Part shown: positions 1 to 64,000 of the stretch, one piece after another | Numbering within the stretch: the first letter of the stretch is position 1 | How the letters are laid out: every line of letters begins with the position of its first letter | Assembly: GCA_002422365.1 (NCBI GenBank) | Contig: DIUO01000036.1 | Coordinates: 38,759 to 102,758, forward strand | DNA length: 64,000 nt | Reading direction: 5' to 3' | Source: Proteobacteria bacterium UBA6156 | Lineage (GTDB): Bacteria; Pseudomonadota; Alphaproteobacteria; UBA2136; UBA6156 | Translations under genes and position numbers: made by a program | Notes under the pieces: model-generated | Told to the model about the DNA's origin: nothing | What the model saw: the letters and a program-made list of their open reading frames with translations, nothing else | Databases searched by the model: none

Positions 1-685
1 ACACTCCACCTCGTGCGCCAGCCTCGCGCATCTTTCCGCATCCCGCATCATCCCTCAACTCGCTCCGCATGCGTCCGGCTCCCTAAGGCATGGCTTCGGA
101 GGCATGTCCTCGCAACCTGAACAATTTCAGAGGCCTGATTTGTTCAAATCACTATCCTGTGGAACGTCCGTGAATCATGTTGCATGTTTCTGTGAAACAT
201 TGGCCCACTTCACGCGCTTACAGCCAGAGACGAGGTAAGCCTCACCGCAAGCCCGTGAACAAGGTTCCATAACTTCACAGAGAGGTGCACACAGAAGCAT
301 CAGCTTGTGAGAACACATCTCGGACTGCTGTCAACTCCTGCTTAAAACGCGGGCAGGGGGTGAGCAGGGTGCCAAATCGGAAATGTCGCAACTGAAAACA
401 CCGTTTTGAGTGTCCATTTGCGCGTTCCATGAAACGCCGGGAGCGCGCGAAACGGCGCAGATGCGCGGCTTCAAAATGTGAATAAGTGTTCACATAAAGT
501 AAATCACTTGATTTTCAAGGGGGGTAAAGGCAGCCTCTTGTGCACTGCACCATACAGCAGAAGCGAAATCGAATTCTGACACGGCTCGCCAAAAAAAGAA
601 TGAAATCAACGCATCATATGTAACCGAAAAAGCACATTTTGCAAAAGGCTGTATGCCATGTGTATGCACAGAATGGCCGTGCGAT

Positions 686-1951
686 TTAGGCTTGAGGGAC
701 AGGCAAAGGTCTCAAAATCTGCTGCAACACCAGGTCAAGCAAGGGCCAGCCGGCGGTCGACAACGCAAAGCCCTGCGGCCGGGTGTTCAACAGACCTTTC
801 GCCATCAAAAATGCCACCGCAGGCTCGTCAACTGCCGCTTCATAGGCGCTGTCTGAGAAGCGTTTCTTAAGCCGATCCGAGTCAACACCTGTTGCAAGTC
901 TCAAACTCGCAAAAATCGCCTCCTGAACGCTCTCAGTGGCATCCAGCTTGGCGGTATGATAAATCGAGCCAAGCGGAGGGCGAGGGGCGCATAAATAAGC
1001 TTCCGGCTGGCGGACAACCCTCGTGGCAAGGCGCGTGCCGTCGCGCAGCGTCAAGCGTCCATGGGCACCTGCACCCACCCCGGCATAATCACCCCCATTC
1101 CATATGTGCAGGTTATGGCGACAGGCTTCGCCCGGTCGGCAAAAGTTGCTGATCTCATAATTCTCATAGCCACAAGCCTGCAAAAGGCTATGCGTGGTCT
1201 CAAAAAAGTGGGCTTCCGTGTCACTGTCCACCGGCGTCCAAGCGCCGCGTTTTACTTGGCTATAAAATGCTGTTTGCGGCTCTATGGTGAGCTGATACGC
1301 CGAAAGATGCGCCAACTCCCGCCCCGCCAACGTGCGCAAAAGCGTCTCCCATTCCACCGGCGTTTGCCCCGGCAGGCCGTAAATCACATCGGCATTCACA
1401 CGCTTAAAAACGGCCTGTGCGGCATCCAGCGTGCGCAGGGCATCGGCCACATTATGCTCACGTCCTAAAAACCCCAGCGCCTCATCATTAAGTCCCTGTA
1501 TTCCTATGCTTACACGGTTAACACCGGCCACGCTCAGCTCATCAAAAAAGCGCTTTGCGTCGGCGGGGCTCTCAAAACTGGTGGGGTTGCACTCTACCGT
1601 CACTTCAAAATCCGCTTGCGCTGTCCCTAAATCGGCAACGGCTTCAATCACTCTCGCTATACTTTTCCAGTGCATAAGGCTGGGTGTGCCGCCACCAAAG
1701 AACAGGCTGACAAGTGGGCGGCCTAAAACCGCTGTAGAATCATTTTCAGACGCAGATATGAGTGATGCCTCGCGCAACTCAGTAAAGTCATTTAAAAGCG
1801 CATCAACATAGGCCTCTTCATGGGGCTGCCCGGCATGGCTGTTAAAGTCGCAATAGGGGCATTTAGCCTTGCACCAGGGCCAATGCACATACACCGCTAA
1901 CGGCTCTCCCATGCGGAGCGCGGGCAGGGCAGGGGAGTAAAGCTGGGTCAT
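686..1951 (-). CDS. hemW: radical SAM heme chaperone HemW (HemN-like coproporphyrinogen-III oxidase family)
   Basis: ORF 686..1960. CxxxCxxC radical-SAM motif (CKAKCPYCDF) near the N-terminus, about 420 aa as in HemW/YggW. The in-frame ATG at 1951 forms an ATGA overlap with the rdgB stop, so the start is placed there; the ORF-track start at 1960 is GTG. Confidence 0.85.
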   Translation of the reverse strand: MTQLYSPALPALRMGEPLAVYVHWPWCKAKCPYCDFNSHAGQPHEEAYVDALLNDFTELREASLISASENDSTAVLGRPLVSLFFGGGTPSLMHWKSIARVIEAVADLGTAQADFEVTVECNPTSFESPADAKRFFDELSVAGVNRVSIGIQGLNDEALGFLGREHNVADALRTLDAAQAVFKRVNADVIYGLPGQTPVEWETLLRTLAGRELAHLSAYQLTIEPQTAFYSQVKRGAWTPVDSDTEAHFFETTHSLLQACGYENYEISNFCRPGEACRHNLHIWNGGDYAGVGAGAHGRLTLRDGTRLATRVVRQPEAYLCAPRPPLGSIYHTAKLDATESVQEAIFASLRLATGVDSDRLKKRFSDSAYEAAVDEPAVAFLMAKGLLNTRPQGFALSTAGWPLLDLVLQQILRPLPVPQA

Positions 1952-2550
1952 GCCAACCACTTATAAAACGCCTGCAAGGCAAGCCCACGGTGCGATGCCC
2001 GCTGTTTCTCAGCCCGCGTCATTTCCGCAAACGTCACCAGGGCGCCCTCAGGCTGAAAAACAGGGTCATAACCAAACCCACCGGCACCGTGCGGGCGCAC
2101 CGTAATTTCCCCCTTACAGCTGCCCGTAAAACTTATATGGCGGCCGTCCGGGCTGCACAAAACCAGCACGCACACAAACGCCGCAGGGCGTGGCGCAGGT
2201 GTATCTTTAAGGGCGTCCAGCAAGCGCTCCCAGCCGCCGTAATCCGCCGTATCCACGCCAGGCGCACCACCCAGCGCATCCACACACAGGCCCGAGTCAT
2301 CGGCCAAAGCCCACACACCCAGCGCCGTCGCCGCATGCCGCGCCTTCAGCAGGGCATTGGCCTCAAAGCTGTCATGCCCCTCCACGGGCGGCGTCAATTC
2401 CTCTACTCCGGCTACCTTTAAGCCTAGCGGGTACAATCCATCGGCAAGCTCCGCCAACTTCCCTGCATTATGGGTCGCCACCGTCACACGTCCCCACGCA
2501 CGCAGCTCCTCGGCCATAATTTCAGGGTGTAAAGGAGAAGATTTCTTCAT
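1948..2550 (-). CDS. rdgB: non-canonical purine NTP pyrophosphatase RdgB/HAM1 (dITP/XTP pyrophosphatase)
   Basis: ORF 1948..2616. The conserved N-terminal motif VTVATHNAGKLAEL matches the RdgB family. The start is probably the internal ATG (MKKSSPL...) at 2550; upstream ORF-track residues are likely not translated. The start is uncertain (2517/2550/2616). Confidence 0.8.
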   Translation of the reverse strand: MKKSSPLHPEIMAEELRAWGRVTVATHNAGKLAELADGLYPLGLKVAGVEELTPPVEGHDSFEANALLKARHAATALGVWALADDSGLCVDALGGAPGVDTADYGGWERLLDALKDTPAPRPAAFVCVLVLCSPDGRHISFTGSCKGEITVRPHGAGGFGYDPVFQPEGALVTFAEMTRAEKQRASHRGLALQAFYKWLA

Positions 2551-2676
2551 AAAAACATCAATCTCTAAATTTAAGCCAAAACCGATTCCTCTTGGGGGTG
2601 TGGCAAACTCCACCATAAGTAAACATTAACTTAAAAAACACACCCAATAAATCAACAAAACCCTGCCATGCAGTAT

Positions 2677-3414
2677 CTAAACACTCAGTGCCAACGCTTG
2701 CTGTTGCAACTCCAGCAAGTGGCGTATTCCCCCTCGCGCATAGTCCTTCATCTTCTCCATCGCAGCGTCATCCACCGGGGCCTGCTCGGCCGAAACCTGC
2801 ATTTCAATCCAGCGTCCACTCGCGCTCATCACAAAATTCGCATCGGCCAGAGTCTGGCTGTCTTCAGCATAGTTCATATCCAGCACAACCCCACTTTCCA
2901 GCAACCCGCACGAGACGGCAGCTAACGGCTCGCGCATCACAACGCCCTTTAAAAGCTTTTGCTGCTCCATGTGGCGCAAGGCAATGGCCGCTGCCACATA
3001 ACTGCCCGTAATCGCCGCTGTGCGGGTGCCTCCATCGGCCACCAGCACGTCACAATCCAGCCAAAGCGTATAACCATCCAGGTTCGCCAGGTTGCACACG
3101 CTACGCAGAGACCGGCCAATCAAGCGCTGAATCTCCACCGTCCGGCCTTCCTGCTTGCCACGCGTGGCTTCGCGGTCTTTGCGCTCGCCGGTGGCGCGCG
3201 GCAACATGCCATATTCTGCTGTCAGCCAGCCCTGGCCCTTGCCTTTCAGCCATTGCGGAACTTTGGCTTGCACGCTCGCCGTGCACAGCACTTCGGTCAT
3301 ACCGAAGTTCACCAGGCAGCTGCCCTCAGCATAAGGGTTGCATCCTGTGGTCAGGCGTATCTCGCGCAGGGCGTCTAGCTGGCGTCCGTCGGTGCGTGGG
3401 CTCGTGGGCATGGG
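2677..3414 (-). CDS. rph: ribonuclease PH
   Basis: ORF 2677..3459. Strong family resemblance to RNase PH (EVLCTASV...GKGQGWLTAEYGMLPRAT...TRTAAITG). The start is set at MPTSPR (3414) by alignment with the canonical RNase PH N-terminus. Confidence 0.9.
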   Translation of the reverse strand, partial: PMPTSPRTDGRQLDALREIRLTTGCNPYAEGSCLVNFGMTEVLCTASVQAKVPQWLKGKGQGWLTAEYGMLPRATGERKDREATRGKQEGRTVEIQRLIGRSLRSVCNLANLDGYTLWLDCDVLVADGGTRTAAITGSYVAAAIALRHMEQQKLLKGVVMREPLAAVSCGLLESGVVLDMNYAEDSQTLADANFVMSASGRWIEMQVSAEQAPVDDAAMEKMKDYARGGIRHLLELQQQALALSV

Positions 3415-3529
3415 CAATCTCCTTTCAGGGGTAGTAGTACAGACGCACAGCCACGGCAAGGGTGCAGCAGGGCTTAAATTGCTGCATGTGAAACATCACA
3501 TGCATGGCGTGACAAAAAGAAAGATAATG

Positions 3530-4003
3530 CTATGAAGAAATTGAGCCATTTACAACGCTCTTAACAAAATGAACGTGGTCAGCAGGTGCAATTTTACGCC
3601 GTTCGCCAATTAACGCTCCGTCTGGCCCAAAAACAAACACATCGCGCGACATTCCCATATAAGTCCGACCATACATCTGCTTTTCAACCCAACTTCCAAA
3701 GCTCTGCGCAAGCTTCGTATCGCTGTCACTCAACAAATCAAATGGAAGGTTATCACGTAATCTAAACTTCTTAAGGGCTTGGGGGGCGTCTGGGCTTATA
3801 CCGTAGGTCACTACATTCATGTGGCTCAGCGCGTCGTCCGCATCACGAATCAAGCAGGCTTGCGTGGTGCAACCCGGGGTCATGGCCTTAGGGTAGAAGT
3901 AAATAACTACAAACTTACCTAAGCTGTCCCTCAAACGGATAGATTTGCCCTCCTGGTTCACAAGTGTGGCATCAGGGAGTTCACGTGGCGTCGTCGTCAT
4001 GGT
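3530..4003 (-). CDS. bcp: peroxiredoxin Bcp (thiol peroxidase, AhpC/TSA family)
   Basis: ORF 3530..4036. Bcp signature VIYFYPKAMTPGCTTQAC. Start chosen at MTTTPRE (4003). Confidence 0.85.
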   Translation of the reverse strand, partial: TMTTTPRELPDATLVNQEGKSIRLRDSLGKFVVIYFYPKAMTPGCTTQACLIRDADDALSHMNVVTYGISPDAPQALKKFRLRDNLPFDLLSDSDTKLAQSFGSWVEKQMYGRTYMGMSRDVFVFGPDGALIGERRKIAPADHVHFVKSVVNGSISS

Positions 4004-4139
4004 CGGGTGTCCTTCATTCGCGGGATGGCTGGGCACATGTTAGGCAGCAATTTGGCCGCTGACAATCCCACGTGGCAGGTTATGGCGTATAAAGGTGCCA
4101 GCAAGCCCTTTTGGGGTCAAATAAGGAGAGAAATCACCC

Positions 4140-4622
4140 ATGGCGACTGTGAAACACACCAAGCGCTCAGCCGGCGCCGCACAAAAACCGAAGGCGAAAG
4201 CCTCCCCAGCAGAAGTTGCAAAACCAACGCGCGCAGCGCCAACTAAATCCGAAAAAGCGAAGCCTGTCCTATCCGGCAGCGTGGCGGGCTGGCTGCAAGA
4301 TGTCTCTCTGGAGGCGCCCGTTCCCAGTTCCGCCCTTCAGCTTAAGCCCGGCGAGAGAGAGCTGGAATTCTCCGTCGCCATGCGCAAGCAAGGTGCGGCC
4401 CCCCAAGCGCTGGCCGAGCTCCGCGCCCGCGTGCTGGTGCATGCCCGGGGGTCGGTGCTGGCCCTGGCCGAAGCCAGCTATATGGCGCCTATCGCCAAAG
4501 GAGAAGACGAAGCTGCCCTCGTCCAAGCCATGTACCAACCGCTGCGCCAAGCCTTGCAAAGCATTCTGGCCTTGGCAGGCCACACCCCGCCCCTGCCGGA
4601 AAAACTCGAGCAAACCGCCTGA
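4140..4622 (+). CDS. hypothetical protein with a Lys/Ala/Pro-rich histone-H1/AlgP-like N-terminal tail
   Basis: 160-aa ORF. The first ~50 aa are rich in K, A and P (KPKAKASPAEVAKPTRAAPTKSEKAKP). It is followed by a strong hairpin plus T-tract terminator (4645..4669). Confidence 0.5.
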   Translation: MATVKHTKRSAGAAQKPKAKASPAEVAKPTRAAPTKSEKAKPVLSGSVAGWLQDVSLEAPVPSSALQLKPGERELEFSVAMRKQGAAPQALAELRARVLVHARGSVLALAEASYMAPIAKGEDEAALVQAMYQPLRQALQSILALAGHTPPLPEKLEQTA

Positions 4623-4644
4623 AATCGACCGTCATCGCAAAATC

Positions 4645-4669
4645 ACACCCCCTCGGGGGTGTATTTTAT
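4645..4669 (+). terminator. rho-independent terminator (hairpin cacaccccctcgggggtgt followed by attttat)
   Basis: GC-rich inverted repeat followed by a T-rich run, 23 nt after the stop of the 4140..4622 ORF. Confidence 0.6.
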
Positions 4670-4762
4670 GTGATGCTCAGATGCATCAAAGAAGTCCATG
4701 AGAGCGGTGCAAATTATCTTTATATTCATGGATTCAGTATGTTGAAAGCAATCAATATCAAC

Positions 4763-4786
4763 AAAAAAGCCTCATAACGAGGCTAA
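4763..4786 (-). terminator. rho-independent terminator downstream of the yggT-family gene
   Basis: Read on the - strand: cttagcctcgttatgaggcttttttgttg. The hairpin gcctc/gaggc is followed by a T6 run, about 25 nt past the stop at 4811. Confidence 0.55.
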
Positions 4787-4810
4787 GTCTTTGTGAACGT
4801 TTAGGTTATG

Positions 4811-5110
4811 TTATTGAATCAGGCTTGCAGCAAAATGGGCCAAGGCACGCAAAATGCCGTTGCGGATAAACACAATCGCCACAATCAAAACAACCGGTGT
4901 CAGGTCTAGCCCACCCACCAGCGGCACATAAGGGCGCAGCTTTTCCAACACAGGTTCCGTGATATTCCGCAGGATGCGGACGAGGGGGTTGAGGGGGTCG
5001 GGATTGACCCAATTAAAGATGGCTACAGCAATGATAATGCACATATAAATAAGCAGCAGTGCATCAAGAATATTAATAGCCGCAAGCATAGGGTAGGCAA
5101 TGGCGTACAT
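4811..5110 (-). CDS. YggT-family inner membrane protein
   Basis: 99 aa, two hydrophobic segments, typical YggT length and hydropathy. The neighbourhood includes rdgB/hemW, and in E. coli yggT lies next to yggV(rdgB) and yggW(hemW). Confidence 0.7.
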   Translation of the reverse strand: MYAIAYPMLAAINILDALLLIYMCIIIAVAIFNWVNPDPLNPLVRILRNITEPVLEKLRPYVPLVGGLDLTPVVLIVAIVFIRNGILRALAHFAASLIQ

Positions 5111-5237
5111 GGTGAACTCCTTTTATTCTCCTCTTAGATAGCATATTCTAACTTAATGGGAAGTCGGCAAGGCTGTTCGTGAGGCACTTACAAGAGGGCT
5201 TACGCAGAAACCAGGGTGCGGGCGGAGTTTCGGCTCT

Positions 5238-6293
5238 GTGTTCTTCCGGGTCGGCACCAGCCGGAATGCAATCAACAGGATGAATGCACACGTGTGGAGT
5301 TCATGTACCAATTTACAACAGCCGCTACGTCGCCTGCAGGGGGGTGTGTTTCACATGCAACGCATTGCTAACGTCGCTTCTGGCCTTGCCGTACAAGGCC
5401 GTTATCAAGGTTTTAGCCATTTAGGAAGGCCTCAAACCTGGATTTTAGGGCTCTACGCAGCCACCACACTCTATAGTACGCCGCTGAAGGCTCAAGAGAT
5501 CCAATGTATCGACTACTATACCGTCGGCCAGAATACTTGCGCCACACCACAACCCTCCCCACAAGCCGATGCCAGCGCACCGCGCCTGTTGGCACCCCAA
5601 GCCACCGGCACCGATGAGGATAAAGTGGATGAATTCCTGGAAAACTACGGCAAGCCTCCGCGCGAATTTGTGGCCTTTTATCTGAATCCCACAGCCGAAA
5701 ACGCCCAAAAATGGGTGGCGGCCTATCAGCAGATAATGCAGAAAACCCAGAACCTCTCGCAACTCTGGTCGTCGGCCGAACAACTTTATCAACAAGACAC
5801 ATCTCAGCCCGTCGTGCGCCGCCAAGATGAACCTCTGGCCCAGCCGCAGCAGGTCGTGCCGGTGCAACCTGTGGCGCCCGTGGTGCGGGCGTCGTCCAAT
5901 CTCAATTTCGGCGGGCTGGGGGCAGGGGTGTCTGCCGGCCCTGGCGGCGTCCGTGCCCCTGTGTCGGCACCCTTAACAGTCACCTATTATTACAGTCAGG
6001 CCTGTCCCTTCTGTGCCCGCATGACACCTGAACTTAACGTAATAACAGCAAATTACAGTGGTAAATTAGCATTTACTTGCGTCGATGTAACGCCTGTCAC
6101 AGCCACACAGAGACCCGATCCGGCCTATTTGAGCGGAAAATTGCCCTGCCAATGGCGTTTACCGCAACCGGGAGAGCTCGAAGAACAGGGTGTAAAGCAA
6201 ACCCCAACGCTTTTAGTGCAGAGGGAAGGGGCATCAGCTGTGCGGCTTTCCGGCTACATGTCGCAAGCGCAACTCCAGCCCTTTTTCCGTTAA
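5238..6293 (+). CDS. thioredoxin-fold CxxC (CPFC) protein, candidate periplasmic thiol-disulfide isomerase (TrbB/TraF/DsbC-like)
   Basis: 351-aa ORF. The C-terminal ~110 aa carry a CPFC motif followed by the thioredoxin-like pattern (VTYYYSQACPFCARMTPELN...QTPTLLV). The Q/P-rich central linker is low-complexity. The start is uncertain (candidate ATGs at 5238, 5280, 5355). Confidence 0.5.
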   Translation: MFFRVGTSRNAINRMNAHVWSSCTNLQQPLRRLQGGVFHMQRIANVASGLAVQGRYQGFSHLGRPQTWILGLYAATTLYSTPLKAQEIQCIDYYTVGQNTCATPQPSPQADASAPRLLAPQATGTDEDKVDEFLENYGKPPREFVAFYLNPTAENAQKWVAAYQQIMQKTQNLSQLWSSAEQLYQQDTSQPVVRRQDEPLAQPQQVVPVQPVAPVVRASSNLNFGGLGAGVSAGPGGVRAPVSAPLTVTYYYSQACPFCARMTPELNVITANYSGKLAFTCVDVTPVTATQRPDPAYLSGKLPCQWRLPQPGELEEQGVKQTPTLLVQREGASAVRLSGYMSQAQLQPFFR

Positions 6294-6406
6294 TTCTTCT
6301 TAACCTCCTGTCAGGAAGGGCTTTCCCCGTTCCGCATAAAAGCGCAGAATACAAAAATGGTCGTGCCCCAGGGCTGGCCCTGTAAAAGCTGAGAGGAAGA
6401 AGAACG

Positions 6407-6724
6407 ATGTCGACCGCACAAGTTGTGGCTGCCAAAGGCCAGCAAGGTTTTGTTAAGGAGCGTCTTATATGGGCCAGCAAGCCCTTGGGTTTGCTGTTTC
6501 TGCTGCTCTGGGTGTTGCACCCCGCTACTGCCAGCGCAACCGACTACCTTCACATGCTGCTGCTCGGTTTTCTGGCGGGCACCGGCTATGGCCTGGTGCT
6601 ATACGGGGCGCAGCTCAAGTCCTATGTTCTGGTGCGCACCACCTCGCACACCAAAACGCCTAACCGTGTCCCCTCCGAATACTACTGGGGTAACATCGAA
6701 TCCATTATGTTCGACAACAAGTAA
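6407..6724 (+). CDS. small two-TM membrane protein, candidate detached membrane anchor of the downstream VirD4-like ATPase
   Basis: 105 aa with two hydrophobic helices (LGLLFLLLWVLHPA; LLLGFLAGTGYGLVLYGA). It ends 5 nt before the start of the ATPase ORF at 6730. Confidence 0.45.
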   Translation: MSTAQVVAAKGQQGFVKERLIWASKPLGLLFLLLWVLHPATASATDYLHMLLLGFLAGTGYGLVLYGAQLKSYVLVRTTSHTKTPNRVPSEYYWGNIESIMFDNK

Positions 6725-6729
6725 GCGCC

Positions 6730-8142
6730 ATGGCCCAAGACCTTAATCTCCCTGCCGACCTCCTCAACCGCCATTGCCTTGGCATCGCAGCCACCGGGGG
6801 CGGTAAGTCGAATTTCCTGAACCTCATCCTGAAGCAGCAGATGATGCGCGGCGGCGGCTGTATCCACATCGACGGGAAGAACAGCAAGGACGCCATCCGC
6901 GAGTTCCTGACGCTGGCCGAGCAGCACAACCGCTGGCAAGACGTCCGCATCATTAATATCGACGAAGCCACCCTCTCCAACACTTATAATCCCTTGCTGC
7001 GCGGAGACGCCGAGGAGCTCACCACCCGTATCATGTTGCTCATCGGCAATGGCGGAGATTCCTTCTTCCGCTCCCAGGCCAGCAAAGGCCTGGGCGCCAT
7101 ATCGGGCTTGGTCAAACGTATGGGCATTCCGTTCAGTTTCGCCGACCTCTCCGTGCTCATGGGCAGCGAGGGCGCCCTGCGTTATTTGCTGCGAGAAGCT
7201 CCCAAAGACACCCGCGAATATGTTGATTACAAGATGTTTTTCGACCAATTGCTCGAGGCCGACCGCCGCACCGGCGCCATGATCGTCAGCGAAAAGAAAC
7301 TGCAACACACCTTCGGAGACCTGTTGGGCAAACTGGCCGCCTACGCCCGCGGCCAGGCGCGCGATGTCCTCAACGCCTACAACCCCGAGGTCGATCTTCT
7401 CCAGGCCATCAACGAAAATCTGCTCGTCTACGTGGCCCTGCCTATGCTCAGCAAGGCGGAAGTCGCCAGCGACTTCGCCAAAATCTTCCTCTCCGACCTC
7501 CGCACCGCCGTGGGCCAACTTCAGAACGTCCCGCCAGAGCAGCGGCCCAACCCCACCTTCCTGTGCCTTATGGACGAGTTCAGCAGCTACGCCATGCCCA
7601 CCCTGGCCCCGTTGTTCGAGCAAGCGCGCTCGGCCAACATTTGCCTGTTCCCCTTTATCCAAACCGTCTCGTCACTGTCCGATAAAGAGCGCGGCCTCAG
7701 CATCGATTTCGCCCAAAAGATCATCGGTAACACCTGGAATAAAATCAGTTTTGTACTGAAAGACCCGGAGTCCTGCGAACAAATGAGCAAAATTGCCGGC
7801 CAGGCGCTCAAAGAGTTCGTCAGCAAAAGCGTCAGCGAAAACATCGGCTTCGCCAGTGGCCAGCAAGATGCCTCCATGCTTATCACCAGCAACCGGGGCC
7901 GGGGCATCAGCACCTCCACGCGGGTCGAGTACGACGCCGTCGCCCGCCCGGAAGACTTCAGCAACCTCAAGGCGGGGGAGGGGATCTACATGGGCCCGCG
8001 CGGGGTCTATAAAATCCGTGTGCCGCTGCTCAAACTGAATCAACAGGGCGGAGACATCGTCTTTCCTAAGTTCCGCATGCCCGCCACACCCGGCTTGGCG
8101 GTCGCCGAAAAGTACCATATGTTCAGCGCAACCGGTGGTTAA
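6730..8142 (+). CDS. VirD4/TraD/TraG-family type IV coupling protein-like ATPase (soluble domain only)
   Basis: 470 aa. Walker A GIAATGGGKS at residues 18-27; a Walker B-like hydrophobic stretch followed by acidic residues (LCLMDEFSSYA); overall TrwB/VirD4 nucleotide-binding-domain features. It lacks the N-terminal TM segments usual for coupling proteins. Confidence 0.6.
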   Translation: MAQDLNLPADLLNRHCLGIAATGGGKSNFLNLILKQQMMRGGGCIHIDGKNSKDAIREFLTLAEQHNRWQDVRIINIDEATLSNTYNPLLRGDAEELTTRIMLLIGNGGDSFFRSQASKGLGAISGLVKRMGIPFSFADLSVLMGSEGALRYLLREAPKDTREYVDYKMFFDQLLEADRRTGAMIVSEKKLQHTFGDLLGKLAAYARGQARDVLNAYNPEVDLLQAINENLLVYVALPMLSKAEVASDFAKIFLSDLRTAVGQLQNVPPEQRPNPTFLCLMDEFSSYAMPTLAPLFEQARSANICLFPFIQTVSSLSDKERGLSIDFAQKIIGNTWNKISFVLKDPESCEQMSKIAGQALKEFVSKSVSENIGFASGQQDASMLITSNRGRGISTSTRVEYDAVARPEDFSNLKAGEGIYMGPRGVYKIRVPLLKLNQQGGDIVFPKFRMPATPGLAVAEKYHMFSATGG

Positions 8143-8172
8143 GCCGCCAGAAAAGCCAAGAGAAGAGATAAC

Positions 8173-8457
8173 ATGCTGAGTTCCATTGCAATCTTTTACG
8201 TCAATGTCATCGAGCCCACCTTGCAGGTGTTAGCTGTTGTCGCAGTCGTTATAGGTGTGCTCTACCTGCTCAACCTGCTGCGCGGCGGCGACCGTAAAAA
8301 CGACCTGATCACTCTTGTGGTGAATGAGTTCTTCAAAATGATATATAAAACAATCGTATTAAGCGGTAAGGCTGTGGTGGCTGTGGCAGGAATGTTGCTA
8401 AAAACCAGCAGGGTGATATTTGCAACATTACGCGACTTTTTTAAGTCGGAAATTTAG
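8173..8457 (+). CDS. small hydrophobic membrane protein
   Basis: 94 aa with two predicted TM segments; tightly follows the coupling ATPase gene. Confidence 0.4.
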   Translation: MLSSIAIFYVNVIEPTLQVLAVVAVVIGVLYLLNLLRGGDRKNDLITLVVNEFFKMIYKTIVLSGKAVVAVAGMLLKTSRVIFATLRDFFKSEI

Positions 8458-8557
8458 GCACCTCTCTTGATTGCCTGCGAAAGAAAGCCTTTAATGGGCT
8501 CACTTAAGCATGCGGTTTGCGCATGTGGCCGAGAGAACAATAAAGGAGGGGTGGGAG

Positions 8558-9442
8558 ATGGCCTACCTGCACAATCGCCAAATAGCCCTACAGGCCAGCG
8601 TTGCGGTGGCAGCGTTGCTGGCGGGGGGGTGTCAGCCAGCCGGGGTTACCCGTTATGCGCCCGCGCCCTACCCGGCCTACGACTACAGCCAGCAAGCCGC
8701 CCCCATGCAAGCCCCTCAGGCTATCCCCTACGCCGCACCGGCCTATCAAGCACTGGAAGCCGCCACACTCGACATGAAAGAACGTCTCGAGCGCGTCGAA
8801 AAAGCCATGTTGCGCCTCGACCGCCGCATGCAGCTCGTCGAACGGAATGAATTGTCGCGTATGGGCGGTCGGGTGAGCAGTGCCGAACCGCAAGCCCTCC
8901 AGGTGCGGGCGTCCACAACCCCGATGGCCGAGTCCGACGTGGCTGAAGCCATGCAGGCACTCGACCTTGCCCCGCAAGAAGGTTACCGCCCCGTCGCCAG
9001 CCGTGGCGAGGCGATAACGTCGGCCCTGCAAGCAGCTCCCAGCTTGTCCGAGTCCTCCTTCCCGGCCTCATCCGCACCGGTGCAGGTGGCCAGCCGAGGC
9101 GGGCTCCCGTCCTTGGCCGACCCCGCCCAGCCCCAGGCCCGCCACCTCAAGGCCGGCACCAACGATGTCGCGATTTGGACGATTAACTATACCGATGGTA
9201 AAATCTGGCCAGAGCGCACCCAGCTGCCCGCCAGCCGCCAGGTGGTCGATGTCCTGCGCGAGAACGGCAAAGCCAATATCTATGCGCGCGGCAAAAACGC
9301 CAGCGCGGTCGAGTTCCGCGAGCGCGTCAAAGCCCTCAGCCGCTATCTCTCCAAGGTCAGCAGCCTCGATACCGTGCCCATCGCCGCCATGGCCGCTCCC
9401 CATCTCGACGACGACACCATCGAAATCGTTATCACCCATTAG
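8558..9442 (+). CDS. lipoprotein with coiled-coil segment
   Basis: ORF 8510..9442. An RBS taaaggagg lies 8 nt before the ATG at 8558 (MAYLHNRQ...). Lipobox LLAGGC after a hydrophobic signal sequence, followed by a coiled-coil stretch (LDMKERLERVEKAMLRLDRRMQLVERNELSR). Confidence 0.55.
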   Translation: MAYLHNRQIALQASVAVAALLAGGCQPAGVTRYAPAPYPAYDYSQQAAPMQAPQAIPYAAPAYQALEAATLDMKERLERVEKAMLRLDRRMQLVERNELSRMGGRVSSAEPQALQVRASTTPMAESDVAEAMQALDLAPQEGYRPVASRGEAITSALQAAPSLSESSFPASSAPVQVASRGGLPSLADPAQPQARHLKAGTNDVAIWTINYTDGKIWPERTQLPASRQVVDVLRENGKANIYARGKNASAVEFRERVKALSRYLSKVSSLDTVPIAAMAAPHLDDDTIEIVITH

Positions 9443-9642
9443 GTTGATGAGATGAGGCTGATGAAAATGAAACAGGTCATGGCGGCATGCGGTCTGCCTC
9501 CGCTTGCCACCGGCGTTCGTCAGGTTTAATATACTCTTACGTTCCTCAAAACGAGGGGCGAACACTATGCAGCACGGCGCTGCAACCTTACCGAGCCCCA
9601 TCATCTGCGGGCCCGTAACTTCAATAACAGAAAGGATTGTTC

Positions 9643-10287
9643 ATGTCCGATACCCCCACGTCCATGACCACATCATCCACCGGCCATGCCGAAACCGGCG
9701 GCCTCGAAACCGCTCTCGGCGCCGTTCTTAACAAGCATCTTTCCAAAGGTAACGCACAGTTCCGTGCCCGCCTGCTTAACCAAATGGTGCAGCTGGCCCG
9801 CCACGGCAACTTTGCCGAAACCTTCATCCGCACCACGCCCGAAGGCACCGATATGGTGAACTTCGCCCGCATGTGGGAGTACGTTCTGGTGCAGGCCGAC
9901 CGCCAAACGCGCGGCTATGTGGCCAAAACCAGCCGTAACGAGTTCGAGCAAACCCGTAAGGACTTTGAAGACTGTATCGACTTCATGGTCAGCAAACTGC
10001 GCAGCGCCGGCCAGCGCCACAAGCTCGATCTCTCCGGCACCAACTTCATCTCGCGCGTCGCCCAGCGTTATGGCGTCGCCGACAAAGTCCGTAAGGGCCC
10101 TGCCCAAATCCAAGCTCAGCCGCAAGCCCAACCGCAAGCGCAAGCTAAGCCTCCGGTAGCAGCCGAGCAAACGGCCCCCATCGCACCGGAAGACATCACG
10201 GCAGTCCCCCAAGAAACGCCGCGCCCGGCCCGGACATCCAAGGCCAAGGCGGCAGCTGCAGCCATGCCGGATGTCGACGATATCTAG
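9643..10287 (+). CDS. hypothetical protein (acidic N-terminal domain, QAQP repeat linker, K/A-rich tail)
   Basis: ORF 9637..10287. The ATG at 9643 is preceded by the RBS aaagga. No recognisable motifs. Confidence 0.5.
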   Translation: MSDTPTSMTTSSTGHAETGGLETALGAVLNKHLSKGNAQFRARLLNQMVQLARHGNFAETFIRTTPEGTDMVNFARMWEYVLVQADRQTRGYVAKTSRNEFEQTRKDFEDCIDFMVSKLRSAGQRHKLDLSGTNFISRVAQRYGVADKVRKGPAQIQAQPQAQPQAQAKPPVAAEQTAPIAPEDITAVPQETPRPARTSKAKAAAAAMPDVDDI

Positions 10288-10310
10288 CGGCGAGCTGATT
10301 TCTCCCCACC

Positions 10311-10336
10311 CCACAACCCGCCTCGGCGGGTTGTGG
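10311..10336 (+). terminator. perfect 11-bp-stem hairpin (ccacaacccgcc tcg gcgggttgtgg) without a clear U-tract; terminator or regulatory stem
   Basis: Inverted repeat 24 nt downstream of the 9643..10287 stop. Confidence 0.35.
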
Positions 10337-10472
10337 CGTATCCTATCCCAACAGGAGAGGGTGCCCCCGCGTGCGTGTCACATGAAACACCGAAGGGGCT
10401 GGTCAGCCGCGTTCAGGTGCCGTATGGTCACCCCATAACAGCACACTCTCAACGCGATAAAGGAAAACCGAC

Positions 10473-10814
10473 GTGGCCGAAAAAAGCAAAGGAATGTCCA
10501 CCTTCAGTACAATCCTCGTCTTCGGGGTGCTGATCGGTGTCTGTATCTGGCTGGTGTTGGTGCTCTCCACCCAGGGCGAGCGGCGGCTGGAACAAGCCTG
10601 CAAACCGCTCGAATACACCACCCAGTTCGTGCACGAGGTTGCCACCACCATAACCGGCCGCCAGCCCACCTGGAGTCTCTATGTCCAGCGTTACCTCATG
10701 TCAGGTTGCTACTATGGCTTCAGCATAATCTTCACCGAAACGCTCGAGCAAAATCCCCTCAGCGGCGTGCCCACCACCCTCGACAGCGACGACGACATCG
10801 GCGGCATTCGCTAA
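10473..10814 (+). CDS. small membrane protein
   Basis: 113 aa with one long hydrophobic segment (FSTILVFGVLIGVCIWLVLVL). GTG start with the RBS aaagga 8 nt upstream. Confidence 0.4.
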   Translation: MAEKSKGMSTFSTILVFGVLIGVCIWLVLVLSTQGERRLEQACKPLEYTTQFVHEVATTITGRQPTWSLYVQRYLMSGCYYGFSIIFTETLEQNPLSGVPTTLDSDDDIGGIR

Positions 10815-10825
10815 GCCGCTCTTCG

Positions 10826-12235
10826 TTAGAATAACTCCGCAAGCCGGGCATCAATCTGCCCGGCTTGCACATGGCTGTGGGCCGCCTGCTGGCGGGGGTC
10901 CATCACCACTTCGGGGGCATCGGCCAGGCTCGGCAGCGCTTGCCAGCGGCGCAGGGTTTCGGCATGGCGCGCGGGGTCGGGGTTCATTTTCAGCGTGGGG
11001 CCCCAGGCCTGCCCTTCCACCAGCAGCGTAAAACAGGCATTGCTGGCGTTTTGTCCATCGTGCTCGCGCGCCACCAATCCGGCTTCTTGCAACTGGTGGG
11101 CCAGGTGTGGCCAGGCCGGGTGGTGCAGGCCACCGTCGCTTTCCCACAGGTTCAGGGCCTGGCGCAGGGTGGGCTTCAGCCGCAGTGCCACCTGGCGCAT
11201 CAGTTCCTCTTGGCGCAGCCACACGCTGCCGTCGGCCATTTTCAGGCAGGTGGTTTCGGGGGTCAGGCTCGGCTGGGGTTCAAGCTCGGCCAGCAGGCTG
11301 GTCCAGTGCTCGGTTAGGTTATGGCGCAGGTCGTCCAGCTGTTCGGGGGTTATCTGGTCCACTTCCTGAACATTCAGCTGTTGCAGCTGGGCGTCGGTGC
11401 GCCACAGGTAATCCACAATCTCGCGGGCCAGTGGGCTGCTGCTCAGCGGCAATTGGTGGGGGGTGGCGTGGTAACGCAGCGCCACCAGCAGCGTGCGCTG
11501 CATGTCGCGGCCTTCAGGGGTTGTCTTCAGGTGCCGAAACGCCGGAAACGTCGAAAGCACAAAAGCGCTCATCCCCCCATGGGCCTGGCACCGCCGCCGG
11601 AAGGTCACCGTATCCCGCTGCCAGAACGACCAGAACGGCCGCGTAACCCGCTTTTCCTCATAGGCGTGCACCAGCGCCAGGTCTTTAGCCAGGGCGGCAA
11701 TGCGGTGCCAGGGGGTGGCGGCTGGCAGCTGGCGCATCATTTGCCAACGGGCTACGGCACGTTCATACAGGCTGGCAAACTCGCATCCCGGGCTTGCATG
11801 GTTGTGCTTGTTCTGCAGCGCAAGGTCTACCGGCCAGTGGCGGTAGCCTTGCAAAAAACCAATCAACTCCGCTTCCAGCGGGTGCAGGCCGGGCCAGTCC
11901 GGCGGGGCCACCATCTGGGGTAAAAATTTCGAAAGCGACAGCGGCAAAGGCACTTCCTGCCCCTTGGCATCAAAGGTCACAAACGCGGTACCATATTCAT
12001 CGGTCACTCCCGCTTCAAAGCCGGTGGCCAGGTTGCGGCGCAAGTTGCCCAGCAGGGCGGCGGCCCACACCATGCCAAAGCCTACCAAGGCACCACCACC
12101 CACCACCAGCAGGCCGCGCATATATTGGGGCGTATCAAACGCGTCGCTGGTTAAAACCGACCACACAACATGCAGTGCCCATAAAAACATCACTAAAAGA
12201 CTTAAAACCAGAACGGCGCGACCTTGGGGTGTCAT
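10826..12235 (-). CDS. hypothetical membrane protein (two N-terminal TM helices plus a large soluble domain); only sizeable minus-strand gene inside the locus
   Basis: ORF 10826..12310 (494 aa). Start proposed at MTPQGRAVLVL (12235). No HxH or Walker motifs seen. Confidence 0.5.
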   Translation of the reverse strand: MTPQGRAVLVLSLLVMFLWALHVVWSVLTSDAFDTPQYMRGLLVVGGGALVGFGMVWAAALLGNLRRNLATGFEAGVTDEYGTAFVTFDAKGQEVPLPLSLSKFLPQMVAPPDWPGLHPLEAELIGFLQGYRHWPVDLALQNKHNHASPGCEFASLYERAVARWQMMRQLPAATPWHRIAALAKDLALVHAYEEKRVTRPFWSFWQRDTVTFRRRCQAHGGMSAFVLSTFPAFRHLKTTPEGRDMQRTLLVALRYHATPHQLPLSSSPLAREIVDYLWRTDAQLQQLNVQEVDQITPEQLDDLRHNLTEHWTSLLAELEPQPSLTPETTCLKMADGSVWLRQEELMRQVALRLKPTLRQALNLWESDGGLHHPAWPHLAHQLQEAGLVAREHDGQNASNACFTLLVEGQAWGPTLKMNPDPARHAETLRRWQALPSLADAPEVVMDPRQQAAHSHVQAGQIDARLAELF

Positions 12236-12399
12236 AGCAGACTTTCCTTTGTAGGGGCGGGCCTTTCCACACATCTGCTGTCGCAGCGTGATGGTGTTTT
12301 GGTCACACACCAGTCATGAGATGCGGCAGGGCCTCTCCCTGACCGCCGTACAACTATGATAGCGTCACATCCAACAATCAACAGTCAAGCACGTCGGCC

Positions 12400-13746
12400 A
12401 TGCCCATGAAACGATTTTACAACCTACCGCAGCAAACCCGCACCAGCCCGCGTCGTCTTTCACGCGCCCTTTTGGCTGTGGCAATGGCAACTACGGTGCT
12501 TTCCACTCCCATGGCGGCGCCGCCTGCCTCTGTGCCGGCCCCCGTACCAGGTTACGTAGCGCCGGTCACCGGCGCCCCGGTCGCCCCTTATGTCGACGAC
12601 ACGCGCGGCGTCTACGTCCCCCCCCATCAGCAGTTGCGCCATAAAACCGAGTCCGAGCTTGCGGGCTGGGATACCGTCGTCGAAACCAACCGCCCCCTCT
12701 ATGCCCAAAACAACCCGGCAGGCGCGCCCTACCAAATGGCCCTGAACACCGTGGCTAACGGCGTGGCCGACACGGGCCGCGAACTCGACCGCATTGCCGC
12801 CGACCCCGGCCTGCTGCAAGGCGGCGCCGCCCGGCCGGATGCCGCCCTGTATGCCCAAGACGCCTACGCCGACACCACCGAAACCCAGCCCATGCATGGC
12901 CGCCAAATGGCCCAGGCTGCCCCGGCACGCTCGCTCGATGATTACCCCTCCCTGGCCACAGGCGGCCAGCCGCGCATGGCCCAGGCCCCGGCACCGATAA
13001 CCGACCTCGGTGCTGCCCGCATCGCTCCGCCATCTCCTCCCTTGGCGGCGCCCGTACCGCTGAGCGACGGCGGCATCGAATTGGCCATCGGCGGCACGAC
13101 CGCTCGTGGCGAGCTCGACCTCCAGAACGGCATCGTCCGCCTGAAGGAAGAACGCATTTCGGTGCGGCGTGCCATGCAGCGCATGCTCGACCAAGTGGGC
13201 GGCGCAGGCTGGACCGTGGTGTGGGACCTCGACGAGGTCAACGCCGGTCTGCCGGATATGGAAATCAGCATTTATGCCGAAGAGCCGTTTATTAAGGTCA
13301 TGAACGCGCTGCTCGCCCGGCTGCAAACCCGCAGCGGCCAGCCCATCCGCGTCATCAAATACGACAAAACGCAACGCCTGGTGGTCACCGACCGCACAGG
13401 CGGCGACGCCCGCAGCGCCAGCATTGGCGTCGGCGGGGCCACGGCAGGCCATGTTGCCATCACCGAAACCGTGCTGAAAGAAAGCACCGTCAGCATCCAT
13501 TTCGACGAAATTCCGCTGGTCGACGCCCTCGAGAACATCGTCAACCAGGCCGGTAAGGGCCAGTGGCGGCTGCGCATGTATGCCGGCACCGACCAAGTGC
13601 TCAAGCCCGCCCACGTCGAAGAACCGTTCGGGGTTGCGCTGGAGCGCATCCTGAAGGTCTTCAACCTGCGCTACGAAATTTTCCCCGGCGGCAAGCTGAT
13701 CGTCGTCACCAGTGGAAGCAGCTTTGGATTTAGAGGAGTAGAATAA
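12400..13746 (+). CDS. secreted protein with two STN/TcpQ-like beta-alpha domains (PilL/TcpQ-like secretin-associated candidate)
   Basis: 448 aa. N-terminal signal sequence (LLAVAMATTVLSTPMAAPPA), an Ala/Pro-rich linker, then two copies of the pattern W.V.W...EEPF..VM.ALL.....IRV........LVVTD. The pattern is shared with ORFs 24071..25720 and 25720..27255. Confidence 0.55.
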   Translation: MPMKRFYNLPQQTRTSPRRLSRALLAVAMATTVLSTPMAAPPASVPAPVPGYVAPVTGAPVAPYVDDTRGVYVPPHQQLRHKTESELAGWDTVVETNRPLYAQNNPAGAPYQMALNTVANGVADTGRELDRIAADPGLLQGGAARPDAALYAQDAYADTTETQPMHGRQMAQAAPARSLDDYPSLATGGQPRMAQAPAPITDLGAARIAPPSPPLAAPVPLSDGGIELAIGGTTARGELDLQNGIVRLKEERISVRRAMQRMLDQVGGAGWTVVWDLDEVNAGLPDMEISIYAEEPFIKVMNALLARLQTRSGQPIRVIKYDKTQRLVVTDRTGGDARSASIGVGGATAGHVAITETVLKESTVSIHFDEIPLVDALENIVNQAGKGQWRLRMYAGTDQVLKPAHVEEPFGVALERILKVFNLRYEIFPGGKLIVVTSGSSFGFRGVE

Positions 13747-13749
13747 ACG

Positions 13750-15690
13750 ATGAACAGCCGCACACCGCCCGCAAAGCATCTCTTGGCACGCACCTCGGCG
13801 TTGGTGGTGCTGGCCGCCACGCTGGCATCGTGCAATGGCGTGTCCTACACCCAGCGGCAGTCGCCCGCCAATCCGTATAAAGACTTCCGCGAAGAAAACC
13901 GCGCCAACGCCTCCGTCCTCGGCATGGGCGAACCCATCTCGTCCCGCCAGATGGCCGCCAACGCCACCATCACCTTAAGCGGCAACATGACGCTCTCCGA
14001 AGTCCTGCAACGCATGGCAGGCACTTATAATACCGCCATCCGCTGGGGCAACGGCGTGCGCCAAGACAAACGCAAGCAAATCATGCTCAACAAGCTGACC
14101 TTCGACGAAGCCCGCAACTATGTCGAAGATGTCTACGACATCCAGATTATTAAGGAAGGCGAACGCCGTCTGCTCATCCTGCCGTCCGCGTCCGAACCCC
14201 GCCTGGCGGCCTTCAGCCCCGGCAACAACGTCACGCTCTCCCAGGCGCTGCGTGGCCTGGCCGAACAATGCAATTACAACCTGGTGATCAACGAAAACCG
14301 CGAAAAACTGAACCAGATCCGCGTCACTGCCAACCTGCGCAACGTCACCTGCTTCGATGCCTTCGAGGCCATGCTCAACCCCCACGGCCTCAGCCTCGTG
14401 AACGCAGGCGACTACATGACCGTCGGCGGCCTGCCCCAACGCCAGTGGACGCTCAACCTCTACGAACCCAAACGCAGCGAAACGGTCGAAGTGAACTACT
14501 CCTCCGACTTCTCCCCCGCCACCGGAGACGACGAATCCAGCGCCAGCGGCGCCCAAACTGCCGGTGGCAGCACCAAGGTCAGCATCAGTTACGAGCGCGA
14601 CCTCTGGAAAGACCTCGAAGACGACCTGAAAGAACTGGTTTCCAACAATTGCATCGGCGCCCTGGATAGCGGCATGGCCGCCAGCGCAAGCTCGGCCAGC
14701 CTGCTTATGCCGCCCGAAGGCGGAACGGCACCCGCCGACCCCACTCTCATGCAGCCCACCGACAGCCAGCCCGTGGCCACCGACAGCGCTGCCACCAGCA
14801 CCCAATGCGGTTACGTGCGCATCAACAGCACCGTCGGCATGGTGCAAATGCGTGCCCCGCGTGCGGTGCTCGATGAAGCCGACGAAATCATCCAGCGCGT
14901 CCAAGACATCGCCAGCCGCCGCCTGCTGCTGGAAGCCCGCGTGCTGGCCGTCAGCCGCTCGCGCGACTTCGACCAGCAGGCCAACCTGCGCGTCGGCCGC
15001 ACCGGCAATGGCGCCACCACCTCCGCCAGCTTTAACGGCAGCGTAACGGCAGCCATCAGCAACGCTTTGGCCACCTTCAGCGGCGCCAACCTCAGCACTG
15101 TCGGCGGTGCCACCGTGCGTGCCGGCAATCTCGATGCCGTCATCGCCCTGCTGGAAAGCTACGGCACCACCTACGAGCTCATGCACCCGATGATGGAGCT
15201 GATGGACCGCCAACGCGCCACCCTGATCGATGGCCGTAACGAGAAATACTTCGTGGTCAACAACGACACCACCACCGACTCCGGCACCACCACCACCACC
15301 AGCGAGGTCACCGAGCGCAACCAGTTCCTGGGCCTGCAATTCTCGGCCACCGCGCAAGTGAGCGACAACCCCGACGAACCCCACACCGTCAGCCTGCAAA
15401 TCCCTATCACCTCGCTTGCCAAAACCATTAACATTCCCACCGGCATCAGCGGCACCATTGCCGGGGTGGCGCCTATCGCCAACACCCGCCTTATCGACCA
15501 AAAAGTGCGCATCCGCGATGGCGAAATCAAGGTCATCGGCGGCCTCACCAAAACCATCGCTATCGATACCGAATCCGGCGTGCCGCTCATCCGCGACATC
15601 CCCGCGCTGGGCAAGCTCGCCAATGAAGAGGCCATCCAGTACGAAAATGTCGAGTTTGTAATTTTGCTACAGGTGCGCCGCCTGTATTAG
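13750..15690 (+). CDS. secretin (GspD/PilQ/PilN family), lipoprotein form
   Basis: 646 aa. Lipobox LASC after the signal sequence. The C-terminal secretin domain carries the hallmark VPLIRDIPALGKL...ENVEFVILLQVRRLY. N-terminal N0/N1-like regions are present. Confidence 0.8.
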   Translation: MNSRTPPAKHLLARTSALVVLAATLASCNGVSYTQRQSPANPYKDFREENRANASVLGMGEPISSRQMAANATITLSGNMTLSEVLQRMAGTYNTAIRWGNGVRQDKRKQIMLNKLTFDEARNYVEDVYDIQIIKEGERRLLILPSASEPRLAAFSPGNNVTLSQALRGLAEQCNYNLVINENREKLNQIRVTANLRNVTCFDAFEAMLNPHGLSLVNAGDYMTVGGLPQRQWTLNLYEPKRSETVEVNYSSDFSPATGDDESSASGAQTAGGSTKVSISYERDLWKDLEDDLKELVSNNCIGALDSGMAASASSASLLMPPEGGTAPADPTLMQPTDSQPVATDSAATSTQCGYVRINSTVGMVQMRAPRAVLDEADEIIQRVQDIASRRLLLEARVLAVSRSRDFDQQANLRVGRTGNGATTSASFNGSVTAAISNALATFSGANLSTVGGATVRAGNLDAVIALLESYGTTYELMHPMMELMDRQRATLIDGRNEKYFVVNNDTTTDSGTTTTTSEVTERNQFLGLQFSATAQVSDNPDEPHTVSLQIPITSLAKTINIPTGISGTIAGVAPIANTRLIDQKVRIRDGEIKVIGGLTKTIAIDTESGVPLIRDIPALGKLANEEAIQYENVEFVILLQVRRLY

Positions 15691-15780
15691 GGCATCATGC
15701 CAGCTTCCCCTAGGCGAAGGGGGGGCGATTGAGGCAACATGCAGTCAGCGTCTGTGGTGTGCAGCAGGGGTCGGTAGGGC

Positions 15781-17724
15781 TTGGCCTGGCCGAGCCCCCG
15801 TGCACCGCAACCGCCGCCAACAGGAGGAACAACCATAACAACGCCTCTGCCCGGGCAAGTGCCCTTTTCGCCCTACGGCCCCGCGCCGCAGGACGAAGCA
15901 GCCTCGCCGTCATCGCCACCCCCGGCCATGGGGGCGCAAGGCATGGCAACACCTCCGGCGGCAGGGGTGCCTTTGCAGTTTGCCCCCACCGCACCTGTCG
16001 GCACCACCGAAGAACTCACCCCGCGCGAAGAGATGTACCAGGACATCCTGAAAATCCTGCACAATTCCACCGACCTCGGCATCGACCGTGTGGCCCACGG
16101 CCACCTGGAAAAAGCCATCGCCACCCCCGGCAGCAAGCAGCTGCTGGTGCGCGACCTCATCAACCAGAAAATCATCAACCGCGTGCAACTGGCGCGTGCC
16201 TTTGCCCGCCATAACCGCGCCCGCGAACTCCTCTCCATTCTCGACATCCCGCCCGAAGCCCAAGTGCTGCGGCTCGACCTCCAGCCCCGCCTGCGCAGCA
16301 TCCTGCGCAGCGAGCGCATTATTCCCATGTCCATCCGCAAGGAGGAAAACGGCACCGTCACCGACGTCCACCTCGCCCACGACAGCCCCCTGCGCGATCT
16401 CGTGCTCGAGGCCAACGTCCGCGAATTCTTCCCCCCCACCGCCAAGCTGCAATGGCACTTCTGCCTGCGCGAGGTTGCTGGTGCGTTCTGGATGGCCGGC
16501 GAGTCCGAGAGCATCGACAGCGACATGGAGGCCGAAGCCCTCCTCGACCGCATCATCACCAATGCCATCGACGCCCGCTCGTCGGATATTCACATCGACC
16601 CTTCCATCAAGGGCGAACCCCGCGCCATCATCAAATACCGCATCGATGGTTTCGTGCACCCGAAGGAGGTCATCACCACCGAGCAGCTGGAACGCCTGCG
16701 CGTGCGTATCGAAAACTTGGCCCGTATGCCCAAAGTCAACCTCAACTACGCCAACAAGGGTGCCTTCACCCGCTCGGGGTACGACTGGCGCGTGCAAATC
16801 CAGCCCCACGCCGGGCGCCTGGGCCCAGTGCCGCGCATCGTGCTGCGGCGCTTGCAGCCGGATGTCATGCCCCTCGAAGTGCTGGGCTACCCTGCCGACT
16901 TCATCGAAAAAATAAAAAGCGCCGCCAGCGCCCCCAACGGCGTCATTTTCTGGACCGGCCCCACCGGTTCCGGCAAAACCGAGGCGATTCACGCCGCTGT
17001 GGTCAGCGCCAACCCCATGGCCAAGGGCCTCAGTGTCCATACCATTGAAGACCCACCGGAAAAGCGCGTGCCCGGCTACGCCGTGCAAATGGAAATTGCC
17101 AGCGAGGACGAAAACCGCACCGGCCTGCAACTGCTCAAGTCGTCACTGCGTGCCGACCCCGACGTCGTCATCTTCGGCGAGGTCCGCGACAGCGAAATGG
17201 CCAAACTGGTGTTCGAAGCCGCCAACACCGGCCACTTGGTGTTCACCACCCTGCACACCAACACCGCGCTGGATGCCATCGCGCGCCTCGACGAAATGGG
17301 CGTCAGCGGCTTCCTGCTGTCCTACATACGCGGCATTGCCGCTCAGCGGCTGGTGCGCCGCCTCTGCGGCCATTGCAAAGTCACCATGGCCGAACCCGAC
17401 GAATACACCCGCTATGTCTTCGACCGCTACGGCGTGCCGCTCACCGGCGCCAACCTATTTGCCGCCAACCACGAGGGCTGCGCCAACTGCAACTACACCG
17501 GCTACTACGGGCGTATCGCCACCGCCGAGTGGCTCAAGCCCACCAAAGAAATTGTCGAGGCCAGCGCCGAGAAAAACTACGCTGACCTCGAAGACATGGC
17601 CAAGCGCGCGGGCTGGCAGCCCATGGGCCGCATGGGGGTGCTGCACGTCAAAAACGGCATCACTGACGCCGCCGAATTGTCCACCAAGATTCTCGAGCTC
17701 GCCGCCGAGACACTGACAGGATAA
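15781..17724 (+). CDS. type IV pilus/T2SS assembly ATPase (GspE/PilB/TcpT/PilQ(R64) family)
   Basis: 647 aa. Walker A GPTGSGKT, Asp box, His box, and a tetracysteine zinc motif (CGHCK...CANC). The Pro-rich N-terminal ~50 aa come from a TTG ORF start; the first ATG is at 15928, so the true start is uncertain. Confidence 0.9.
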   Translation: MAWPSPRAPQPPPTGGTTITTPLPGQVPFSPYGPAPQDEAASPSSPPPAMGAQGMATPPAAGVPLQFAPTAPVGTTEELTPREEMYQDILKILHNSTDLGIDRVAHGHLEKAIATPGSKQLLVRDLINQKIINRVQLARAFARHNRARELLSILDIPPEAQVLRLDLQPRLRSILRSERIIPMSIRKEENGTVTDVHLAHDSPLRDLVLEANVREFFPPTAKLQWHFCLREVAGAFWMAGESESIDSDMEAEALLDRIITNAIDARSSDIHIDPSIKGEPRAIIKYRIDGFVHPKEVITTEQLERLRVRIENLARMPKVNLNYANKGAFTRSGYDWRVQIQPHAGRLGPVPRIVLRRLQPDVMPLEVLGYPADFIEKIKSAASAPNGVIFWTGPTGSGKTEAIHAAVVSANPMAKGLSVHTIEDPPEKRVPGYAVQMEIASEDENRTGLQLLKSSLRADPDVVIFGEVRDSEMAKLVFEAANTGHLVFTTLHTNTALDAIARLDEMGVSGFLLSYIRGIAAQRLVRRLCGHCKVTMAEPDEYTRYVFDRYGVPLTGANLFAANHEGCANCNYTGYYGRIATAEWLKPTKEIVEASAEKNYADLEDMAKRAGWQPMGRMGVLHVKNGITDAAELSTKILELAAETLTG

Positions 17725-17728
17725 CGCC

Positions 17729-18817
17729 ATGGGTATCGAATTCGGCAAAGCCTCCCTCAACACAGCCGACAGGGTCGACTTCTTCAAAACCCTGTCCGGC
17801 TGGCTGAATGCCGGCGGCGGGCGCATGTCGGTGGCCGAGGCCGTGGCCAACACCACCAACGGCTTTAGCCAAGAGGAATACGCCACCCTCGCTCCGCAAA
17901 TGAACATGATCGAGCGTGAGGTCGCCGCAGGCCAAACCACGCTCTACCAAGCACTGGCCATGGCCAACATCGGCTTCAAACCGCAAGAGCTCGCCATTGT
18001 CGAAGCCGCCGAAAAAGGCAACCAGCTCCGCCAGGCCCTGCCGGCGCTGGTGGCGGCGCTGGAGGTTGAAAATGCCGGCCGCCGCGACCTCATGATGAAA
18101 ATGGCCGGGCCTCTGGTCATCGGCGTCATGCTCATTTTGCTCTCCATCGGCGTGCTGGTCATTATGCTGCCCATGGTTATCCAGCCGGTGCTCGACCGTA
18201 ACGCCGCCGCCCTCTACAAATTCCCCTTCATCCTCCGCTGGCTCTGGTATGCCTCGGTGTGGCTGCGGGCCAACCCGATGATCCCCACCGTGCTGGTCGG
18301 CGGCCTTATCACGTTGTTCATTTTGCGCAACACGCCGGTGTTGCAGCCCTATTGGCTGCGCTTCAGCATGTGGTGGGGGGTTACCCGCAAGCTCATCTTG
18401 GGGTTCAATTCCATGCTCACGGTGTTCTTCTTACCGGCGCTGGTGCGTTCCGGCATGCCCACCTATCAGGCGCTGGAGCAAATGGCTTACTGCGTCACCA
18501 ACCCGCTGCTGCGCAGCATGTTCCTTACCGCCGCCGAAGACCACCGCAACGGCCTGCGCATGAGCCAGGCGGTCGAAGGCATGCCCTTCAAAGCCTCGTT
18601 TTTCAACGCCATCACGGCCGGAGAATCCACCGGTGCCATTGCCGAGCGCATCGAAGACCTCCAACCGGCCTATAAACTGGAGCTCGAACGCTACATCCGC
18701 CAGGTTTCCGGCACGCTCAAGTTCATGGTCATGGCGGTGCTGCTCCCCATGTTCATTGTCAGCACCTACACCTCGCTGGTGGGGCCCATCTTCGCCCTCA
18801 TGGAGTATGGCCGTTAA
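17729..18817 (+). CDS. GspF/PilC/TcpE-family inner-membrane platform protein
   Basis: 362 aa. The GspF-family pattern shows two cytoplasmic helical domains and three TM segments. Confidence 0.85.
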   Translation: MGIEFGKASLNTADRVDFFKTLSGWLNAGGGRMSVAEAVANTTNGFSQEEYATLAPQMNMIEREVAAGQTTLYQALAMANIGFKPQELAIVEAAEKGNQLRQALPALVAALEVENAGRRDLMMKMAGPLVIGVMLILLSIGVLVIMLPMVIQPVLDRNAAALYKFPFILRWLWYASVWLRANPMIPTVLVGGLITLFILRNTPVLQPYWLRFSMWWGVTRKLILGFNSMLTVFFLPALVRSGMPTYQALEQMAYCVTNPLLRSMFLTAAEDHRNGLRMSQAVEGMPFKASFFNAITAGESTGAIAERIEDLQPAYKLELERYIRQVSGTLKFMVMAVLLPMFIVSTYTSLVGPIFALMEYGR

Positions 18818-18859
18818 CATGAAACACACGCAACACACGCCGCAATCCAGGGGTTTCCC

Positions 18860-20212
18860 ATGCCTTTAACCGTTCTCTCCCGTCGTTCTGTCGTCTACCG
18901 CGAAAGTGGCTCCGGCGAGGTCACCGTCCTGCTGGTGCCAGGGCGCGAGCAAGTCCAGGTCATCAAAGACCTCGCCGGTCTCGGCAAAACCGCCGTGCCC
19001 GCGCGCGAGGGTGCCACCAGCGCCAACGCGGTGCAAAGCAAGCAAGCGCCGCTCACCCGCGTGTTTGTTGGGCGCCGGTTTATCTACGGCACCCTGCCGA
19101 CCGAAATCTCCGACCTCCGCCAACCCGTCCGCGTCTGGCTGGCTGAAGATTTCGTCCCCGCCCAGTGCCAGGCCTTCTTCTTCATTTTCAGCACCGAGGT
19201 CGTCGTCCACGGCGTGCGCGAGCAAGACGACGAAGGCCAGCTCAACTGGCGCACCGCCCAGCTGTCGCTGTCCGAGGGCGATCCCATCAAGAGCATCATC
19301 GACGCCATCAGCGACTACGCCCTGGCCAACAGCACCGAAACACTCACCATCGCGGTGCAAAAGCTCGATCTCTACGAAAAAATGCAAGCGGGCCTGGCCA
19401 CCTACAGCATCAGCCCCATTCCGTTCAGCAAGCTCAAGCCGCAGCCGGGCCTCAAGCCGCTCTACCGCCACCGAGACTTCACCATTCTCTACCTCACCAT
19501 GGCGCTGTTCGGCCTCATCACCGTCATGGCCAGCGGGGGTTATATGCTCATGGCCCTGCTCGAGCGTAACCGGCTCGACGAAGAAGCCGCCAGCATCCGC
19601 CGCAACATCAATTCCATCAAGCTCAACCAGAACGTCGGGCAAATCGCCAACCCGCAAGAGCTGCTGCAACGCATGAACCGCGGCATCAACCAGCAGCCAT
19701 CCGCCATCATCCATGCCGCAGCCGAGGCTGCCGCCGAACTCGGCAGCCTGGAAAACCTGCAAGTGGTGTTCGAAGGCAGCAATTTCGCAGGCCTGGCGCT
19801 GGATGCCATCGAAGCCGGCCAGCTCGGTGCCGTGGCCCAAATTACCGAAATGAAAGACGAACTGCTGCTCGACCAGGAGCAAACCGCCAGCGACAGCGTC
19901 GCCCTCAAGCCCTGGATCCGCTCCTTCGTGCGCGGCGGCAGCGTTGGCCTGCAAGGGCAGGTGGGTATGGTGCTGCAAATCGACCAACCCCCCGGAACCG
20001 AACCTCCAGTCACCGAGCCCCCAGTCGCCGAACCGCCCGTCACCGAAGCGCCTCCGGCCCCAGTCGCGGTTACCGAGCCCGTGCCCGCCGCCGCACCCAT
20101 ATCCGCCGACGGCGCCACGGTCAGCGGCACCGCCGAGGTCTCGTCCACCGCGCCCCTGCCGGAAGGTGACCAACCGGAAGCCCCAACACCGAACGAGGAG
20201 GCCCCGCAATGA
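18860..20212 (+). CDS. bitopic assembly protein (GspL/PilM-PilN-like architecture) with C-terminal TEPPV repeat tail
   Basis: 450 aa. An ~210-aa cytoplasmic domain, a single TM (FTILYLTMALFGLITVMASGGYMLMAL), a periplasmic domain, and a C-terminal Pro-rich repeat tail. ATGA overlap with the next gene. Confidence 0.5.
   Translation: MPLTVLSRRSVVYRESGSGEVTVLLVPGREQVQVIKDLAGLGKTAVPAREGATSANAVQSKQAPLTRVFVGRRFIYGTLPTEISDLRQPVRVWLAEDFVPAQCQAFFFIFSTEVVVHGVREQDDEGQLNWRTAQLSLSEGDPIKSIIDAISDYALANSTETLTIAVQKLDLYEKMQAGLATYSISPIPFSKLKPQPGLKPLYRHRDFTILYLTMALFGLITVMASGGYMLMALLERNRLDEEAASIRRNINSIKLNQNVGQIANPQELLQRMNRGINQQPSAIIHAAAEAAAELGSLENLQVVFEGSNFAGLALDAIEAGQLGAVAQITEMKDELLLDQEQTASDSVALKPWIRSFVRGGSVGLQGQVGMVLQIDQPPGTEPPVTEPPVAEPPVTEAPPAPVAVTEPVPAAAPISADGATVSGTAEVSSTAPLPEGDQPEAPTPNEEAPQ
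19996..20055 (+). repeat. in-frame 15-bp tandem repeats encoding (T/A)EPPV x4
   Basis: The units accgaacctccagtc / accgagcccccagtc / gccgaaccgcccgtc / accgaagcgcctccg are directly visible. Confidence 0.7.
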
Positions 20213-20781
20213 ACCGCAGCACCTACCGGAATATCATGATCGCCGTGCTGCTGATCTGTTTCGGCGTGGCCTATTATCTCTTCACCACCTCGCAAACCTA
20301 CCAGGTGCAAATCCAGCAGCGCACCAACGAGATCATCCGCCTCAATCAGGAATTTGAAAACGCCCAGAACCTGAACGTCGCACTCACCGAGCTCGACAAC
20401 CTCACCATTACCGAGCAAACCGCCACCCAGCTCGACATCCTGCGCCACCTGGGGCTCGAAAACAGCGAACTCACCTTCCAGCTGGAGGCCCGCGACGTGC
20501 AGGCCATCGGCCCGTCGTCGCTCTATGTCCATACCGTCGCCATATCCGGCAATATGCCCTATGCCGAGGCTCTCGCCCTCTGCGACCGGCTGCAGAACAC
20601 CAAGAAAATCGTCATCACCGCCATCGAGGTGCGTGGTCCGCCCTCCGGCACCACCCAGGATACCGTCGATCTGCGCGTCGTCGGCCTCATCTATGGGTTA
20701 GAAAAAGTCATTCCGCCGCTCGATATGCTGCCATTGCCCGGCAACACCGAAACCGCCCCCTCGCAAGGAGACCCCGCATGA
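20209..20781 (+). CDS. bitopic inner-membrane protein, GspM/PilO-like candidate
   Basis: 190 aa with an N-terminal TM (IMIAVLLICFGVAYYLF) followed by a coiled-coil/periplasmic domain. ATGA overlaps at both ends. Confidence 0.45.
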   Translation: MNRSTYRNIMIAVLLICFGVAYYLFTTSQTYQVQIQQRTNEIIRLNQEFENAQNLNVALTELDNLTITEQTATQLDILRHLGLENSELTFQLEARDVQAIGPSSLYVHTVAISGNMPYAEALALCDRLQNTKKIVITAIEVRGPPSGTTQDTVDLRVVGLIYGLEKVIPPLDMLPLPGNTETAPSQGDPA

Positions 20782-21359
20782 AGCTGATGCCCGCCTTTAT
20801 CCTGGTGCTGGCGCTGGTGGCTGCCCCGGCCGCCCACGCGCAAGAGGGCCTGCTCTGGAAAGTCAACAGCCGCTACCAGGCTACCGTTGTGCCGCCTTAT
20901 ATGGGCCAGCCCAACCCCTTCGCGGGCGGGGGAGAGGTTAAGGTCTCCGAAACCGGCGTGCTGGAAGAAGAGGCCCAAGCCCTGCGCGAGCGTCAGCAAA
21001 CCATCGACGAAGCCACCCAGCTCCTCAATTCCTCCCGGGCGTTCGAACCCTATCTCGACGGCATGGCCGTCGGCGGAGTGGTCGAAGGCGCACAAGGCCG
21101 CCGCGTGCTTATCGGCAACAACTGGGTGGGCGTCGGCATGGAGCTCAACGTCCGCCTCAGCATCTCCCCCCAAGCGCAAGAGGCTCTCGCCCGCATCGAG
21201 CCCCTCGACAGCGAAACGGCCCTCAGCATGCGCCGCTCGCTCGACGAACGCCGCGCCCGGGTGCCCACCACCCGCCTGAAGTTGCTCGAAATCGGCGAAA
21301 AAAACCTGGTATTCCAAGGCGATAATGGACGCCACACCTTGCCGATGCACTTCCATTAA
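20778..21359 (+). CDS. periplasmic protein with cleavable signal peptide (PilP/GspC-like candidate)
   Basis: 193 aa. Signal sequence MKLMPAFILVLALVAAPAAHA. Its position after the GspL/GspM-like genes suggests the PilP/GspC role. Confidence 0.4.
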   Translation: MKLMPAFILVLALVAAPAAHAQEGLLWKVNSRYQATVVPPYMGQPNPFAGGGEVKVSETGVLEEEAQALRERQQTIDEATQLLNSSRAFEPYLDGMAVGGVVEGAQGRRVLIGNNWVGVGMELNVRLSISPQAQEALARIEPLDSETALSMRRSLDERRARVPTTRLKLLEIGEKNLVFQGDNGRHTLPMHFH

Positions 21360-21447
21360 CCGGCGGAGAGGTGCCATTGCCCCTGTCAGGCGCAGGCGCT
21401 GGCACTCCACCCTATAAGACAAGACAGAAAGGATACCACCGGCCGAG

Positions 21448-22413
21448 ATGCAAGCGCTGTTTCTCATATCGTTGTTTACCTTCGTCATCGCGCTCATGAC
21501 CAGTTTCATCGTGTCCGGAACCTTCAACGCCGCCCAGCTCACCAAGCAACGCCTCGACGACACTTTCCGTTATTTCGAATCCATGGCCGAAGTCATCCGT
21601 GCCGAAGTCACGCAAGAGAACATGCACGGCAATCCCGGCACTTATGCAACTATTCCCCAATATATCAGCAATATGCCCACGGTAGCCGCCATGTCCAGCG
21701 GCATTTATGGCAACGCCGCCACCGACGCCTGGGGCCGCGAGATCACCGGCGCCATGCTCACCCGCTACATGCGGTTCAGCGCCCCGTCCGACAGCAACCA
21801 GGTGCTCAGCGTCCCCGTAACCGCCTTCGCCTTTGTCTCCGGCGGGCCCGATGGCCAGGTCCAAACCACCCTGCCGTCCGCCCCCACCCAACTCTCCGAT
21901 ATCCTCAACATTGCCGCCCCCACCGACGCTCAGGGCAACCCGACCACCGACGACATCGTCTACACCTTCGACAACCGCCGCGAGATGATGCTGATCATCG
22001 AAGACATCAAAGGCCACGCCTCAAAAGTCGGTGTCACCGCCCTTAAAAAATTCCAGGCCGATATGGCCACCTTCCGCGACCAACAACTGGCCGACTACCG
22101 CGCCGCCATTGTGGCGGGCCAAACCGTCTCACCGCCCAGCATGGATTTCTCCAACAACCCCAACGCCCCGCGCCTTCCGGCCGTCGATGTCAGCAGCACC
22201 CAGGCCCTGCTCGGTATTTTCGAAGATGTTGAAGCCATCGAACGCATCCTGCCCAGCGGCGGCAGGCTGGTGTTATCGTCCAACACGCCGAATATGGCCA
22301 ACCCCAACCTCGTCATTACCGTCCGCAACCATACCACCAACCCCACACCGCTGGGCCCGGGGGCCAGTTTTCTCTACACCCTCATCATTCAACCCGACAA
22401 AGACATCAATTAA
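21448..22413 (+). CDS. membrane-anchored protein with pilin-like hydrophobic N-terminus (atypical; possible minor pilin)
   Basis: 321 aa. The N-terminus MQALFLISLFTFVIALMTSFIVSGTF is hydrophobic but lacks the G/F/E5 prepilin signature. It lies directly upstream of the bona fide prepilin gene. Confidence 0.4.
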   Translation: MQALFLISLFTFVIALMTSFIVSGTFNAAQLTKQRLDDTFRYFESMAEVIRAEVTQENMHGNPGTYATIPQYISNMPTVAAMSSGIYGNAATDAWGREITGAMLTRYMRFSAPSDSNQVLSVPVTAFAFVSGGPDGQVQTTLPSAPTQLSDILNIAAPTDAQGNPTTDDIVYTFDNRREMMLIIEDIKGHASKVGVTALKKFQADMATFRDQQLADYRAAIVAGQTVSPPSMDFSNNPNAPRLPAVDVSSTQALLGIFEDVEAIERILPSGGRLVLSSNTPNMANPNLVITVRNHTTNPTPLGPGASFLYTLIIQPDKDIN

Positions 22414-22426
22414 CGGAGACCACCTC

Positions 22427-23587
22427 ATGACACGCACCCGCATCCTTCCCACTCTTCGCAGCAACAAAGGCTTCTCGCTGATCGAAATGGTCATCACCGT
22501 CGCGGTGCTCGCCATTCTGGTCGGTATTACCACCCCCTCCATCTACGAATTCATCCGCATGCGCGACAAACAGAACGAAGAAATCGCCCAAATGCAGGTG
22601 CGCAAAGCGCTCGAGGCCTATATCGCCGATGTCGGCGAAGCCCCCAGCGACACCTCCACCTCGCCCTTCTGGTACGAGGCTCTCGCCGGTTACACCAGCC
22701 TTTCGCAAAACGAAATCGCCAACGATGTCTGGGACAACCCCCGCACCTACATCATGTACCGCGACGCCAACCGCGGCATCTACGGCGTCAGCGTCACCGT
22801 CAGTTACGTCACCCTGCACAGTATGGGCCCCGACGGCCAGGCCGACAACCAGGAAGACCAGAACGGCACCACCGTCACCGTCAACGGTGTTGCACTCACC
22901 TCGGCGGCGGGCGGTTCGGTGTTCAACGGTAGCACCGCTGCCGACTGGTGGAAAAACAAGTCCGACCCCGCCCAGGCCTTTGCCGACGTGCGCGGTGCCG
23001 ACGACGACGTGATGATGCGCTACACCAACTACGACGACGTGCGCATCCGCTACCAAACCACCAGCGAACGCATCCGCGCCGTCGGTGATGCCCTCGAGAC
23101 GTTTGCCCGCACGCAATATGCGGCTCACATCAGTGAATGTATCGCAGTGACCACCTCCACAACAAAGTGTACGGGTAACGGCAACCCGAACAGCGGAATC
23201 CCTGTTGCCGCCATTTATTATCCAAGATCCATCCCCATAAGCGGCAGTTCCGATACGGCTCGATATTATTATTCCGAATACGTCCCGGCGACCAATTTCG
23301 TGCCGTCAACGGCGGCGACGGTGAACAACACCAGCACCGATGCCAATCGGCGCGAGGATATGATAGACCTTATGCGCATGTTGGGCTTACCGGCAGATTA
23401 TTGCTGTTCGGCTTTGGAACTGGGCACCGACAGCAAACCTAAGCCATTCTACTACTTCAGCAACCCCCGCGTTCGGCTGGCTTCGGGTTGCAGTTCCAGC
23501 CGTCCCACCGGTTCCGAACCCAAACTCCCGGCGCGCATAACCACCGGTAACTTTGCCGACAGCAGCAGCAACCGCACCTGCGGTTAA
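22427..23587 (+). CDS. type IVb prepilin (class III signal peptide), large 386-aa pilin/minor pilin
   Basis: Internal ATG of ORF 22031..23587. A 15-aa basic leader MTRTRILPTLRSNKG is followed by FSLIEMVITVAVLAILVGI (Gly-1, Phe+1, Glu+5, N-methyl-type helix). A Cys pair lies in the C-terminal region. Confidence 0.8.
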   Translation: MTRTRILPTLRSNKGFSLIEMVITVAVLAILVGITTPSIYEFIRMRDKQNEEIAQMQVRKALEAYIADVGEAPSDTSTSPFWYEALAGYTSLSQNEIANDVWDNPRTYIMYRDANRGIYGVSVTVSYVTLHSMGPDGQADNQEDQNGTTVTVNGVALTSAAGGSVFNGSTAADWWKNKSDPAQAFADVRGADDDVMMRYTNYDDVRIRYQTTSERIRAVGDALETFARTQYAAHISECIAVTTSTTKCTGNGNPNSGIPVAAIYYPRSIPISGSSDTARYYYSEYVPATNFVPSTAATVNNTSTDANRREDMIDLMRMLGLPADYCCSALELGTDSKPKPFYYFSNPRVRLASGCSSSRPTGSEPKLPARITTGNFADSSSNRTCG

Positions 23588-23605
23588 GCGGCAGGGGCGG
23601 GGCCT

Positions 23606-23965
23606 ATGCTCACCGAGACACTCGCCTTCTACCCGGCGGCAGCCAAGGCCATTGCCCTGCATTGGCCTTGGTTCTGGCCGTTATGGGGCGGGGTCATGGG
23701 TGCGGTGCTGGGGTCGTTTCTCAACTGTGCCCGCTACCGCGTGCCGCGCGGCATTTCGTTGCGCCGCCCCCCCAGCCATTGCCCGGCCTGCAAAACGGTG
23801 CTGGGCGTGCCCGACCTCGTGCCCGTCCTCAGCTACCTGGCCCTGCGTGGCCGCTGCCGCCATTGCCGGGCACCCATCGGCCGCACCAGCCTGTGGCTGG
23901 AGGTCGCGCTGTTTACCGGCGGCTACCTGCTCACAGCCCTGTTCCAGGCTTGGCTGCTGGCCTAA
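23606..23965 (+). CDS. prepilin peptidase N-terminal zinc-ribbon domain only (TM1-CxxC...CxxC-TM2); catalytic A24 domain absent
   Basis: 119 aa. The pattern GSFLN..R....SHCPACKTVL...LVPVLSYLALRGRCRHCRAPI is typical of the PilD/TcpJ N-domain. The ORF stops at 23965 and the next clear gene starts in another frame. Confidence 0.55.
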   Translation: MLTETLAFYPAAAKAIALHWPWFWPLWGGVMGAVLGSFLNCARYRVPRGISLRRPPSHCPACKTVLGVPDLVPVLSYLALRGRCRHCRAPIGRTSLWLEVALFTGGYLLTALFQAWLLA

Positions 23966-24070
23966 GCTCTGGGGGCGGTGCCGAATTCCCACAGCCCGCC
24001 GCGCCAAAACCGCCTTTCCGCCCGCACCGCCTTAACAAAGCCCGCTGCACACGGCACACTTGCATCCAGC

Positions 24071-25720
24071 ATGCTGCCTGTCCGCGCCCGTTCTCGTACC
24101 GCCCTTGGCCTCACCTTGGTCGGCTTGGCTGTGGCCGCGCCCGTGCAGGCCCCCGTGCAGGCACAGGTTGCCTGGCAGAACGTGGCCGCCGCCCAAAGCA
24201 CCGCCGCTTACGCCCCCCTGCAAACGCCCGTGGTGCAAAAAGGCACGGTGTTGTGGCGCCGTTTGGGCAACGAATCCGAGCGCACCCCCACTCCCGCCGT
24301 CAGCGACGAAATCGAACGCCTCCAGCAGGCGCTGCAAGCCACCTCCCAGCAGCTGGCGGGGCTAGAGCAAAAAATCGACAGCACCGCCGACCTCCGCACC
24401 CAAACTGCCGCCACCGTCACCAATGTCACCTCTCTGGCGCAAGAGAGCATCCGCGCCATGGAACGCATGGCCGAGCAAACCGCCGCCACGACCGACCTCA
24501 AACTCTCCAAGGCCCAGCTGGAAAACCGGCTCGCCGTTGTCGAAGAAGCCCGCCTGGCCGCCAAAGACGCCGAAGACCGCGCCCGAGCCTACACCGGCGC
24601 CCAAATTGCCGAACTGCGCAACCTCGCCCAGACCGAAACCGCCAACGTCGCCGCCGCCCTGCGCATTTATGCCGACCTCCAGCTGGCGCAGGCCCAAGCC
24701 ACAACCTCCGCCACCTTGGCCAACCTCGCCCAGGCCACCCGCCAGTCGGTCACCGACCTCGACCAACGCACCAACCAGCGCATGGGCGTGCTCTGGCAGG
24801 CCGCCAACATCCAGGCGGAAAAACTGGCAAACGAGAAAGCCGCCGCCGTGGCCGCCAGCCTCGCCGCACTCCAGCAGCAAACCGCCGCCGACAAACTCGA
24901 ACCCGCGCAAATCCGCGCCATTGCCGAGCAAACCGTGGCCAACTCCGCGCCAGAGTTCCGCGCCCTCGCCCTTCAAACGCTTAAAGATGGCCAAGATTAC
25001 ATCCGCAGCGTCGCCCGCAGTGCGGTGCAAGATGCCGACCCCGGCATGACCGCCGCCCTGGCCAACGCCGCGCGCGATGTCATCACCAAAGACGACAAAG
25101 TCGTCTTCGCCATCCGCAAAGCGGTGGCGGAAGAACTGCAAGGCCTGGCCACCGGGGCCACCGCCACCACCACACCCGACGGCCGCACGGTGCTGGGGCC
25201 CGACCACGGCAGTGGCACACCCGAGGTCGAGCTCGATCCCAACCGCCTGCGCATCGCCCAGCTGTTGGCGCCGGAAGGCGGACTCGCCCCGGACGCCGCC
25301 CTCACTCCCGCCCAACTGGCGGCCCTCAGCCCCGCCGCAGGCCCGGCGCAAGGCCATACAGCGGTTGGCGGCCAGCAGGCCTGGTCGGCGCAGGGCACCA
25401 GCCTGTTGCGCCCGCGCCCGCGCAGCAGCTGGATGGACCTGCGCCAATACAAAGTCGTGCTCCACCAAGACAACCAGACGCTGGAAGAGCTGCTCGCCGA
25501 CATCCTCAAGCGGGCTGAACCCTTTACCGGCCCCTGGCAGGTGCGCTGGAAGATCACCGAACCCAACCGCGACCTCATGCAAGAACGCTTCAGCCTCGAT
25601 GCCGAAGCCCCGTTCGAAGAGTTCATCAGCTATCTTGCGCAATATATTGTCAACGATAGAGGCGTTAAACTCAGCGTAAGCCTGTTCGACAGCGAACGGA
25701 TTATTGTAATCTCCGATTAA
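24071..25720 (+). CDS. secreted coiled-coil protein with C-terminal STN/TcpQ-like domain
   Basis: ORF 23978..25720. The ATG at 24071 gives the signal sequence MLPVRARSRTALGLTLVGLAVAAPVQA. A long Ala/Gln-rich coiled-coil region follows. The C-terminus (LEELLADILKRAEPFTGPWQVRWKI...IIVISD) is paralogous to the C-termini of ORFs 12400 and 25720. Confidence 0.55.
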   Translation: MLPVRARSRTALGLTLVGLAVAAPVQAPVQAQVAWQNVAAAQSTAAYAPLQTPVVQKGTVLWRRLGNESERTPTPAVSDEIERLQQALQATSQQLAGLEQKIDSTADLRTQTAATVTNVTSLAQESIRAMERMAEQTAATTDLKLSKAQLENRLAVVEEARLAAKDAEDRARAYTGAQIAELRNLAQTETANVAAALRIYADLQLAQAQATTSATLANLAQATRQSVTDLDQRTNQRMGVLWQAANIQAEKLANEKAAAVAASLAALQQQTAADKLEPAQIRAIAEQTVANSAPEFRALALQTLKDGQDYIRSVARSAVQDADPGMTAALANAARDVITKDDKVVFAIRKAVAEELQGLATGATATTTPDGRTVLGPDHGSGTPEVELDPNRLRIAQLLAPEGGLAPDAALTPAQLAALSPAAGPAQGHTAVGGQQAWSAQGTSLLRPRPRSSWMDLRQYKVVLHQDNQTLEELLADILKRAEPFTGPWQVRWKITEPNRDLMQERFSLDAEAPFEEFISYLAQYIVNDRGVKLSVSLFDSERIIVISD

Positions 25721-27255
25721 TGATGCGCCTCACACCCCGCCGTGCCCTGTTTGCCGCCACCACCTTGCTGGCGGGCTGCGCGGGCATGGGGCAGCAGGCC
25801 GCCAGTGGCGGTTTTCCGGCCCCGCAGCCGAACGACGGCGGCATCGTCATCGCCGAGTCCCACATGGTCATGGGCGCGTCGGATGCCACCACCGTCACCG
25901 GCACCGTCGACGATTGCTCCGGCCCCGGCACCGGGGTGGTGGTCACCAGCACCCTGCACGACGCCCGCTTCCTCTTCGGCCCCAATGGCGAACCCTGCGA
26001 GGCCGCCGAAATGCTCTTCGATGGCCGCACCGAGGCCAACCGCCGCCAGGCCGACCCCGCCATTGCGCTCACCTTCCACGACAGCTTGGGCCCCAAGCCA
26101 GAAAGCCGCACCACCAGCTCGCTCCCCGGCCTCGAACCCATCCCCACCATCCGCCTGAAGTCGGAAATTCTCAGCACCATGGCGGCCATAGAACCCGCCG
26201 CCGGCAAGGGCGGCACCGTCCCGGCCCGCCCGGCCCCGGTGCAAGTGGCTGCCGTCAAAGCCGACCCTCTGGTCTCCACCCTCACCAGCTGGCAACGCCA
26301 AGACGACGCTTACGCCCGCCGCAGTGCCCAGGCCAATGCCAATGCCGAGGCCACCGCCGCCGCCAGCCGTGACCTCTCCCATATCGTGAAGGACACCCGC
26401 ACCACCACCAGTGCCGAAGCCATGGCCACCATGATGGCCGAACTCCGCGAGCGCGAACGCCAGGTGCAGGAAGAACAGCGCCGCCACGCCGAAACCCTCA
26501 AGCGTGCCCAAGAAAACCGCCAAATCACCGCCGCCGCCCGCACCCAATGGCAAAGTAAGGAGCACGAGCTCCAGGCCCAGCTCTCTGCCACCCAGCAGCG
26601 CATGGCGCAGTTCGAGCAACTCGCCCAGCGCCTGTCAGCCGACAAATCCGCCAAAGAGCAAGCCTATCAGGCCAAAATCAGCACCCTCACCGCCGACCTC
26701 CGCGCCGCCGAAGCCCAGGCCGATGTCTCACGGCGCGAGCTGATACTCGAAGCCGCCGCCAAAATTGCCGAAGCCGAGCAACTCGCCTCCGCCGCCAAAA
26801 TCCAGGAGCAACAGATCAAACTGCGCGAGGCCGCCCGCCTCAAGGCCGAAGCCGAAACCATGATGGACCGCGCCCTGGCCATGCAGGCTGGCGGCAATGT
26901 GGTGGTGGCCGGGGTGGGCGCCCCGCCCGCCGTGCCGCTGGCGCTGCTGCGCACGCCGGTGGCGGTGGTCGCCAACGGTAAATCGCTGCCGGATATCCTC
27001 ACCGACGTCCTCAAGCAGGCCGCCCCCCAGGCAGGCGAGTGGCAGGCCGACTGGCAATTGTCCGTCCCCCGCCAGCATATTTTGCAAGATACCTGGTCGC
27101 TCACCGCCGAAGCGCCGATCGAAGAGGTCCTCGCCCAGCTCAGCCAACAAGTCCAGGCCGCCCACGGCTTCGGCCTCACCTTCACCCAGTTCGCCCAGTC
27201 CCGCCTGCTGGTTGTCACCGATGCCACACCCCCCACCGCCCAAACCACCCCCTAA
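25720..27255 (+). CDS. lipoprotein with long coiled-coil region and C-terminal STN/TcpQ-like domain
   Basis: 511 aa. Lipobox LLAGC. An A/Q/E/R-rich coiled coil in the middle. The C-terminus LPDILTDVLKQAAPQAGEWQADWQL...LLVVTD is paralogous to the previous gene. The start overlaps the upstream stop (TAATG). Confidence 0.55.
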   Translation: MMRLTPRRALFAATTLLAGCAGMGQQAASGGFPAPQPNDGGIVIAESHMVMGASDATTVTGTVDDCSGPGTGVVVTSTLHDARFLFGPNGEPCEAAEMLFDGRTEANRRQADPAIALTFHDSLGPKPESRTTSSLPGLEPIPTIRLKSEILSTMAAIEPAAGKGGTVPARPAPVQVAAVKADPLVSTLTSWQRQDDAYARRSAQANANAEATAAASRDLSHIVKDTRTTTSAEAMATMMAELRERERQVQEEQRRHAETLKRAQENRQITAAARTQWQSKEHELQAQLSATQQRMAQFEQLAQRLSADKSAKEQAYQAKISTLTADLRAAEAQADVSRRELILEAAAKIAEAEQLASAAKIQEQQIKLREAARLKAEAETMMDRALAMQAGGNVVVAGVGAPPAVPLALLRTPVAVVANGKSLPDILTDVLKQAAPQAGEWQADWQLSVPRQHILQDTWSLTAEAPIEEVLAQLSQQVQAAHGFGLTFTQFAQSRLLVVTDATPPTAQTTP

Positions 27256-27329
27256 CAGGCAAATTCTTACAAACCCCTTGCAAACCTGCAATACCGCCCC
27301 ATAATCAGTATATCAAAGGAGATAAACTC

Positions 27330-27701
27330 ATGAATCAACGTACACTTCTCTTCAGCGCCGCCGCCGTGGCTGTCATGGCCCTCGCCGTCGCCAACCCCGC
27401 TTTTGCTCAGTCCGGTGGTGAAGCAGCTACAGCAGGGGCTGCTGCTGTCGATACACTTGTTGGTGCCATTACCGGTAACATCGGTTTGCTCATCGGTTTG
27501 GCCATTACTGTGGCGGGCCTCTGGGTCTGGATCATCGGTCAGAAAACCGGCGCTGGCCTCACTATGGTCATCGGTGGTGTACTCATCACCATGGCTCCGG
27601 GTTTGTTCAAGGGCGTCCGCGATATGGCCGTCGGTGTGGTAGGTCAATTCAGCGGATCAACAGTCTATGATGTTGACACCGCACGAGGTACGACTCGTTA
27701 A
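27330..27701 (+). CDS. VirB2/TraA/TrbC-like conjugative pilin precursor, copy 1
   Basis: 123 aa. RBS aaggag 8 nt upstream. Signal sequence ending AFA, then two hydrophobic helices separated by a short GQKTG loop. Confidence 0.6.
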   Translation: MNQRTLLFSAAAVAVMALAVANPAFAQSGGEAATAGAAAVDTLVGAITGNIGLLIGLAITVAGLWVWIIGQKTGAGLTMVIGGVLITMAPGLFKGVRDMAVGVVGQFSGSTVYDVDTARGTTR

Positions 27702-27708
27702 TCCAAGT

Positions 27709-28032
27709 ATGAACCTTCTCGGCAAAACCCTGGCAGTATGTGCGGCACTCCTTCTGAGTGCCGCTTCTGCCTATGCTGCCGAGACTTCCGACGTTGGTAA
27801 AGTCGAAGTAGAACTGCTGGTCAACATCTTCACCGGCAACATCGGCCTCGTTATTGGCTTCATCGTCACCATCATGGGCGTGTTTATGTTCATCAAGGGC
27901 GACAGCGGCGGTGCTGTCTACGTCGTCGTGCTGGGTGTGCTCATTACCATGCTTCCAGGCATTTACAATGGTTTAAGGCTTATTTTGTGCCCCATTGCCG
28001 AATCCCTCGGCGGCCAGTGTGGTGGCGGCTAA
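27709..28032 (+). CDS. VirB2/TraA/TrbC-like conjugative pilin precursor, copy 2
   Basis: 107 aa. Signal sequence ending AYA, two hydrophobic helices separated by KGDSGG, and a C-terminal Cys pair (CPIAESLGGQC). Same architecture as the upstream paralog. Confidence 0.6.
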   Translation: MNLLGKTLAVCAALLLSAASAYAAETSDVGKVEVELLVNIFTGNIGLVIGFIVTIMGVFMFIKGDSGGAVYVVVLGVLITMLPGIYNGLRLILCPIAESLGGQCGGG

Positions 28033-28036
28033 CGCC

Positions 28037-28306
28037 ATGCAAATGCGCGCCGTCCCCCGGAATATCGACAAACCCAACCGCACGCCGGAATACGCCGTAT
28101 CCTTCCTCTCCACTTACTACCTCACCCTATTTATCCTCAGCAAACCCCTTGTAGCTTTGTTGGCAGGTGCTCTTGCCACCTATGTTATGTATAAACTCAC
28201 GCTGGATAAACCCGAAGGCCTCGCCATGCGCTTGGCCTACCGCCACGTCAAGTTCGGCAAAATGCGCCCGGGGCCCAAGCACGCCCCCAAGCTGGAAGTC
28301 TCCTAG
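28037..28306 (+). CDS. small single-TM protein, TraL/VirB3-like by size and position
   Basis: 89 aa (F TraL is 91 aa), one TM. It sits immediately after the pilin genes, as in the F tra order traA-traL-traE-traK-traB. Confidence 0.45.
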   Translation: MQMRAVPRNIDKPNRTPEYAVSFLSTYYLTLFILSKPLVALLAGALATYVMYKLTLDKPEGLAMRLAYRHVKFGKMRPGPKHAPKLEVS

Positions 28307-28434
28307 ACGTCTCCTAACCGCAGCGCTGCCGCAAGCCTGCCACATGCAGGCGCACAAGCTGCCTGTTTTCACACCATCTCTCTCCCCAAGCCACCCAAAA
28401 GCGGGTAATCTTGCGGGCAAGGAGAAGAATATCC

Positions 28435-29091
28435 ATGGACTTTGTCGCACGCGCCGGTGCCGTTATCGACCGCGCCCACCGGGTAGCGGGCATTTTGCTG
28501 ATGTGCGTGCTGGTATTGGGGCTGGTGTCCACCTGCCAGCTTGTCAAAAACCAGCAACTGCAGGCCGAGATGAACGCCGCCCGCATCCGCTACCCGGTCA
28601 TTGTGGTGCCCGACGCCACCACCGGGGTCTACAGCCCCACCGAAGAAGACCGCCTCATATTCCTCTTTGCCGACTACGTCACCCAATCGCTCAATTCCTA
28701 TACACCCGAGAACATGAGCCGCCTCTATACCGACCTCCGCCCTTTCATGGGCCCGGCCCTGCAGGTCGACTCCGCCCCCCACTTCGAGCGTAAAATCCGC
28801 ACCACCGTCTCCGACCGCCGCTCCTCGTTCTTCGTGCCCGACCGCACCCAGGCCCCGAAAGTGGAAAAACGCCGCGTCAACGGGGTCGAGTTCCGCGATG
28901 TCGCCCTTGTCGGCCAGCTCAACAGCATGGTCGGCGGCACCCTGGCCGAGTCCACCCCGGTCGAGTACCAGATGACCTTCCAGAAGGTTTTCGCCAGCCC
29001 CAGCAACCCCTATGGCTTCCTGCTCACCAAATATGTCGAGAAACTGCTGCTCGACCCCAACAAAGCCCCGCAACTCCGCGCCCAACCCTAA
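28435..29091 (+). CDS. bitopic inner-membrane protein, TraE/VirB8-like by size and position
   Basis: ORF 28411..29091. The ATG MDFVARAG is preceded by the RBS aaggaga. One N-terminal TM plus an ~180-aa periplasmic domain (F TraE is 188 aa). Confidence 0.45.
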   Translation: MDFVARAGAVIDRAHRVAGILLMCVLVLGLVSTCQLVKNQQLQAEMNAARIRYPVIVVPDATTGVYSPTEEDRLIFLFADYVTQSLNSYTPENMSRLYTDLRPFMGPALQVDSAPHFERKIRTTVSDRRSSFFVPDRTQAPKVEKRRVNGVEFRDVALVGQLNSMVGGTLAESTPVEYQMTFQKVFASPSNPYGFLLTKYVEKLLLDPNKAPQLRAQP

Positions 29092-29112
29092 GCTCAATTA
29101 AGGAGACCCCAC

Positions 29113-29838
29113 ATGCGCCACGCCCTCATCCTCCTCGCCCTCCTCGCCGGGGCCTTCACCGTTGTCACTCCGCTGCTGGCCGACACCCTCGTCTGGCGCA
29201 GCCCCACCAAGCCGCTCACCATCGGGCTGTCCACGTCAGACTACACCCAGGTGATGTTCCCCGAGCCCATCAAGGCCGTGACACTTGAAAACCCCAGCTA
29301 CATCGACGGCAAACCCTTGGACGGCTACAACGGCCAGGCCATCATGTTCCAGTCCTTGCTGCCCAAAATGGCCACGCGCGGCTTCTTTGTAGGCCAGAGC
29401 GGCAACACCTACATCCTCATTCTCACCACCGACGTCCCCTACCGCACCTATATCGAAATTGTCGACGGCGTCGCCCTCAAACAAATGAAAGAAAGCATCG
29501 CCTCGCAAATGGCCCCGCACGACCTCGTCCGCGCCATGGCGATGGATGCCGACGTGGCGGGCATCACGCGCGAAACCTACGTCATTCCCAACTGGTTCCG
29601 GGGCAGCGGGATGACCTTCGACCTCTCCGAAGTCTGGCAATCGCCCACCATGACCGGCCTGGTGGTGCATGTGCGGAACGAAAACCCCACCCCGAACGAG
29701 GTCAACCTGCCCGCAGTGGTCATCCCCCAAACGTCCGAGTGGGGCAACCTGCGCTTTGCCAGCATGGAAAATCTCCGCCTGGCGCCCGCCGGCCAACCGA
29801 ACGACAAAGGCGTGCTGTTCCTCATCTTCCTGCGCTAA
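29113..29838 (+). CDS. periplasmic protein, TraK/VirB9-like by size and position
   Basis: 241 aa with a signal peptide (F TraK is 242 aa). Beta-rich composition. Its position between the TraE-like gene and the later TraB-like gene matches the F order. Confidence 0.5.
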   Translation: MRHALILLALLAGAFTVVTPLLADTLVWRSPTKPLTIGLSTSDYTQVMFPEPIKAVTLENPSYIDGKPLDGYNGQAIMFQSLLPKMATRGFFVGQSGNTYILILTTDVPYRTYIEIVDGVALKQMKESIASQMAPHDLVRAMAMDADVAGITRETYVIPNWFRGSGMTFDLSEVWQSPTMTGLVVHVRNENPTPNEVNLPAVVIPQTSEWGNLRFASMENLRLAPAGQPNDKGVLFLIFLR

Positions 29839-29943
29839 CTGCGTGGCAGCAAGGGAGCCAACGTGGCAAAAACCCCGCGCAGCCCAACCTCTATGCGGCC
29901 TTTCCCCTTGGCAAACCGGGCACACCGCCCCTATAACAGTGTC

Positions 29944-30705
29944 ATGAACCTTTCTCGGGTCGTGCTGGCATGCTGCTTTATCGCCGCCATAAGTATGGCG
30001 TGGCCCGCGCGTGCCGACTACGACAACGACCCCTTCGACCCCCTCATAGCCCGCGACGCCTGGATGCTCATCGCCCGTGCCGAGCGGGAAAACGAAATCC
30101 CGGCAGGCCTGCTGCACGCCATGAGCTTAGTGGAAACCGGCAAAGGTATCCGCGGCTGGGTGCTGCCCTGGCCCTACACGGTCGGGGTCAACGGCACCGG
30201 CACGCAGCGCTTCACCAGCCGAGACGAAGCCCTCGCCGCTCTCAGCCGCTACCGCAAGCTCGGCTTTGTGCGCTACAACCTCACCGCCCAGGGGGTGCGC
30301 CTCAGCAAGGCCACCTCGGTGCAGGTCGCGGCGGCGCTCGGCGGGCTTCCGGCCAGCAGCGTCATCACGCTGGAAGGCATCAATTTCGGCCGCCGCTTCA
30401 ACAGCGAGACTGAAGCCGCCACCTTCCTCCGCAACATGTTCGCCCAGGGCTACCGCAATGTCGATGTCGGCATGATGCAAATCAACTGGCGCGTCCACAG
30501 CCAGCACTTCCGCAGTATCGAAGACGCCCTCAACCCTTCCACCAACCTCAACTACGCCGTGCGCTACTTGCTGGAGCACCGCCAAACCCGCGACTGGTGG
30601 GGCTCGGTCGGCCGTTACCACAGCGGCACCAGCCGCTACGCTAGCCGCTATATTCGTAATGTTTACAACATGTACCTTCGCATCCACCGGGTGAGCACCA
30701 GCTGA
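29944..30705 (+). CDS. lytic transglycosylase (SLT domain; VirB1/PilT(R64)-like role)
   Basis: ORF 29863..30705. Start at MNLSRVV (29944) with a signal sequence. SLT motifs AMSLVETG, DVGMMQINWRVH, NLNYAVRYL. Confidence 0.8.
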   Translation: MNLSRVVLACCFIAAISMAWPARADYDNDPFDPLIARDAWMLIARAERENEIPAGLLHAMSLVETGKGIRGWVLPWPYTVGVNGTGTQRFTSRDEALAALSRYRKLGFVRYNLTAQGVRLSKATSVQVAAALGGLPASSVITLEGINFGRRFNSETEAATFLRNMFAQGYRNVDVGMMQINWRVHSQHFRSIEDALNPSTNLNYAVRYLLEHRQTRDWWGSVGRYHSGTSRYASRYIRNVYNMYLRIHRVSTS

Positions 30706-32522
30706 TGACCGCCCCCCACCCGCCCGCACCCGCCTGGACGCCCCAACAGCAGCACGTGCTGGCCCACACCGGCAGCAGCCTGGTGGTGGGGGTGCCCGGC
30801 AGCGGCAAAACGGTGCTGTTGTTGGCGCAGGCCGAGCACCTGCTGGCCCAGGGCCACAAAGTCGCTCTGGCCACCTTTTCCTTCCGCAGCCACCAATATG
30901 TCAAATCGCTGGCAAGCCCGGCTCTGGTTAAGGTGTGGGATAAACTCAGCAGCGGCACCCTTCGCGACCTCGCCATCCAGCAGCTGCACACCGCCGGGCA
31001 AAGTTTCAGCTTTGCCAGCAACAATCAGGTGAGGGAAATCCTGCGCACCCTCATCCCCGCCCAGGCGTTTCCGGGCACCCTGGCCGACGCCGAGCACATC
31101 ATCCGCAGCGCCAAGGCCCGCGCCAAAAAATTGCCGGAGTCCGACCGCTACTACCCCTTCGTCCAAGCCTACCAAGCGCGGCTGGAAGAACTCGGCCTGG
31201 CCGACCGCCACGACATCGTCCGCCGCCATGTGCTGGGCATGCGCGATGGCTCCGTCCCGCCGCTGCCCGTCAGCCACCTGCTGCTGGATAACGTCCAGGA
31301 CGCCACCGAACTTCAGCTCATCTGGCTGCAAATGCACTTGGCCCACAGCATCACGCTCATGCTGGTGGGCGACGACGACCTCACCGCTTTCGGGCAAGAC
31401 GGTGCCCGTGGCCCGGCCGCCTTGGAGCAAATCGAAAGCTGGGGCGATATCACCCGCTTTAATCTCAGCCACAGCCACCGCCTGGCCCCGGCGTTGCTGC
31501 CGGCGGTGGCCAAGGTGGCGCGGCAACTGCGCACGCGCATTGCCAAAACGCCCGAGGCTGCTGCTCCCACACCCTCCCAGGCCGCAGTCATTCCCGCCAC
31601 CCTGCGGGTCGAGCACTTCCCCAATGCCCCCGCCGAGCATGTCTTTCTGGCCGAATACTGCCAGGCGCTGCTGCGCGGGCAACCCAATGCCGCGCGCGGC
31701 ACGGTCGGCATCATCACCCGCACCCATTTCGAGTCCGCCTGCATCACCCACGCCCTCCGCCGCCACGGCCTCAACCCCGCCAGCTACGCGCGGCTTATCT
31801 GGGAGGAACGTACCCCCCAAATCATCCTCTCCCTGCTCTATCTCATGCTCGGCCAGGGCAATAATGGCCACTTGCACTTGGTGTTGCTGGGCTTTGGGGT
31901 TCCCGCCCCGGCGGTTATGGCGTTGTTCCAGGCGGGCCTGCGGGCCGAGTCCTGGGGCGCCTCCGGCTTTGCCCTGCCGCCGCTCACGCACGAATCCCCT
32001 ACCACCGTCGCCGCCTTGCAGCAGGTGCGGCGCAGCCTGCGCACCGCCCACCAGTTGCTGCACATGCCGCAAACCCCGGCGCCCGAGAACCCCCTGACCC
32101 CCCGCACCATCTTCAAAGCTCTGGTGGCCGACCTTCTCCCGCACTTGCCGGAGTCCGAACACCCCGCCGCCCTGCTGGCCACCGACATGCTCCTCACCCT
32201 GTCCGGTAAACTGACGGAAGTTCTCCCCCGCGTCCGTACCGAAACCCTGCCGGATATGGCCAGCCCCATCGTGGTCGCACCGGTGCGCGAAACGCGCAAC
32301 CAGCAGTTCGGCACCGTCATCATTCCCTATGCCTCGGCCACCACCTGGCCACACCCGCCTTCGGCCTTGCTGGGGGCCGAGCCCGACCACGACCGCCGCC
32401 TCATGTACCTCGCGCTTACCCGCAGCGCCGGGTCGCTGGTCTTCACCCGCCACACGCCTGAGGCTTCGCCTTACGTGCAAGAGCTCCAGCAAAACCTCAA
32501 GCAGCAAACCCGCAAAGGCTAG
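30705..32522 (+). CDS. UvrD/Rep-family superfamily-1 DNA helicase
   Basis: 605 aa. Walker A GVPGSGKT; motif VI-like LMYLALTRSAGSLVF near the C-terminus; UvrD-like 1A/2A layout. The start overlaps the SLT gene stop by 1 nt (TGATG). Confidence 0.8.
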   Translation: MTAPHPPAPAWTPQQQHVLAHTGSSLVVGVPGSGKTVLLLAQAEHLLAQGHKVALATFSFRSHQYVKSLASPALVKVWDKLSSGTLRDLAIQQLHTAGQSFSFASNNQVREILRTLIPAQAFPGTLADAEHIIRSAKARAKKLPESDRYYPFVQAYQARLEELGLADRHDIVRRHVLGMRDGSVPPLPVSHLLLDNVQDATELQLIWLQMHLAHSITLMLVGDDDLTAFGQDGARGPAALEQIESWGDITRFNLSHSHRLAPALLPAVAKVARQLRTRIAKTPEAAAPTPSQAAVIPATLRVEHFPNAPAEHVFLAEYCQALLRGQPNAARGTVGIITRTHFESACITHALRRHGLNPASYARLIWEERTPQIILSLLYLMLGQGNNGHLHLVLLGFGVPAPAVMALFQAGLRAESWGASGFALPPLTHESPTTVAALQQVRRSLRTAHQLLHMPQTPAPENPLTPRTIFKALVADLLPHLPESEHPAALLATDMLLTLSGKLTEVLPRVRTETLPDMASPIVVAPVRETRNQQFGTVIIPYASATTWPHPPSALLGAEPDHDRRLMYLALTRSAGSLVFTRHTPEASPYVQELQQNLKQQTRKG

Positions 32523-32633
32523 CTCTGCCGCGGTGTTGCCCGTCAAAGGCTACCTTAAGGCTACCTTTTGGCCACACCCTGTCAGTTTTTTGCGGCCACA
32601 GGCGCTCACGTAAACTGACACCCCCCTCAAACC

Positions 32634-35039
32634 GTGGCATGCTGGGCCCAACAACAAAAAAGCATCGTCTCCCGCATGAAGAAGGCCACCAAAGCTGCCC
32701 CCCGCACCTCTGCCGCAGCCCGCAAATCTCCCGCCGCACCCTCCGGCGGCGCTAAATCCGCCAAGGTCGCTGCGGCGTCAGCGTCCGCCGGTAAAGTGTC
32801 GCCCAAAGTATTGCCCAAGGCTGTGCCTATGGCCCCGGCTGTAAAAGCGGCGGCGGCGGTTAAGGCACCCACCAAAGGCCAGCAACGCCAAATCGCTCGG
32901 GTGCAGGCCGAGGTCGATACCAAAAAAGCCAACGACGAAGGCTTCCAGCTGGCGCGCAAAAACGCCGTCAAATACCTGCACAGCCGCCGCCAGGCCATTT
33001 TCGCGCTGGCCCGGCACTTCCACCTGGATGCCGACGATCTTCAACAAGAAGCCTACGAAGTGCTGCTCACCTGCCTGCGCGACTTCAACCCCCTCTACAC
33101 CAAGGCCGACGGCTCCACCGTCAGCGTCCAGTTCAACACCTTTTTCGGCAACCGCTTAGAGGGCAAGGCGCTGGAGCAACGCAACCGCGACCCCGAATAC
33201 CAGGCCCGCCAGGCGCACGTGCAAGACATGTCCGACGAAGACCGCGCCGATTTCCGTAAAAACCCGCCCTTGCTGGTGCAACACCTCGACCAGGAAACCA
33301 CCCTGCAAGAAAACCTGCGCGGCGAAGTTGCCGCCGCCCAGCGCTCCCGCCAAACCAACATGGCCCTCAAGGTCGCGCAAGACAGCTTCATCGAGAAAAA
33401 ACTCAACGATCTCATCGCCGCCGAGCGCGACGACAAACGCCGCGCCGCCCTCATGCACGTCAAGGTCGGCGGGGTCAGCAGTTTTGAAGAAATTGCCTAC
33501 CACTTCGGCGTCACCGACAGCCGCGCCAGCCAGATCCTCAACGAGCTGATGGACGCCTTCTACGTCCAGCGCCTGCTCGACGGCGATCTCAAAAGCGTGA
33601 TGTACGACTTCCGCAAGCTCAGCATGCAGCCCAAGCGCAGCCAGCGCCTGCTGGAAGACGCCATGCGCCACGCCCCCGCCCCCCGCGCCGCCGACATCGC
33701 CGCCCTCTTCGGCACCGACTATCCCGAACTGCGCGAGGTGCTCACCTCGCTGCCGCGCCCCGGCCTGGCCACGGCGGCAGTGGCTGAAAATACCGGCGAA
33801 GCGCCCACCGAATCCGGCCCGGCCCTCCCCGCCCAACTCACCCCCGCCGAAGACGACCAGTTCCCGCTGCAAGCCGTGGAATGGCGCGACATTTCCGGCC
33901 TCACCGCCCTGGGCGTGGTGTTCCGCCCCACGCCCAGCCAGGCGCCAGAAGATATGGCCCATATCCGCCAAATATCCGCTCACCCGGCCGAGGCCTGGCC
34001 GCCCCTGCTCATCACGCCGGAAGGCGGAGTTATCGATGGCGAACGCCGCATTGCCGCCGCCCGCGCCAAGGGCATCACCCGCCTGCTGTGCCAGGTGCGC
34101 ACCATTCCCAGCCCGGCGCTGGCGCGCCAGTTGCGCGTGTGCCTCAACAGCCGCGTGCGCCCGCTCGATAAAATCGAACTCTACTTCGCCATCGGCGCCC
34201 TGTCCGAGCTCGGCCTCACCCAGGGCGTCATCGCTCAGGCCCTCGGCACCAGCCGCCCGAACGTGATCGTCTACGCCAAAGTGCGCGAAAAGGCCTCCCC
34301 CCGCCTGCGCCAGCTGTTCGAAGACGGCCTCATCCAGATCACCAACGCCAGCAGCGCGGCCGACCTCCCCGTGCAAGCCCAAGACGACATGGCCGACTTC
34401 ATCCGCCAATACGGCGCGGGCTGGGGCCGTGGCCCCCAGTTTAACGAGCTTTATGCCGCCGCCGCCGAAGGCCAGATTGCCGCACTGGTGCCCCCCCAAC
34501 TGGGCGGCCCCCAGCCCATGCCCGGCACGGTGCTGCCCATGCCGCGTTTCCCCGCGCCGCAGCACATCGAATCCCCTACCTCCGGCGCCCAATTGGTGGC
34601 CCCTCCCGGAGCACTATCGCCCACCCTGGCGGCAGCCCTTAAAAAACGGCAAGAGGCGCTCGAAACCGCCCTGCGCGACAGCGAAATCTGGGCCCGCCAG
34701 CGCGAAGCCACCATTGCCAGCCAAACCAGCCAGCTGCACGACCTCCGCCAGCAACTGGAAAGCTACAAGCGCGAGCTCGAAGCCCAAAGCCTGCTGCAAC
34801 ATGGCGATGCCGCCACCATGGCCAATTACCTGAAAGAAATGAAAGCCTTCTACGCGGTGCAAGAGCGCCTCGCCTCGGCCATCTACCAGCTGGAAAAAAC
34901 CCAAACCGCCGTGCGCAGCCTCAATCTCACCCACCGCCAAACGGTGGAACTTGAGCACCTGCTGGAAAAAATCGCCACCCTCCAAACCGCTTTGCGCGTG
35001 CAACTGGTCAAATCCCCCCCGCCGGAAAACCCGCGTTAG
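32634..35039 (+). CDS. multidomain fusion: Lys/Ala-rich H1-like tail, ECF-type sigma-70 region 2 and region 4, ParB/Srx N-terminal domain with HTH, and a C-terminal coiled coil
   Basis: 801 aa. Region-2-like DLQQEAYEVLLTCLRDFNP...FFGNRLEGKALEQRNRD. Region-4-like SSFEEIAYHFGVTDSRASQILNEL. ParB-N-like PLLITPEGGVIDGERRIAAARAKGITRL. HTH LGLTQGVIAQALGTSRPNV. The start is uncertain (32634 or the ATG at 32676). Confidence 0.65.
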   Translation: MACWAQQQKSIVSRMKKATKAAPRTSAAARKSPAAPSGGAKSAKVAAASASAGKVSPKVLPKAVPMAPAVKAAAAVKAPTKGQQRQIARVQAEVDTKKANDEGFQLARKNAVKYLHSRRQAIFALARHFHLDADDLQQEAYEVLLTCLRDFNPLYTKADGSTVSVQFNTFFGNRLEGKALEQRNRDPEYQARQAHVQDMSDEDRADFRKNPPLLVQHLDQETTLQENLRGEVAAAQRSRQTNMALKVAQDSFIEKKLNDLIAAERDDKRRAALMHVKVGGVSSFEEIAYHFGVTDSRASQILNELMDAFYVQRLLDGDLKSVMYDFRKLSMQPKRSQRLLEDAMRHAPAPRAADIAALFGTDYPELREVLTSLPRPGLATAAVAENTGEAPTESGPALPAQLTPAEDDQFPLQAVEWRDISGLTALGVVFRPTPSQAPEDMAHIRQISAHPAEAWPPLLITPEGGVIDGERRIAAARAKGITRLLCQVRTIPSPALARQLRVCLNSRVRPLDKIELYFAIGALSELGLTQGVIAQALGTSRPNVIVYAKVREKASPRLRQLFEDGLIQITNASSAADLPVQAQDDMADFIRQYGAGWGRGPQFNELYAAAAEGQIAALVPPQLGGPQPMPGTVLPMPRFPAPQHIESPTSGAQLVAPPGALSPTLAAALKKRQEALETALRDSEIWARQREATIASQTSQLHDLRQQLESYKRELEAQSLLQHGDAATMANYLKEMKAFYAVQERLASAIYQLEKTQTAVRSLNLTHRQTVELEHLLEKIATLQTALRVQLVKSPPPENPR

Positions 35040-35079
35040 CACTTGTCAAATGGCCTTTCCCGCACCAAACTTTAAGAAG

Positions 35080-36888
35080 ATGAGAATATTCGCCCACTTT
35101 GGTATATGTCTAGCGCTTACAGTAGCGTGTTTTATAACAATATCCTACAGTTATGCTCAAAATGGTCAGGGTGGCGGCACCAATACCTCTAATAATGTCC
35201 CAAGTGCCGACCTCTACCTCTCCCCCCGGCTGCCCGATAGCTATTCCTCCAGTCTCCGCTTCCCCCCCAGCGGCGCCATCAACATTTCTCCTAACGAGAA
35301 TAACGGGCCCATTTCCAACACTTTCGACCCCACCCTTGGCGCGGTCGGCGAAATCAGCAACTCACTCGGCTGCGCCGGGGTCGGTCAGGGAGAATTCACC
35401 AGCGGCCTCTTTAACATGCCGGAGGTTTATACCAAATTTCAGCAAGATGTTCAGTCTTCGCTCTCCAAGCAACTCCTGTCGCTCAACTTTGTCATGCCGC
35501 AAACCTCGGCCCTGTTCGACCAACTCAACACCATCGGCAACCAACGCTACGACCAATTCCAGCGCGGCTGCACCGTTACACCCGTTCAGGCCGACGCCAA
35601 ACAGAACTACATGCTGGCCTGCGTCGAGAAACTCATTCCGGAACGCGAGACAATCATAGAAGAGACGAACAATCAGCAGGCGCAAACCGCGCGTATCCCA
35701 GAAGATCAGATCGGCCCTATGGCTTACGCCCAAGCCTGGGAAATCTGCGCCAACCAGTACGTCAGCAACACCACTGCGATGGAAGTCCGGACGGAAAGAC
35801 TGACAGCTTATTATACGAAACTCCGTGAAGCCGAACGCGTCGACCTCGCCATACGCCCGTTACTGTGCCAAATCACGCAGGAGGGTGACGAAGACGGTGC
35901 CGGTTGCTGGGCCAAATTCCTCATCCCGCAAGTCCGTATTTGTCTAGGCAACAATCTGGAAGGTGGCTGCACCGAAGGTGTTTACGGCGTCAAAGAACCA
36001 CTCGTACCCATGCAACGCCTCTTCGACACGATGCGTTTCATCATGGAAAATGATGTCATTCAAAACCGTGTTGTGCCGTTCAACAACGGCATCCGCGCGC
36101 TGAACGCCTCCACCCGCCAGCAAGCTGCCCGAGAAGCCACCATCGTCATGAGCACAACCAAACTGACAGGAAGCAGCACCACACTGGTCGGCCAGGTAGC
36201 TGTTATGCCGACCGAGGCGGTACGCGATTTTCAGTTAAATTATCTCAGCTGCAAAAACAACGATGTTCTCAACGGCTATCGTCAATACAAACGCTTTATC
36301 GAAAAGCAAATGAACCAAAATGGGGCTACGTCCGATATACCCGACCTCCTTCCCTTTAATTTTGCAGTGATAGAATCCACTATAGAAAAAATGGAGCTCG
36401 CCGCCGAAGAGAATAGCACGTCCGACGAAGCCGACATTAAAGCCGTCTCGGCCCTGCTGGAATCGGCCATGGGCTGCACCGCCAACCAATCCATCCCGAT
36501 CTTCGACCCCAACATCACCGCAGCCCTGCAAACCACCTGCTCCGACGAAGACATCTATGCCTTCTATAGTATTGCGGGCAACGATGTTGCCGCCGCATCC
36601 ACACGTGATGTCTACCGCTACTTGAACTTCAAACTCAAGCAAGCCTATACACGCTTAATGACAGAAGCCATGGTGCCTGTGTCCGACACCACCAACACCT
36701 CGGTTAGCCCCACATATGGGCCAGAGCTGAACGCCAAATTCGCGCAGGTCGTCAAAGATGTGATGATTCCCTATACCGAAACACAAATCGAACGCCTTAA
36801 CGACATCAATGCGTCACGCGGCCAACTGGGGCAGCTGGTGAACGAAATCTACGCCAGTAAAAACGGCTGCAACCCAAAAACTCCGTAA
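35080..36888 (+). CDS. secreted Cys-rich protein (14 Cys), TraN-sized (602 aa) candidate mating-pair-stabilisation/outer-membrane protein
   Basis: ORF 34951..36888. Signal sequence MRIFAHFGICLALTVACFITISYSYA. Multiple spaced Cys residues. 602 aa, equal to F TraN; no motif-level confirmation is possible by eye. Confidence 0.45.
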   Translation: MRIFAHFGICLALTVACFITISYSYAQNGQGGGTNTSNNVPSADLYLSPRLPDSYSSSLRFPPSGAINISPNENNGPISNTFDPTLGAVGEISNSLGCAGVGQGEFTSGLFNMPEVYTKFQQDVQSSLSKQLLSLNFVMPQTSALFDQLNTIGNQRYDQFQRGCTVTPVQADAKQNYMLACVEKLIPERETIIEETNNQQAQTARIPEDQIGPMAYAQAWEICANQYVSNTTAMEVRTERLTAYYTKLREAERVDLAIRPLLCQITQEGDEDGAGCWAKFLIPQVRICLGNNLEGGCTEGVYGVKEPLVPMQRLFDTMRFIMENDVIQNRVVPFNNGIRALNASTRQQAAREATIVMSTTKLTGSSTTLVGQVAVMPTEAVRDFQLNYLSCKNNDVLNGYRQYKRFIEKQMNQNGATSDIPDLLPFNFAVIESTIEKMELAAEENSTSDEADIKAVSALLESAMGCTANQSIPIFDPNITAALQTTCSDEDIYAFYSIAGNDVAAASTRDVYRYLNFKLKQAYTRLMTEAMVPVSDTTNTSVSPTYGPELNAKFAQVVKDVMIPYTETQIERLNDINASRGQLGQLVNEIYASKNGCNPKTP

Positions 36889-37009
36889 CCCTACGGCCCC
36901 ACCGCCCGTTCTTTCACCATCATGTCTCTCGGCCACACACGATAACGGCTGACAACGCCGAAAAACTTGGGCATTATCCTGGCCAACGGTAACCAGGTAA
37001 CAACAATTC

Positions 37010-39190
37010 GTGGCGAATATGCAGCAGGTGATGACGGAGAGCGGGCAGGTGCCCCCGGTGTTGGCCGGGCGGTGGGACCTTCGCCTGGGCTATCACCCCT
37101 CGCTCAAGCGGCACTTGCCGATGCTAGCCGACCTGCCGCTGTTCGATACCACCGCAGCGCATCACCTTCATCTGCTGGAGCTCCCTCTTGCCCCCGCCCT
37201 CAGCGGTCATCACATGGTGGCCGATTCCGGTCTCATGGCGGCCGCTATGCCGCCGGGCGGCATGGCCGAGGCGGTCGACGAATATCCTCTTGCCCCCGTG
37301 TTCGTGAGAGACCTCTGCGGCCGTCCGGTGCACACCGGGCTTATGCCCTTGCCCGCCCCCCCTACGGTGCCGCTGTTTCCGCCCGGCTGCCGCCATCTGC
37401 CGGCCAGTCACCCGCTTTCATCGCAGCTGGAACGTCTGGTCTGGATGACCGCCCGCCGCCTGGAGTGCGCGCCCGTCTGCGGCTCTGCGGCCCTGGCCGG
37501 AGAACCCGACACCCGCCTCCGCGCCATGGTGGCCCAACCCCAAACCTACCCCTACAAGCTCCGCCCGGATACCTTCTATGCCGACGGCTGGCGCTTGCCG
37601 GTGGTGCCGCGCGTTTATGCCGTACCGGCGCCGCCGGTGCAGGCGCAGGCCGCCGCCGATGAACTGCTGGCCCGCTGGCAGGCCCGCCCCACGGGGCAAG
37701 ACTACGAAACCTTCTACGACGCCAACAACGGCGACGCCTGGTTTGAAGAGCTGTTTGAAAAAGGCTGCACCGTCATTCCCACGCTCGAGGCCTACAACGG
37801 CCGCTACCATGTCGGAGACGACTACGTCGCCACCGCCGTAGACCCCGGCCGCGCCGTAGCAGGCCTGCACGAAATCATCGAACACAGCGACTCCGACACC
37901 CCCGCCGGTACTATTCTCGATGTCCGCACCCCCGGCTGGGTCACCTCCACGGGCGTACATCCCGCGCAGGTAGTGGTCAGCAACGGCAGCGGCTGGCAGG
38001 CGCCGTCGGTGCCCTTACCACCATTGCCCAACCGCCGCTTGCCGCACCCGCGTGTCGGCGGCGCCTGGGGGGCTGTCTGGCTGCCCACCCACCCCGGCCA
38101 CTTTGCCGAACCCGCCCTTTACGACTGGAACATGACCGGCCATTTTGTGCAGGTATCCGGCCCCTTGTGGGATCCTCTCCATTACATCTACACCAGCACC
38201 GAAGCCCTCACGCGCGCCTTCCGCCGCCCGCACCCGCAGGTGCCGGGGGCCTATGTGCTGCCCCCGTCGCTCAAGCTCCGCTTTCATCCGCTGGCCCCTC
38301 AAACCTGGTACGACACCCTCAACGAGCGCACCGCCCAACAACGCCAGACCGACCCCGCCCACCCGCTCTACGGCAGTACAATCGATACCCTGCCGCTGGG
38401 CCGCCAGGTGGCTCCGGCCGGGTATCACCCGTTGCCTTGGGCGCTGGAGTACGAACTCGATCCCGCCCACTTCCCCAGCCTGCATCCCGCGCACCTCGAA
38501 GCGCCATGCCCGCCCGATCTCGAGCCGCGCCTCATGCCGCCCGCCCAGCTGGCCGATCCCGCAGCCTACCTCGGCTACCACGTCGCGGTCACCGAGCCGA
38601 TGCGCGAAGCTCAGCAACAAGCGGCCGCAGCGCCCTTCAGCGAAGCAAGTTGCGACATAAAGGAAACACTCCTTCCCCTCACTTTGCATACCCAACCCGA
38701 GCGGGCGCTCCCTGCTTATGTGCCGGATATGCCCGCCAGCCAGCTTGCCGTGAACATCAAGCGCCTGTTTGCTGCCCGGGCTTACCGCCAGCAGTTGCAG
38801 GCGTTGGCCGAGGCCTGGAATCAACCCGGCCTGCCGGCCGCCTTCTACCAATTCCGCGAGTCTGCCTTGGCGTGGCGCCGCTTGCGCTACCGCCTCTTCA
38901 CCAAGTATGCCGCCACCTGGCAGCAGGCCGCCGCCGTGGGGATAGACCTCCCCACCGCCGAGCAGCTGGTGCCGGAGTCCGATCCCTTGCAGCACCAGCG
39001 GGTGCAGCGCGCCCGTCTGGGCGGCCTGGGGGTGGTGCCGCCACTGCCTCTCCTGCGGGCGGACGGTTTGCCATCGCCTGCGGCACAGGCTAAACTTGCA
39101 CCTGCACGGCGGCGCAGCCAGGGCAAGGGGCTACCTGCTTCTCCCGCTAAGCCGCGCCAAACCGTTAACAATCCTGGGGAAAATACCTAG
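37010..39190 (+). CDS. large Pro-rich hypothetical protein (726 aa), no signal peptide or TM
   Basis: A long ORF in the operon orientation with coding-like GC3 bias. 13% Pro with many PxxP segments. No recognisable catalytic motifs. Confidence 0.45.
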   Translation: MANMQQVMTESGQVPPVLAGRWDLRLGYHPSLKRHLPMLADLPLFDTTAAHHLHLLELPLAPALSGHHMVADSGLMAAAMPPGGMAEAVDEYPLAPVFVRDLCGRPVHTGLMPLPAPPTVPLFPPGCRHLPASHPLSSQLERLVWMTARRLECAPVCGSAALAGEPDTRLRAMVAQPQTYPYKLRPDTFYADGWRLPVVPRVYAVPAPPVQAQAAADELLARWQARPTGQDYETFYDANNGDAWFEELFEKGCTVIPTLEAYNGRYHVGDDYVATAVDPGRAVAGLHEIIEHSDSDTPAGTILDVRTPGWVTSTGVHPAQVVVSNGSGWQAPSVPLPPLPNRRLPHPRVGGAWGAVWLPTHPGHFAEPALYDWNMTGHFVQVSGPLWDPLHYIYTSTEALTRAFRRPHPQVPGAYVLPPSLKLRFHPLAPQTWYDTLNERTAQQRQTDPAHPLYGSTIDTLPLGRQVAPAGYHPLPWALEYELDPAHFPSLHPAHLEAPCPPDLEPRLMPPAQLADPAAYLGYHVAVTEPMREAQQQAAAAPFSEASCDIKETLLPLTLHTQPERALPAYVPDMPASQLAVNIKRLFAARAYRQQLQALAEAWNQPGLPAAFYQFRESALAWRRLRYRLFTKYAATWQQAAAVGIDLPTAEQLVPESDPLQHQRVQRARLGGLGVVPPLPLLRADGLPSPAAQAKLAPARRRSQGKGLPASPAKPRQTVNNPGENT

Positions 39191-40627
39191 ATGGCCACCG
39201 AACCCACACCCGATATCATCGCCCGCCCCGGTGCCGGCGGCAAATCCGGCGGTGCCGAATCTCCCGGCGCGCTGGAGAAATTCCGTGCCTTGCCGCCCAA
39301 AATGCAGGGTGCCATCGTCATTGTCGGCCTTATCGGAGTGTTTTATGTCATCAGCTCGCTGCGTGGCGGCGGTGCGCCCTCGTCGCGCACGGTGGTCAAT
39401 TTGGGCCAGCCCAACGGCCGGGAGGTCAGCGCCACGTTCTCAGGTATCGAAACCGACCGCCCGGCCGTCATGCAAAGCGTCTTCGAGCAAAACCGCCGCG
39501 ACATGGCCGAGCTCCGCAGTAAAATCGAAAGCGACTTCGCCCTGCGCGACAAAGCCCTGCAAGATGCCCTGAACCAGAACCAGGAACTGCAACGCCAAAT
39601 GCAGCAGATGATGGGCGACTTCACCACCGAATTGAAAAACATCCAAATCGAACGCGCCCGCGACAACGAGCGCCTTGCCCAACTGGCCGACCAGCAAAAG
39701 CAACTCGAACTCAACGCACCCGTCGACGGCCTCGGCGTCGTGGCCGGAGAAGCCCCGCGCCGCCGCGCCATTTCCCAGGTTGTGCTGGGGGGAGGGGTCA
39801 TGGAGAACATCCGCAGCCCTTTCGGTCCGGCGGGGGCGGCAACGGGCAGCCACCTTACCAGCAGCGGTAACGTGGTCGCCAACCCCGCCGAACGGGCAAA
39901 AGAAGAACGCCTGCCCTTCATCCCGCCGCTCGGCTTTGTGCGCGCCACCCTGCTCAACGGGGTCGACGCCCTGATCGGCGGCACCAACACTCCCGCCCTG
40001 GCCCGTCTGTCCGGCACCTACAAAACCGCCATGAACAGCACCATCTCGCTCGATGGCTGCGTAGCGCTGCTGGAATTTTCAGGCAACATCTCCACCGAGC
40101 GCGCCACCGGCCGCCCCATGCGGATGACCTGCGTCTACCCCGACGGCGGCGCCGCCACCTACAGCCTCTCCGGCTACGCGGTCGACTCCATCGACGGCAT
40201 CATCGGCATCCCCGGCGTGCTGTACGAGGGCGACCCCACCCGTATCGCCGCCGCCATGCTGGCCGAGTTTGCCGCAGGCGTGGCCGAAATTGTCCAAGAC
40301 AACACCAACTCCAGCGTTACCACCACCAACAACGAGGGCACCACCTCCACAGTCCAACTGCCCAGCAGTGGCGAGGTGGCCGAGCAAATCATCGGCGGCT
40401 CGGCTAAGGTTATGGGCTCGCTGCGCGACTACATGCAAAAGCGCGCCGACCGTGTCCAATCGTTTATCCGCCTCGATGCCACGCGCGAAGTCGACCTCGT
40501 CATTCTCAACGGCACCGAACTGCGTAAATCCGGCAATGTCTGGAGCGCCCTCTTCGACGGCAATACCGACGCGGGCCTACCGTCGCAACAGCTGAACACC
40601 ACCGCAACGCCGGCACAGGCGGAATAA
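39191..40627 (+). CDS. TraB/VirB10/TrbI-family protein
   Basis: 478 aa (F TraB is 475 aa). A cytoplasmic N-terminus, one TM (GAIVIVGLIGVFYVISSL), a coiled coil, a Pro-rich spacer, and a C-terminal beta domain with LPFIPPLGFVRATLLNGVDA, resembling VirB10-family C-terminal domains. Confidence 0.65.
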   Translation: MATEPTPDIIARPGAGGKSGGAESPGALEKFRALPPKMQGAIVIVGLIGVFYVISSLRGGGAPSSRTVVNLGQPNGREVSATFSGIETDRPAVMQSVFEQNRRDMAELRSKIESDFALRDKALQDALNQNQELQRQMQQMMGDFTTELKNIQIERARDNERLAQLADQQKQLELNAPVDGLGVVAGEAPRRRAISQVVLGGGVMENIRSPFGPAGAATGSHLTSSGNVVANPAERAKEERLPFIPPLGFVRATLLNGVDALIGGTNTPALARLSGTYKTAMNSTISLDGCVALLEFSGNISTERATGRPMRMTCVYPDGGAATYSLSGYAVDSIDGIIGIPGVLYEGDPTRIAAAMLAEFAAGVAEIVQDNTNSSVTTTNNEGTTSTVQLPSSGEVAEQIIGGSAKVMGSLRDYMQKRADRVQSFIRLDATREVDLVILNGTELRKSGNVWSALFDGNTDAGLPSQQLNTTATPAQAE

Positions 40628-40641
40628 GGGAGAAGACCACC

Positions 40642-41118
40642 ATGACCTCACGCATCGCACCTCAACTTGGCTATGTCCTTCTGGCGGCTGCAACCGGCCT
40701 CGCGGGCTGCAAATACTACGGCAGCGCCCTCCCGCCGGAATACCCCATGAGCATGGGCGACGCCCTCTCGGTCGCCAACGACCAACGCACCACCACCGGC
40801 GGCAGCCAGCGCCCAGTGGTGCGGCACCCCACCCGCCCGCAAATCGAGCGTCCCAGCTACCTGCCGGAAAAAGAACTGGCGCTGGTGACCCCACCCAAAA
40901 CCCTGCTGGTCTGGACCTACCCGCACGTCACCGAAGACAACACCCGCGTCTTTGGTAACTGGAGCACCATCTTCCTCACCGACCGCTACGAGTGGGCCCG
41001 CCCCAGCAACGAACTCCCGGCGCGGGAAGACGATGCCGGCACCGTAGCAGGCCGCCCCAACTTAGGCTTGGCGCCGCAAGCTCTCCCGGTCTTACCGGCG
41101 GCCATGCCCACACCCTAA
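40642..41118 (+). CDS. lipoprotein, TraV-like by size and position
   Basis: 158 aa with lipobox LAGC. It lies between the TraB-like and TraC-like genes, as traV does in the F B-(P,D,G)-V-(R)-C order. Confidence 0.5.
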   Translation: MTSRIAPQLGYVLLAAATGLAGCKYYGSALPPEYPMSMGDALSVANDQRTTTGGSQRPVVRHPTRPQIERPSYLPEKELALVTPPKTLLVWTYPHVTEDNTRVFGNWSTIFLTDRYEWARPSNELPAREDDAGTVAGRPNLGLAPQALPVLPAAMPTP

Positions 41119-41162
41119 GCCGGGGGTAAACCGTCACCAATAAAAAAAGATACGAGCAGGCC

Positions 41163-43760
41163 ATGCTGAACAAGGATACCTACGCCCCGCCCCGCCCCGA
41201 CCTTCTGGGCGAGCAGCTGCCGTATTTCGAGTTCAACGACGACAGCTCCTCGCAATACTACCGCATGCACCTGCTGAAGGACGGCGGCATCGGTATTTGC
41301 TGGAAGTGCCCCGTACCCGCCAGCTATTCGTATGACGACGGCTACGGCTCCACCACCAACGAGTTCCGTACCTTTATGGAAAGCGTACCCACCGACTACG
41401 AAGCGCAAGTCGTCATCACCTCGCACAACAATCTGGTCAAGCCTCTCCAGAATTACCTCGAGGCCACACCCGATCTCGAACGCGCCAAACTGCTGCGCCA
41501 GTCGCGGGCCGAGAAAATCCGCGACGCAGGTTACCGGGGCTATGCCACCTCCGAGCGCGGCTTCACCCGCCTGCGCGATACCTACATGGTCATCAGCCTG
41601 CGCTGCCCCGAAACCACCGAACGCTACGGCCTCCTCAAAGGCACCATCGAAATCACCTACCAGGCCATGGCGTTAATGATGGTCTCGCTGGGCATGGACC
41701 TCTCCAAAATGGCAGGCCGCTTTATGGGAGACCTCGTCAAAACCGCCATGATTGAATTCCGCGAGGCCGTGCTGGCGGTCGAAAACACCCTCAACGGCAT
41801 GTTCGAAATCCACCGCATGTCGCTGGAAGAACTGAAAGACCACTACTGGCAAGCCTATTGCCCCAGCTACAAAGACCCCGCGCAGAAAATCTCCATCGAC
41901 CCCCTCCGTCCCTTCGACGAACAAATCTTTCCGCTGCCGATCGAAAACAGCCACGACATCATCAAAATCGGCGACGACTACCACGGCACCGTCATGCTGG
42001 CCATGATGCCCGACAGCGTCATGGCCGACTATCTCGGCACCATCCGCCGCACGCTCAATTCGCAAACCACGTTTTTCTGCAATCTCACCTCGGTCAACCA
42101 GACCGCCGAAAAGGTCAAGCTCACCCTCGGTGCCGCCATGCGCAAACGCGTCGCCAGCGCCTTTAACAAAGAGGAAGCCGATCTCTACGCGCAAGAAGCC
42201 TCCGACGTTAAAACCCGCCTCTACAGCGGTCGCAAAATCGTCCGTGCCATGGTGGGGCTCATCATCCACGGCAAAACGCGCGAGGAAGTCGAAGACAACC
42301 TCATGCGCATCGCCTCGCAATACAAAAAGCTCTCCGTGGTGCCGGATATCGAAAAAACCATGGCTCTCCAGGCTCTCGCCTACAGCTGGCCACTCACCTG
42401 GCGCAACAAGTTTTCCGCCCCCTTTGCCCGCACCCGGCGGGTGATGAGCGACGACATCACCGACCTCCTGCCCATCCATGGCCACTGGGGCGGCCACGGG
42501 CGGCCCTATACCAAGTACGAAAAACAAATTCCTCAGTCGCTCTACGTCAACCGCGACGGCGAAATCTCCTTCTTCGACCACACCAGCGGCGACTTCATGA
42601 ACTGGCACTACGCCATTACGGGTACGTCAGGCTCCGGTAAAAGCTTTGCAGTCACCGACCTCGTGCTCCAGCTCTTCAGCGCGGGGATCGAAAAACAATA
42701 CCTGATGACCATCAAAGACGACTACGACCGCTTCGGCGAGACCATGGGCAAGCTCATCATCATCGACCTCGACCGCAAAGACGTCTGCATCAATCCCTTT
42801 ACCGGAGAAATCTCCAAACACCGCCTCCAGCAGTGGACAACCACGGTGGAGCTGATGATCGCTAAGGGCGACTACGAAATCTCGCGCGTCGAGCAACGGC
42901 TCATCGAGCAAGTGGTGCAATACGCCTACGATATCGTCCCGCCCGACGACGTGCTGCGTCCCACCTGGATCCAGCAGGCGTATCTGAAGTTCCCCTATTC
43001 CGACGAAGAAAGCCGCCAAGCCGGCATGGCCATGGCACGAGAAATCGGCTCCTATTGCGAAAACGGCATCTACGGCCATCTCTTCGACGCCCCGCCCAGC
43101 TTCACCGAAAAAGACAAGCTGGTGGTCTTCAACCTGCAAAACGTGCTGAACGAAAAAATCTCCGACGTCATCATCAACGCGCTGTTCACCATGATCGACA
43201 ACGTCATGTACCTCGGCAACCGGGGCGAAAAAAAGCACCTCTTGTGCGACGAAATGGTCAGCATGATCTCCTCCAAGGGCGGTGCCGCCGTGGCCAACCA
43301 GCTCAAGCGCGCCTTCCGCACCTACCGCTCGCTCAACTGCATGTGCGGCATCTCGTCGCAGAACGAGGAAGACCTGACCACCGAAGTCGGCCAGGCCATC
43401 ATCGGGAACATCACCAAGCGCCTCATCCTCAAGCCCCGGCGCGAGATGATCCCCATGCTGATGGAATCCTTGGGCCTGCGCGCGGAACGCCACCAAAGCA
43501 ACATTGCCAGTCTCGATACCCGCCCGGGTTTCTTCTCCGAATTCTATCTCATGTCGCCGCACGGCGAGGTCGTCTGCCGCCTCATCCCGGACAAACTCAC
43601 CTACGCCCTCGCCACCACCACGCCCGACGACGTCGCCGAAATCAAACGCATCCGCGACGAAGCCCGCTGCGATTGGTGGCAAGCCACGGTCACCTTTGCC
43701 GAACGCTTCCCCCACGGTGTCCGCGCCGCCCGCTCCTCCGCCCGCGCCCGGGGTGTTTAA
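41163..43760 (+). CDS. TraC/VirB4-family conjugative T4SS ATPase
   Basis: 865 aa (F TraC is 875 aa). Walker A ITGTSGSGKSF; Walker B KHLLCDEMVS; long N-terminal VirB4-type domain. Confidence 0.85.
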   Translation: MLNKDTYAPPRPDLLGEQLPYFEFNDDSSSQYYRMHLLKDGGIGICWKCPVPASYSYDDGYGSTTNEFRTFMESVPTDYEAQVVITSHNNLVKPLQNYLEATPDLERAKLLRQSRAEKIRDAGYRGYATSERGFTRLRDTYMVISLRCPETTERYGLLKGTIEITYQAMALMMVSLGMDLSKMAGRFMGDLVKTAMIEFREAVLAVENTLNGMFEIHRMSLEELKDHYWQAYCPSYKDPAQKISIDPLRPFDEQIFPLPIENSHDIIKIGDDYHGTVMLAMMPDSVMADYLGTIRRTLNSQTTFFCNLTSVNQTAEKVKLTLGAAMRKRVASAFNKEEADLYAQEASDVKTRLYSGRKIVRAMVGLIIHGKTREEVEDNLMRIASQYKKLSVVPDIEKTMALQALAYSWPLTWRNKFSAPFARTRRVMSDDITDLLPIHGHWGGHGRPYTKYEKQIPQSLYVNRDGEISFFDHTSGDFMNWHYAITGTSGSGKSFAVTDLVLQLFSAGIEKQYLMTIKDDYDRFGETMGKLIIIDLDRKDVCINPFTGEISKHRLQQWTTTVELMIAKGDYEISRVEQRLIEQVVQYAYDIVPPDDVLRPTWIQQAYLKFPYSDEESRQAGMAMAREIGSYCENGIYGHLFDAPPSFTEKDKLVVFNLQNVLNEKISDVIINALFTMIDNVMYLGNRGEKKHLLCDEMVSMISSKGGAAVANQLKRAFRTYRSLNCMCGISSQNEEDLTTEVGQAIIGNITKRLILKPRREMIPMLMESLGLRAERHQSNIASLDTRPGFFSEFYLMSPHGEVVCRLIPDKLTYALATTTPDDVAEIKRIRDEARCDWWQATVTFAERFPHGVRAARSSARARGV

Positions 43761-43897
43761 TCACGGTGCGGGGCATTATTCAGCAAGCGCACGCAGCGGA
43801 AACGACCGAAAATCCACAACCCTGCCACCATTCGCACCACTTCCCCTAGCATCGGCGGCCATCCGCAGTTAGATTACGCTGGAGCAAGATTAAAACC

Positions 43898-46498
43898 ATG
43901 GCCCTGCGACGCAAACTTCCCTCCCGCATCACTCCGGATACCACGCCGGAGGCCAAAAACACGCGCCAACCCGAAGCCGCTCAACCCGCCGCACCACAAG
44001 CCCCTGAGCCCGAAGTTTCTCCCAGAACCGCCCCCGCAGCAGCAGCAAGCCCTGCGGCCAATGCCATGGCCGAGGCCGCACTGGAAGCCTTCGGCACCTT
44101 GCCCACCACGCCGCGCGTGCTGGAAGACAGCTTCGCCGCCCCCGCCGCAACGCCAACTCCGCAGGCCGATGCCGCCCCCGCCACACAAGCCGCCCCAGCA
44201 CCGGTTGCAGTGTCCGAAGAAGCCTTCGTGGCCCCCGCCTGGCAAACCGAAACCGCTGCCGAAACCGCTGCCGAAACCGCTGCCGAAGCCTTCGTGGCCC
44301 CCGCTTGGCAAACACCATCAGCCGAAGAATCGCTGCCAGCCGTCGCCGCCGTAGCGTCGCCCGCACCTGCCCCGGTGGCCGAGCCTGTGGCTGAGCCTGT
44401 AGCCGACGCAAAAACCGAAACCGCCGCCGCATCCACAGCAGCCCCGTTTGCCGAACCACTCGCCGCTACCGCCACGCTGCCCGCGCCCACCCCCGAGCCC
44501 ACCCCGGAGACCGCAACCAACTCCATGGCCGAAGCTCCCTTACCCGAAGTCGCCTCCATCCACATGGCCGATACCGAAGAGCTTCCCACGGTCGCGAGCC
44601 CCGAACAGCCCACAGGTTCGGCCCCAGATGCCGACACGGCCGACACCGCGTCCACGGAAACCCCCGAAGGACCCACCAATTTCACGTTCGAAGCCTCGCG
44701 CCCCTCCGGCAACCGCATCAAACGCCGCGTCCGCGAGAAAAAAGCCCGCGATTTCTCCGCCACCGGCGCACCGGAAGATGCGCCCCAACCGCGCAACAAG
44801 CCGGTCACTAGCGCCTTTGCGCCCAACGTCCCGGTCGATGACAAACCGCTCGACCAGGTCGACAATTCCCTCATCGCCTCCGGCGTCATGGCGCCCCCCC
44901 CGCGCGACAGTCTCACCGGCCGCCTGCCGCAAGGTGTGGCGGAAAGTTCGTCCCCGCTGGCCGCCCCCAGCGTGCCTCAGGCTGCGCCGCAGGCCGCCCA
45001 GCCTGCTCCTGTTATCGCCCAGGCTACGCCCCAACCTAAGCCCCAGCCTCAACAGGAACCAAAGCCTGAACCGAAGCCTGAACCGAAACCAGAGTTCAAG
45101 CCAGAGTTCAAGCCGGAGGCCAAACCTCAGCCTAAACCGCAGCCTGCCCCGGAGCCCCAACCCGAAATGAAACCCCAGCCTCAGCCTGCGCCTAAGCCAC
45201 AACCCTCCGCAGCACCGCAACCCCAGGTGCAGCCCGCACCCCCGGCCACCCCGGCCTTCAGCCTATCGGGTGCGGCGGCATCGGCACCTTTGCCCCAGCC
45301 GCAGTCCAATCTGCCCTGGGCACAACCCGCGGCCGAGGCCGACTGGGATATCAGCCAGCCCGGACAAACCGAAGGCTGGGGCGGCCAAGTGCCGGAGTCC
45401 GCCTCCGAACCCGCCATGCACATGCCGCCTCAGGCCGACCTCTACAAACCCGTCAGCACGCCTGCGGCGGCACCGCGCGCCTCGGCCGGGCCCGCCTCCA
45501 TTCCCGGTGCCTCGTCCAAGGCCGCCTATACGCCCGAGCTCCCGGGCCAGCGCCGCAAAACCTCCGGCACGCCCTGGGCATTAGTGGCGGTGGCCGTGAT
45601 CGTGGTGGCGGTGGGCGGCGGTTACGTGCTGCTGGGCGGTCAATCGGGCGCCAGCGCCAGCCTGGCCAATCTTACCCAGCGCGGCGGAAGCTCCTCCGAA
45701 ACCCAACCCCTGCTGCCGCCGCCGGAAAATGCCGAATCCTCCTCCTTCGCCGCCTTGCCCGAGTCCCCCACCAGCCCCAGTGCCGTCATCGCCTTTGCCG
45801 ATGTCCCCGACACCGAGGCCTCCGAACCCATTGTCGCTACCGGAGACGAAGAGATTCCCCAGGGCCTCTTTGCCAAATTGCAAGAAGAAGTCGAAAAGGC
45901 ACGGGAACGCAAAGACGGCACCGCCCCAACCGACACCGCCCTGACCCCCGAGCCCGGTACCCCCACCTTCTCGCAAGAAGATCTGCAAAAAGAACTCGCC
46001 GCCTACCGCGCCGCCCTGGCGGGCAGTGCCAACCCGGCCGAGCTCAAGCCCAACACCTTCGAACCCAACATCACCGCCCAAACCGACGCCCAACTGGCTT
46101 CGGGCGCCTTGCTGCCGCCACCAGCGGGCACCACCCCGCCCACCGAGCTTTACACCCACAACCCCAACAACCTGCCGGTGGTGGCCGAGCCTGTCATCAA
46201 CGCGCCGGAGCGCGTGCGCACCCTGGCCGACTTCACCGAGGCCGAACCCTACCTGCCGGAGCGTGAAAAGGTCGAAATCCCCGCCAACATCAAGCCCAAG
46301 CTCGCCGCGACCGACTTCCCCTCGCTGGAGGTACTGAGCTTCGTCCCCGGCCAGGGCATTGTCGCCTTTGCCGATGGCCGGGAAGGGGTGCTGCTCATCG
46401 GCGAAAGCATCAACGGGTGGGAGCTTGTCGCCGTCAATGCCGACACCGCCGAGTTCCGCGCTGGCCAAAAAAGCTATCAACTCAGCGCCAATCACTAA
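43898..46498 (+). CDS. Pro/Ala/Glu-rich repeat protein with single TM and C-terminal globular domain (PilP/GspC/FimV-like architecture)
   Basis: 866 aa. AETA, EAFVAPAWQT and KPEP/KPQP repeats. TM WALVAVAVIVVAVGGGYVLLGG near residue 560. A C-terminal ~90-aa beta-type domain (GIVAFADGREGVLLIGESINGWELVAVNADTAEFRAGQKSYQL). Confidence 0.55.
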   Translation: MALRRKLPSRITPDTTPEAKNTRQPEAAQPAAPQAPEPEVSPRTAPAAAASPAANAMAEAALEAFGTLPTTPRVLEDSFAAPAATPTPQADAAPATQAAPAPVAVSEEAFVAPAWQTETAAETAAETAAEAFVAPAWQTPSAEESLPAVAAVASPAPAPVAEPVAEPVADAKTETAAASTAAPFAEPLAATATLPAPTPEPTPETATNSMAEAPLPEVASIHMADTEELPTVASPEQPTGSAPDADTADTASTETPEGPTNFTFEASRPSGNRIKRRVREKKARDFSATGAPEDAPQPRNKPVTSAFAPNVPVDDKPLDQVDNSLIASGVMAPPPRDSLTGRLPQGVAESSSPLAAPSVPQAAPQAAQPAPVIAQATPQPKPQPQQEPKPEPKPEPKPEFKPEFKPEAKPQPKPQPAPEPQPEMKPQPQPAPKPQPSAAPQPQVQPAPPATPAFSLSGAAASAPLPQPQSNLPWAQPAAEADWDISQPGQTEGWGGQVPESASEPAMHMPPQADLYKPVSTPAAAPRASAGPASIPGASSKAAYTPELPGQRRKTSGTPWALVAVAVIVVAVGGGYVLLGGQSGASASLANLTQRGGSSSETQPLLPPPENAESSSFAALPESPTSPSAVIAFADVPDTEASEPIVATGDEEIPQGLFAKLQEEVEKARERKDGTAPTDTALTPEPGTPTFSQEDLQKELAAYRAALAGSANPAELKPNTFEPNITAQTDAQLASGALLPPPAGTTPPTELYTHNPNNLPVVAEPVINAPERVRTLADFTEAEPYLPEREKVEIPANIKPKLAATDFPSLEVLSFVPGQGIVAFADGREGVLLIGESINGWELVAVNADTAEFRAGQKSYQLSANH
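44222..44313 (+). repeat. direct DNA repeats: ~26-bp duplication (gccttcgtggcccccgc(c/t)tggcaaac) flanking a 12-bp unit gaaaccgctgcc x3
   Basis: The repeats are directly visible and encode EAFVAPAWQT...AETAAETAAETA...EAFVAPAWQT in frame. Confidence 0.7.
45055..45180 (+). repeat. in-frame low-complexity repeat tract encoding (K/E)P(E/Q)(P/F)K units
   Basis: aagcctgaaccg and ccagagttcaag units are repeated; amino-acid repeat KPEPKPEPKPEFKPEFKPEAKPQPKPQP. Confidence 0.65.
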
Positions 46499-46612
46499 CA
46501 CGAACGTGCCAAGCGCACCCCAACCGAACAAATACTTGCCGTCACCGCGCTTGCGCCGTAAAATGCACACCAGATTTCTCTGAGACCGCCCGAAACACCG
46601 AAAGGCCGAGCC

Positions 46613-47506
46613 ATGAATATCGTCGACATCACCACCATCCGCAAAATAGGCGAAGAGTTCGGCTGGAGCGAACGCCAGCTGGAACTGGCGCTGGCCAACG
46701 CCATCCGCCTGTCCTATGTCGACCGTGGCATGCTGGTCGAGGTCGACGTCAACCTCGACCTTGCCGCCATCACCGTCCGCCGCCGCAGCGGCTATGGCGA
46801 GCACGGTGTCTGGATCGACATCAACACCCCCATCCTGCCCAGCACCAAGCAACTCATCGGCACCATGGAGCTGATGCAATGGGGCGACGGCGCCCCTGGC
46901 CGCATTCTCGAGGCCGAAGTGGCCGGCTACCGCGACGGCGGCATCATCTACCGCGTGCCGGATGATAAACTCGTCTACATCCCCGAAAATCTTATATCAG
47001 TCATGGACTTCCACGAAAAGCCGGTGGTTGGCAGCAAGCAGGTCATCACCATGTGCGCTTCCATCGACCCTGTCTCCAAAATGCGCGTCGCCACCCGCCG
47101 GGGGAAAGAATTCGTCGCCGCCGTCACCGAAGAATACTACCCGGACTGCATCTCCGGCATCTGGATGGGCGCCTCCAACTCCTGGGCGGTCATCCGCATG
47201 AAGCCCGAGCACATGTCCGCCTGGCTGGAGAAAGACGGCATCAACGTCAAGCACCTGCAAACCGTGCTGGGCTTGCGCCGTATTACGCTTATCCCAGAGG
47301 GCAAGGGCGAAGACGCGCAAGAAGTCCGCGACAACGAGCTCAAGCATTTCATCAACAATGCCTGGAAGGCCTGCAAAATCGCGCAGCTGGACCCCACCAA
47401 AATCGTGCTCCACCTGCCGCTGGAAGCCCCCGACGCGCGCAAACTCCGCACCTTCCAGTCCATGTTGCAAAAAATCGCGCCGGAGCGCGAACAAGTGATT
47501 CTCTAG
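46613..47506 (+). CDS. short NusA paralog (NusA N-terminal domain + S1 + one KH-like domain; lacks KH2 and AR domains)
   Basis: 297 aa. N-terminus IRKIGEEFGWSERQLELALANAIRLSYVDRG...VEVDVNLDLAAITV resembles the NusA NTD. The S1-like stretch is GRILEAEVAGYRDGGIIYRVPDDKLVYIPENL. The KH-like stretch is ISGIWMGASNSWAVIRMKPEH...LQTVLGLRRITLI. It is not in a nusA-infB context. Confidence 0.5.
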   Translation: MNIVDITTIRKIGEEFGWSERQLELALANAIRLSYVDRGMLVEVDVNLDLAAITVRRRSGYGEHGVWIDINTPILPSTKQLIGTMELMQWGDGAPGRILEAEVAGYRDGGIIYRVPDDKLVYIPENLISVMDFHEKPVVGSKQVITMCASIDPVSKMRVATRRGKEFVAAVTEEYYPDCISGIWMGASNSWAVIRMKPEHMSAWLEKDGINVKHLQTVLGLRRITLIPEGKGEDAQEVRDNELKHFINNAWKACKIAQLDPTKIVLHLPLEAPDARKLRTFQSMLQKIAPEREQVIL

Positions 47507-47551
47507 GCGTAGCACCTGCCAAAACTTCAGGCACGCCCAAGCGCCAAAATT

Positions 47552-48859
47552 ATGCTAAACATGGCTATGGACACACCTCAAGCCGCCCCCAACCCCCTGA
47601 ACATCTGGGCCATCTGCCAGTATTACCGGCCAGAGCCCGGCGCGCCCTCCACCCGTTTGTCGGGCCTCGCCAAAAGCTGGCAGGCCATGGGGGCCAACCC
47701 GGTCATTCTCACCGGTATTCCCAACCACCCGGATGGCGTCCTCAAACCCGAATATGTCGGCAAAGATCCCTACATGGTCGAGGTCATCGACGGCGTCACC
47801 GTGGCCCGCCATTGGCTCTATGTGGCACCCAACAAGGGCAAGCTGCCGCGCGTGCTCAACATGTGCAGTTTCGCCTTCACGGTCTGGAGCAAGAATCGCG
47901 GCAATCCCGCCGCCCGTGGCCTGCCCAAGCCGGATGTCGTCATGGCCAGCTCGCCCAGCTTTTTCTGCGTCTTCTCCGCCTGGCGCCTGGCGCGCCGCCA
48001 CAAGGCCAAGTTCATTTTCGAGGTCCGCGACCTCTGGCCTGCCATCTTTCTGCAAATGGGCATTCTGCGGCCCGGGTTTATTTATAATACGCTCGAGAAA
48101 ATGGAGATGTTCCTCTACCGCCGTGCCGATGCCATCGTCACCGTCACGCGCAGTTTCGTGCGGCAAATCGTCGCGCGCGGCATCAAGCCCACCAAGCTGG
48201 AGGTCGTCTTCAACGGCGTCTCCGACGCCGACTACGCGCGGGCGATCGAACCGCAGCAGTCCGGCGCCACCACCCGCCTGCGCGCGCAATTGGGCATCAG
48301 CCCGCTCACCAAGGTGGTGCTCTACATCGGCAACCATGGCGAGGCTCAGGCCCTCACCCAGGTGATAGACGCCGCCCGCCTGATGGTCAAACGCACCGAC
48401 ACCACCTTCCTGTTCGTGGGGCAGGGGGCGGATAAATCCAAACTGGAAGACTACGCCCGCGGCGTACCCAACGTGCAATTCCTGCCCGCCGTCGGCGCGT
48501 CCGAGGTCTGGACCTACTACGGCATGGCCGATATCAACATCGTCTGCCTCAAAAACATCCCGGATTTTGAAATGTTCATCCCCAGCAAAATGTTCGAGAT
48601 CATGGCCGCCGGTAAATGCGCCGTGGCGGGCCTGCGCGGAGAAGGCGCCGAAATCATGACCGAATCCGGCTGCGCCATGGTGGTCGGCTCCGAAGAACCC
48701 GAGAACATGGCCGAAGCCATCACCACCCTGCTCGACGACCCCGACCGCCGCGAAGCCATGGGCCAGGCCGGGCGCACCTATGTGGCGCAAACCTTTTTGC
48801 ACAGCCGCTTGGCGGCCACCTATCTCACGCTCATGGCACGCCTGGTAGGGCGCGCCTAA
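47552..48859 (+). CDS. GT4 family glycosyltransferase (WcaI-like)
   Basis: 435 aa. N-terminal ICQYYRPE motif typical of WcaI-type GT4 enzymes, and a C-terminal GT-B nucleotide-sugar-binding region. Confidence 0.8.
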   Translation: MLNMAMDTPQAAPNPLNIWAICQYYRPEPGAPSTRLSGLAKSWQAMGANPVILTGIPNHPDGVLKPEYVGKDPYMVEVIDGVTVARHWLYVAPNKGKLPRVLNMCSFAFTVWSKNRGNPAARGLPKPDVVMASSPSFFCVFSAWRLARRHKAKFIFEVRDLWPAIFLQMGILRPGFIYNTLEKMEMFLYRRADAIVTVTRSFVRQIVARGIKPTKLEVVFNGVSDADYARAIEPQQSGATTRLRAQLGISPLTKVVLYIGNHGEAQALTQVIDAARLMVKRTDTTFLFVGQGADKSKLEDYARGVPNVQFLPAVGASEVWTYYGMADINIVCLKNIPDFEMFIPSKMFEIMAAGKCAVAGLRGEGAEIMTESGCAMVVGSEEPENMAEAITTLLDDPDRREAMGQAGRTYVAQTFLHSRLAATYLTLMARLVGRA

Positions 48860-48868
48860 GGTCGGGCT

Positions 48869-49885
48869 ATGCTGTCGCTATCGTCGCACATGCCCTCTGC
48901 GTTGCCGGTGCTGCTGCTGGTGGTGCTGGCCGTAAGCTATCTTGTGGCACCGGCCACCGTCGCCGCCTGCCGCAAGCGCGGTATGGTGGCGCCGGTGGTG
49001 GCGCGCTCCAGCCACACGGTGCCCACGCCCCATGGCGGCGGGTTTATGCTGCCGCTGCTGGTGGTGCCGCTGGGCCTTATGCTCACATGGCTGTGGCCGC
49101 TGCCGTTCCGGGGCTATATCACCATGCTGTTGCTCGGCAGCGCGCTGGTGGCCTATGTCGGCTGGCTCGACGACAAACACGAACTCTCCCCCCGCTTCCG
49201 CCTCATGGTGCATCTGCTGGCTGTGGCCGTCACTTTGGGCCTGTTGCCCCCGCTGTTCGACTTCATGCCCCTGTGGCTGGAAAAAACCTTGCTGATGTTC
49301 GGCTGGGGCTGGTTTGTCAGCCTGTATAATTTTATGGATGGCGCCGACGGCCTGGCCTCCACCGAGGCGGTCGCTTTGGGCCTCGGCCTCTCGCTGCTGG
49401 TGCCGGCGTTTGCGCCGTTGGGGCTGCTGTTGGCGGCGGTCACGGTGGGGTTCTTGCGGGTTAACGCCCCGCGCGCACGGGTGTTTATGGGCGATGTCGG
49501 CGCCACCTGGCTGGGCTACACCCTGGCGGGGCTGTTTTTGCTGGCGGCTGTCGACGACACCTTCACCATTATCTGGCCCCTGGCCACCCTGCCGCTGCTG
49601 TTTGCCGCCGACGCCACCTGCACCCTCATCCGCCGCGTCGCCACCGGGCACAAGCCCTGGGAACCCCATAAAACCTTCTGGTTCCACCGCGTGCTGGCTC
49701 TGGGCTACAGCCACGGCCAACTCGTGCGGGCGGTCGCGGCGGTTAATGTCAGCCTGCTGGCCGTGGCTTGGCTTTCGCTCCATGTGGGTTACCCGGCTCT
49801 CGGTTTTGTCGCCGGAGTGCTGGAAATGTGTGCAATTGCGTGGTATATCTGCCACCGCGAACGCAAACAGCACCCACAAGGTTGA
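48869..49885 (+). CDS. UDP-HexNAc:polyprenyl-phosphate HexNAc-1-phosphate transferase (WecA/WbpL/MraY family)
   Basis: 338 aa polytopic membrane protein. Conserved DD-containing loop (GWLDDKHELSPRFRL), NFMDGADGL, VFMGDVG. Confidence 0.8.
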   Translation: MLSLSSHMPSALPVLLLVVLAVSYLVAPATVAACRKRGMVAPVVARSSHTVPTPHGGGFMLPLLVVPLGLMLTWLWPLPFRGYITMLLLGSALVAYVGWLDDKHELSPRFRLMVHLLAVAVTLGLLPPLFDFMPLWLEKTLLMFGWGWFVSLYNFMDGADGLASTEAVALGLGLSLLVPAFAPLGLLLAAVTVGFLRVNAPRARVFMGDVGATWLGYTLAGLFLLAAVDDTFTIIWPLATLPLLFAADATCTLIRRVATGHKPWEPHKTFWFHRVLALGYSHGQLVRAVAAVNVSLLAVAWLSLHVGYPALGFVAGVLEMCAIAWYICHRERKQHPQG

Positions 49886-49897
49886 GAAAGCCCGCCT

Positions 49898-50806
49898 ATG
49901 TCCCCCTCCCGTAAAGTCACCAAGGCGGTTATTCCCGCCGCAGGCCTTGGTACCCGCTTTTTGCCCGCCACCAAGGCCATGCCGAAGGAAATGCTCACCG
50001 TCGTCAACAAGCCGATCATCCAATATGCCATCGAAGAAGCCTACGAAGCCGGCATCCGCGAGTTCATCATCATAACCGGGCGCGGCAAAACTGCCATGGA
50101 AAACCACTTCGACTACCCCTACGAACTGGCCGATATTCTCCGTAAAAAGAACAAACTGGCCGAGCTCGAACTGATCAGCTCCATTTTACCGAAAGACGCT
50201 CGCCTCTATTACACCCGCCAGGGCGAGCCCCTGGGCCTGGGCCACGCCGTCTGGTGCGGCCATTCCATCACCAACGACGAGCCGTTTGCTGTCTTGCTGC
50301 CCGACGACGTCATGTGCCGCGCCCAGGGCAACGGCCTGGCCGAGATGATCAAAATGTACGAAGACACCGGCAAAAGTGTCGTGATGTGCGAAGAAGTGCC
50401 CATCGAACGTACCGCTAACTACGGCATCCTCAACACCGGTGGCGCCACCCCGCAAGGCGGGCGCGTGGCGGTGACCGACTTTGTCGAAAAGCCGAAACCG
50501 GAAGAAGCCCCGAGTAACCTCAGCGTCATCGGCCGCTATGTGCTCACCCCCGCCCATATGCAGCACCTCGCTCACGGCAAGCCGGGCAAGGGCGGAGAAA
50601 TCCAGCTCACCGACGCCATGGCCGAAGTCGCCAAAACCGAAGGCTACTTCGGCTACGTCTCCAACGCCCGCCGCTTCGACTGCGGCGACAAGGTCGGCTT
50701 CCAAATGGCCAACCTTTACTTCGCCATGCAAGACCCCTACATTGCCGAACGCCTGCAACCGTTCCTGAACGAGATGGTCGCCCCGGCCAACGGCCGCGCC
50801 GCCTAA
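49898..50806 (+). CDS. galU: UTP--glucose-1-phosphate uridylyltransferase
   Basis: 302 aa. AVIPAAGLGTRFLPATKAMPKEMLTVVNKPIIQY, GLGHAV, VEKP motifs. Confidence 0.9.
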   Translation: MSPSRKVTKAVIPAAGLGTRFLPATKAMPKEMLTVVNKPIIQYAIEEAYEAGIREFIIITGRGKTAMENHFDYPYELADILRKKNKLAELELISSILPKDARLYYTRQGEPLGLGHAVWCGHSITNDEPFAVLLPDDVMCRAQGNGLAEMIKMYEDTGKSVVMCEEVPIERTANYGILNTGGATPQGGRVAVTDFVEKPKPEEAPSNLSVIGRYVLTPAHMQHLAHGKPGKGGEIQLTDAMAEVAKTEGYFGYVSNARRFDCGDKVGFQMANLYFAMQDPYIAERLQPFLNEMVAPANGRAA

Positions 50807-50843
50807 CCTTAAGGGGCAGGGGGCGGTTTACCGCTCCCCCGCC

Positions 50844-51908
50844 TTGCAGGGCCAAAAACAGAAAGTCATCGCCGTGCCCCACCCGTCCCGTACCGCCTTC
50901 ATCACCGGGGTCGCCGGGTTCATCGGTGCCGCCCTGGCCAAGCGCCTCTTGGCTGAAGGCTGGCAGGTCGTGGGCCTCGACAACCTCAACGATTACTACT
51001 CCCCCGCCCTCAAACAAGCCCGGCTGGATGACCTCGCCGCCCAACCCCACGCCGCCCACTTTGCGTTCCACAAGCTGTGCCTCACCGACCGCGACGCGCT
51101 GCTAAACCTTGTCACCGCCACCCAGCCCACAGCCATCATCCACCTCGCCGCCCAGGCCAGCGTGCGCTACGGCCTCACCCACCAGCTGCCGTACCTCGAG
51201 TCCAACCTCATCGGCCACTTCAACATGCTGATGGCCGCCAAAGCCTTGGCCGACGCAGGGACGCCCGTCGAGCACTTCCTCTACGCCAGCAGCAGCAGCG
51301 TCTACGGTGCCAACTCCAACAGTATCGACGCCGCCGCCTTCCGCGAAACCGACAACGTCAGCCGCCCGCTCAGCCTATACGCCGCCACCAAGGTGGCCGA
51401 CGAACTGATTACCTACGCCTGGTGCAACCAGTTCGGCCTGCCCGCCACCGGCCTGCGGTTCTTCACGGTTTACGGCCCCTGGGGCCGGCCGGATATGGCA
51501 CCTTTGCTCTTCACCCAGGCCATCCGCAAAGGCGCAACCATCCCGCTTTACAATGGCGGAGACCTCTGGCGCGATTTCACCTACATCAACGACATCATCG
51601 AAGCCATCGTCCGCCTCATCCCCCACCCGCCAGCCGTAGGGCAGGGGGTCAGCCACACCCTTTACAACCTCGGCAATCAGCAACCGGTGCAGGTCAGCAC
51701 CTTTGTCGCCACCTTGGGCCGCGTGCTGGGCCAAACACCGGTTACCGAAAACCGCGAGTGGCCCGCCACCGAAGTCTACAAAACCCACGCCGACACCTCC
51801 CGCCTCCACGCCGCCATCGGCTGGGCACCCTCCACCCCGCTGGAAGAAGGCCTCGCCCACCTCGCCGCCTGGGTCAGTAACGGTGGGGCCGCACTCCTCG
51901 ACACCTAA
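50844..51908 (+). CDS. NAD-dependent nucleotide-sugar epimerase (UDP-glucuronate 4-epimerase-like SDR)
   Basis: GxxGxxG Rossmann motif (ITGVAGFIGAALAKRL), YAATK catalytic motif, extended SDR length. Start at 50844 or a nearby downstream ATG. Confidence 0.8.
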   Translation: MQGQKQKVIAVPHPSRTAFITGVAGFIGAALAKRLLAEGWQVVGLDNLNDYYSPALKQARLDDLAAQPHAAHFAFHKLCLTDRDALLNLVTATQPTAIIHLAAQASVRYGLTHQLPYLESNLIGHFNMLMAAKALADAGTPVEHFLYASSSSVYGANSNSIDAAAFRETDNVSRPLSLYAATKVADELITYAWCNQFGLPATGLRFFTVYGPWGRPDMAPLLFTQAIRKGATIPLYNGGDLWRDFTYINDIIEAIVRLIPHPPAVGQGVSHTLYNLGNQQPVQVSTFVATLGRVLGQTPVTENREWPATEVYKTHADTSRLHAAIGWAPSTPLEEGLAHLAAWVSNGGAALLDT

Positions 51909-51913
51909 GCCCC

Positions 51914-52576
51914 ATGCCCACCGGAACATTGCCCCCCAAAGCCACCCCGCAGGCCGTTCAGGCCATTTTCGCCACCTTTCAGCAGCACACGCCCGCCCCA
52001 CGCACCGAACTCCACTACACCAATGGCTATCAGCTGCTGGTCGCGGTGGTGCTCTCCGCCCAGGCGACCGATAAAGGCGTCAACAAAGCCACCGCCCCCC
52101 TGTTCGCCCGTGTCACCACCCCGGCCGAGATGCTCCAACTCGGCGAAGAAGGTCTGACAACCTACATCCGCTCCATCGGCCTCTTCCGCACCAAGGCTAA
52201 AAACGTCATCGCCTTGTCGCAACGGCTGATCGACCACCACGGCGGCGAAGTGCCTAACACTATGGAAGCCCTGGTCAGCCTCCCCGGTGTCGGCCGCAAA
52301 ACCGCCAACGTGGTGCTCAGCCAACTCTTCGGCCAGCCCACCGTGGCGGTCGATACCCACGTCTTCCGCGTCGCCCGCCGCCTCGGCTTCTCGCGTGGCA
52401 CCACACCGGATGCCGTCGAAGCCGACCTCCTGCGCCTCATCCCGCCGGAGTACCTTTTCCATGCCCATCACTGGCTTATTCTCCACGGGCGTTACACCTG
52501 CCTTGCGCAGCGCCCCCGCTGTGCCCAGTGCCCGGTGGCGGCCTGGTGTCACAGCCCTGCCAAAACCCTTTCTTAA
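51914..52576 (+). CDS. nth: endonuclease III
   Basis: 220 aa. HhH-GPD motif LPGVGRKTANVV and the C-terminal Fe-S cluster cysteines CLAQRPRCAQCPVAAWC. Confidence 0.9.
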   Translation: MPTGTLPPKATPQAVQAIFATFQQHTPAPRTELHYTNGYQLLVAVVLSAQATDKGVNKATAPLFARVTTPAEMLQLGEEGLTTYIRSIGLFRTKAKNVIALSQRLIDHHGGEVPNTMEALVSLPGVGRKTANVVLSQLFGQPTVAVDTHVFRVARRLGFSRGTTPDAVEADLLRLIPPEYLFHAHHWLILHGRYTCLAQRPRCAQCPVAAWCHSPAKTLS

Positions 52577-52742
52577 ACGCTACCGTATCGTTTACAAATC
52601 ATTAAGTTAGAAGATTGTTGACAGGCCCGCTCGGCTTTGCCAACCTGAAGACAGATCATGCAGGGGGCATAATCGGCTTCAGGTTATCAAGCCAAGGGCA
52701 CGTGCCGGAACCTCCCCCGGGGTTCGCGGTTAACATGTCAGG

Positions 52743-53033
52743 GTGAGGCTTGAGTGCGGTCAACGTACCGCGCCGGAAGCGCACGCAGAGCCGCCATTCG
52801 GCGCTCCGCAACCAAGGGGGGTACATATCATGACACACGACTACGACGCCGCAGTGCGCAGCATCACACAGGCCTATTGGCATACGCTGCTGGAGAACGA
52901 CGCCGCAGCCCGCGCCCGCGCCGCCGCGCAGGCCGAGCAAATGGGGTTTTTGCCAGAGGCCGCCGAAACCATGGTCAACCAGTTCAGCCGCGAACCGCTC
53001 AAAGAATGGCTCGCGCAGCAGTCGGGCCTGTAA
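52743..53033 (+). CDS. small hypothetical protein
   Basis: 96-aa ORF (possibly starting at MTHDYD, 52830) followed by a hairpin-T6 terminator. Weak support. Confidence 0.3.
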   Translation: MRLECGQRTAPEAHAEPPFGAPQPRGVHIMTHDYDAAVRSITQAYWHTLLENDAAARARAAAQAEQMGFLPEAAETMVNQFSREPLKEWLAQQSGL

Positions 53034-53119
53034 GGCCATGCTTCTCCCTTACCTCAAGCACACGGCACGCTGAAGGCAGAAGTCTATCGCCTTACACCGC
53101 CCGACACCTAAGGGGGAAA

Positions 53120-53144
53120 CCGTCCGCACTGCGGGCGGTTTTTT
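53120..53144 (+). terminator. rho-independent terminator (ccgtccgcactgcgggcgg + T6)
   Basis: Hairpin followed by a T-tract, downstream of the 52743..53033 ORF. Confidence 0.6.
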
Positions 53145-53206
53145 GAAAGTAACGCAGGTTGGTACGCCGCCGCGTCCAAGCGTACGCAAGGCGGATGAAA
53201 CGCAAA

Positions 53207-53227
53207 CAGGGGTCACTTTGGCCCCTG
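53207..53227 (-). terminator. hairpin (caggggccaaagtgacccctg) followed by a T-rich stretch on the minus strand, downstream of the porin gene
   Basis: Inverted repeat about 25 nt after the porin stop at 53251. Confidence 0.45.
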
Positions 53228-53250
53228 CAAGCACTACGAAGGACGAGAAT

Positions 53251-54372
53251 TTAGAACTTCACCCGCATATTGGCCACGAACATATCAATGTCCTGCCAGG
53301 CCGAGCCGGTGCGGTCGGCTTCAAAGCTGCGGTACATACCCGCCAGGCTCACACCGTTACCCATGGTGTACTGGGCGCCTACGCCGTAGGTGGTCAGTTC
53401 GCTCTCGGCCACGGTCACGCCGCTGCCAAAATGTTCGGCCATGCCGTAGTCCACCGCCACTTGGTAGGCATCCCAGCTATAGCTGGCCTTGGCATACCAT
53501 TGTTCGGGGTCTTGGGCGGTAGCGGTCTTGCTGCCAAGGTTGTCGGTGGCATAGGCCAGTGTCCCGGCAAATCCGCTGCTGTGCTTGGCACTTACGGCCA
53601 TGCTGGTGCGGGTGTCCACCGTGTTGGTGGCGGTGCTGGTGTTGTCGTTGTTCAGCTTCAGCGTAGCGGCGGCCACAACGTCAAAGTCTCCCAGCTTGTT
53701 CTCATAAGTGGCCGACATATCCACATCGCCGCCCTGCGACAAACTCAGCTTACCCGACAACCCTTCAAATTTCGGGGTGTCGTAGCGGATCAGGTTGGTG
53801 CGGTCCACAGCGCCAGTATAGGTCATGTTGGCAATCGTCACGCCCGACATGGCGCCAGCCGCCGTGCGGAAGTTCAAACCCCCGCCCATGCGGAACACAT
53901 CGGCCGACATAACATCGCCCACACCGGCTTTATCTTTGGTGAAGATACCATCGCTGGCGGTCGTGGTTTTACCCAGCATAATCCCGCCCCAGTCGCCGCT
54001 CAGGCCCACGGCGGCATGGCGTTCATCCAGTGTTGGGGTGCTGCCCGTGCCGGCGTTGCTGCCGCTCAAGGGCACGCTGCTTTGCCCGGCGGTGGTGTTC
54101 TGCACCAAGGCGTTGGAAGGGTTCGACTGCATTTCCATTTCCAGCAGCACGCTGGCGGTCATGCCGTTGTCCAGCTTCTGTTCGCCTTTCACACCCATGC
54201 GGGTCGAGGAAAGATCATTATCCACCACCGCAAAGTCGGTGTTCACACCGTCATCAAATCCAATCAAGGCCTTATTAACCTGACCATATAACGTCACATC
54301 CACGGCATGGGCCGGAGAAATGCTGACAAGTCCCGCAAACAGCGAGGTAGAGAGGAGAGCGAAGCGACGCAT
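53251..54372 (-). CDS. outer-membrane porin (Gram-negative trimeric porin family)
   Basis: 373 aa. Signal sequence ending AHA. Alternating beta-strand amphipathic pattern. The C-terminal residue is Phe (..MRVKF), typical of OM beta-barrels. Confidence 0.7.
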   Translation of the reverse strand: MRRFALLSTSLFAGLVSISPAHAVDVTLYGQVNKALIGFDDGVNTDFAVVDNDLSSTRMGVKGEQKLDNGMTASVLLEMEMQSNPSNALVQNTTAGQSSVPLSGSNAGTGSTPTLDERHAAVGLSGDWGGIMLGKTTTASDGIFTKDKAGVGDVMSADVFRMGGGLNFRTAAGAMSGVTIANMTYTGAVDRTNLIRYDTPKFEGLSGKLSLSQGGDVDMSATYENKLGDFDVVAAATLKLNNDNTSTATNTVDTRTSMAVSAKHSSGFAGTLAYATDNLGSKTATAQDPEQWYAKASYSWDAYQVAVDYGMAEHFGSGVTVAESELTTYGVGAQYTMGNGVSLAGMYRSFEADRTGSAWQDIDMFVANMRVKF

Positions 54373-54613
54373 GGGGATAACCTTTTTTTATTGAGTTGCA
54401 GTGATAGCCCATCCTAAGCGAAGCCGGGCGAACTCGCCTAGAGTCCCCGCACGTATCAAGCCACCCGCTGTGGTCGCAAAACACCACGTCAGACAATATC
54501 AGAAAAGGCTCACACCGCGCACAGGGCAGCCAAACCTTACATAATGCCCCATGCCTTAGGTCCCTGCGGAACCCAAGCCGTCCTGCCTCGTTAGCCTCCA
54601 CATAACGAGAAAG

Positions 54614-54904
54614 GTGGAGATGTCCGACATGCCGAACCGAAAACAGAACCCCGGTAATTTTGCCAACAACCCCAAGCGCGCTGCCGAAGCTGGCCGCAAA
54701 GGCGGCCGTATGTCGTCAGGTAACTTTGCCAACAATCCGCAACGCGCCGCGCAGGCGGGCCGCAAAGGTGGGCAGGCTTCCAGCGGCAATTTTGCCAACA
54801 ATCCGCAACGCGCTGCCGAGGCCGGGCGCAAGGGCGGCCAAGCCTCGCACAACCGTAAAACCGACGACAAAGACCTCCCGCCCGACGAGTCTGCGACTTC
54901 TTAA
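54614..54904 (+). CDS. KGG-repeat general stress protein (YciG-like)
   Basis: Three copies of GNFANNP(K/Q)RAA(E/Q)AGRKGG. Confidence 0.7.
   Translation: MEMSDMPNRKQNPGNFANNPKRAAEAGRKGGRMSSGNFANNPQRAAQAGRKGGQASSGNFANNPQRAAEAGRKGGQASHNRKTDDKDLPPDESATS
54653..54845 (+). repeat. three ~66-bp imperfect tandem coding repeats (KGG motif units)
   Basis: ggtaattttgccaacaaccc..., ggtaactttgccaacaatcc..., ggcaattttgccaacaatcc... Confidence 0.7.
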
Positions 54905-54921
54905 GGAGCAATAACCGGAAG

Positions 54922-56787
54922 TTAATCCGCAGCGTCAAAAGCCTCAACAGCCGCCATCCACGCCGCTTCAGCATCGCCGATATCCTTGGTCAATCGGGCA
55001 TATTCAATCTGCAAGTCCTTCAGCTCGGCCGGGGTCTGGCGGGTGTCGGCCATGGCCGCTTCCAGATCGGTCTTGCGGCGGGTCAGGCGGGTCAGGTGGC
55101 GTTCGCTGTCGTCCACCTCGGTTTGCAGGCCGGGGTGGCGTTTTTTCTTTTCGGCCAGCAGGGCCTTTTGTTCCTTTTTGCTCGGGCCTTTGGCTTCACC
55201 CTTGTTGGCCTTCTTTTCATTACGGCGCTGCGCCACAATATGCTGGCGATAGGCTTCCAGGTCGCCGTCAAAGGGGTGCACCGCGCCGTCGGCCACCAGC
55301 CACAGGCGGTCGGCCACCCGCTCAATCATGCTCGGGTCGTGGCTCACAATCACCACCGCACCTTCATAGGCATTCAGGGCATTCACCAGCGCTTCGCGCG
55401 TGTCCATATCCAGGTGGTTGGTCGGTTCATCCAGCAGCAGCAGGTGCGGGGCGTTGTAGCTGATCATCGCAAACAGCAACCGCGCTTTTTCCCCACCCGA
55501 AAGCGTCTTAATTGCGTTATCCGACAACGGCTTACTAAACCCAAACCGCCCTAAAATCCCGCGCACATCACTCTCCGCCTTGCCGCGCAGCACGCGGGCC
55601 ATGGCGGTCACCGGCGTGTCGCTCATGTCCAGCTCTTCGGTCTGGTGCTGAGAAAAATACCCAATCCGCAACTTGTTGCTGCTCAGCATCTCGCCCTGCA
55701 ACGGCGCCAGCTTGCCCGCAATCAGTTTAATCAGTGTCGACTTCCCATTCCCGTTGGCCCCCAGCAGCGCAATCCGGTCGTCCATGTCAATGCGTTCATG
55801 AATGTTCGTCAAAATCGGCTTGCCCGGCGCATAGCCAATATCGGCATGGTTAATCGTCACAATCGGCGGCGGCAGCTCTTCGGGCTGAGGGAAGCTGAAC
55901 TTCACCGCCCGGTCGGCCATCACCGCATCCACAATGTCCATTTTCTCCAGGGCTTTCAGGCGGCTTTGCGCTTGGCGGGCCTTGCTGGCCTTGGCTTTAA
56001 AGCGGTCCACAAACGCTTGCATGTGGGCCTTTTGCGCCATTTGCTTCTCATGCAGCTTTTGCTGCCCGGCTAGCTTTTCGGCGCGCTCGCGCTCAAAGGT
56101 GTTGTAGGTGCCGGTGTAGGGGGTAATTTTTTTGTTGTCCACGTGCAGCACGTGGTCAATGCACACGTTCAGCAACTCGCGGTCGTGGCTGATAATCATC
56201 ACCGTCTTCGGGTAGCTGGCCAAATAACTCTCCAGCCACATAATCGCTTCCAAATCCAGGTGGTTGGTCGGCTCGTCCAGCAGCAAAAAGTCCGGCTGCT
56301 GGAACAACGCCGCCGCCAGCGCCACCCGCATGCGCCACCCGCCGGAGAACGCCGAAATCGGCATCCCCGTCTGCTCTTCCTTAAAGCCCAAACCGGCCAG
56401 AATCGTCGCCGCACGCGCGGGCGCAGCATAGGCGTCAATCTCTTCCAGCCGCGCATAAATGTCGCCAATCTTATACGGGTCTTCCTCGGTTTCGGCCTGC
56501 TTAAACAGCGCCGTACGCTCTTTATCGGCGGCCAGCACAATGTCAATCAGCGGGGTGTCGTCGTCGGGTATGTCCTGCTTCACTTCGCCCATCGTGCGCC
56601 GTTCACTTAAGCTTATACTCCCCCCATCGGCATGCAGTTCGCCGGTAATCAGCTTAAAAAGCGTACTTTTTCCGGCACCGTTGGCACCCACAACACCCAC
56701 TTTCCAACCGTCTTGCACGGTGGCACTGGCGTTTTCCAAAATAAGGCGACCGCCAATGCGGTAGGTAAGGTTCGACATCGTCAACAT
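54922..56787 (-). CDS. ABC-F family ATP-binding cassette protein (two ABC domains, no TMD; Uup/YheS/EttA-like)
   Basis: 621 aa. Two Walker A sites (GANGAGKST, GANGNGKST), two signature motifs (LSGGWRMR, LSGGEKARL), and a C-terminal coiled coil. Confidence 0.9.
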   Translation of the reverse strand: MLTMSNLTYRIGGRLILENASATVQDGWKVGVVGANGAGKSTLFKLITGELHADGGSISLSERRTMGEVKQDIPDDDTPLIDIVLAADKERTALFKQAETEEDPYKIGDIYARLEEIDAYAAPARAATILAGLGFKEEQTGMPISAFSGGWRMRVALAAALFQQPDFLLLDEPTNHLDLEAIMWLESYLASYPKTVMIISHDRELLNVCIDHVLHVDNKKITPYTGTYNTFERERAEKLAGQQKLHEKQMAQKAHMQAFVDRFKAKASKARQAQSRLKALEKMDIVDAVMADRAVKFSFPQPEELPPPIVTINHADIGYAPGKPILTNIHERIDMDDRIALLGANGNGKSTLIKLIAGKLAPLQGEMLSSNKLRIGYFSQHQTEELDMSDTPVTAMARVLRGKAESDVRGILGRFGFSKPLSDNAIKTLSGGEKARLLFAMISYNAPHLLLLDEPTNHLDMDTREALVNALNAYEGAVVIVSHDPSMIERVADRLWLVADGAVHPFDGDLEAYRQHIVAQRRNEKKANKGEAKGPSKKEQKALLAEKKKRHPGLQTEVDDSERHLTRLTRRKTDLEAAMADTRQTPAELKDLQIEYARLTKDIGDAEAAWMAAVEAFDAAD

Positions 56788-56841
56788 AGGCGCCTTATGC
56801 CTGCCTTGGGCCTAAAATACAAGCCTTTCGAAGGCGCAAGC

Positions 56842-57441
56842 CTAATCGAGCAACGCCCGCAGCTTCGCCAGCGCCGCGTCCGCCGGGTCGTGGGCATCAA
56901 GTGTCCCGGCAAAATGGCCCTGCGCATCAGCCATGAGAATCATCGAGGAATGGCTCATCGTATAATCCTCGCTCCCCTCGGCCAGCGGCACTTTCGCGTA
57001 ATAGACCATAAACACCTTCGCCGCTTGCCGCAGCTCGTCCTCGGTGCCGGTCACACCCACAATCTGCGGGTGGAACGCCGTCACATAACCCCGCAATACC
57101 TCGGGCGTATCCCGCGCCGGGTCCACGCTCACAAACACCACATTCAGGCGGGCAGTCTGCTCCGGCCCAATCTCATTCAACCACCCCGCCAGCGTGTTCA
57201 GCGTGGTCGGGCATACGTCGGGGCACTGCGTAAAACCGAAAAAATACAGCGTCGGCTTACCTAAAAACGTCGTTTCATTCACAGGCTGCCCTTGCATGTC
57301 GGTCAGCGAAAACGGCGCCGTAAAGGTCACCGGCGGCTGGGTCGCGGGCAGGGGGCGCGCACCTTGCTGCACCAGGTAAAAGGCCACACCGGCCAACAGC
57401 GCGGTGGCCACCAACAACATCAGATACATCCGGTAAATCAT
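56842..57441 (-). CDS. SCO1/SenC-family copper chaperone (thioredoxin-like)
   Basis: ORF 56842..57537. Motif FGFTQCPDVCPTTL. Start at MIYRMYLMLL (57441), giving an N-terminal TM anchor. Confidence 0.8.
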   Translation of the reverse strand: MIYRMYLMLLVATALLAGVAFYLVQQGARPLPATQPPVTFTAPFSLTDMQGQPVNETTFLGKPTLYFFGFTQCPDVCPTTLNTLAGWLNEIGPEQTARLNVVFVSVDPARDTPEVLRGYVTAFHPQIVGVTGTEDELRQAAKVFMVYYAKVPLAEGSEDYTMSHSSMILMADAQGHFAGTLDAHDPADAALAKLRALLD

Positions 57442-57490
57442 GCCGCCAGCATACCTGCGCACCTTGCCACAGGGCAAGCCTCGCTTTAGC

Positions 57491-57985
57491 ATGGAGCCCA
57501 TGAAAAACCTTCTCCTCGCCCTCACACTCCTCCCCACCCTCGGCTTCGCCCACGACTACACCGTCGGCGACCTGCACATCCAACACCCCTGGACACGTGC
57601 CACCGCCCCCACCGCCACCACCGCCGCCGGGTACCTCGCCATCACCAACAAGGGCACAACCGAAGAGACCCTCACCGCCGCCACCCTGCAAGGCGCCGGG
57701 CACACCATGCTGCACCACACCCAAACCGAAGGCGGCGTCGCCAAAATGGTGCATATGGGCAGCGGTATCGCCATTCCGGCAGGGTCTACAGTTACGCTCC
57801 AGCCCGGCAGCTTCCACATCATGGCGATGCAACTTGCGGCCCCCTACAAGGCCGGAGACAGTATCCCCGGCACTCTCACCTTCGCCAACGCCGGAGACGT
57901 CAAAGTCGACTTCATTGTCAAACCCCTCGGCACCCAACCCGATGCCGAAGCCGAAACCGAACACCACCAACATAATCATCATTAA
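57491..57985 (+). CDS. PCu(A)C periplasmic copper chaperone (DUF461)
   Basis: Signal peptide. An H(M)x10Mx21HxM-type pattern (MLHHTQ...MVHMGSG...FHIMAM). His-rich C-terminus. Divergently paired with sco. Confidence 0.75.
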   Translation: MEPMKNLLLALTLLPTLGFAHDYTVGDLHIQHPWTRATAPTATTAAGYLAITNKGTTEETLTAATLQGAGHTMLHHTQTEGGVAKMVHMGSGIAIPAGSTVTLQPGSFHIMAMQLAAPYKAGDSIPGTLTFANAGDVKVDFIVKPLGTQPDAEAETEHHQHNHH

Positions 57986-58006
57986 GAATATAACCACATA
58001 GTATTT

Positions 58007-58033
58007 CGGCGGCCGCAGGCCGCCGTGTGTTTG
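58007..58033 (+). terminator. hairpin cggcggccgcaggccgccg followed by tgtgtttg
   Basis: Inverted repeat 22 nt after the PCuAC stop. Confidence 0.45.
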
Positions 58034-58194
58034 CGGCCCCGGCCATCGTGGAGCGGAGCGCGGGGGTGGGTTTTGAAGGGAGGGGGACACCCCTCCCTTC
58101 GTAATATAAGCAATTCCAGAGCACCCGAGAGGAAACAAGCCCGTTTTCTGCAAAGCAAGAAAACGGGCGGTTTCCGAAGGGACGAGCGGAGGAC

Positions 58195-58221
58195 AAAAAA
58201 GGAGCCCGAAGGCTCCTTTTT
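58195..58221. terminator. bidirectional rho-independent terminator (aaaaaa ggagcc cgaa ggctcc ttttt)
   Basis: Perfect 6-bp stem flanked by A6 and T5. It lies 13 nt downstream of the flagellin stop (minus strand) and downstream of PCuAC (plus strand). Confidence 0.7.
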
Positions 58222-58233
58222 CCGTTACCGAGA

Positions 58234-60468
58234 CTACTGGAGCAGACGCAGCAGCAGCGCAGGCTGCTGGTTCGCTTGGCCCAGCAGGCTGATACCGGCC
58301 TGCATCAGCACGTTCTGGTTGGTGAACTTGGTGATTTCCGAGCTCACGTCCACGTCGAGCAGAGCGCTCTGGGCGGCCGTGGTGTTCTCAATCGCCACGT
58401 TGATGCTGGTGCTCGCAAAGTCCAGACGGGACTGGGCGGCACCGATGTCAGCACGACGGCTCGACACGGAGGTAATCGCGGCGTTAATCGCAGCAATCGC
58501 CGTGTTCGAGTTGGTTGTGGTGTCAATGGTGCTCGAACCGATTCCCAGAGCCGACGTCGTCGCACTACCCAGTTCGAAGGCGATGCTGTCGTTGCTGGTC
58601 ACACCGGTACCGACTTTAAAGTCGAACGTGGTGGTGCCGCTGGTGACCGAGTTCACCCCAATCACACGGCCAAAGTCGCCGATTTGCTGGGTGAAGCTGT
58701 CATCGGCATCAATCGCGCCTGTCAGATTGAACTGATAGGTGATTGAAGTCGCGCTCGTACCGCTGCCGTTGGTCAACGTGACGGTTTTCTGACCGGTAGT
58801 GGTCAGGTTAACCGTGCCCGAGGTGAAGGTCAGGCCGTTCAGGGTCACGCTGGCAGTCGCGGCGTTGGCCGTGCCGGTGCTCCAAGTGATCTCACCGGCG
58901 TCTACATCACCAAAGTCGAAGGTACTGGCCGAACCCTTGGTGACACCCACCACGCTGGCCGAAGTCACATCGGCAGTCGGGGTGTGGTCAAGCGCAATCG
59001 AGTCCACCGTCAGCGTGTTACCGTCAGCAAACGCACCGCTCACCGTATAGGTCAGGTCAAAGCTGTTACCGTTACCGTCCGAGTAGGAGTATGTCTTGGC
59101 ACCAGCGCTGGTGAAGTTGGTGCTAGCTGTCGTGCTCGTAAAGGTCACGCCGCCTACACTGATGGTACCCGAAGTGGCAGCCGCAGCAGTAGCTGCACTT
59201 ACCGTCGGTCCGGTCACACCATCAAAGTCGGTAACCTTAAGGCCGCTGGCTTCAGTGAACGTGACGTTGGAAACCGTGATACCACTCACAGCCGCTGTAC
59301 CACCACCAGCCGTGTAAGTAATCACCACATCGTTGGCGTTCACATCCAGGTCAGCCGTGTTCAGGCCAACCGTGGTCGGGGTGATCGTCGCAGCGTCGCC
59401 GTCGGCAAACGCGGTGGCAACCGTAAAGTTCAGCTCGATGGTGCTGCCTGCGCCGTCGGTCAGCGTAATGCTGCGCGCGCCGGTGCTGGTCAGGTCAACC
59501 GTACCGCCGGTGGCACCGGCCGATGTGGCAACCGAGAACGCCTTACCGCCAACCGTAGCCGTAATGGTGCTGGCCGTTGCGGTGGTGGCGCCGATCGAGA
59601 AAGTCACGCCGCTCACATCCGCAGCCGTCAGGCCGGAGGCTTCGCTGAACATGGTGTTGAGAGACACAGTGCTCGCGGTCACCTTGGCAGCTTGCGCGCC
59701 ACCCACAGCCAGGGTCTGGGTGCGGTAGCCGTTGGTCAGGTCGGTGCTGATGCTCTTGTCGAAGTTCTCGTTCAGCACAACCGTGGCGCCCAGGTTACCG
59801 AAGTTTACGGTCTGGGTGGTGCCGGCGGCAACTGCGGTGCTGTTGATGTTCACACTGTCGCTTTGGCCGGTGCTCAGGTTGGTCAGGGTCAGCACATTGC
59901 CTTTGGCGTTGTACGACATCGCAACCGCATCGCCCGAGAAGGAAGACGAGAAGTTGATGCTGGACACACCTTCGCCCACCAGGTTTTTTACGGTGGTGGC
60001 GCTGCCAACAGTCGTTACATCGTTGGTGTTGGCGGTGGTGGTGGTCGAACCGGCCAGCAGCGTGGTGCCGTTAAAGTTCGTCAGTGCGGCAACGCGGTCA
60101 ACTTCACTGCGCAGGCTGGTGAACTCTTGGTTCAGCAGGCTGCGGTCGCTGTCGGCCAGCTGGCCCGAGCTCGACTGCACAGCCAGCGCTTTCATACGCT
60201 GCAACATGTCGCCGATGGACGAAAGCGCACCGTCAGCAATTTGCAAAAGCGAAATCGCCTGGGCGGCGTTGTTAGATGCCTGGGTCAGACCGGTGACTTC
60301 GCTTTTCAGCTTAGAACCGATGGCCAGACCGGCGGCGTCATCTTTGGCCTGCGGAATACGGCTACCCGAAGAGAGCTTCGAGAGCGAGCTGGAGGCGGCG
60401 TTACTGGCAATGCCAATGTTACGCTGGGCGCCCAGTGCGGCCAGGTTGGTGTTAAAGGTGATAGCCAT
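58234..60468 (-). CDS. fliC: flagellin, unusually long (744 aa) with expanded central variable domain
   Basis: Conserved flagellin N-terminal (LSKLSSGSRIPQAKDDAAGLAI...LLQIADGAL) and C-terminal (AIAAINAAITSVSSRRADIGAAQSRL...LLRLLQ) D0/D1 segments. A T/S/G/A/N-rich ~500-aa centre. Confidence 0.9.
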   Translation of the reverse strand: MAITFNTNLAALGAQRNIGIASNAASSSLSKLSSGSRIPQAKDDAAGLAIGSKLKSEVTGLTQASNNAAQAISLLQIADGALSSIGDMLQRMKALAVQSSSGQLADSDRSLLNQEFTSLRSEVDRVAALTNFNGTTLLAGSTTTTANTNDVTTVGSATTVKNLVGEGVSSINFSSSFSGDAVAMSYNAKGNVLTLTNLSTGQSDSVNINSTAVAAGTTQTVNFGNLGATVVLNENFDKSISTDLTNGYRTQTLAVGGAQAAKVTASTVSLNTMFSEASGLTAADVSGVTFSIGATTATASTITATVGGKAFSVATSAGATGGTVDLTSTGARSITLTDGAGSTIELNFTVATAFADGDAATITPTTVGLNTADLDVNANDVVITYTAGGGTAAVSGITVSNVTFTEASGLKVTDFDGVTGPTVSAATAAAATSGTISVGGVTFTSTTASTNFTSAGAKTYSYSDGNGNSFDLTYTVSGAFADGNTLTVDSIALDHTPTADVTSASVVGVTKGSASTFDFGDVDAGEITWSTGTANAATASVTLNGLTFTSGTVNLTTTGQKTVTLTNGSGTSATSITYQFNLTGAIDADDSFTQQIGDFGRVIGVNSVTSGTTTFDFKVGTGVTSNDSIAFELGSATTSALGIGSSTIDTTTNSNTAIAAINAAITSVSSRRADIGAAQSRLDFASTSINVAIENTTAAQSALLDVDVSSEITKFTNQNVLMQAGISLLGQANQQPALLLRLLQ

Positions 60469-60507
60469 TATATATGGTCCTCGTACTTGAGTTAATTCAC
60501 CGGCTAC

Positions 60508-60538
60508 ATGCCGGCACCGCGACTGTGCCTAACTTTTC
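60508..60538 (-). promoter_or_regulatory. candidate sigma-28 (FliA)-type promoter upstream of flagellin
   Basis: Minus strand: aaaagtta-N12-gtgccggc(at), about 40 nt upstream of the ATG. Partial match to TAAAGTTT-N11-GCCGATAA. Confidence 0.25.
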
Positions 60539-60949
60539 ATCACGCGTCCAGTCGCAGTCTGACCCGCAAAGGTGTCTCTGCGCAGCCCGACCTGTCCTTA
60601 TCTTGCCGGGGGCAAATGGCAACTGACAATCCCTTTTCCCGTGGCAAATGCCCGCAAAACGGGCGCATCGGGGGCAAGAAAGAACACCGCTTGGCTTGAT
60701 AATCCATGTCTTTTACTTCCCATTCCCCCCTAAATCTTGTGCCGCTTCGTCAGGGCCCCCCAACATTTCTGTGCCTCCCCCTGCGGCACCCTTGCCACAT
60801 TCATCGCATCAAGCCTCTTGCAGTCAAACCCAACTTGCGGCACCAATGAATATATGGCAGGTATGCCGCTCCTCGGCGCAAGAATGCACCGCTAACAAAA
60901 AGAAGTCTCCCGGGCCTGGGCCCGGAGCAAAAAGGAGCTATGCCCCCGC

Positions 60950-62587
60950 ATGGAATCGTTGCTGAACGCGTTTCGTAGTTTAGGCCCCGGCCGTATTCTG
61001 GCCCTGTTTATCGGTATTGCGGCGGTCATCGCCATTTCCAGTATGGTCATCAACCGCGCGCAATCGCCGGGCCTGGTGCTGCTCTATGGCGGGCTGAACA
61101 GCCAGGAGGCTTCGCGCATCACCGACTATCTCGCCAGCCAAAGCATCCCGAACGAAGTACGCGGCGACGGCTCCGTCTACGTCCCCTCCGACCGCGTCGG
61201 CGAACTCCGCCTGCAAGTGGCAGGGCAGGGGCTGGTCGGCGGCTCCACCGCGGGCTACGAACTCTTCGACAGCCAGTCCAGCTTCGGCACCACCAACTTC
61301 GTTAGCAACCTCAACGCCAAACGCGCGCTGGAAGGCGAGCTCGCCCGCACCATCGGCACCATTCCCGCCGTCAGCGGCGCGCGCGTGCACATCGTGCTGC
61401 CCAAACAAAATCTGTTCAGCCGCGAGCAAGTTTTGCCCTCAGCCGCCATTGCGCTGAACCTCGGCGCCCGCACCCTCACGCCGGAGCAAACGCAAAGCAT
61501 CGCCCAGCTGGTGGCCGCCGCCGTGCCCAACCTCAGCTCGGCCAACATTACGGTCATCGACCAACGCGGCACCCTGCTCTACGACGGTAAAACCCAAACC
61601 GACAGCGCCGGCAGCGCCAGCAGCCTGCGCCGTAGCTTAGAAAAACGCTACGAAGAATCCATCGGCGCCATGCTGGAGCGCGTCGTCGGCAACGGCAACG
61701 CCGTGGTGCGCGTCACCGCCGAGCTCAACCTCGACAAACTCACCGAACAATCCGAACTCTACGACCCCACCCAACAGGTCGTCCGCTCCGAACAAACCAT
61801 CGAGAGCACCAGCGCCTCCTCCGACGGTGGCGGCGGTGTTGCCGGTGTGGCAGGCAACATTCCGGGCGGCGCCCAGGGTGGCGCAGGGGCTGGGGCAGGC
61901 AGCAACGAGGCCCGCACCGAAACCACCACCAATTACGAAATCTCGAAAACCGTGCGCAGCGTCACCCGCAATGGCGGAGACATCCGCAAACTCTCCGTGG
62001 CCGTCTTGGTGGCGGGCAAAACTCCGGCCGCCGGGGCCGAGGGCGACCCCGCCGCCTACACCCCGCTCACCGACGACGAACGCGCCCGCATCCGCACCCT
62101 GGTGGAAACCGCCATCGGCTACGACGCCGCCCGTGGCGACAAAGTGGAAATTGTCGATATGCCGTTCATGCCGGTGGCCGAGCCTGAGGCCGTGGTCGAT
62201 CCCTTCATCAACAAGGCCCAGATGCTCAACCTCGCCCAGTATGCCCTCATCGTGGTGGCACTCATTGTCGTCGGCCTGCTGGTGGTCAAGCCCGCGCTCA
62301 CCACACTCAATGCCGCACTGGCAGGGGGCGGTGGCAACTTGCTGCCGGGCGGTATGGCTCACATGGCCGCGGCCCCGGCAATGGGCGGCATTGCCCCTAT
62401 GGGCGGCAGTGCGGCCCCGGCCGAAGCCGAAAATTCCATGGTCGATATCCGCTCGGTACAGGGCCGCGTCCGCGAATCCTCGGTCAAAAAAGTCAACGAG
62501 ATTATCGACCAATACCCGGAAGAAAGCCTCGGCGTGGTCCGTACCTGGATGGCCGGTAGCCCATCCTCCGGCAACGGCAACAGTTAA
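60950..62587 (+). CDS. fliF: flagellar M-ring protein
   Basis: 545 aa. FliF N-terminal TM and periplasmic YscJ/FliF domain pattern. RBS aaaaggagc upstream. Confidence 0.9.
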   Translation: MESLLNAFRSLGPGRILALFIGIAAVIAISSMVINRAQSPGLVLLYGGLNSQEASRITDYLASQSIPNEVRGDGSVYVPSDRVGELRLQVAGQGLVGGSTAGYELFDSQSSFGTTNFVSNLNAKRALEGELARTIGTIPAVSGARVHIVLPKQNLFSREQVLPSAAIALNLGARTLTPEQTQSIAQLVAAAVPNLSSANITVIDQRGTLLYDGKTQTDSAGSASSLRRSLEKRYEESIGAMLERVVGNGNAVVRVTAELNLDKLTEQSELYDPTQQVVRSEQTIESTSASSDGGGGVAGVAGNIPGGAQGGAGAGAGSNEARTETTTNYEISKTVRSVTRNGGDIRKLSVAVLVAGKTPAAGAEGDPAAYTPLTDDERARIRTLVETAIGYDAARGDKVEIVDMPFMPVAEPEAVVDPFINKAQMLNLAQYALIVVALIVVGLLVVKPALTTLNAALAGGGGNLLPGGMAHMAAAPAMGGIAPMGGSAAPAEAENSMVDIRSVQGRVRESSVKKVNEIIDQYPEESLGVVRTWMAGSPSSGNGNS

Positions 62588-62604
62588 GCGGGAGAACCTG
62601 AATC

Positions 62605-63618
62605 ATGGCCAAAGGCACTCCTCTCGTCGGTCCCCGCAAGGCGGCCATCCTCATGCTCGCCATGGGCGAACAACGCGCCGCGCAGCTGTTCTCCTACATG
62701 GATGACTACGAAATCCGCGACATCTCGCGCGAGATGGCCACCCTCGGGCACATCACGTCGGAAGAAATGGAAACCACCCTGTCCGACTTCACCGAGAACG
62801 TCGGCGGCGGTGGCGGCGGTGTCGTCGGCGGCTGGGGCACCACCGAGCGCTACCTGCGCAGCTTCATGAAAGAAGAACGCGTCAAAGACCTCATGGAAGA
62901 AATGCGCGGCCCCGCAGGCCGCACCATGTGGGAGAAACTCGCCAACGTGAACGAAGAAACCCTGGCGGGCTTTCTGGTCAACGAATATCCCCAAACCGTG
63001 GCCGTCATCATCAGCCGCATCAAGGCCAGCCACGCCGCCAAGGTGCTGGCAGTGCTGCCGCAAGAGCTCGCGATGGAAGTCATGGAACGCATCCTCGTCA
63101 TGGACAACGTTCCGCGCGAAGTCCTCTCGGCGGTGGAAGATTCCCTCAAAAGCGAGTTCATGCGCAACCTCGCCCAAAAAACCACGCGCGACAGCCACGA
63201 GCTCATGGCCGATATCTTCAACAACTTCGACCGCAGCAACGAACAACGCTTCATGGGCCTGCTCGAACAAGGCCACCCCAGCGACGCCGAGCGTATCCGC
63301 GCCCTCATGTTCACCTTCGACGACATCATGAAGACCGACGACAAAGGCATCCAAACCATCCTGCGCGATATCGACAAAGACGTGCTCGCCCTGGCCCTCA
63401 AAGGCGCCAAGCCGGATATGCGCGACAAATTCCTCAGCAACATGTCCGAGCGCGCCGCCAAAATCCTGCGCGAAGATATGGACGCCATGGGCCCGGTCAA
63501 AGTCAAAGATGTCGACGAAGCCCAGCTCAAAATCGTCGCCGTGGCCAAAAACCTCGCCGACAGGGGCACCATCGTCATCGCCTCGGGCGGAGACGGTGCC
63601 GACGAGTTCATCACCTAA
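62605..63618 (+). CDS. fliG: flagellar motor switch protein
   Basis: 337 aa. FliG N/M/C domains including the conserved C-terminal torque-helix region. Confidence 0.9.
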   Translation: MAKGTPLVGPRKAAILMLAMGEQRAAQLFSYMDDYEIRDISREMATLGHITSEEMETTLSDFTENVGGGGGGVVGGWGTTERYLRSFMKEERVKDLMEEMRGPAGRTMWEKLANVNEETLAGFLVNEYPQTVAVIISRIKASHAAKVLAVLPQELAMEVMERILVMDNVPREVLSAVEDSLKSEFMRNLAQKTTRDSHELMADIFNNFDRSNEQRFMGLLEQGHPSDAERIRALMFTFDDIMKTDDKGIQTILRDIDKDVLALALKGAKPDMRDKFLSNMSERAAKILREDMDAMGPVKVKDVDEAQLKIVAVAKNLADRGTIVIASGGDGADEFIT

Positions 63619-63635
63619 CCCGCCCCGGCTGCCGC

Positions 63636-64000
63636 ATGTCCTCCTCCACGCCTTACACCAAGTTCGGGTTCGACACCGAATTCTTCGAACTGGTGCAAAC
63701 CCAAAAGGGCATGCCGGTCAGCAGCGGGGGCAGCGCCAGCAAATCGCAAACCGAGGCCCTGCGCCAGCAAGCCTACGACGAAGGCTACACAACCGGCCTG
63801 GCCGAAGGCCAAAACCAGGCCCAGGCCGACCTCGCCCAGGTGCAGCAGCACCTGCAAAATACCCTCATGGCCCTGCAAAAGGCGCAAACCGAACGCGAGG
63901 AGCATCTCCTCACCCAAACCATCAGCCTGTTGCGCACCACGCTGCATCATCTGGTCGGCCATGCCGTGCAGCATTACGCGGCCGAACTCTTCGAAAATCA
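63636..64000 (+). CDS. fliH: flagellar assembly protein FliH (5' partial, runs off window end)
   Basis: The ATG at 63636 follows the fliG stop. A Gln/Ala-rich coiled-coil N-terminal region in the fliF-fliG-fliH position. Confidence 0.55.
   Translation, partial: MSSSTPYTKFGFDTEFFELVQTQKGMPVSSGGSASKSQTEALRQQAYDEGYTTGLAEGQNQAQADLAQVQQHLQNTLMALQKAQTEREEHLLTQTISLLRTTLHHLVGHAVQHYAAELFEN

Follow-up and report, generated by a model that had tools for sequence, protein, structure and literature searches.

A chromosomal locus of uncultured Alphaproteobacteria interleaving a divergent F-like transfer apparatus with a pilus/secretin module

Conjugation-derived machinery has been recruited for host functions in the Neisseria GGI, Dot/Icm, the VirB systems of Bartonella and Brucella, the Xanthomonas X-T4SS, and the T4SS of Saccharibacteria, a fate that we suggest for the locus described here. 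The GGI encodes an F-like T4SS on the chromosome together with ParB-like and helicase-like proteins, and it needs TraI. None of these systems, however, joins an F-like core to a secretin/pilus module at a single locus. A conjugation-type T4SS does lie beside a PilL/TcpQ-secretin-ATPase-platform-prepilin module in R64 and PAPI-1/ICEclc, mobile elements with relaxases and integrases whose T4SS is MPF_I or MPF_G. In the working model for R64 and PAPI-1, the pilus draws cells together, and the R64 thin pilus, an organelle of its own, does no more than assist mating (PMC12857230). These two elements and Southlakia, an epibiont that requires both its T4P and its T4SS cluster for epibiotic growth, are precedents for T4P-T4SS cooperation; the same review notes DNA release by the GGI (PMC12857230).

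We analyzed a 64,000-nucleotide stretch of DNA (the window) from Proteobacteria bacterium UBA6156. A 42-kb chromosomal cluster at positions 5238-47506 interleaves a divergent F-plasmid-like transfer machine with a pilus/secretin machine: a thioredoxin/TraF-like protein and a T4CP are encoded to the left of the pilus module, and pilins-TraL-TraE-TraK to the right. All 35 ORFs are intact, and 34 are co-directional on the + strand, the sole minus-strand gene being 10826-12310. Families were assigned by Pfam and NCBIfam profile searches over the locus ORFs, and the small Tra-like proteins were also searched via orthologues in family members. Every member of the family comes from a MAG or a metagenome contig. 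The only relative found outside the lineage is plasmid pOS401 (AP026971.1, Comamonadaceae bacterium OS-4). We consider it probable that the locus derives from the transfer apparatus of an ancient conjugative element, that it is now fixed in the chromosome and passed on vertically, and that purifying selection maintains it in an uncultured lineage of Alphaproteobacteria.

The initial annotation had described this gene train as two interleaved kinds of envelope machinery, a type-IV-pilus/T2SS-like set and an F-type-like T4SS in F order that was neither MPF_G nor MPF_I. It had also named a VirD4-like ATPase, a TrbB/TraF-like thioredoxin protein, a UvrD-like helicase, and a sigma/ParB fusion. Pfam and NCBIfam matches for both sets agree with this description, and the points at which it needed amendment are given below. 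The pilus module is encoded as follows; family matches back the secretin, GspE, GspF, N_methyl prepilin, and A24_N proteins.

12400..13746, +: PilL/TcpQ-domain protein 1 (Pfam TcpQ 2.6e-4, weak)
13750..15690, +: lipoprotein secretin (Secretin 2e-19, STN, Secretin_N_2; MshL 4e-34, GspD 4e-16; lipobox)
15781..17724, +: GspE/PilB-family ATPase (T2SSE 3e-68; GspE 1e-66, PilB 2e-66)
17729..18817, +: GspF/PilC platform protein (T2SSF 1e-21; GspF 4e-20)
18860..20212, +: 450-aa bitopic protein, candidate GspL/PilO-type (one mid-protein TM, conserved position)
20209..20781, +: 190-aa N-terminally anchored protein, candidate GspM/PilP-type (topology and position only)
20778..21359, +: 193-aa secreted/anchored protein, fast evolving (TM scan, identity to relatives)
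21448..22413, +: 321-aa protein, hydrophobic N-terminus, possibly pilin-like, fast evolving
22427..23587, +: 386-aa class-III prepilin with large C-terminal domain (N_methyl 1e-6; GspG 3e-8; TIGR02532)
23606..23965, +: stand-alone prepilin-peptidase N-terminal domain, 119 aa (A24_N_bact 2e-24)
23978..25720, +: PilL/TcpQ-domain protein 2, coiled coil and C-terminal domain (HMM and hhalign comparison)
25720..27255, +: PilL/TcpQ-domain lipoprotein 3 (HMM/hhalign comparison; lipobox)

A TcpQ domain of ~100 aa is common to the first of these proteins and its two paralogues (PilL2 and PilL3). By NCBIfam, the secretin, ATPase, platform, and pilin are best matched by MshL/GspD/GspE/GspF/GspG-like families and not by R64 PilN-like ones. 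Public gene calls start the ATPase at ~15928. Neither the 450-aa nor the 321-aa protein had a match in family profile searches, and hhalign of the former with a 472-aa pOS401 protein was not significant. Profile searches with the 190-aa protein were likewise without family match, its fit to GspM being one of membrane topology. The A24_N protein is kept in relatives as a gene for 110-148 aa, and no prepilin peptidase catalytic domain is encoded at the locus. The large prepilin recalls the PilV adhesin. The locus differs from R64 and PAPI-1/ICEclc in its rearranged pil order, its MshL/Gsp-like parts, and the lack of a small major pilin, a full PilU, and PilT.

The T4SS core genes lie to the right of the pilus module.

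27330..27701, +: VirB2/TrbC-like pilin 1, 123 aa (frame and orthologues; TrbC)
27709..28032, +: VirB2/TrbC-like pilin 2, 107 aa (TrbC 1e-3)
28037..28306, +: TraL/VirB3-like, 89 aa (Pfam TraL in 6/6 members; TIGR02762 in 5/6; pOS401 homologue 1e-6)
28411..29091, +: TraE/VirB8-like (Pfam TraE in 5/6 members, best 3e-6; TIGR02761 in 6/6)
29113..29838, +: TraK/VirB9-like outer-membrane core subunit (AF2 model and Foldseek)
29863..30705, +: lytic transglycosylase, VirB1-like (SLT 5e-6)
39191..40627, +: TraB/VirB10-like (TrbI 2e-11; best match F-type TraB PRK13729 5e-19)
40642..41118, +: TraV/VirB7-like lipoprotein (lipobox, gene position, very conserved C-terminus)
41163..43760, +: TraC/VirB4 ATPase (TraC_F_IV and P-loop_TraG; TIGR02746 TraC-F-type 6e-61)

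Together these genes encode what looks like the complete outer- and inner-membrane core of an F-like T4SS that has diverged deeply. T4SS homology of the small Tra-like proteins was not recovered when they were searched singly, except for a weak TrbC pilin match, but emerged across orthologues, where TraL and TraE matched as listed and the TrbC pilin profile matched in 9 family members (best 1.7e-7). The AF2 model of the TraK-like protein (pLDDT 89.8) had F and pED208 TraK as top PDB matches in Foldseek (best, 7spb F TraK, 5e-14; 7oko, 1e-12), followed by VirB9 homologues. The TraV-like protein gave a weaker sequence signal (Pfam TraV 0.11 in one member; hhalign to the F TraV C-terminus, E 1.6e-3; pOS401 homologue, 95.6% probability). 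TraC scored 206 bits with the TraC-F profile versus 71 bits with G-type TraC, and no TIGR0374x-5x family matched the small subunits of the locus. Its VirB4 clade is isolated, with 85 clusters at 54-91% identity and an abrupt fall to ~25% versus ordinary TraC.

By gene order (pilin-TraL-TraE-TraK-TraB-TraV-TraC) and best-scoring families, the T4SS part is F-like and not MPF_G or MPF_I. This affinity is based on NCBIfam scores (TraC-F-type and F-type TraB as best families, with a TraK_Ftype match), family-wide weak TraL and TraE matches, and the TraK fold. A thioredoxin-fold TraF/TrbB-like protein, a weak TraH-like signal, and a weak TraU-like signal in relatives point the same way. In contrast with the F plasmid, the locus is chromosomal and apparently nonmobile, contains the embedded pilus/secretin module, and has pilins that resemble TrbC/VirB2 rather than F TraA; its TraC and TraB are only 22% and 27% identical to those of F, both far below family cutoffs. 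TraW, TrbC, TraN, TraG, the TraD N-domain, TraI, and oriT proteins were not found in the window. Since TraW, TrbC, TraN, and TraG are among these, the locus is F-like but not a member of canonical MPF_F. In line with the initial annotation, Pfam, Rfam, TM, and repeat searches of the window found no relaxase, integrase, polytopic VirB6/TraG_N-like protein, VirB11, or tRNA; they also found no Rfam family and no att/boundary repeat of >12 nt. Without a VirB6/TraG_N-like protein or VirB11 in the window, the channel may therefore be incomplete unless these parts are encoded elsewhere.

Five further genes encode a thioredoxin-fold protein, the coupling ATPase with its probable anchor, and two DNA/transcription proteins.

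5238..6293, +: thioredoxin-fold TraF/TrbB-like protein, 351 aa, first gene of the locus (Pfam Thioredoxin 2e-5, TraF 2e-3)
6407..6724, +: 105-aa two-TM protein (TM scan; kept in relatives)
6730..8142, +: T4CP-like ATPase without TM domain, 470 aa (TraG-D_C 2e-9, TrwB_AAD_bind 4e-5; TIGR03743 SXT_TraD 8e-26)
30705..32522, +: UvrD-like SF1 helicase homologue, motif II D-N-x-Q-D (UvrD-helicase 3e-12)
32634..35039, +: 801-aa sigma-70-like/HTH/ParB-N-like fusion, C-terminal coiled coil (TIGR02937 1.6e-6)

The thioredoxin assignment is extended by TIGR02740 (1e-3), hhalign to TrbB (1.7e-5) and TraF (6.5e-3), and a pOS401 homologue (2e-9). The VirD4-like ATPase proved to be split: the 105-aa protein is the probable detached membrane anchor of the T4CP, and pOS401 likewise carries a 105-aa gene ahead of its T4CP. 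The T4CP is 92/88/60% identical to those of three relatives and 28% identical to a 469-aa pOS401 protein (E 1e-47); in one relative it is absent from the three loci seen. The DNxQD motif II of the UvrD-like protein, in which the catalytic Glu is lost, is invariant throughout the lineage, whereas the pOS401 homologue (1e-23) retains DEMQD. For the fusion, the sigma half is the better supported, with Sigma70_r4 in 8/9 members; the ParB half corresponds to ParB_N in 1/9 (1.7e-4) and a GERR motif read in the sequence.

The remaining genes are the following.

8173..8457, +: 94-aa two-TM protein (TM scan, relatives)
8510..9442, +: 310-aa lipoprotein (lipobox; 41-67% conservation)
9637..10287, +: 216-aa protein, p216 (54-71% identity in relatives; weak pOS401 match, 8e-3)
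10473..10814, +: 113-aa single-TM protein (TM scan, relatives)
10826..12310, -: 494-aa conserved system component, p494, two N-terminal TM helices (alignment)
35050..36888, +: Cys-rich secreted protein, 18 Cys, fast evolving, weakly TraH-like (topology, identities)
37010..39190, +: 726-aa lineage-restricted protein, p726, many invariant His (alignment)
43898..46498, +: 866-aa Pro-rich bitopic protein, p866, conserved C-terminal domain (TM scan, relatives)
46613..47506, +: 297-aa cytoplasmic protein, p297, last gene of the locus (alignment)

No attributable family match was obtained for the 310-aa lipoprotein, and p494, p726, and p297 had no match in Pfam and PDB searches. By hhalign, p494 corresponds to the pOS401 gene directly upstream of the TcpQ gene (97.6% probability, E 4e-12). 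The conserved motif of the Cys-rich protein, previously noted as TraN sized, aligns weakly with TraH rather than TraN (F TraH residues 78-151, E 0.014; pOS401 homologue, 50% probability). Only 41 representatives of p726 occur in 1.84 billion proteins. p297 is among the best-conserved genes (95/85/60% identity in three relatives and 58% in the distant member L032).

At 25-34% identity, pOS401 carries homologues of TraL/E/K/B/V/C, the split T4CP (105 aa plus ~470 aa), UvrD, the thioredoxin protein, p494, and GspE; upstream lies a TcpQ-secretin-ATPase-platform-pilin module. The combination of F-type T4SS and pilus is thus present at our locus but is not unique to it. In pOS401, however, the system is plasmid borne, includes a second PilT-like ATPase and a weak TraG_N-like polytopic protein, and lacks p726, p297, and the sigma/ParB fusion. 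Its pil order is R64-like (pilL-N-O-P-Q-R-S-T-V), so the odd order at our locus is a derived rearrangement. The pOS401 VirB4 is likewise isolated among 72,556 plasmids; all genes except virB1 and yjcD are annotated as hypothetical, and MOB-suite types the plasmid as nonmobilizable. These homologues of the T4SS parts and pilus module suggest that the locus originated from a mobile system.

Tetranucleotide usage was host-like (locus versus flanks, r=0.97), and gene order was identical in every related locus spanning the region, with order and flanks recurring in other MAG species. The left flank (yggT) is retained at 51-76% secretin identity; the right flank (GT4/wecA/galU/nth) is conserved in four species and in some genomes differs while the left is retained. 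The pilus module stays within T4SS-associated genes from 48 to 76% secretin identity. Locus and flanks co-diverge (VirB4, 90, 85, and 80%, versus mean flank identities of ~78, 73, and 66%), and conservation of T4CP, VirB4, p297, and the GspE homologue equals or exceeds that of flanking housekeeping genes. In L032, tsaD/rnpA/yidC and flagellin/ruvAB border a six-gene block (p726-TraB-TraV-TraC-p866-p297), and in L017 and L019 the TraB-TraC block is not downstream of the Cys-rich gene. Since the locus is vertically inherited and retained intact across this uncultured group, it has the appearance of a conjugation apparatus taken over by its host, not of a mobile element, and it would be new as a domesticated T4SS-plus-pilus system.

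Under such recruitment, the pilus module would extend a fibre through its own secretin, and this fibre, bearing the 386-aa pilin along with the accessory proteins that evolve fast, would capture another cell. The F-like core would then be an envelope-spanning conduit into which the coupling ATPase feeds a macromolecular substrate, protein or nucleoprotein. The sigma-like/ParB-like fusion would probably be devoted to regulating the long operon, through transcription or DNA binding, and the UvrD-like protein more likely binds nucleic acid or ATP in an accessory role than works as a helicase. The cluster would not move itself but would serve its host in cell-cell interaction, e.g., by attaching to a partner, prey, or host cell and delivering into it. 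The search for a substrate, an effector, a relaxase, or an oriT identified none, and translocation into another cell is suggested by homology; conserved interleaving suggests that pilus module and T4SS cooperate physically.

Of the two readings offered by the initial annotation, a domesticated apparatus is favored by conserved order and flanks, co-divergence, host-like composition, and a split into housekeeping contexts in distant members. A new ICE with missing parts beyond the window is not supported. A still-mobile ICE or integrated plasmid, inserted site specifically beside yggT, with its relaxase and integrase unrecognized or outside the window, is very improbable. The T4CP, UvrD-like protein, and ParB-like domain are typical DNA transfer companions, the sole nonlineage relative is plasmid borne, p494, p726, p216, or p297 could hide a novel relaxase, and flanks can be common to species in site-specific ICEs. 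Against it, no integrase, relaxase, tRNA, or boundary repeat was found in the window, the locus matches its flanks in composition and diverges with them, its GC follows that of each host (30 to 64%), the right flank differs in some genomes while the left is retained, and in distant members the T4SS genes are split into separate housekeeping contexts; the UvrD motif II Glu is lost throughout the lineage and retained on the plasmid.

Two independent machines in one operon, a T2SS/MSHA-like pilus for adhesion or protein secretion and an F-like T4SS with its own function, would account for the MshL/Gsp scores and for the part of the T4SS that lies elsewhere in L032, L017, and L019, and would parallel the separate R64 thin pilus (PMC12857230). 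We regard this as rather unlikely: T4SS-associated genes persist on both sides of the pilus module, pOS401 has the same pairing, and the T4SS part lacks VirB6 and VirB11. It is quite unlikely that the locus is a DNA release or uptake apparatus like the GGI or Helicobacter ComB instead of a cell-to-cell injector, even though it recalls the GGI in having an F-like T4SS on the chromosome alongside ParB-like and helicase-like proteins, and a secretin/pilus module is the usual uptake front end. No relaxase was found, whereas the GGI needs TraI; ComEC/ComEA-type genes are absent from the locus, helicase motif II is degenerate, and the fast-evolving pilin and surface proteins suggest variable partners rather than DNA binding. 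That the locus is a decaying, functionless relic of an old integrated element is scarcely credible. The lack of VirB6/TraG, TraW, TrbC, TraN, relaxase, and full PilD, and the T4CP missing in one relative, would fit decay; yet none of the 35 ORFs is broken here or in relatives, the sequences read show undamaged Walker motifs, the cluster is kept over the whole GC range of its hosts, and the core ATPases are 75-92% identical across the three closest relatives compared, at least matching flanking housekeeping genes.

ORF calling with GC3 filtering gave 35 genes between 5238 and 47506, all on the + strand except the gene at 10826-12310. Gene calls and family matches confirmed that this is a hybrid locus, as the initial annotation had proposed, with a pilus/secretin gene set and an F-like type IV secretion system (T4SS) interleaved. 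The genes referred to by position or handle are as follows.

6407-8142, +, 105-aa two-TM ORF followed by the coupling-protein-like ATPase (T4CP)
10826-12310, -, p494
12400-13746, +, protein with a weak Pfam match to TcpQ (2.6e-4)
18860-20212, +, 450-aa bitopic protein with GspL/M-like topology
20209-20781, +, second protein with GspL/M-like topology
20778-21359, +, p193
21448-22413, +, p321
23606-23965, +, 119-aa A24_N-only protein
23978-25720 and 25720-27255, +, proteins with a TcpQ/PilL-type domain
27330-27701 and 27709-28032, +, two TrbC/VirB2-like pilin genes
30705-32522, +, UvrD-like protein
37010-39190, +, p726
43898-46498, +, p866
46613-47506, +, p297

Pfam and NCBIfam identified a type IV pilus/T2SS-like set consisting of a lipoprotein secretin, a GspE/PilB ATPase (T2SSE, 3e-68), a GspF platform protein, a prepilin and the A24_N protein, as had been read from the sequence. 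The secretin has Secretin, STN and Secretin_N_2 domains and a lipobox; its best NCBIfam match was MshL (4e-34), GspD came next, and no PilN family was among its matches. The class III prepilin matched N_methyl and has a GspG-like N terminus (3e-8). The 119-aa protein corresponds to the N-terminal domain of a prepilin peptidase without the peptidase domain, and the stand-alone A24_N is kept in relatives as a gene of 110 to 148 aa. One domain of ~100 aa, of TcpQ/PilL type, is common to the products of 12400-13746, 23978-25720 and 25720-27255 (local HMM and hhalign, probability 94 to 99%). For the two proteins proposed to be GspL/M-like, the membrane topology fit the assignment, but neither gave a family signal, even in orthologue-wide scans; an hhalign comparison of the 450-aa family with the protein in the PilO position of the plasmid pOS401 was not significant.

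The gene order of the pilus module reads L-N-Q-R-(O,P)-...-V-U, in contrast with the L-N-O-P-Q-R-S-T-U-V order of the R64 and PAPI-1 type IVb pili, a difference that had already been noted. Compared with those pili, the locus has the ATPase, the platform and one 386-aa prepilin but lacks the small prepilin and retains only the A24_N fragment of the peptidase. Of the T2SS components (GspC, D, E, F, G-K, L, M, and O), only D-, E-, F-, and G-like signals were seen, and neither minor pseudopilins nor a GspO catalytic domain was found in the locus. The prepilin, p321, p193, the Cys-rich protein and p866 are fast evolving, which fits surface interaction with variable partners.

The T4SS part is F-like by affinity. 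The best family of its VirB4 (TraC-like) ATPase was TIGR02746 (TraC-F-type; 6e-61, 206 bits, against a family cut-off of 567 bits), while the G-type TIGR03744 reached only 71 bits on the same protein, which is 22% identical to F TraC. The TraB-like protein best matched F-type TraB PRK13729 (5e-19). Since the small T4SS proteins were near silent singly, with a weak TrbC/VirB2 match for one pilin as the sole result of single-sequence scans, orthologues were collected and each member was scanned with Pfam and NCBIfam. TraL was matched in 6/6 members by PF07178 and in 5/6 by TraL_TIGR, and TraE in 5/6 by PF05309 and in 6/6 by TraE_TIGR. Pfam matched TraK_C in 4/23 members and the TraV family in 1/12, and pilin-like members matched TrbC/VirB2 PF04956 (nine members) and TraA_gammapb (four members). 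TraL, TraE, TraK, TraB and TraV are all present in F order, with all scores below the curated cut-offs.

An AF2 model of the TraK-like protein (pLDDT 89.8, from a 78-sequence alignment) had as its best PDB matches the outer membrane core complexes of the F plasmid (5e-14) and pED208 (1e-12), followed by the VirB9 homologues X. citri VirB9, TrwF, DotH and CagX; profile-versus-PDB sequence searches with the TraK, TraV and TraE families gave no match. In the TraV-like protein, which carries a lipobox, the C terminus is extremely conserved and aligns weakly with that of F TraV (hhalign); an SLT enzyme is present in the T4SS set. None of the MPF_G small-subunit families (TIGR0374x-0375x) was among the matches of 59 small-subunit members, and the G-type TIGR03752 reached only 5e-3. 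Together with the VirB4 scores, these results bear out an F-like set and not an MPF_G system, as originally proposed.

The ATPase annotated as VirD4-like is a coupling-protein-like ATPase with SXT_TraD as its best family (8e-26). It has no TM domain, and a split T4CP, consisting of a 105-aa two-TM ORF and a TM-less ATPase of ~470 aa, is common to the window and pOS401 (L029, the pOS401 region, at 35294-37209). The T4CP gene was absent from the three loci seen for one relative (JACKLD01).

Family, TM, tRNA and repeat searches agreed with the initial annotation on what is missing. Pfam and NCBIfam searches of the 35 proteins yielded no match to a known relaxase (threshold, E<0.01), integrase or recombinase family, the TM scan found no polytopic VirB6/TraG_N-like protein in the window, and VirB11, tRNAs and Rfam families were likewise not found in the window. 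No direct repeat of >12 nt linked the two locus boundaries, parS-like and att-like repeats did not exceed chance expectation, and a promoter/terminator scan returned the counts of shuffled sequence. Genes outside the locus may supply the VirB6, VirB11 and PilD functions, or these may be replaced. From the F-specific assembly and stabilization set (TraW, TraU, TrbC, TraN, TraF, TraH, and TraG), the window has only the Trx-fold TraF/TrbB-like protein, correctly recognized at the outset, and a weak TraH-like motif; TraW, TrbC and TraN were not found in it. That motif is the conserved N-terminal motif of the 645-aa Cys-rich protein, which aligns weakly with F TraH residues 78-151 (hhalign, E 0.014); the protein was not detectably TraN-like. 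Two relatives (L025, 346-1542; L026, 1609-2985) carry an extra secreted Cys-containing protein (398 and 458 aa) plus a gene of ~100 aa between yggT and the Trx gene. This protein, which the window lacks, has a weak TraU signal (Pfam, 0.045; hhalign versus F TraU, 4e-4).

Both flanks consist of ordinary chromosomal genes.

Left flank: hemN-like, rdgB, rph, bcp, yggT
Right flank: GT4 glycosyltransferase, wecA-like, galU, epimerase, nth, porin, ABC-F protein, SCO1, flagellin, fliF, fliG

GC is 0.54 to 0.58 from the left flank to 5 kb into the locus (1-10000) and 0.60 to 0.68 further right, a shift that is not at the locus boundary.

Scanning genomes with VirB4 gave 14 loci, every one in an uncultured alphaproteobacterial MAG (some of these MAGs evidently mislabelled), and contexts of relatives were retrieved via TraK and secretin homologues. 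Across the retrieved contexts the full gene order was kept, down to the one gene on the minus strand. The left flank with yggT was retained in genomes whose secretin is only 51 to 76% identical, and the right flank in four species. Identities of locus and flank proteins fell in step. In three relatives, identities were 92/88/60% for T4CP, 90/80/75% for VirB4, 95/85/60% for p297 and 85/71/65% for the GspE homologue, and these four proteins were conserved at least as well as galU, nth and the glycosyltransferase. The GC of homologous loci ranged from 30% (L032) through 40% (L017 and L027) to 64% (L011). L032, with VirB4 at 58% and a locus GC of 30% the most distant of the members examined, has p726-TraB-TraV-TraC-p866-p297 as a block of six genes with tsaD/rnpA/yidC on one side and flagellin/ruvAB on the other. 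In L017 and L019 the Cys-rich gene is not followed by the TraB-TraC block.

The initial annotation had offered two readings, a domesticated apparatus or a new integrated conjugative element (ICE) with missing parts outside the window. Conserved order and flanks, codivergence, composition, the GC span and the split contexts favor long vertical inheritance under purifying selection, and the same observations argue against an ICE. The ICE reading also found no support in the window, where no integrase/excisionase, att repeat or tRNA was found, and the k-mer comparison revealed no foreign composition (tetranucleotide usage of locus versus flanks, r=0.97). A system split in this way and set among housekeeping genes is unable to mobilize itself. 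The domesticated apparatus is therefore the reading that the chromosomal context supports.

The clade is isolated. VirB4 formed 85 clusters at 54 to 91% identity, followed by a gap to ordinary TraC at 23 to 25% (~100 bits). The 162 members of the TraK-like family are all hypothetical, and a precomputed Pfam domain is available for none of them; annotation of both families is hypothetical nearly everywhere. A metagenome contig scan with TraK found one 3-kb locus. Among the homologues listed there were no isolate genomes, and the organism labels were "Alphaproteobacteria bacterium," "Pseudomonadota bacterium," "Magnetococcales bacterium" and apparent mislabels. MAGs of the clade (L001, L003, and cluster members) were deposited as "Blastochloris viridis," "Pseudomonas fluorescens," "Pseudomonadaceae" and "Magnetococcales," probably mislabels, and the clade includes low-GC genomes, with single contigs of ~1.26 to 1.36 Mb. 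Micavibrio was considered as the host lineage but not supported: the paper on the ARL-13 genome reports no T4SS (PMC3189940), and the VirB4 matches included neither a named isolate genome nor a contig above 1.36 Mb. Literature searches found no description of such a system.

A tblastn search of 72,556 plasmids gave one outlier, pOS401 (AP026971.1) of Comamonadaceae bacterium OS-4, a 305-kb plasmid typed as nonmobilizable, which was the best VirB4 match (25%, 1e-43) and the only TraK match. Nearly every gene of the 48-kb stretch (60-108 kb) is annotated as hypothetical. Its order is as follows.

p494 homologue (hhalign, 97.6%), TcpQ (8e-14), secretin-like protein, two unknowns
T2SSE, T2SSF, small prepilin, PilT-like ATPase, large prepilin
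virB1, pilin, TraL-E-K-B-V-C, TraF-like Trx protein, Cys-rich protein
TraG_N-like polytopic protein (0.012), 105-aa TM protein
469-aa T4CP (28% identity, 1e-47), canonical UvrD

Unlike that of the window, the pil module of pOS401 is in R64-like order, which makes the window order a derived rearrangement. The pOS401 VirB4 had no closer relative among plasmids (22% identity), so the alphaproteobacterial clade and pOS401 appear to form a separate F-related T4SS-plus-pilus class, and possibly a new MPF class.

Several genes of the locus encode nucleic acid, transcription or unassigned proteins. The 801-aa protein annotated as a sigma/ParB fusion has sigma-70 signals (TIGR02937, 1.6e-6; Sigma70_r4 in 8/9 members) and helix-turn-helix motifs, which upholds the sigma part; for the ParB part, the ParB_N signal was weak (one member, 1.7e-4, and a GERR motif). 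The predicted UvrD-like helicase is present as a homologue that keeps Walker A, but its motif II (residues 195-199) reads D-N-x-Q-D in 6/6 lineage members aligned and lacks the catalytic Glu, whereas the pOS401 homologue keeps DEMQD. In SF1 helicases, loss of the motif II Glu should abolish ATP hydrolysis. These alignments suggest that the lineage protein is an ATPase-impaired helicase homologue, and the loss would fit a DNA-processing function lost after domestication.

p726 has the look of an enzyme, with numerous invariant His residues and the motifs GHH, HTG, THPxHF, YH and EYE. A search of 1.84 billion proteins gave only 41 representatives of it, and none was found on pOS401. p297, always the terminal gene of the locus (L032, 14864-15754), is among the best-conserved genes, with 95% identity where VirB4 has 90% and 58% in the 30%-GC genome. 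It had no family match, its single-sequence AF2 model reached a pLDDT of 43, and profile-versus-PDB searches with the p297, p726 and p494 families gave no match. A NusA-like identity for p297 was not supported (hhalign probability of 1.2% versus E. coli NusA; no NusA, S1 or KH Pfam match). A degenerate MOBH HD motif considered for p494 was dropped: the His-rich run there is an insertion that only two genomes have, that of the window and one relative (L024). GrpE matches look like coiled-coil noise.

To our knowledge, partnerships of a T4SS with a type IV pilus are known only on I/G-type mobile elements and, as separate clusters, in Saccharibacteria. What is new here is a partnership that has an F-like core, is chromosomally fixed and is kept from 30 to 64% GC. 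These features indicate that a conjugation machine was exapted in a group for which the matches included no cultured member. With the component identities, F-like affinity, chromosomal context and plasmid relative observed, the locus appears to be a variant, itself new, of known T4SS-plus-pilus systems, with a predicted function. On the model of R64, PAPI-1 and Southlakia, the pilus module would capture a partner cell, and the F-like core and coupling ATPase would deliver a macromolecule. In R64 and PAPI-1, transfer through the T4SS is aided by the type IV pilus or requires it, and in the epibiont Southlakia the T4P and T4SS clusters are both essential (PMC12857230).

A more far-reaching reading, which we consider unlikely, is that the two gene sets form one chimeric envelope machine in which the GspE/GspF-type platform and secretin take over from the missing VirB11 and VirB6. 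For an uncultured alphaproteobacterial lineage, some of whose genomes are small and low in GC, this organelle would be part of the core and would define the lifestyle, serving attachment to another cell and injection of protein or nucleic acid in epibiosis, predation or parasitism. In this reading, a new substrate-processing or control module would consist of lineage-specific proteins (p726, p297, p494, the Glu-less UvrD and the sigma/ParB fusion), and the locus and pOS401 would define a new MPF class.

Current MPF classifications probably miss T4SS-plus-pilus systems of this class, since VirB4 and TraK are mostly annotated as hypothetical and the plasmid relative is typed as nonmobilizable. 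About ten conserved proteins with function unassigned are tied to this T4SS, and Comamonadaceae OS-4 with pOS401 provides a cultured handle on cooperation between the pilus module and the F-like core.

Two further genes lie to the right of the locus. The gene at 54614-54904 (+) contains three tandem 66-nt repeats (54653-54846) encoding GNFANNPxRAAxAGRKGG and is KGG-repeat stress protein-like; the repeats lie opposite a spurious minus-strand ORF. The flagellin at 58234-60468 (-) is of unusual size, 744 aa, with a big Thr/Ala/Gly-rich central region.

Follow-up and report, generated by a model that had tools for sequence, protein, structure and literature searches.

The window analysed here is a stretch of 64,000 nucleotides from contig DIUO01000036.1 of Proteobacteria bacterium UBA6156, and its positions 12400-27255 (plus strand) encode a complete type IV filament (T4F) machine. 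This pilus module sits inside a divergent F-like T4SS cluster with T4CP, TraF, TrbC pilins and TraL/E/B/C. On balance, we lean towards an unclassified kind of T4F whose core comes from the T2SS/T4aP/MSH side, not from T4bP, and which likely serves the T4SS as a contact or adhesion fibre. Since the module forms part of a chromosomal T4SS cluster and the two are co-inherited across an uncultured lineage, a contact or adhesion pilus working with the T4SS is, as judged from this linkage, its most likely function.

Gene content and inheritance of the locus

A previous sequence-only reading had described a T4P/T2SS-like module at 12400-23965. The module proved to be real: its core Pfam domains are highly significant, and all genes listed were found where they had been placed, all on the plus strand. 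The first gene of the interval, however, is not the secretin gene, as had been assumed, but encodes a 448-aa TcpQ-like protein, and the module runs on to 27255, adding two further TcpQ-like proteins. The features are the following:

5238-6293 (+): TraF-like thioredoxin-fold protein (Pfam TraF and Thioredoxin)
within 5238-8142 (+): small membrane protein between the TraF-like gene and the coupling-protein gene
6730-8142 (+): SXT-TraD-like coupling protein, T4CP (TraG-D_C and TrwB; TIGR03743, E=8e-26)
10826-12310 (-): conserved 494-aa membrane protein whose C-terminal domain has a plasmid homologue (pPUV-16 'HD domain-containing protein')
12400-13746 (+): periplasmic protein, 448 aa, two TcpQ-like domains, candidate secretin partner (Pfam TcpQ, shared C-terminal domain)
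13750-15690 (+): lipoprotein secretin, 646 aa (Pfam Secretin and STN, lipobox)
15943-17724 (+), ORF opening at 15781: GspE/PilB-type extension ATPase, 593 aa (T2SSE, Walker A, tetra-Cys)
17729-18817 (+): GspF/PilC-type inner-membrane platform, 362 aa (T2SSF, two repeats)
18860-20212 (+): p450, 450-aa bitopic protein (TM topology), putatively GspL/PilM-N-like by architecture
20209-20781 (+): 190-aa bitopic protein (ATGA overlap, N-terminal TM), putatively GspM/PilO-like by topology
20778-21359 (+): 193-aa secreted periplasmic protein (ATGA overlap, signal peptide), putatively GspC/PilP-like by position
21448-22413 (+): p321, 321-aa pilin-like protein, leaderless prepilin paralogue (hhalign against the prepilin family)
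22427-23587 (+): p386, 386-aa prepilin (N_methyl, GspG-like head)
23606-23965 (+): 119-aa stand-alone A24_N protein, prepilin peptidase N-terminal Zn-finger/TM (A24_N_bact)
23978-25720 (+): secreted protein of 580 aa, coiled coil and C-terminal TcpQ-like domain (aligns with the 448- and 511-aa proteins)
25720-27255 (+): 511-aa lipoprotein (LLAGC), coiled coil and C-terminal TcpQ-like domain (alignment with the 448- and 580-aa proteins)
within 27336-43760 (+): T4SS genes for two TrbC/VirB2 pilins, TraL-like, TraE-like and SLT/VirB1 proteins
within 27336-43760 (+): remaining T4SS genes, namely UvrD-like helicase, unknowns, TraB/VirB10 and TraC/VirB4

In 31 species-level MAGs, all labelled Alphaproteobacteria, synteny runs from the TraF-like gene across the whole pilus module, down to a secretin identity of 42%, and the upstream T4SS genes (5238-8142) are syntenic in most loci. 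Downstream of the module, the order TrbC, TraE, SLT, UvrD recurs in two distant genomes (L042 and L043). Housekeeping genes flank the cluster, and no tRNA was found at these flanks; MAGs with a secretin identity of 74-76% have a FliG identity of 90% or more. Given this synteny between housekeeping genes, the T4SS/pilus arrangement is probably vertically inherited. No relaxase was recognised in the T4SS cluster, and the minus-strand 494-aa protein, for which Pfam gave no match, is present in all loci. The T4SS context had escaped the sequence-only reading entirely.

Components of the machine

The secretin shows Pfam Secretin (E=1.7e-19) and STN domains as well as the lipobox L-A-S-C, whose Cys28 is invariant in 21 homologues, in agreement with the lipoprotein proposed before. 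More than 146 homologues were found, every one of them from MAGs. Directly upstream, the 448-aa gene is kept in all loci compared; its product matches Pfam TcpQ below the cut-off (E=2.6e-4), and 14 of 22 orthologues give this match too, the strongest with E=1.9e-5. Alignment revealed a C-terminal domain of ~90 aa common to the 448-, 580- and 511-aa proteins. The 580-aa gene is kept downstream of A24_N in distant loci, and the start of the 511-aa gene overlaps the preceding stop by 1 bp.

The tetra-Cys ATPase (T2SSE, E=2.6e-68) and the GspF platform (T2SSF, E=4.9e-24, two repeats; top NCBIfam model GspF) had likewise been read correctly. The motif CGHC...CANC is kept in all clade members examined, as is Walker A, yet the tetra-Cys site is not discriminating because IncI PilQ also carries one. 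No retraction ATPase is present at the locus, and the NCBIfam scores of the core components are all far below the equivalog cut-offs.

The proposed translational coupling was verified as ATGA overlaps at 20209 and 20778, which, based on gene coordinates, are kept in most of 23 orthologous loci. Of the proteins involved, p450 has one TM (207-225), a cytoplasmic RNaseH/ASKHA-like domain, a periplasmic alpha/beta domain and a Pro-rich tail. Its AF2 model is poor overall (pLDDT 54; ~70-84 for residues 90-200), Foldseek returned weak RNaseH-fold matches and nothing else, and sequence comparisons with GspL, PilO2 and the PDB found nothing. The 190-aa protein has its N-terminal TM at 9-27 and the 193-aa protein a signal peptide ending in AHA before Q; for both, profile comparisons found no homologue. 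Topology and gene order suggest that the three proteins may be GspL/M/C-like.

The prepilin p386 starts with a basic leader of 15 aa (MTRTRILPTLRSNKG) followed by FSLIEM and matches N_methyl (E=6.7e-07). Its G15, F16 and E20 (G-1/F+1/E+5) are invariant in 48 homologues, which bears out the signature noted previously. A GspG-like head (TIGR01710, E=3.4e-8) is followed by a Cys-containing extension of ~240 aa; the AF2 model (pLDDT 90, pTM 0.80) gave no significant PDB fold match. The neighbouring p321 aligns with the prepilin family (hhalign 97.9%, E=3.8e-13) and starts with MQALF..., without G-1 and without E5. This MQA start is kept in 16/17 orthologues, and back to a stop codon 11 codons upstream the reading frame offers no other start. 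Judged from these sequence features, p321 is a leaderless paralogue of p386. The locus holds no major pilin of usual size (~15-20 kDa). As a fibre of ~40-kDa subunits may exceed the width of the secretin, the major pilin gene could lie outside the locus, leaving minor or tip roles to both p386 and p321.

The 119-aa protein consists of the A24_N domain only (A24_N_bact, E=9.9e-26) and is conserved in this form: CxxC...CxxC does not vary among 17 orthologues (107-174 aa), and all of the 37 nearest representative clusters measure 98-175 aa. The A24 catalytic (aspartyl-protease) domain found no match in the window or in ~40 loci.

Comparison with known systems

It is possible, albeit rather unlikely, that the locus encodes a reduced and atypical T2SS, in which a short periplasmic pseudopilus of GspG-like proteins drives folded proteins out through the secretin and linkage to the T4SS means no more than co-regulation. 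Taking E. coli K-12 gspC-O as reference, the secretin-ATPase-platform order equals gspD-E-F, although the previous statement of a gene order unlike classical operons holds strictly. GspF, GspG and GspE rank first or close to first among the NCBIfam models, both pilin-like proteins have a GspG-like head with the motif DxWG...SxGPDG, the operon ends with a peptidase-related gene, and the absence of a retraction ATPase fits as well. A T2SS without GspC, G, H and K was reported for a Micavibrio genome (PMC3189940), which we regard as a lead only. However, equivalents of GspH/I/J/K were not found, GspC, L and M were not detectable by profile comparison, and only one class III signal peptide occurs in the window. 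GspG-type pilins, as expected of a canonical T2SS, are present, whereas the ATPase forms a separate long branch beside GspE and is not nested inside it (neighbour-joining tree). The low core scores also argue against a T2SS, and pseudopilins of 321-386 aa, 2-3 times larger, with large extra domains and one of them leaderless, are unlike any T2SS piston. Further differences are the lipoprotein secretin with its TcpQ-like neighbour and the presence of only the N-terminal domain of GspO/PilD, and a T2SS reading would leave the strict, clade-wide insertion inside a T4SS cluster unexplained.

The sequence-only reading had favoured a type IVb system. That the locus encodes a true type IVb pilus with diverged components, belonging to the R64 thin pilus, Tcp or Bfp family, appears improbable, even though part of the argument stands: the lipoprotein secretin has an invariant Cys and is directly preceded by a TcpQ-like gene, matching the place of PilL in R64, the leader is 15 residues long, the compact locus adjoins conjugation genes as in IncI plasmids, and the ~400-aa pilin at the operon end is similar in size to PilV, TcpB or CofB. 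The ATPase, the secretin and p386 nevertheless all resemble T2SS/T4aP references more closely than they do R64 or Bfp. In a tree with seven references, the ATPase grouped with HofB/GspE/Oceanithermus in 65% of bootstraps (moderate support) and with PilQ and BfpD in 6%; it scored 190/175 bits with T4aP PilF/PilB, 157 with GspE and 111 with BfpD. The secretin comparison ranked GspD (94.1%) above BfpB (75.8%) and PilN (30.8%), the PilN alignment spanning only 32 columns. The prepilin family, with its invariant F+1, aligns along the entire E. coli GspG (hhalign 96.6%) but not with the T4b pilins PilS, BfpA and PilV (1.5%, 23% and 0.9%). Comparisons with PilO2, PilP and PilL gave no match, no PilO, PilP or PilM homologues were found in the module, and the peptidase catalytic domain, mandatory in the T4bP model, is absent from the loci. 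Unlike in R64, the accessory block follows the ATPase-platform pair, the module contains no full peptidase, lytic transglycosylase or shufflon, and the cluster is chromosomal and syntenic lineage-wide, not plasmid-borne.

DNA uptake is a known function of T4aP-like machines and secretins in other bacteria. We give little credence to a competence-type pilus for DNA uptake or handling in which the coupling protein and the UvrD-like helicase from the adjoining cluster take part, although both are present without a recognisable relaxase and the pilin and platform show weak NCBIfam ComG-type matches. These matches reflect the generic N-terminal helix, genes for ComEA, ComEC and DprA were not found in the cluster, and the presence of two TrbC-type pilins and of TraL, E, B and C points to a complete T4SS of the export type.

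An MSH-type pilus (Vibrio mshI-Q) is highly improbable: MshL is the top NCBIfam model of the secretin (E=4e-34), MSH loci likewise lack a prepilin peptidase (PMC6668835) and the T4aP-derived side of the superfamily is shared, but the secretin reaches 118 bits against a cut-off of 250, an MshM-type AAA protein and MshN were not found in the locus, Pfam detected no T2SSE_N (MshEN) domain in the ATPase, and gene order and pilin set differ.

For the favoured contact or adhesion fibre, a self-lipidated secretin would form the pore in the outer membrane, with the adjacent TcpQ-like protein probably assisting, and the Zn-binding GspE/PilB-type ATPase would drive the GspF platform. The GspL/PilM-N-like and GspM/PilO-like bitopic proteins may build, with the periplasmic protein, an envelope-spanning alignment subcomplex. 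An unlinked prepilin peptidase would cleave p386 between G15 and F16, and processed p386 would polymerise via its GspG-like head; p321, without E5, would need no processing and may act as the first (tip or priming) subunit. The A24_N protein might stand in for the half of PilD that N-methylates or handles pilins, and the fibre would bring the T4SS to the target cell.

PAPI-1/ICEclc-type pilL-pilM2 pili stand beside the R64 thin pilus among the closest known systems, together with the T2SS, the MSH pilus and a plasmid-borne T4P-like cluster. The module resembles R64 in linking a T4F machine to conjugation genes and in a likely cell-cell contact role for the T4SS, and the fibre is most likely a functional analogue of the R64 and PAPI-1 conjugative pili, not a member of that family.

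A T4P-like cluster on the Pseudomonas aeruginosa megaplasmid pPUV-16 (NZ_MT732194.1) differs by its small pilins, by radical-SAM genes following it and by the lack of detectable homology among the remaining components. It shares an ATPase with 35% identity, GFTLIE-type prepilins and a homologue of the 494-aa protein (hhalign 99.1%, E=1e-18), which adjoins a P-loop ATPase and lies upstream of the pilus genes.

Layout and components of the filament module

All genes between 12400 and 23965 lie on the plus strand with the sizes given in the sequence-only reading, and the core parts were identified by Pfam and NCBIfam profiles. That reading had begun its gene list with a secretin; the first gene instead encodes a protein with a weak TcpQ match (p448), while the rest of the core stood. 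The last gene of the interval encodes no more of a prepilin peptidase than its A24_N domain, and the module of type IV filament (T4F) genes extends further, to 27255, with two additional genes (p580 and p511).

Features of the T4F module and the surrounding T4SS cluster (window positions)
5238-47506: T4SS cluster including the T4F module, roughly 42 kb
10826-12310, minus strand: 494-aa protein, conserved membrane protein
12400-13746, plus strand: p448, TcpQ-like protein
13750-15690, plus strand: secretin (Pfam Secretin E=1.7e-19, STN E=7e-9)
15781-17724, plus strand: ORF of the ATPase (T2SSE, E=2.6e-68); metagenomic contigs with an identical gene have it called from 15943
17729-18817, plus strand: platform protein (T2SSF, E=4.9e-24)
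18860-20212, plus strand: p450, bitopic, one TM segment at residues 207-225
20209-20781, plus strand: p190, bitopic, N-terminal TM segment at residues 9-27
20778-21359, plus strand: p193, secreted, signal peptide ending AHA/Q
21448-22413, plus strand: p321, pilin-like paralogue
22427-23587, plus strand: p386, prepilin (N_methyl E=6.7e-7)
23606-23965, plus strand: A24_N protein (E=9.9e-26)
23978-25720, plus strand: p580, TcpQ-like protein
25720-27255, plus strand: p511, TcpQ-like protein
30705-32522: UvrD-like helicase, T4SS cluster
32634-35039: 801-aa HTH protein, T4SS cluster

The ATGA overlaps at 20209 and 20778, on which the proposed translational coupling is based, were confirmed, and ortholog coordinates showed overlapping junctions to be the rule over about 23 loci. 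The three coupled proteins had been described as bitopic or periplasmic, in agreement with the topologies found here. These topologies match the GspL/GspM/GspC set, although no sequence or profile similarity to it was found. The proteins p450, p190, p193 and p448 were all negative in profile searches against PDB sequences and unmatched by hhalign against R64 PilO2, PilP and PilL and E. coli GspL and GspM. An AF2 model of p450 built from 8 sequences was poor (pLDDT 54). Its confident part, residues 90-200, forms an RNaseH/ASKHA-like beta-beta-beta-alpha-beta-alpha unit with weak Foldseek matches to the generic RNaseH fold only, and past residue 200 the model shows a long TM helix followed by a periplasmic alpha/beta domain. 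This predicted arrangement is compatible with a GspL/PilM-N architecture and proves nothing. At its C-terminus (19990-20209), p450 ends in proline-rich repeats (PPGTEPPVTEPPVAEPPVTEAPPAPVAV...), a tail that differs in length from one orthologue to the next.

The prepilin p386 has the leader MTRTRILPTLRSNKG, followed by FSLIEM. The signature noted from the sequence is fully borne out, with G-1, F+1 and E+5 all invariant in the prepilin family (the window protein and its homologues), in which leader length ranges from 8 to 25 aa. The family carries the GspG hallmark DxWGxPRxY...SxGPxG, and hhalign aligned the whole of E. coli GspG (96.6%) and the PpdD helix (96.3%), whereas the T4b pilins PilS (1.5%), BfpA (23%) and PilV (0.9%) remained unmatched. 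The type IVb pilin suggested previously is not supported, F+1 being invariant whereas the mature N-terminus of T4b pilins is usually not Phe. Against the GspG model TIGR01710, p386 reached E=3.4e-8 but only 33.6 bits of the required 88.85, and it has an extension of ~240 aa beyond the GspG-like head. The AF2 model is confident (pLDDT 90, pTM 0.80). It predicts an alpha1 helix of 52 residues and a head formed by a beta-sheet, as well as a second long helix whose extension contains Cys; Foldseek against the PDB gave nothing significant and a GspG match that was faint only.

The upstream paralogue p321 is clearly related to the prepilin (hhalign 97.9%, E=3.8e-13; DxWG...SxGPD motif common to both) and lacks both G-1 and E5. 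It begins with MQAxF at the first possible start codon, with an in-frame TAA 11 codons upstream and no alternative start between, and this start is kept in 16 of 17 orthologues. GspK is an established precedent for an E5-less subunit in a tip or first-subunit role; by analogy, p321 may be the tip or first subunit, which would fit the missing E5. The 64-kb window contains a single class III signal peptide (some distant loci have two). As none of its pilins is of normal size, the gene for the major subunit may lie elsewhere.

In the A24_N protein, the CxxC...CxxC motif and two TM segments are kept in 17 orthologues of 107-174 aa. Among 1.84 billion representatives searched, the 37 best clusters were all 98-175 aa long, and full-length peptidases ranked below them. 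A pseudogene was ruled out by this conservation and by the uniformly short length of the closest representative clusters. In the window and about 40 loci, queries with BfpP, GspO and PilU matched nothing but this N-terminal part, the catalytic domain being absent there. The A24_N domain of PilD is tied to N-methylation, and the protein may be a stand-alone methyltransferase or pilin handler.

The secretin is a lipoprotein as had been proposed: its N-terminus ends in the lipobox L-A-S-C, the cysteine of which (Cys28) is invariant in 21 homologues. The lipobox is as in secretins of the BfpB/TcpC/PilN type, but the sequence is closer to GspD than to BfpB or PilN (hhalign: GspD 94.1%, Oceanithermus secretin 92.6%, BfpB 75.8%, PilN 30.8%). 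More than 146 homologues (47-100% identity, on contigs of up to 1.1 Mb) were found, all of them in MAGs that carry the label Alphaproteobacteria or Proteobacteria, which in a few cases is obviously wrong. The Pfam TcpQ match of p448 is sub-threshold (21.5 bits vs 27) and recurs in 14 of 22 orthologues; hhalign of p448 against R64 PilL was negative. A TcpQ-like C-terminal domain of ~90 aa is common to p448, p580 and p511.

Affinities of the core and competing assignments

The tetra-Cys site predicted in the ATPase is present (CGHC...CANC) and kept in every clade member examined, but it is non-discriminating because IncI PilQ has it as well. Compared to solved relatives, the ATPase scored 190 and 175 bits with the T4aP proteins PilF and PilB, 157 with GspE and 111 with BfpD, while the NCBIfam models of GspE and PilB scored equally (about 225 bits each, far under their cut-offs). 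The best plasmid proteins were an Oceanithermus GspE/PulE (37%) and EtpE (34%); IncI PilQ showed about 30% identity over 61% of the query. A neighbour-joining tree of 443 columns, with a small sampling of references (HofB, GspE, BfpD, BfpF, IncI PilQ, and Oceanithermus and P. aeruginosa plasmid ATPases), recovered the clade as monophyletic with 100% bootstrap. The clade joined HofB/GspE/Oceanithermus in 65% and PilQ/BfpD in 6% of replicates, and the T4a/T2SS references grouped alone, with the clade excluded, in 80%. The clade ATPases thus form a long branch of their own, on the side of T4a and T2SS, and a place in the type IVb clade of BfpD, TcpT and PilQ was not upheld.

In the scheme of Denise et al. 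(2019, PMC6668835), T4bP are basal, and MSH and T2SS derive from T4aP. Read against this scheme, the secretin, ATPase and pilin comparisons put the core of the module on the T4aP-derived side; judged from sequence, it belongs to the T4aP/MSH/T2SS side and not to T4bP. The machine belongs to a known superfamily, in which divergent "generic" systems are common (PMC6668835). In no paper searched or read did we find its combination of a T2SS/T4a-type core, T4b-like organisation and clade-wide embedding in a chromosomal T4SS, together with a leaderless pilin paralogue, a stand-alone A24_N protein and several orphan accessory families. A more far-reaching but less likely reading is that the module represents a distinct, undescribed T4F family that has evolved together with an F-like T4SS lacking a relaxase, both forming one contact-dependent apparatus, in uncultured and perhaps epibiotic or predatory bacteria known from MAGs labelled Alphaproteobacteria.

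That the module is a reduced T2SS appears doubtful. The run of secretin, ATPase and platform corresponds to the gspD-E-F order; the GspD, GspE and GspF scores are far under the NCBIfam equivalog cut-offs and thus indicate homologues, not orthologues. The minor pseudopilins GspH, I, J and K are missing, with one class III signal peptide in the 64-kb window and the other pilin-like protein leaderless.

A true T4bP is unlikely. The T4b-like traits are organisational, namely the lipoprotein secretin, the TcpQ-like neighbour, the compact locus and, as in R64, the linkage to conjugation genes. Against it stand the pilin profile, which matches GspG and none of PilS, BfpA and PilV, the invariant F+1, and the 6% bootstrap of the ATPase with PilQ and BfpD. 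A prepilin peptidase is mandatory in the TXSScan T4bP model, where it may be a loner (PMC6668835), and neither the window nor about 40 loci contain its catalytic domain.

A pilus for DNA uptake seems quite improbable.

A type IVa pilus is not supported: the window has neither a PilT-type ATPase nor PilM/N/O/P domain matches as expected of T4aP, which are encoded in dispersed loci, unlike the single, compact locus here; the best solved relatives of the ATPase are still PilF and PilB.

An MSH pilus can hardly be entertained: MshL is the best profile of the secretin (E=4e-34), but at 118 bits against an NCBIfam cut-off of 250, and the locus encodes no MshM-like AAA protein, one of the mandatory MSH genes (mshA, mshE, mshG, mshL, mshM; Denise et al. 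2019, PMC6668835).

The T4SS cluster and its inheritance

Among the surrounding T4SS genes of the window are those for a TraF-like protein with a thioredoxin fold, a T4CP similar to SXT TraD, two TrbC pilins, TraL, TraE, SLT/VirB1, TraB/VirB10 and TraC/VirB4, the last of which best matches the F-type. The tandem TrbC/VirB2-type pilin genes (27336-27701 and 27667-28032) overlap by 35 bp; in the distantly related locus L042, a TraX acetylase adjoins the pilin gene.

A scan of species-representative genomes yielded 31 loci, and a tblastn synteny table showed one gene order kept down to 42% secretin identity. It runs from the TraF-like protein through a small protein, the coupling protein, a lipoprotein, two small proteins and the 494-aa protein (minus strand) to the TcpQ-like protein, secretin, ATPase, platform, p450, p190, p193, p321, prepilin, A24_N protein, p580 and p511. 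In distant genomes, as in the window, this is followed by TrbC/VirB2 pilin, TraE/K-like, SLT and UvrD-like helicase genes. The more distant relatives have an extra gene of 208-225 aa without Pfam match between secretin and ATPase (loci L008, 12037-12714; L009, 11877-12503; L042, 1704-2369; L043, 2968-3630), and some have ATPases with long N-terminal extensions (L009, 852 aa; L042, 1007 aa). The window's subclade has neither.

The cluster is flanked by chromosomal genes, upstream for a HemN-like enzyme and RNase PH, and downstream for glycosyltransferases, RmlA/B, Nth, a porin, ABC-F, SCO1, flagellin, FliF and FliG. MAGs with a secretin identity of 74-76% to the window have a FliG with at least 90% identity. 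The flagellin (58234-60468, minus strand), adjoining fliF and fliG, is unusually large at 744 aa, with normal N- and C-terminal domains and a central insert of ~500 aa. G+C content is 54-58% in the first 10 kb (1-10000) and 60-68% over the T4SS/T4F cluster (10000-47000), and GC skew is strongly negative all along the plus-strand gene array. The window is metagenomic, and Logan contigs carry identical genes. PLSDB held no near relative: megablast with the module returned nothing, and the secretin protein search one irrelevant match.

No tRNA was found, and none of the ORFs scanned contained an integrase or relaxase domain. An ICE was rejected on these grounds and because of the clade-wide synteny (31 species) and the housekeeping flanks. 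From synteny and flanks we infer that the T4SS and T4F genes probably form a chromosomal, largely vertically inherited lineage trait rather than a recent ICE.

The 494-aa protein shares a C-terminal domain of ~250 residues (hhalign 99.1%) with an "HD domain-containing protein" of the P. aeruginosa megaplasmid pPUV-16, and where the plasmid protein has its HD domain, the window protein has two N-terminal TM segments; the genes concerned are at 10826-12310 in the window and 1286-2779 in locus L045, both on the minus strand. The pPUV-16 gene has a P-loop ATPase gene on one side and, on the other, a T4P-like cluster, the ATPase of which is 35% identical to that of the window. As only this ATPase and the C-terminal domain match, pPUV-16 was rejected as a full homologue. 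The genome of Micavibrio aeruginosavorus was described as encoding a T2SS that is short of GspC, G, H and K, and as having "no T4SS" (PMC3189940), an annotation that could hide a similar cluster.

Possible function and accessory families

In the proposed mechanism, the lipoprotein secretin would insert into the outer membrane, aided by the TcpQ-like protein, and ATPase and platform would polymerise processed p386 onto a p321 primer. The proteins p450, p190 and p193 would connect the inner-membrane motor to the secretin, and the two proteins that combine a coiled coil with a TcpQ-like domain, p580 and p511 (one is a lipoprotein), may anchor the machine in the envelope or link it to the T4SS core. 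Because every genome examined has the module within its T4SS cluster, we think that the fibre may give the T4SS its contact with target cells, analogous to R64 and PAPI-1 pili yet evolutionarily independent of them.

To our knowledge, the T4F machines that support conjugation are so far plasmid- or ICE-borne pili of type IVb. In the present cluster, a machine related to T2SS and T4aP would take the type IVb position, in a chromosomal T4SS cluster kept across an uncultured lineage; if confirmed, the partnership of pilus and T4SS arose more than once. If the less likely reading as a distinct family is true, a pilin without leader and E5 would prime the filament and bypass the prepilin peptidase, and the activities of PilD would be split, with the A24_N protein acting as pilin N-methyltransferase or handler. 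A naturally leaderless pilin paralogue bears on filament priming, and a separated PilD N-domain on that domain's own role. We know of no experimental work on these bacteria, and the cluster is a concrete candidate for how the lineage interacts with other cells.

At least five conserved accessory proteins without detectable homologues represent new protein families. Between the coupling protein and the module lies a conserved 310-aa lipoprotein (LLAGGC, 8510-9442) without family match, and the T4SS part encodes three further large conserved orphans (34951-36888, 37010-39190 and 43898-46498).

What the first reader, a model, noticed from the sequence alone, without database searches (positions are those of the whole stretch)
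22427..28032. Two different filament-subunit classes encoded 4 kb apart: a class-III-signal (type IV) prepilin and two tandem VirB2/TraA-like pilins
The locus encodes both a T4P-type pilin (needing a prepilin peptidase, GspE-type ATPase and platform) and two paralogous VirB2-like propilins. These have long signal peptides ending AFA/AYA and two hydrophobic helices; they are 123 and 107 aa, and copy 2 ends with a Cys pair. Tandem VirB2 duplications are uncommon. Carrying both subunit classes suggests either two distinct surface filaments or one composite apparatus.
Basis: partly seen in the sequence, partly recalled or inferred. Interest (0 to 1): 0.6.

Follow-up and report, generated by a model that had tools for sequence, protein, structure and literature searches.

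The report
Type IV pilus beside conjugation-type pilins
An uncultured alphaproteobacterium carries, fixed in its chromosome, a type IV pilus gene set directly followed by a very divergent conjugation-type secretion system with two tandem VirB2-like pilins; pairing the two filaments is already known from IncI plasmids and PAPI-1-type islands, but this lineage-wide, relaxase-less chromosomal version is new.

Summary
22427-23587 encodes a 386-aa type IV prepilin (leader MTRTRILPTLRSNKG|FSLIEM; N_methyl above threshold). 27330-27701 and 27709-28032 encode 123- and 107-aa paralogs (45% identity): a Sec signal ending AFA or AYA, two hydrophobic helices, and in copy 2 a C-x9-C pair. Copy 1 passes Pfam TrbC/VirB2. 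Copy 2 falls just below threshold.

The prepilin closes a type IVb-like pilus module: TcpQ-like protein, secretin, GspE ATPase, GspF platform. The two small pilins sit in the traA slot ahead of traL-traE-traK...traB-traV-traC.

The best reading is two machines and two filaments serving one contact-dependent transfer process, as in R64/TP114 and PAPI-1. That makes the principle known.

What is unusual:
- The system occurs only in uncultured alphaproteobacterial MAGs. TraC is 58-91% identical within the clade, and the next relatives are at about 25%.
- It appears vertically inherited and, in relatives, is scattered among housekeeping genes.
- No relaxase, integrase or tRNA site was detected.
- There is no small major pilin, and only a stand-alone N-terminal domain of prepilin peptidase.
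- The number of VirB2-like paralogs varies from 1 to 3.

Verdict: a new variant of a known kind, of moderate interest.

The parts
5238..6293 (+). Thioredoxin-fold TraF/TrbB-like periplasmic protein with a CPFC active-site motif
   Evidence: Pfam TraF PF13728 (E=2.4e-7) plus Thioredoxin domains. The CPFC motif was read in the translation. A homologue lies in plasmid pOS401.
6730..8142 (+). Type IV coupling protein (TraD/TrwB-like, 470 aa)
   Evidence: Pfam TraG-D_C (E=7.3e-10) and TrwB_AAD_bind. It is 28% identical to the pOS401 homologue, E=1e-45.
12400..13746 (+). PilL-like protein with a TcpQ-like C-terminal domain; first gene of the pilus module
   Evidence: Pfam TcpQ E=2.6e-4, below the cut-off. 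It is conserved at the head of the module in L021 and L022.
13750..15690 (+). Secretin (STN plus Secretin domains)
   Evidence: Pfam Secretin 70.5 bits and STN 35.8 bits.
15781..17724 (+). GspE/PilB-type assembly ATPase
   Evidence: Pfam T2SSE 230.8 bits. It is at most 37% identical to plasmid GspE/PulE proteins.
17729..18817 (+). GspF/PilC-type platform protein
   Evidence: Pfam T2SSF 85.1 bits.
18860..22413 (+). Four conserved pilus-module genes of unknown family (450, 190, 193 and 321 aa). They are the fastest-evolving genes of the cluster. The 321-aa protein starts with a hydrophobic helix but has no prepilin motif.
   Evidence: No Pfam or NCBIfam match. They are syntenic in L005, L007, L014, L015 and L020-L022 at 20-65% identity.
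22427..23587 (+). Large type IV prepilin (386 aa, 15-residue leader, G-1/F+1/E+5, Cys-rich C-terminus ending TCG)
   Evidence: N_methyl and TIGR02532 score above their cut-offs, and there is a weak GspG-like match over residues 14-144. The family has 48 members, all 341-425 aa, with invariant G15, F16 and E20. The AF2 model has pLDDT 89, with an alpha1 helix at 18-69 followed by a beta-sheet.
23606..23965 (+). Stand-alone N-terminal domain of prepilin peptidase (A24_N, 119 aa); the catalytic domain is absent
   Evidence: Pfam A24_N_bact 90.1 bits and no Peptidase_A24 match. It is conserved as a 112-157-aa ORF in L005, L020, L021 and L022. pN is 0.23 against pS 0.59.
24071..25720 (+). Coiled-coil secreted protein CC1 with a TcpQ-like C-terminal domain (the ORF opens at 23978)
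   Evidence: It shares an 83-residue C-terminal domain with CC2 at 35% identity, E=2e-17. It stays with the pilus module when the modules are split.
25720..27255 (+). Coiled-coil lipoprotein CC2 (lipobox LLAGC) with a TcpQ-like C-terminal domain
   Evidence: In L020 its C-terminus also aligns with the PilL-like protein.
27278..27305 (+). Promoter-like site in the 74-nt gap ahead of pilin 1 (TTGCAA-16-CATAAT); an AAGGAG Shine-Dalgarno sequence follows
   Evidence: Consensus scan, 9 of 12 matches. The SD was read. This is weak evidence.
27330..27701 (+). T4SS pilin 1 (TrbC/VirB2 family, 123 aa), probably the major subunit
   Evidence: PF04956 33.1 bits against 27.9. The secondary structure predicted by a low-confidence AF2 model (pLDDT 62.5) is a signal helix plus two long helices, H33-70 and H73-107. 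The family has 22 close and 203 profile-level relatives.
27709..28032 (+). T4SS pilin 2 (paralog, 107 aa, C-terminal C-x9-C), probably a minor or alternative subunit
   Evidence: 45% identity to pilin 1, E=2e-16. PF04956 E=8e-5. The Cys pair is conserved in L005, L010 and L015 and absent in L009.
28037..28306 (+). TraL-like protein (VirB3 position)
   Evidence: Pfam TraL E=0.013 for the window protein. Four family members hit TraL, best E=2.9e-4.
28435..29091 (+). TraE-like protein
   Evidence: TIGR02761 E=0.0026. Four family members hit Pfam TraE, best E=4.9e-10.
29113..29838 (+). TraK-like protein, assigned by position
   Evidence: The window protein has no HMM match. One sequence in the mixed set hit TraK_C at E=0.011, and the tool does not say which. 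It is homologous to the gene after traE in pOS401, E=4e-10.
29863..30705 (+). Lytic transglycosylase (SLT domain)
   Evidence: Pfam SLT 28.8 bits.
30705..32522 (+). UvrD-like helicase
   Evidence: Pfam UvrD-helicase 47.1 bits. A homologue sits next to the coupling protein in pOS401.
39191..40627 (+). TraB/VirB10-like protein (TrbI domain)
   Evidence: Pfam TrbI 44.2 bits.
40642..41118 (+). TraV-like lipoprotein, assigned by position (lipobox LAGC)
   Evidence: Translation. It lies between traB and traC, and this is conserved in L018 and L019.
41163..43760 (+). TraC/VirB4 ATPase
   Evidence: Pfam P-loop_TraG and TraC_F_IV. It is 21-25% identical to plasmid TraC. Within its own clade it is 58-91% identical.

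Best explanation
The window holds two adjacent, same-strand gene modules for two different envelope machines that most likely cooperate in one contact-dependent transfer process.

Module 1 (12400-27255) is a type IVb-like pilus system. It contains a PilL/TcpQ-like protein, secretin, GspE-type ATPase, GspF-type platform, four unknown proteins, the 386-aa prepilin, an A24 N-terminal-domain protein, and two TcpQ-domain coiled-coil proteins.

Module 2 (27330 to about 47500, plus a coupling protein and a thioredoxin-like protein at 5-8 kb) is a very divergent F-like type IV secretion system. Its pilin slot, directly ahead of traL-traE-traK, holds two Sec-exported TrbC/VirB2-family paralogs.

Inferred mechanism:
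- The large prepilin is cleaved at G15|F16 by a peptidase encoded elsewhere in the genome.
- It is assembled into a pilus that attaches to and holds the partner cell.
- Pilin 1 forms the T4SS pilus or conduit. It is probably the major subunit, because it has its own promoter-like site and a strong SD.
- Pilin 2 is a minor or alternative subunit whose C-x9-C pair, predicted to be periplasmic, may be oxidised by the CPFC thioredoxin-like protein.

The system is fixed in the chromosome and vertically inherited in a clade of uncultured Alphaproteobacteria. It is not a recently acquired mobile element. Its cargo is unknown. DNA is favoured because a coupling protein and a UvrD-like helicase are conserved parts of the system.

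Shown: the gene identities, paralogy, synteny, conservation and vertical inheritance.
Inferred: filament assembly, the division of labour between the pilins, cooperation of the two machines, and the cargo.
For: Gene identities:
- Pilin paralogy is E=2e-16.
- The pilin family falls within TrbC/VirB2: 32 of 106 profile-search homologues hit PF04956 and no other family recurs.
- For the prepilin, G-1, F+1 and E+5 are invariant in 39 homologues, and the AF2 model is confident (pLDDT 89) with an alpha1 helix plus beta-sheet.

Synteny:
- The order pilus genes - A24_N - CC1 - CC2 - pilin(s) - traL - traE - traK - SLT - uvrD recurs in L005-L007, L014, L015, L020 and L021. This holds down to 31% prepilin identity.
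- At least eight metagenomic contig lengths are shared between prepilin and TraC hits. That points to co-location, but contig identity was not checked.

Selection:
- All genes tested show pN far below pS.

Separable machines:
- In the L010/L022 lineage the pilus module ends after CC2, and the pilin-traLEK module sits elsewhere among housekeeping genes.

Vertical inheritance:
- In L019 the same flanking sugar-metabolism and EndoIII genes are present at 60-71% identity, while TraC is 80% and g46613 is 85%.
- In L018 traB-traV-traC lies between yidC/rnpA/tsaD and flagellin/ruvAB.
- The window has no tRNA gene and no detected integrase.

Plasmid ancestry:
- pOS401 carries homologous traL/E/K/B/C, traF-like, coupling-protein and uvrD genes.
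- The same plasmid carries pilus ATPases, a PilS-like pilin and a large minor pilin.

Precedent:
- Cooperation of a type IV pilus with a T4SS is shown for TP114 (PMC9045228) and PAPI-1 (PMC5297154).
Against: - No filament has been observed and no expression data exist.
- The pilin AF2 model has low confidence (pLDDT 62.5). Foldseek against the PDB gave no significant match for either model.
- Profile searches of the PDB did not retrieve solved VirB2 or TraA pilins.
- Pilin 2 alone is below the Pfam gathering score.
- No small PilS-like major pilin and no complete prepilin peptidase are encoded in the window. How the pilus is built and processed is therefore open.
- No relaxase, no oriT, and no recognisable TraW/U/N/H were found. 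DNA transfer is therefore unproven.
- The GspG-like match of the prepilin leaves room for a secretion pseudopilus.
Confidence: 0.6

Rival explanations
1. One composite apparatus. The pilus-type and T4SS-type components form a single machine, for example by sharing the secretin or TcpQ-domain outer-membrane parts, and both subunit classes end up in or on one filament.
For: - The two modules are tightly adjacent on one strand with short gaps, and this adjacency is conserved down to 31% prepilin identity.
- Three TcpQ-domain proteins are present, two of them exactly at the junction.
- There is no small major pilin for the pilus module.
Against: - In the L010/L022 lineage the two modules lie at separate loci, and CC1 and CC2 stay with the pilus module.
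- Each module has its own ATPase: GspE-type and TraC/VirB4.
- The two subunit classes use different export and assembly routes. One has a class-III signal and needs a platform; the other has a Sec signal and is extracted from the membrane.
- As far as I know, no precedent exists for mixed filaments.
Confidence: 0.1
2. Module 1 is not an extracellular pilus but a T2SS-like secretion machine. The 386-aa protein would be a pseudopilin piston that exports proteins needed by, or unrelated to, the T4SS.
For: - The best full-length HMM match of the prepilin is GspG, TIGR01710 E=3.4e-8 over residues 14-144.
- Foldseek's only pilin-like match is the EHEC GspG structure 3g20_B.
- The ATPase is closest to plasmid GspE/PulE proteins.
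- JGI calls some family members PulG.
Against: - The GspG score of 33.6 bits is far below the 88.85 cut-off.
- Only one canonical prepilin is present, with no GspH/I/J/K set, and no GspC/L/M were detected.
- TcpQ-like domains and a 15-residue leader point to type IVb pili.
- The related plasmid pOS401 has PilS-like and large minor pilins.
- The prepilin and its neighbours evolve fastest in the cluster, as expected of surface-exposed parts.
Confidence: 0.12
3. The whole region is an ordinary integrative conjugative element that still moves itself between cells. Its pilus acts as a mating-pair stabiliser exactly as in IncI plasmids.
For: - A coupling protein, UvrD-like helicase, lytic transglycosylase and an F-like gene order are all present.
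- The nearest annotated relative is on a plasmid.
Against: - No integrase, relaxase, tRNA gene or flanking repeats were found.
- Flanking housekeeping genes are syntenic and more diverged than TraC in L019.
- The modules are scattered among core genes in L010, L018 and L022.
- TraC identity falls from 54-58% within the clade to about 25% for everything else.
Confidence: 0.12
4. The two small proteins are unrelated two-TM membrane proteins, holin-like or otherwise, that only resemble VirB2 by composition.
For: - Pilin 2 is below the Pfam gathering score and has an insignificant Holin_BlyA match at E=0.087.
- Hydrophobic hairpins produce spurious matches. The PDB profile search picked phage G8P, E=0.0037.
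Against: - Pilin 1 exceeds the curated TrbC cut-off.
- 32 of 106 family homologues hit TrbC and no other family recurs.
- The position immediately ahead of traL-traE-traK is invariant across at least 12 loci.
- TraX, which Pfam assigns to PF05857 and which I recall as the F-pilin acetylase family, sits next to the single pilin in L020.
Confidence: 0.03

Closest known systems
IncI1/IncI2 plasmids (R64, TP114): thin type IVb pilus PilL-PilV plus a conjugative T4SS
   Same: - One element encodes both a type IVb pilus and a T4SS with its own pilus. The pilus set has a PilL/TcpQ-like protein, secretin, GspE-type ATPase, platform and a large pilin.
- In TP114 the pilus stabilises mating pairs in liquid and the large PilV pilin is the adhesin (PMC9045228).
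   Different: - Here no PilS-like small major pilin, no shufflon, and no complete PilU peptidase were found.
- The gene order differs.
- The T4SS here is F-like (TraL/E/K/B/C). From memory, the IncI T4SS is of the Dot/Icm-related MPF_I type.
- The system here is chromosomal and vertically inherited.
PAPI-1 / pKLC102-type ICEs: conjugative type IVb pilus plus a GI-type T4SS
   Same: A chromosomally integrated element carries a type IVb pilus needed to start transfer by binding the recipient surface (PMC5297154).
   Different: - None of the NCBIfam families that I recall marking GI-type (ICEHin1056/ICEclc) T4SS proteins matched the proteins scanned.
- No integrase or tRNA attachment site was found.
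- The carriers are uncultured Alphaproteobacteria rather than Gammaproteobacteria.
F-type T4SS (gene order traA-traL-traE-traK-traB-traV-traC)
   Same: - The gene order matches: pilin slot, then TraL, TraE, TraK ... TraB, a lipoprotein, TraC.
- A TraF/TrbB-type thioredoxin-fold protein is present.
- TraX is present in relative L020.
   Different: - The pilins match TrbC/VirB2 (PF04956) rather than F TraA.
- TraW, TraU, TraN and TraH were not detected.
- TraC is only 21-25% identical to plasmid TraC.
- SLT, UvrD and three large unknown genes are inserted between traK and traB.
Bartonella Trw (trwL tandem copies) and Anaplasmataceae VirB2 paralog families
   Same: Tandem duplication and divergence of the VirB2-type pilin gene within a chromosomal T4SS. 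In Bartonella this is interpreted as variation of surface-exposed pilus subunits (PMC2610397). Anaplasma is covered in PMC3556328.
   Different: - Here there are only 1-3 copies, with an old and stably inherited split into a Cys-free type and a C-x9-C type. It is not a recent variable array.
- The T4SS backbone here is F-like. Trw is colinear with the R388 Trw conjugation system (PMC2610397), which I classify as P-type.
Rickettsiales vir homolog (rvh) T4SS
   Same: A lineage-wide, chromosomally fixed T4SS of Alphaproteobacteria, described as enriched with gene duplication (PMC4676284) and evolutionarily conserved (PMC2653234). From memory, its genes are also scattered over the chromosome.
   Different: - rvh is derived from the Agrobacterium vir type (PMC2653234).
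- As far as I know, rvh has no linked type IV pilus and serves effector translocation in obligate intracellular bacteria.
- The lifestyle of the present hosts is unknown.
Plasmid pOS401 of Comamonadaceae bacterium OS-4 (AP026971.1)
   Same: It is the closest annotated relative of the T4SS. Its traL, E, K, B, C, traF-like, coupling-protein and uvrD genes match at 23-34% identity. A pilus gene set lies directly upstream. PLSDB also types it as non-mobilizable.
   Different: - It is on a plasmid.
- It has one VirB2-like pilin.
- It has a PilS-like 201-aa pilin plus a 517-aa minor pilin.
- It has no detectable homologue of the 386-aa prepilin or of CC1 and CC2.

Membership tests
TrbC/VirB2 pilin family (Pfam PF04956) | Profile match at or above the curated gathering score | tested here: met
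   Pilin 1 scores 33.1 bits against 27.9. Pilin 2 alone scores 23.2 bits and does not pass, but it is a clear paralog of pilin 1 (E=2e-16). Most close homologues carry PF04956 in the precomputed annotation.
TrbC/VirB2 pilin family (Pfam PF04956) | Cleavable N-terminal signal peptide followed by two hydrophobic helices joined by a short polar loop | tested here: met
   AxA sites at PAFA|Q and SAYA|A. Hydropathy segments and AF2 secondary structure give H3-21, H33-70 and H73-107 with the loop at Q71-K72. No dedicated signal-peptide predictor was available.
TrbC/VirB2 pilin family (Pfam PF04956) | Gene lies within a T4SS assembly cluster (next to VirB3/TraL and VirB4/TraC) | tested here: met
   It lies directly upstream of TraL-, TraE- and TraK-like genes, with TraB and TraC downstream. 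This is conserved in at least 12 loci.
TrbC/VirB2 pilin family (Pfam PF04956) | Three-dimensional similarity to solved conjugative pilins | tested here: inconclusive
   The AF2 model has pLDDT 62.5. Foldseek against the PDB gave no match at E<=0.001. Profile searches of the PDB did not retrieve T4SS pilins.
TrbC/VirB2 pilin family (Pfam PF04956) | Maturation by cyclisation or N-acetylation, and assembly into an extracellular pilus | not testable with these tools
   No TraX or signal-peptidase-like maturase was found in the window. TraX is adjacent to the pilin in relative L020.
Type IV pilins / pseudopilins (class-III signal, N_methyl PF07963) | Prepilin leader ending in Gly, hydrophobic N-terminus with Glu at +5, and a profile match above the cut-off | tested here: met
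   The motif is KG|FSLIEM. PF07963 scores 29.1 against 21.2 and TIGR02532 scores 28.1 against 16.3. G, F and E are invariant in 39 homologues.
Type IV pilins / pseudopilins (class-III signal, N_methyl PF07963) | Long N-terminal alpha-helix packed on a beta-sheet head domain | tested here: met
   The AF2 model has pLDDT 89 and pTM 0.78, with a helix at 18-69 and strands at 107-166. The rest of the head domain has no significant PDB match.
Type IV pilins / pseudopilins (class-III signal, N_methyl PF07963) | Linked assembly machinery: secretin, GspE-type ATPase, GspF-type platform | tested here: met
   The three genes lie at 13750-18817, upstream on the same strand.
Type IV pilins / pseudopilins (class-III signal, N_methyl PF07963) | Cognate prepilin peptidase (A24 aspartic protease) encoded with the system | tested here: not met
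   Only the 119-aa A24_N domain protein is present. No Peptidase_A24 match was found among the window proteins scanned. This does not exclude a peptidase encoded elsewhere in the genome.
IncI-type conjugative thin pilus (R64 PilL-PilV) | Small PilS-type major pilin plus a large PilV adhesin diversified by a shufflon | tested here: not met
   There is only one canonical prepilin, of 386 aa. There are no meaningful inverted repeats at its 3' end, and its C-terminus is conserved.
F-type T4SS (MPF_F) | TraL, TraE, TraK, TraB, TraV and TraC core in that order | tested here: met
   - TraL and TraE are supported at the family level.
- The TraB TrbI domain and TraC_F_IV are detected.
- TraK and TraV are assigned mainly by position, a lipobox, and one weak TraK_C hit in the mixed set.
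F-type T4SS (MPF_F) | F-specific proteins TraW, TraU, TraN, TraH and TraG, and an F-type TraA pilin | tested here: not met
   - No Pfam or NCBIfam matches to these families were found in the window.
- One weak TraG_N hit (E=0.012) came from a mixed set of relatives.
- The pilins match TrbC, not TraA.
Integrative conjugative element | Integrase, relaxase/oriT, and defined ends (attachment site, often a tRNA gene) | tested here: not met
   No integrase or relaxase was found by Pfam, NCBIfam or PDB sequence search. There is no tRNA gene. The flanks are syntenic in L019. A novel relaxase among the unannotated ORFs cannot be excluded.

The most novel reading that the evidence does not exclude
The cluster is not a conjugation system at all. 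It is a lineage-defining, domesticated cell-to-cell interaction apparatus of an uncultured alphaproteobacterial clade. An F-like T4SS and a dedicated type IV pilus have been co-inherited as core genes, and TraC is more conserved than the neighbouring housekeeping enzymes. Their role would be to attach to another cell (prey, host or kin) and deliver or take up macromolecules, without any self-transfer.

The relaxase-less combination of coupling protein and UvrD helicase, the stand-alone A24 N-terminal domain protein, and the large sole pilin would then be adaptations of this new apparatus.
Probability: 0.3. Interest if true: 0.75.

Novelty: new variant of a known kind. Interest (0 to 1): 0.5.

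Why it matters
Pairing a type IV pilus with a conjugative T4SS is known from enterobacterial plasmids and Pseudomonas islands, where it sets recipient range and allows transfer in liquid.

Here the same pairing has become a vertically inherited chromosomal feature of a whole clade of uncultured Alphaproteobacteria. It has been kept for long enough that its parts are dispersed among core genes, and it has no recognisable relaxase.

That would be a second alphaproteobacterial example, after the Rickettsiales rvh system, of a conjugation machine turned into a permanent organelle. This one is of F-like ancestry and has a dedicated pilus.

It also provides natural material for several questions:
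- how VirB2-type pilin paralogs divide labour (Cys-free versus C-x9-C types, 1-3 copies);
- whether a pilus can be built from a 371-residue mature pilin alone;
- what a prepilin-peptidase N-terminal domain does on its own.

Tried and rejected
- **Structure matching of the pilins.** The AF2 model of pilin 1 had low confidence (pLDDT 62.5). Foldseek against the PDB returned only generic helical hairpins. PDB profile searches with 24- and 106-sequence alignments returned nothing relevant; phage G8P at E=0.0037 is a compositional match.
- **Search for a relaxase or integrase.** Pfam and NCBIfam scans of all large ORFs, and phmmer against the PDB for the 645-, 726- and 866-aa unknowns, found none.
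- **Mobile-element ends.** There are no tRNA genes, no Rfam matches, and no meaningful direct or inverted repeats or shufflon.
- **TraX in the window.** It is absent.
- **Pilin relatives on plasmids.** tblastn found none at E<=1.
- **Host identity.** I considered a Micavibrio-like predator. The pilin pattern scan of one genome per GTDB species returned only MAGs, none labelled Micavibrio. The M. aeruginosavorus genome paper reports no T4SS (PMC3189940). Host taxonomy stays at 'uncultured Alphaproteobacteria'. The MAG labels 'Blastochloris viridis' and 'Pseudomonas fluorescens' are probably submitter mislabels.
- **Holin reading of the small proteins.** Rejected.
- **ParB-like motif.** A motif (DGERRIAAARAKG) seen by eye in the 801-aa HTH protein is not supported by any HMM, and I do not rely on it.

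Full report
**1. Observation**

The prepilin, 22427-23587, encodes 386 aa.
- It starts MTRTRILPTLRSNKG|FSLIEMVITVAVLAILVG.
- Pfam N_methyl scores 29.1 bits against a cut-off of 21.2. NCBIfam TIGR02532 scores 28.1 against 16.3.
- A six-frame motif scan found no other canonical prepilin in the 64 kb.

Pilin 1, 27330-27701, encodes 123 aa. It passes the curated threshold of Pfam TrbC/VirB2 (33.1 against 27.9 bits, E=6.5e-8).

Pilin 2, 27709-28032, encodes 107 aa.
- It scores 23.2 bits (E=8e-5), below threshold.
- It is 45% identical to pilin 1 over 67 residues (E=2e-16).
- An upstream ATG at 27667 would give 121 aa.

Both small proteins have an AxA signal-peptidase site (PAFA|Q, SAYA|A) and two hydrophobic helices. 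Copy 2 ends in a C-x9-C pair.

Three small corrections apply. The signal peptides are about 26 and 23 residues, which is not long. The prepilin and pilin 1 are 3.7 kb apart. A complete prepilin peptidase is not present.

**2. Context**

Almost every gene from about 5 kb to 47.5 kb is on the + strand and belongs to one of two modules.

The pilus module contains, in order:

| Coordinates | Gene |
|---|---|
| 12400 | PilL-like protein with a weak TcpQ domain |
| 13750 | Secretin |
| 15781 | GspE-type ATPase |
| 17729 | GspF-type platform |
| 18860-22413 | Four proteins of unknown family |
| 22427 | Prepilin |
| 23606-23965 | 119-aa protein that is only the N-terminal domain of prepilin peptidase (A24_N, 90 bits) |
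| 24071-25720 | Coiled-coil protein CC1 |
| 25720-27255 | Coiled-coil protein CC2 |

CC1 and CC2 share a TcpQ-like C-terminal domain.

The T4SS module contains, in order:
- the two pilins;
- TraL-, TraE- and TraK-like genes;
- an SLT transglycosylase;
- a UvrD-like helicase;
- an 801-aa HTH protein;
- two large unknown proteins;
- TraB (TrbI domain);
- a lipoprotein in the TraV position (lipobox LAGC);
- TraC/VirB4;
- two more conserved unknown proteins.

A coupling protein (6730) and a thioredoxin-fold TraF/TrbB-like protein with a CPFC motif (5238) lie further upstream.

The TraL and TraE assignments are weak for the window proteins alone. They hold at family level: 4 members each hit Pfam, with best E=2.9e-4 for TraL and 4.9e-10 for TraE.

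The pilins therefore occupy the traA slot of an F-like gene order.

**3. Are the small proteins really T4SS pilins?**

- A search of 5.8 billion proteins found 22 close relatives, most carrying PF04956.
- A profile search of 1.84 billion representatives found 203 relatives at E<=0.001.
- Of 106 of these, 32 hit TrbC individually, and no other family recurs.
- The TGNIG motif, the QKTGAG loop and GGVLIT-P are conserved. The N-terminal stretch of the mature protein and the C-terminal tail vary.
- Structure comparison was uninformative. PDB profile searches did not retrieve solved pilins.

The holin alternative has no support.

**4. Conservation and copy number**

The tandem pair followed by traL-traE-traK recurs in ten genomes from a scan of one genome per species. 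All are alphaproteobacterial or unclassified MAGs.

Copy number varies across loci:

| Copies | Loci |
|---|---|
| 1, with a traX gene beside it | L020 |
| 2 | window and most loci |
| 3 | L015, L021 |

The Cys pair of the second type is conserved in L005, L010 and L015 and absent in L009.

Between the window and L005, pN is far below pS for pilin 1 (0.20 against 0.62), pilin 2 (0.22 against 0.75), the prepilin (0.29 against 0.66) and the A24_N protein (0.23 against 0.59). All are therefore maintained by selection.

Identity between these two genomes is highest for machine parts and lowest for likely surface parts:

| Group | Protein | Identity |
|---|---|---|
| Machine parts | ATPase | 95% |
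| Machine parts | TraK | 91% |
| Likely surface parts | Pilins | 70-73% |
| Likely surface parts | Prepilin | 56% |
| Likely surface parts | Two unknowns upstream of the prepilin | 40-44% |

**5. One apparatus or two?**

The order pilus genes - A24_N - CC1 - CC2 - pilin(s) - traLEK is kept even in L020, where the prepilin is only 31% identical. Eight or more contig lengths are shared between the prepilin and TraC hit lists.

In the L010/L022 lineage, however, the pilus module ends after CC2 and is followed by rsfS and ctpA. The pilin-traLEK module sits elsewhere, behind miaB, tsaB and trpS.

The modules are thus co-retained but separable, and CC1 and CC2 belong to the pilus module. This favours two machines that cooperate rather than one composite machine.

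**6. Mobile element or chromosomal organelle?**

No integrase, relaxase, tRNA gene or boundary repeats were found.

TraC has about 85 clusters of relatives at 58-91% identity, all from uncultured Alphaproteobacteria, plus one partial sequence at 54%. Identity then drops to about 25% for ordinary TraC proteins.

In L019 the same right-hand flank is present: glycosyltransferases, a nucleotidyltransferase, an epimerase and EndoIII. These are 60-71% identical, less conserved than TraC at 80%.

In L018 the traB-traV-traC block lies between yidC/rnpA/tsaD and flagellin/ruvAB.

This is the signature of a vertically inherited, chromosomally fixed system. Its ancestry is plasmid-like. The nearest annotated relative is plasmid pOS401 of a Comamonadaceae bacterium, which has:
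- homologous traL/E/K/B/C, traF-like, coupling-protein and uvrD genes;
- pilus ATPases, a PilS-like small pilin and a 517-aa minor pilin just upstream.

**7. Mechanism proposed**

The identity and arrangement of the parts are shown. The rest is inferred by analogy with IncI plasmids and PAPI-1.

There, a type IVb pilus with a large adhesin pilin binds the recipient and stabilises mating in liquid, while the T4SS transfers DNA (PMC9045228, PMC5297154).

Here the sole, large and fast-evolving prepilin would provide attachment. Pilin 1 would form the T4SS pilus or conduit, because it has its own promoter-like site and a strong SD. Pilin 2 would be a minor or alternative subunit whose C-terminal disulfide, predicted to be periplasmic, may depend on the CPFC protein.

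The cargo is unknown. The conserved coupling protein and UvrD-like helicase favour DNA.

**8. Comparison with known systems**

The principle is known. Tandem VirB2 amplification is also known, from Bartonella trwL (PMC2610397) and Anaplasma (PMC3556328). A chromosomally fixed, duplicated T4SS is known from the Rickettsiales rvh system (PMC2653234).

What differs here:
- an F-like backbone with TrbC-type pilins;
- linkage to a pilus module that has no small major pilin and no complete peptidase;
- no recognisable relaxase;
- restriction to an uncultured clade.

I therefore rate it a new variant of a known kind, with moderate interest (0.5).

**9. Limits**

There are no expression or imaging data. 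The host taxonomy is unresolved. The pilin structural evidence is weak. A novel relaxase could be hidden among five unannotated conserved proteins.

Noticed in passing
window 23606-23965 (also L005 6237-6599, L020 12167-12640, L021 11123-11461, L022 11143-11451): There is a stand-alone prepilin-peptidase N-terminal domain protein (A24_N_bact, 90 bits; 112-157 aa). It keeps the CxxC...CxxC cysteines but has no catalytic A24 domain. It is conserved in every pilus module examined and is under purifying selection. Its function without the protease domain is unexplained.
   Followed up: partly
window 41163-43760; L018, L019: TraC/VirB4 of this system forms a closed clade: about 85 clusters at 58-91% identity, all from uncultured Alphaproteobacteria. 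The next relatives are at about 25%. TraC is more conserved than the adjacent housekeeping enzymes. In L018 the T4SS block sits between yidC/rnpA/tsaD and flagellin/ruvAB.
   Followed up: yes
window 4000-47500: No relaxase, integrase, tRNA gene or Rfam element was detected anywhere in or beside the T4SS region. Five conserved proteins of 297-866 aa have no family assignment: 8510-9442, 34951-36888, 37010-39190, 43898-46498 and 46613-47506.
   Followed up: partly
L020 15948-17014: In a distant relative there is a single VirB2-like pilin (110 aa), and a traX gene (Pfam PF05857) lies beside it on the opposite strand. The same locus has two tandem large prepilins and two TraE paralogs. No traX was found in the window.
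   Followed up: partly
L015 10001-11200; L021 14566-15838: Two relatives carry three tandem VirB2-like paralogs instead of two, so the pilin array has expanded and contracted within the clade.
   Followed up: partly
window 47552-51908 and 58234-60468: A block of glycosyltransferase, nucleotidyltransferase and epimerase genes directly follows the T4SS, and this is syntenic in L019. It lies between the T4SS and a 744-aa flagellin gene. It could glycosylate flagellin or pilins.
   Followed up: no
window 1-64000: GC skew on the + strand is negative in 31 of 32 windows (cumulative -4.5), although nearly all genes are on that strand, so the coding strand is C-rich. GC content is 54-58% in the first 10 kb and 59-68% afterwards.
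   Followed up: no
L017 (plasmid pOS401, AP026971.1, 67327-109690): This is a 305-kb Comamonadaceae plasmid annotated almost entirely as 'hypothetical' and typed non-mobilizable. It nonetheless carries a full pilus module plus an F-like T4SS related to the one here. It may be an unrecognised conjugative plasmid family.
   Followed up: partly
L007 (VAFM01000002.1), L012 (QFOU01000030.1), L009: Carrier MAGs are deposited under the names 'Blastochloris viridis', 'Pseudomonas fluorescens' and 'Pseudomonadaceae bacterium'. Yet L007 shares >=90% identical FliG and TraC with the window organism, and L009 and L012 carry the same T4SS locus (pilin 56-58% identical). These labels are probably wrong.
   Followed up: no
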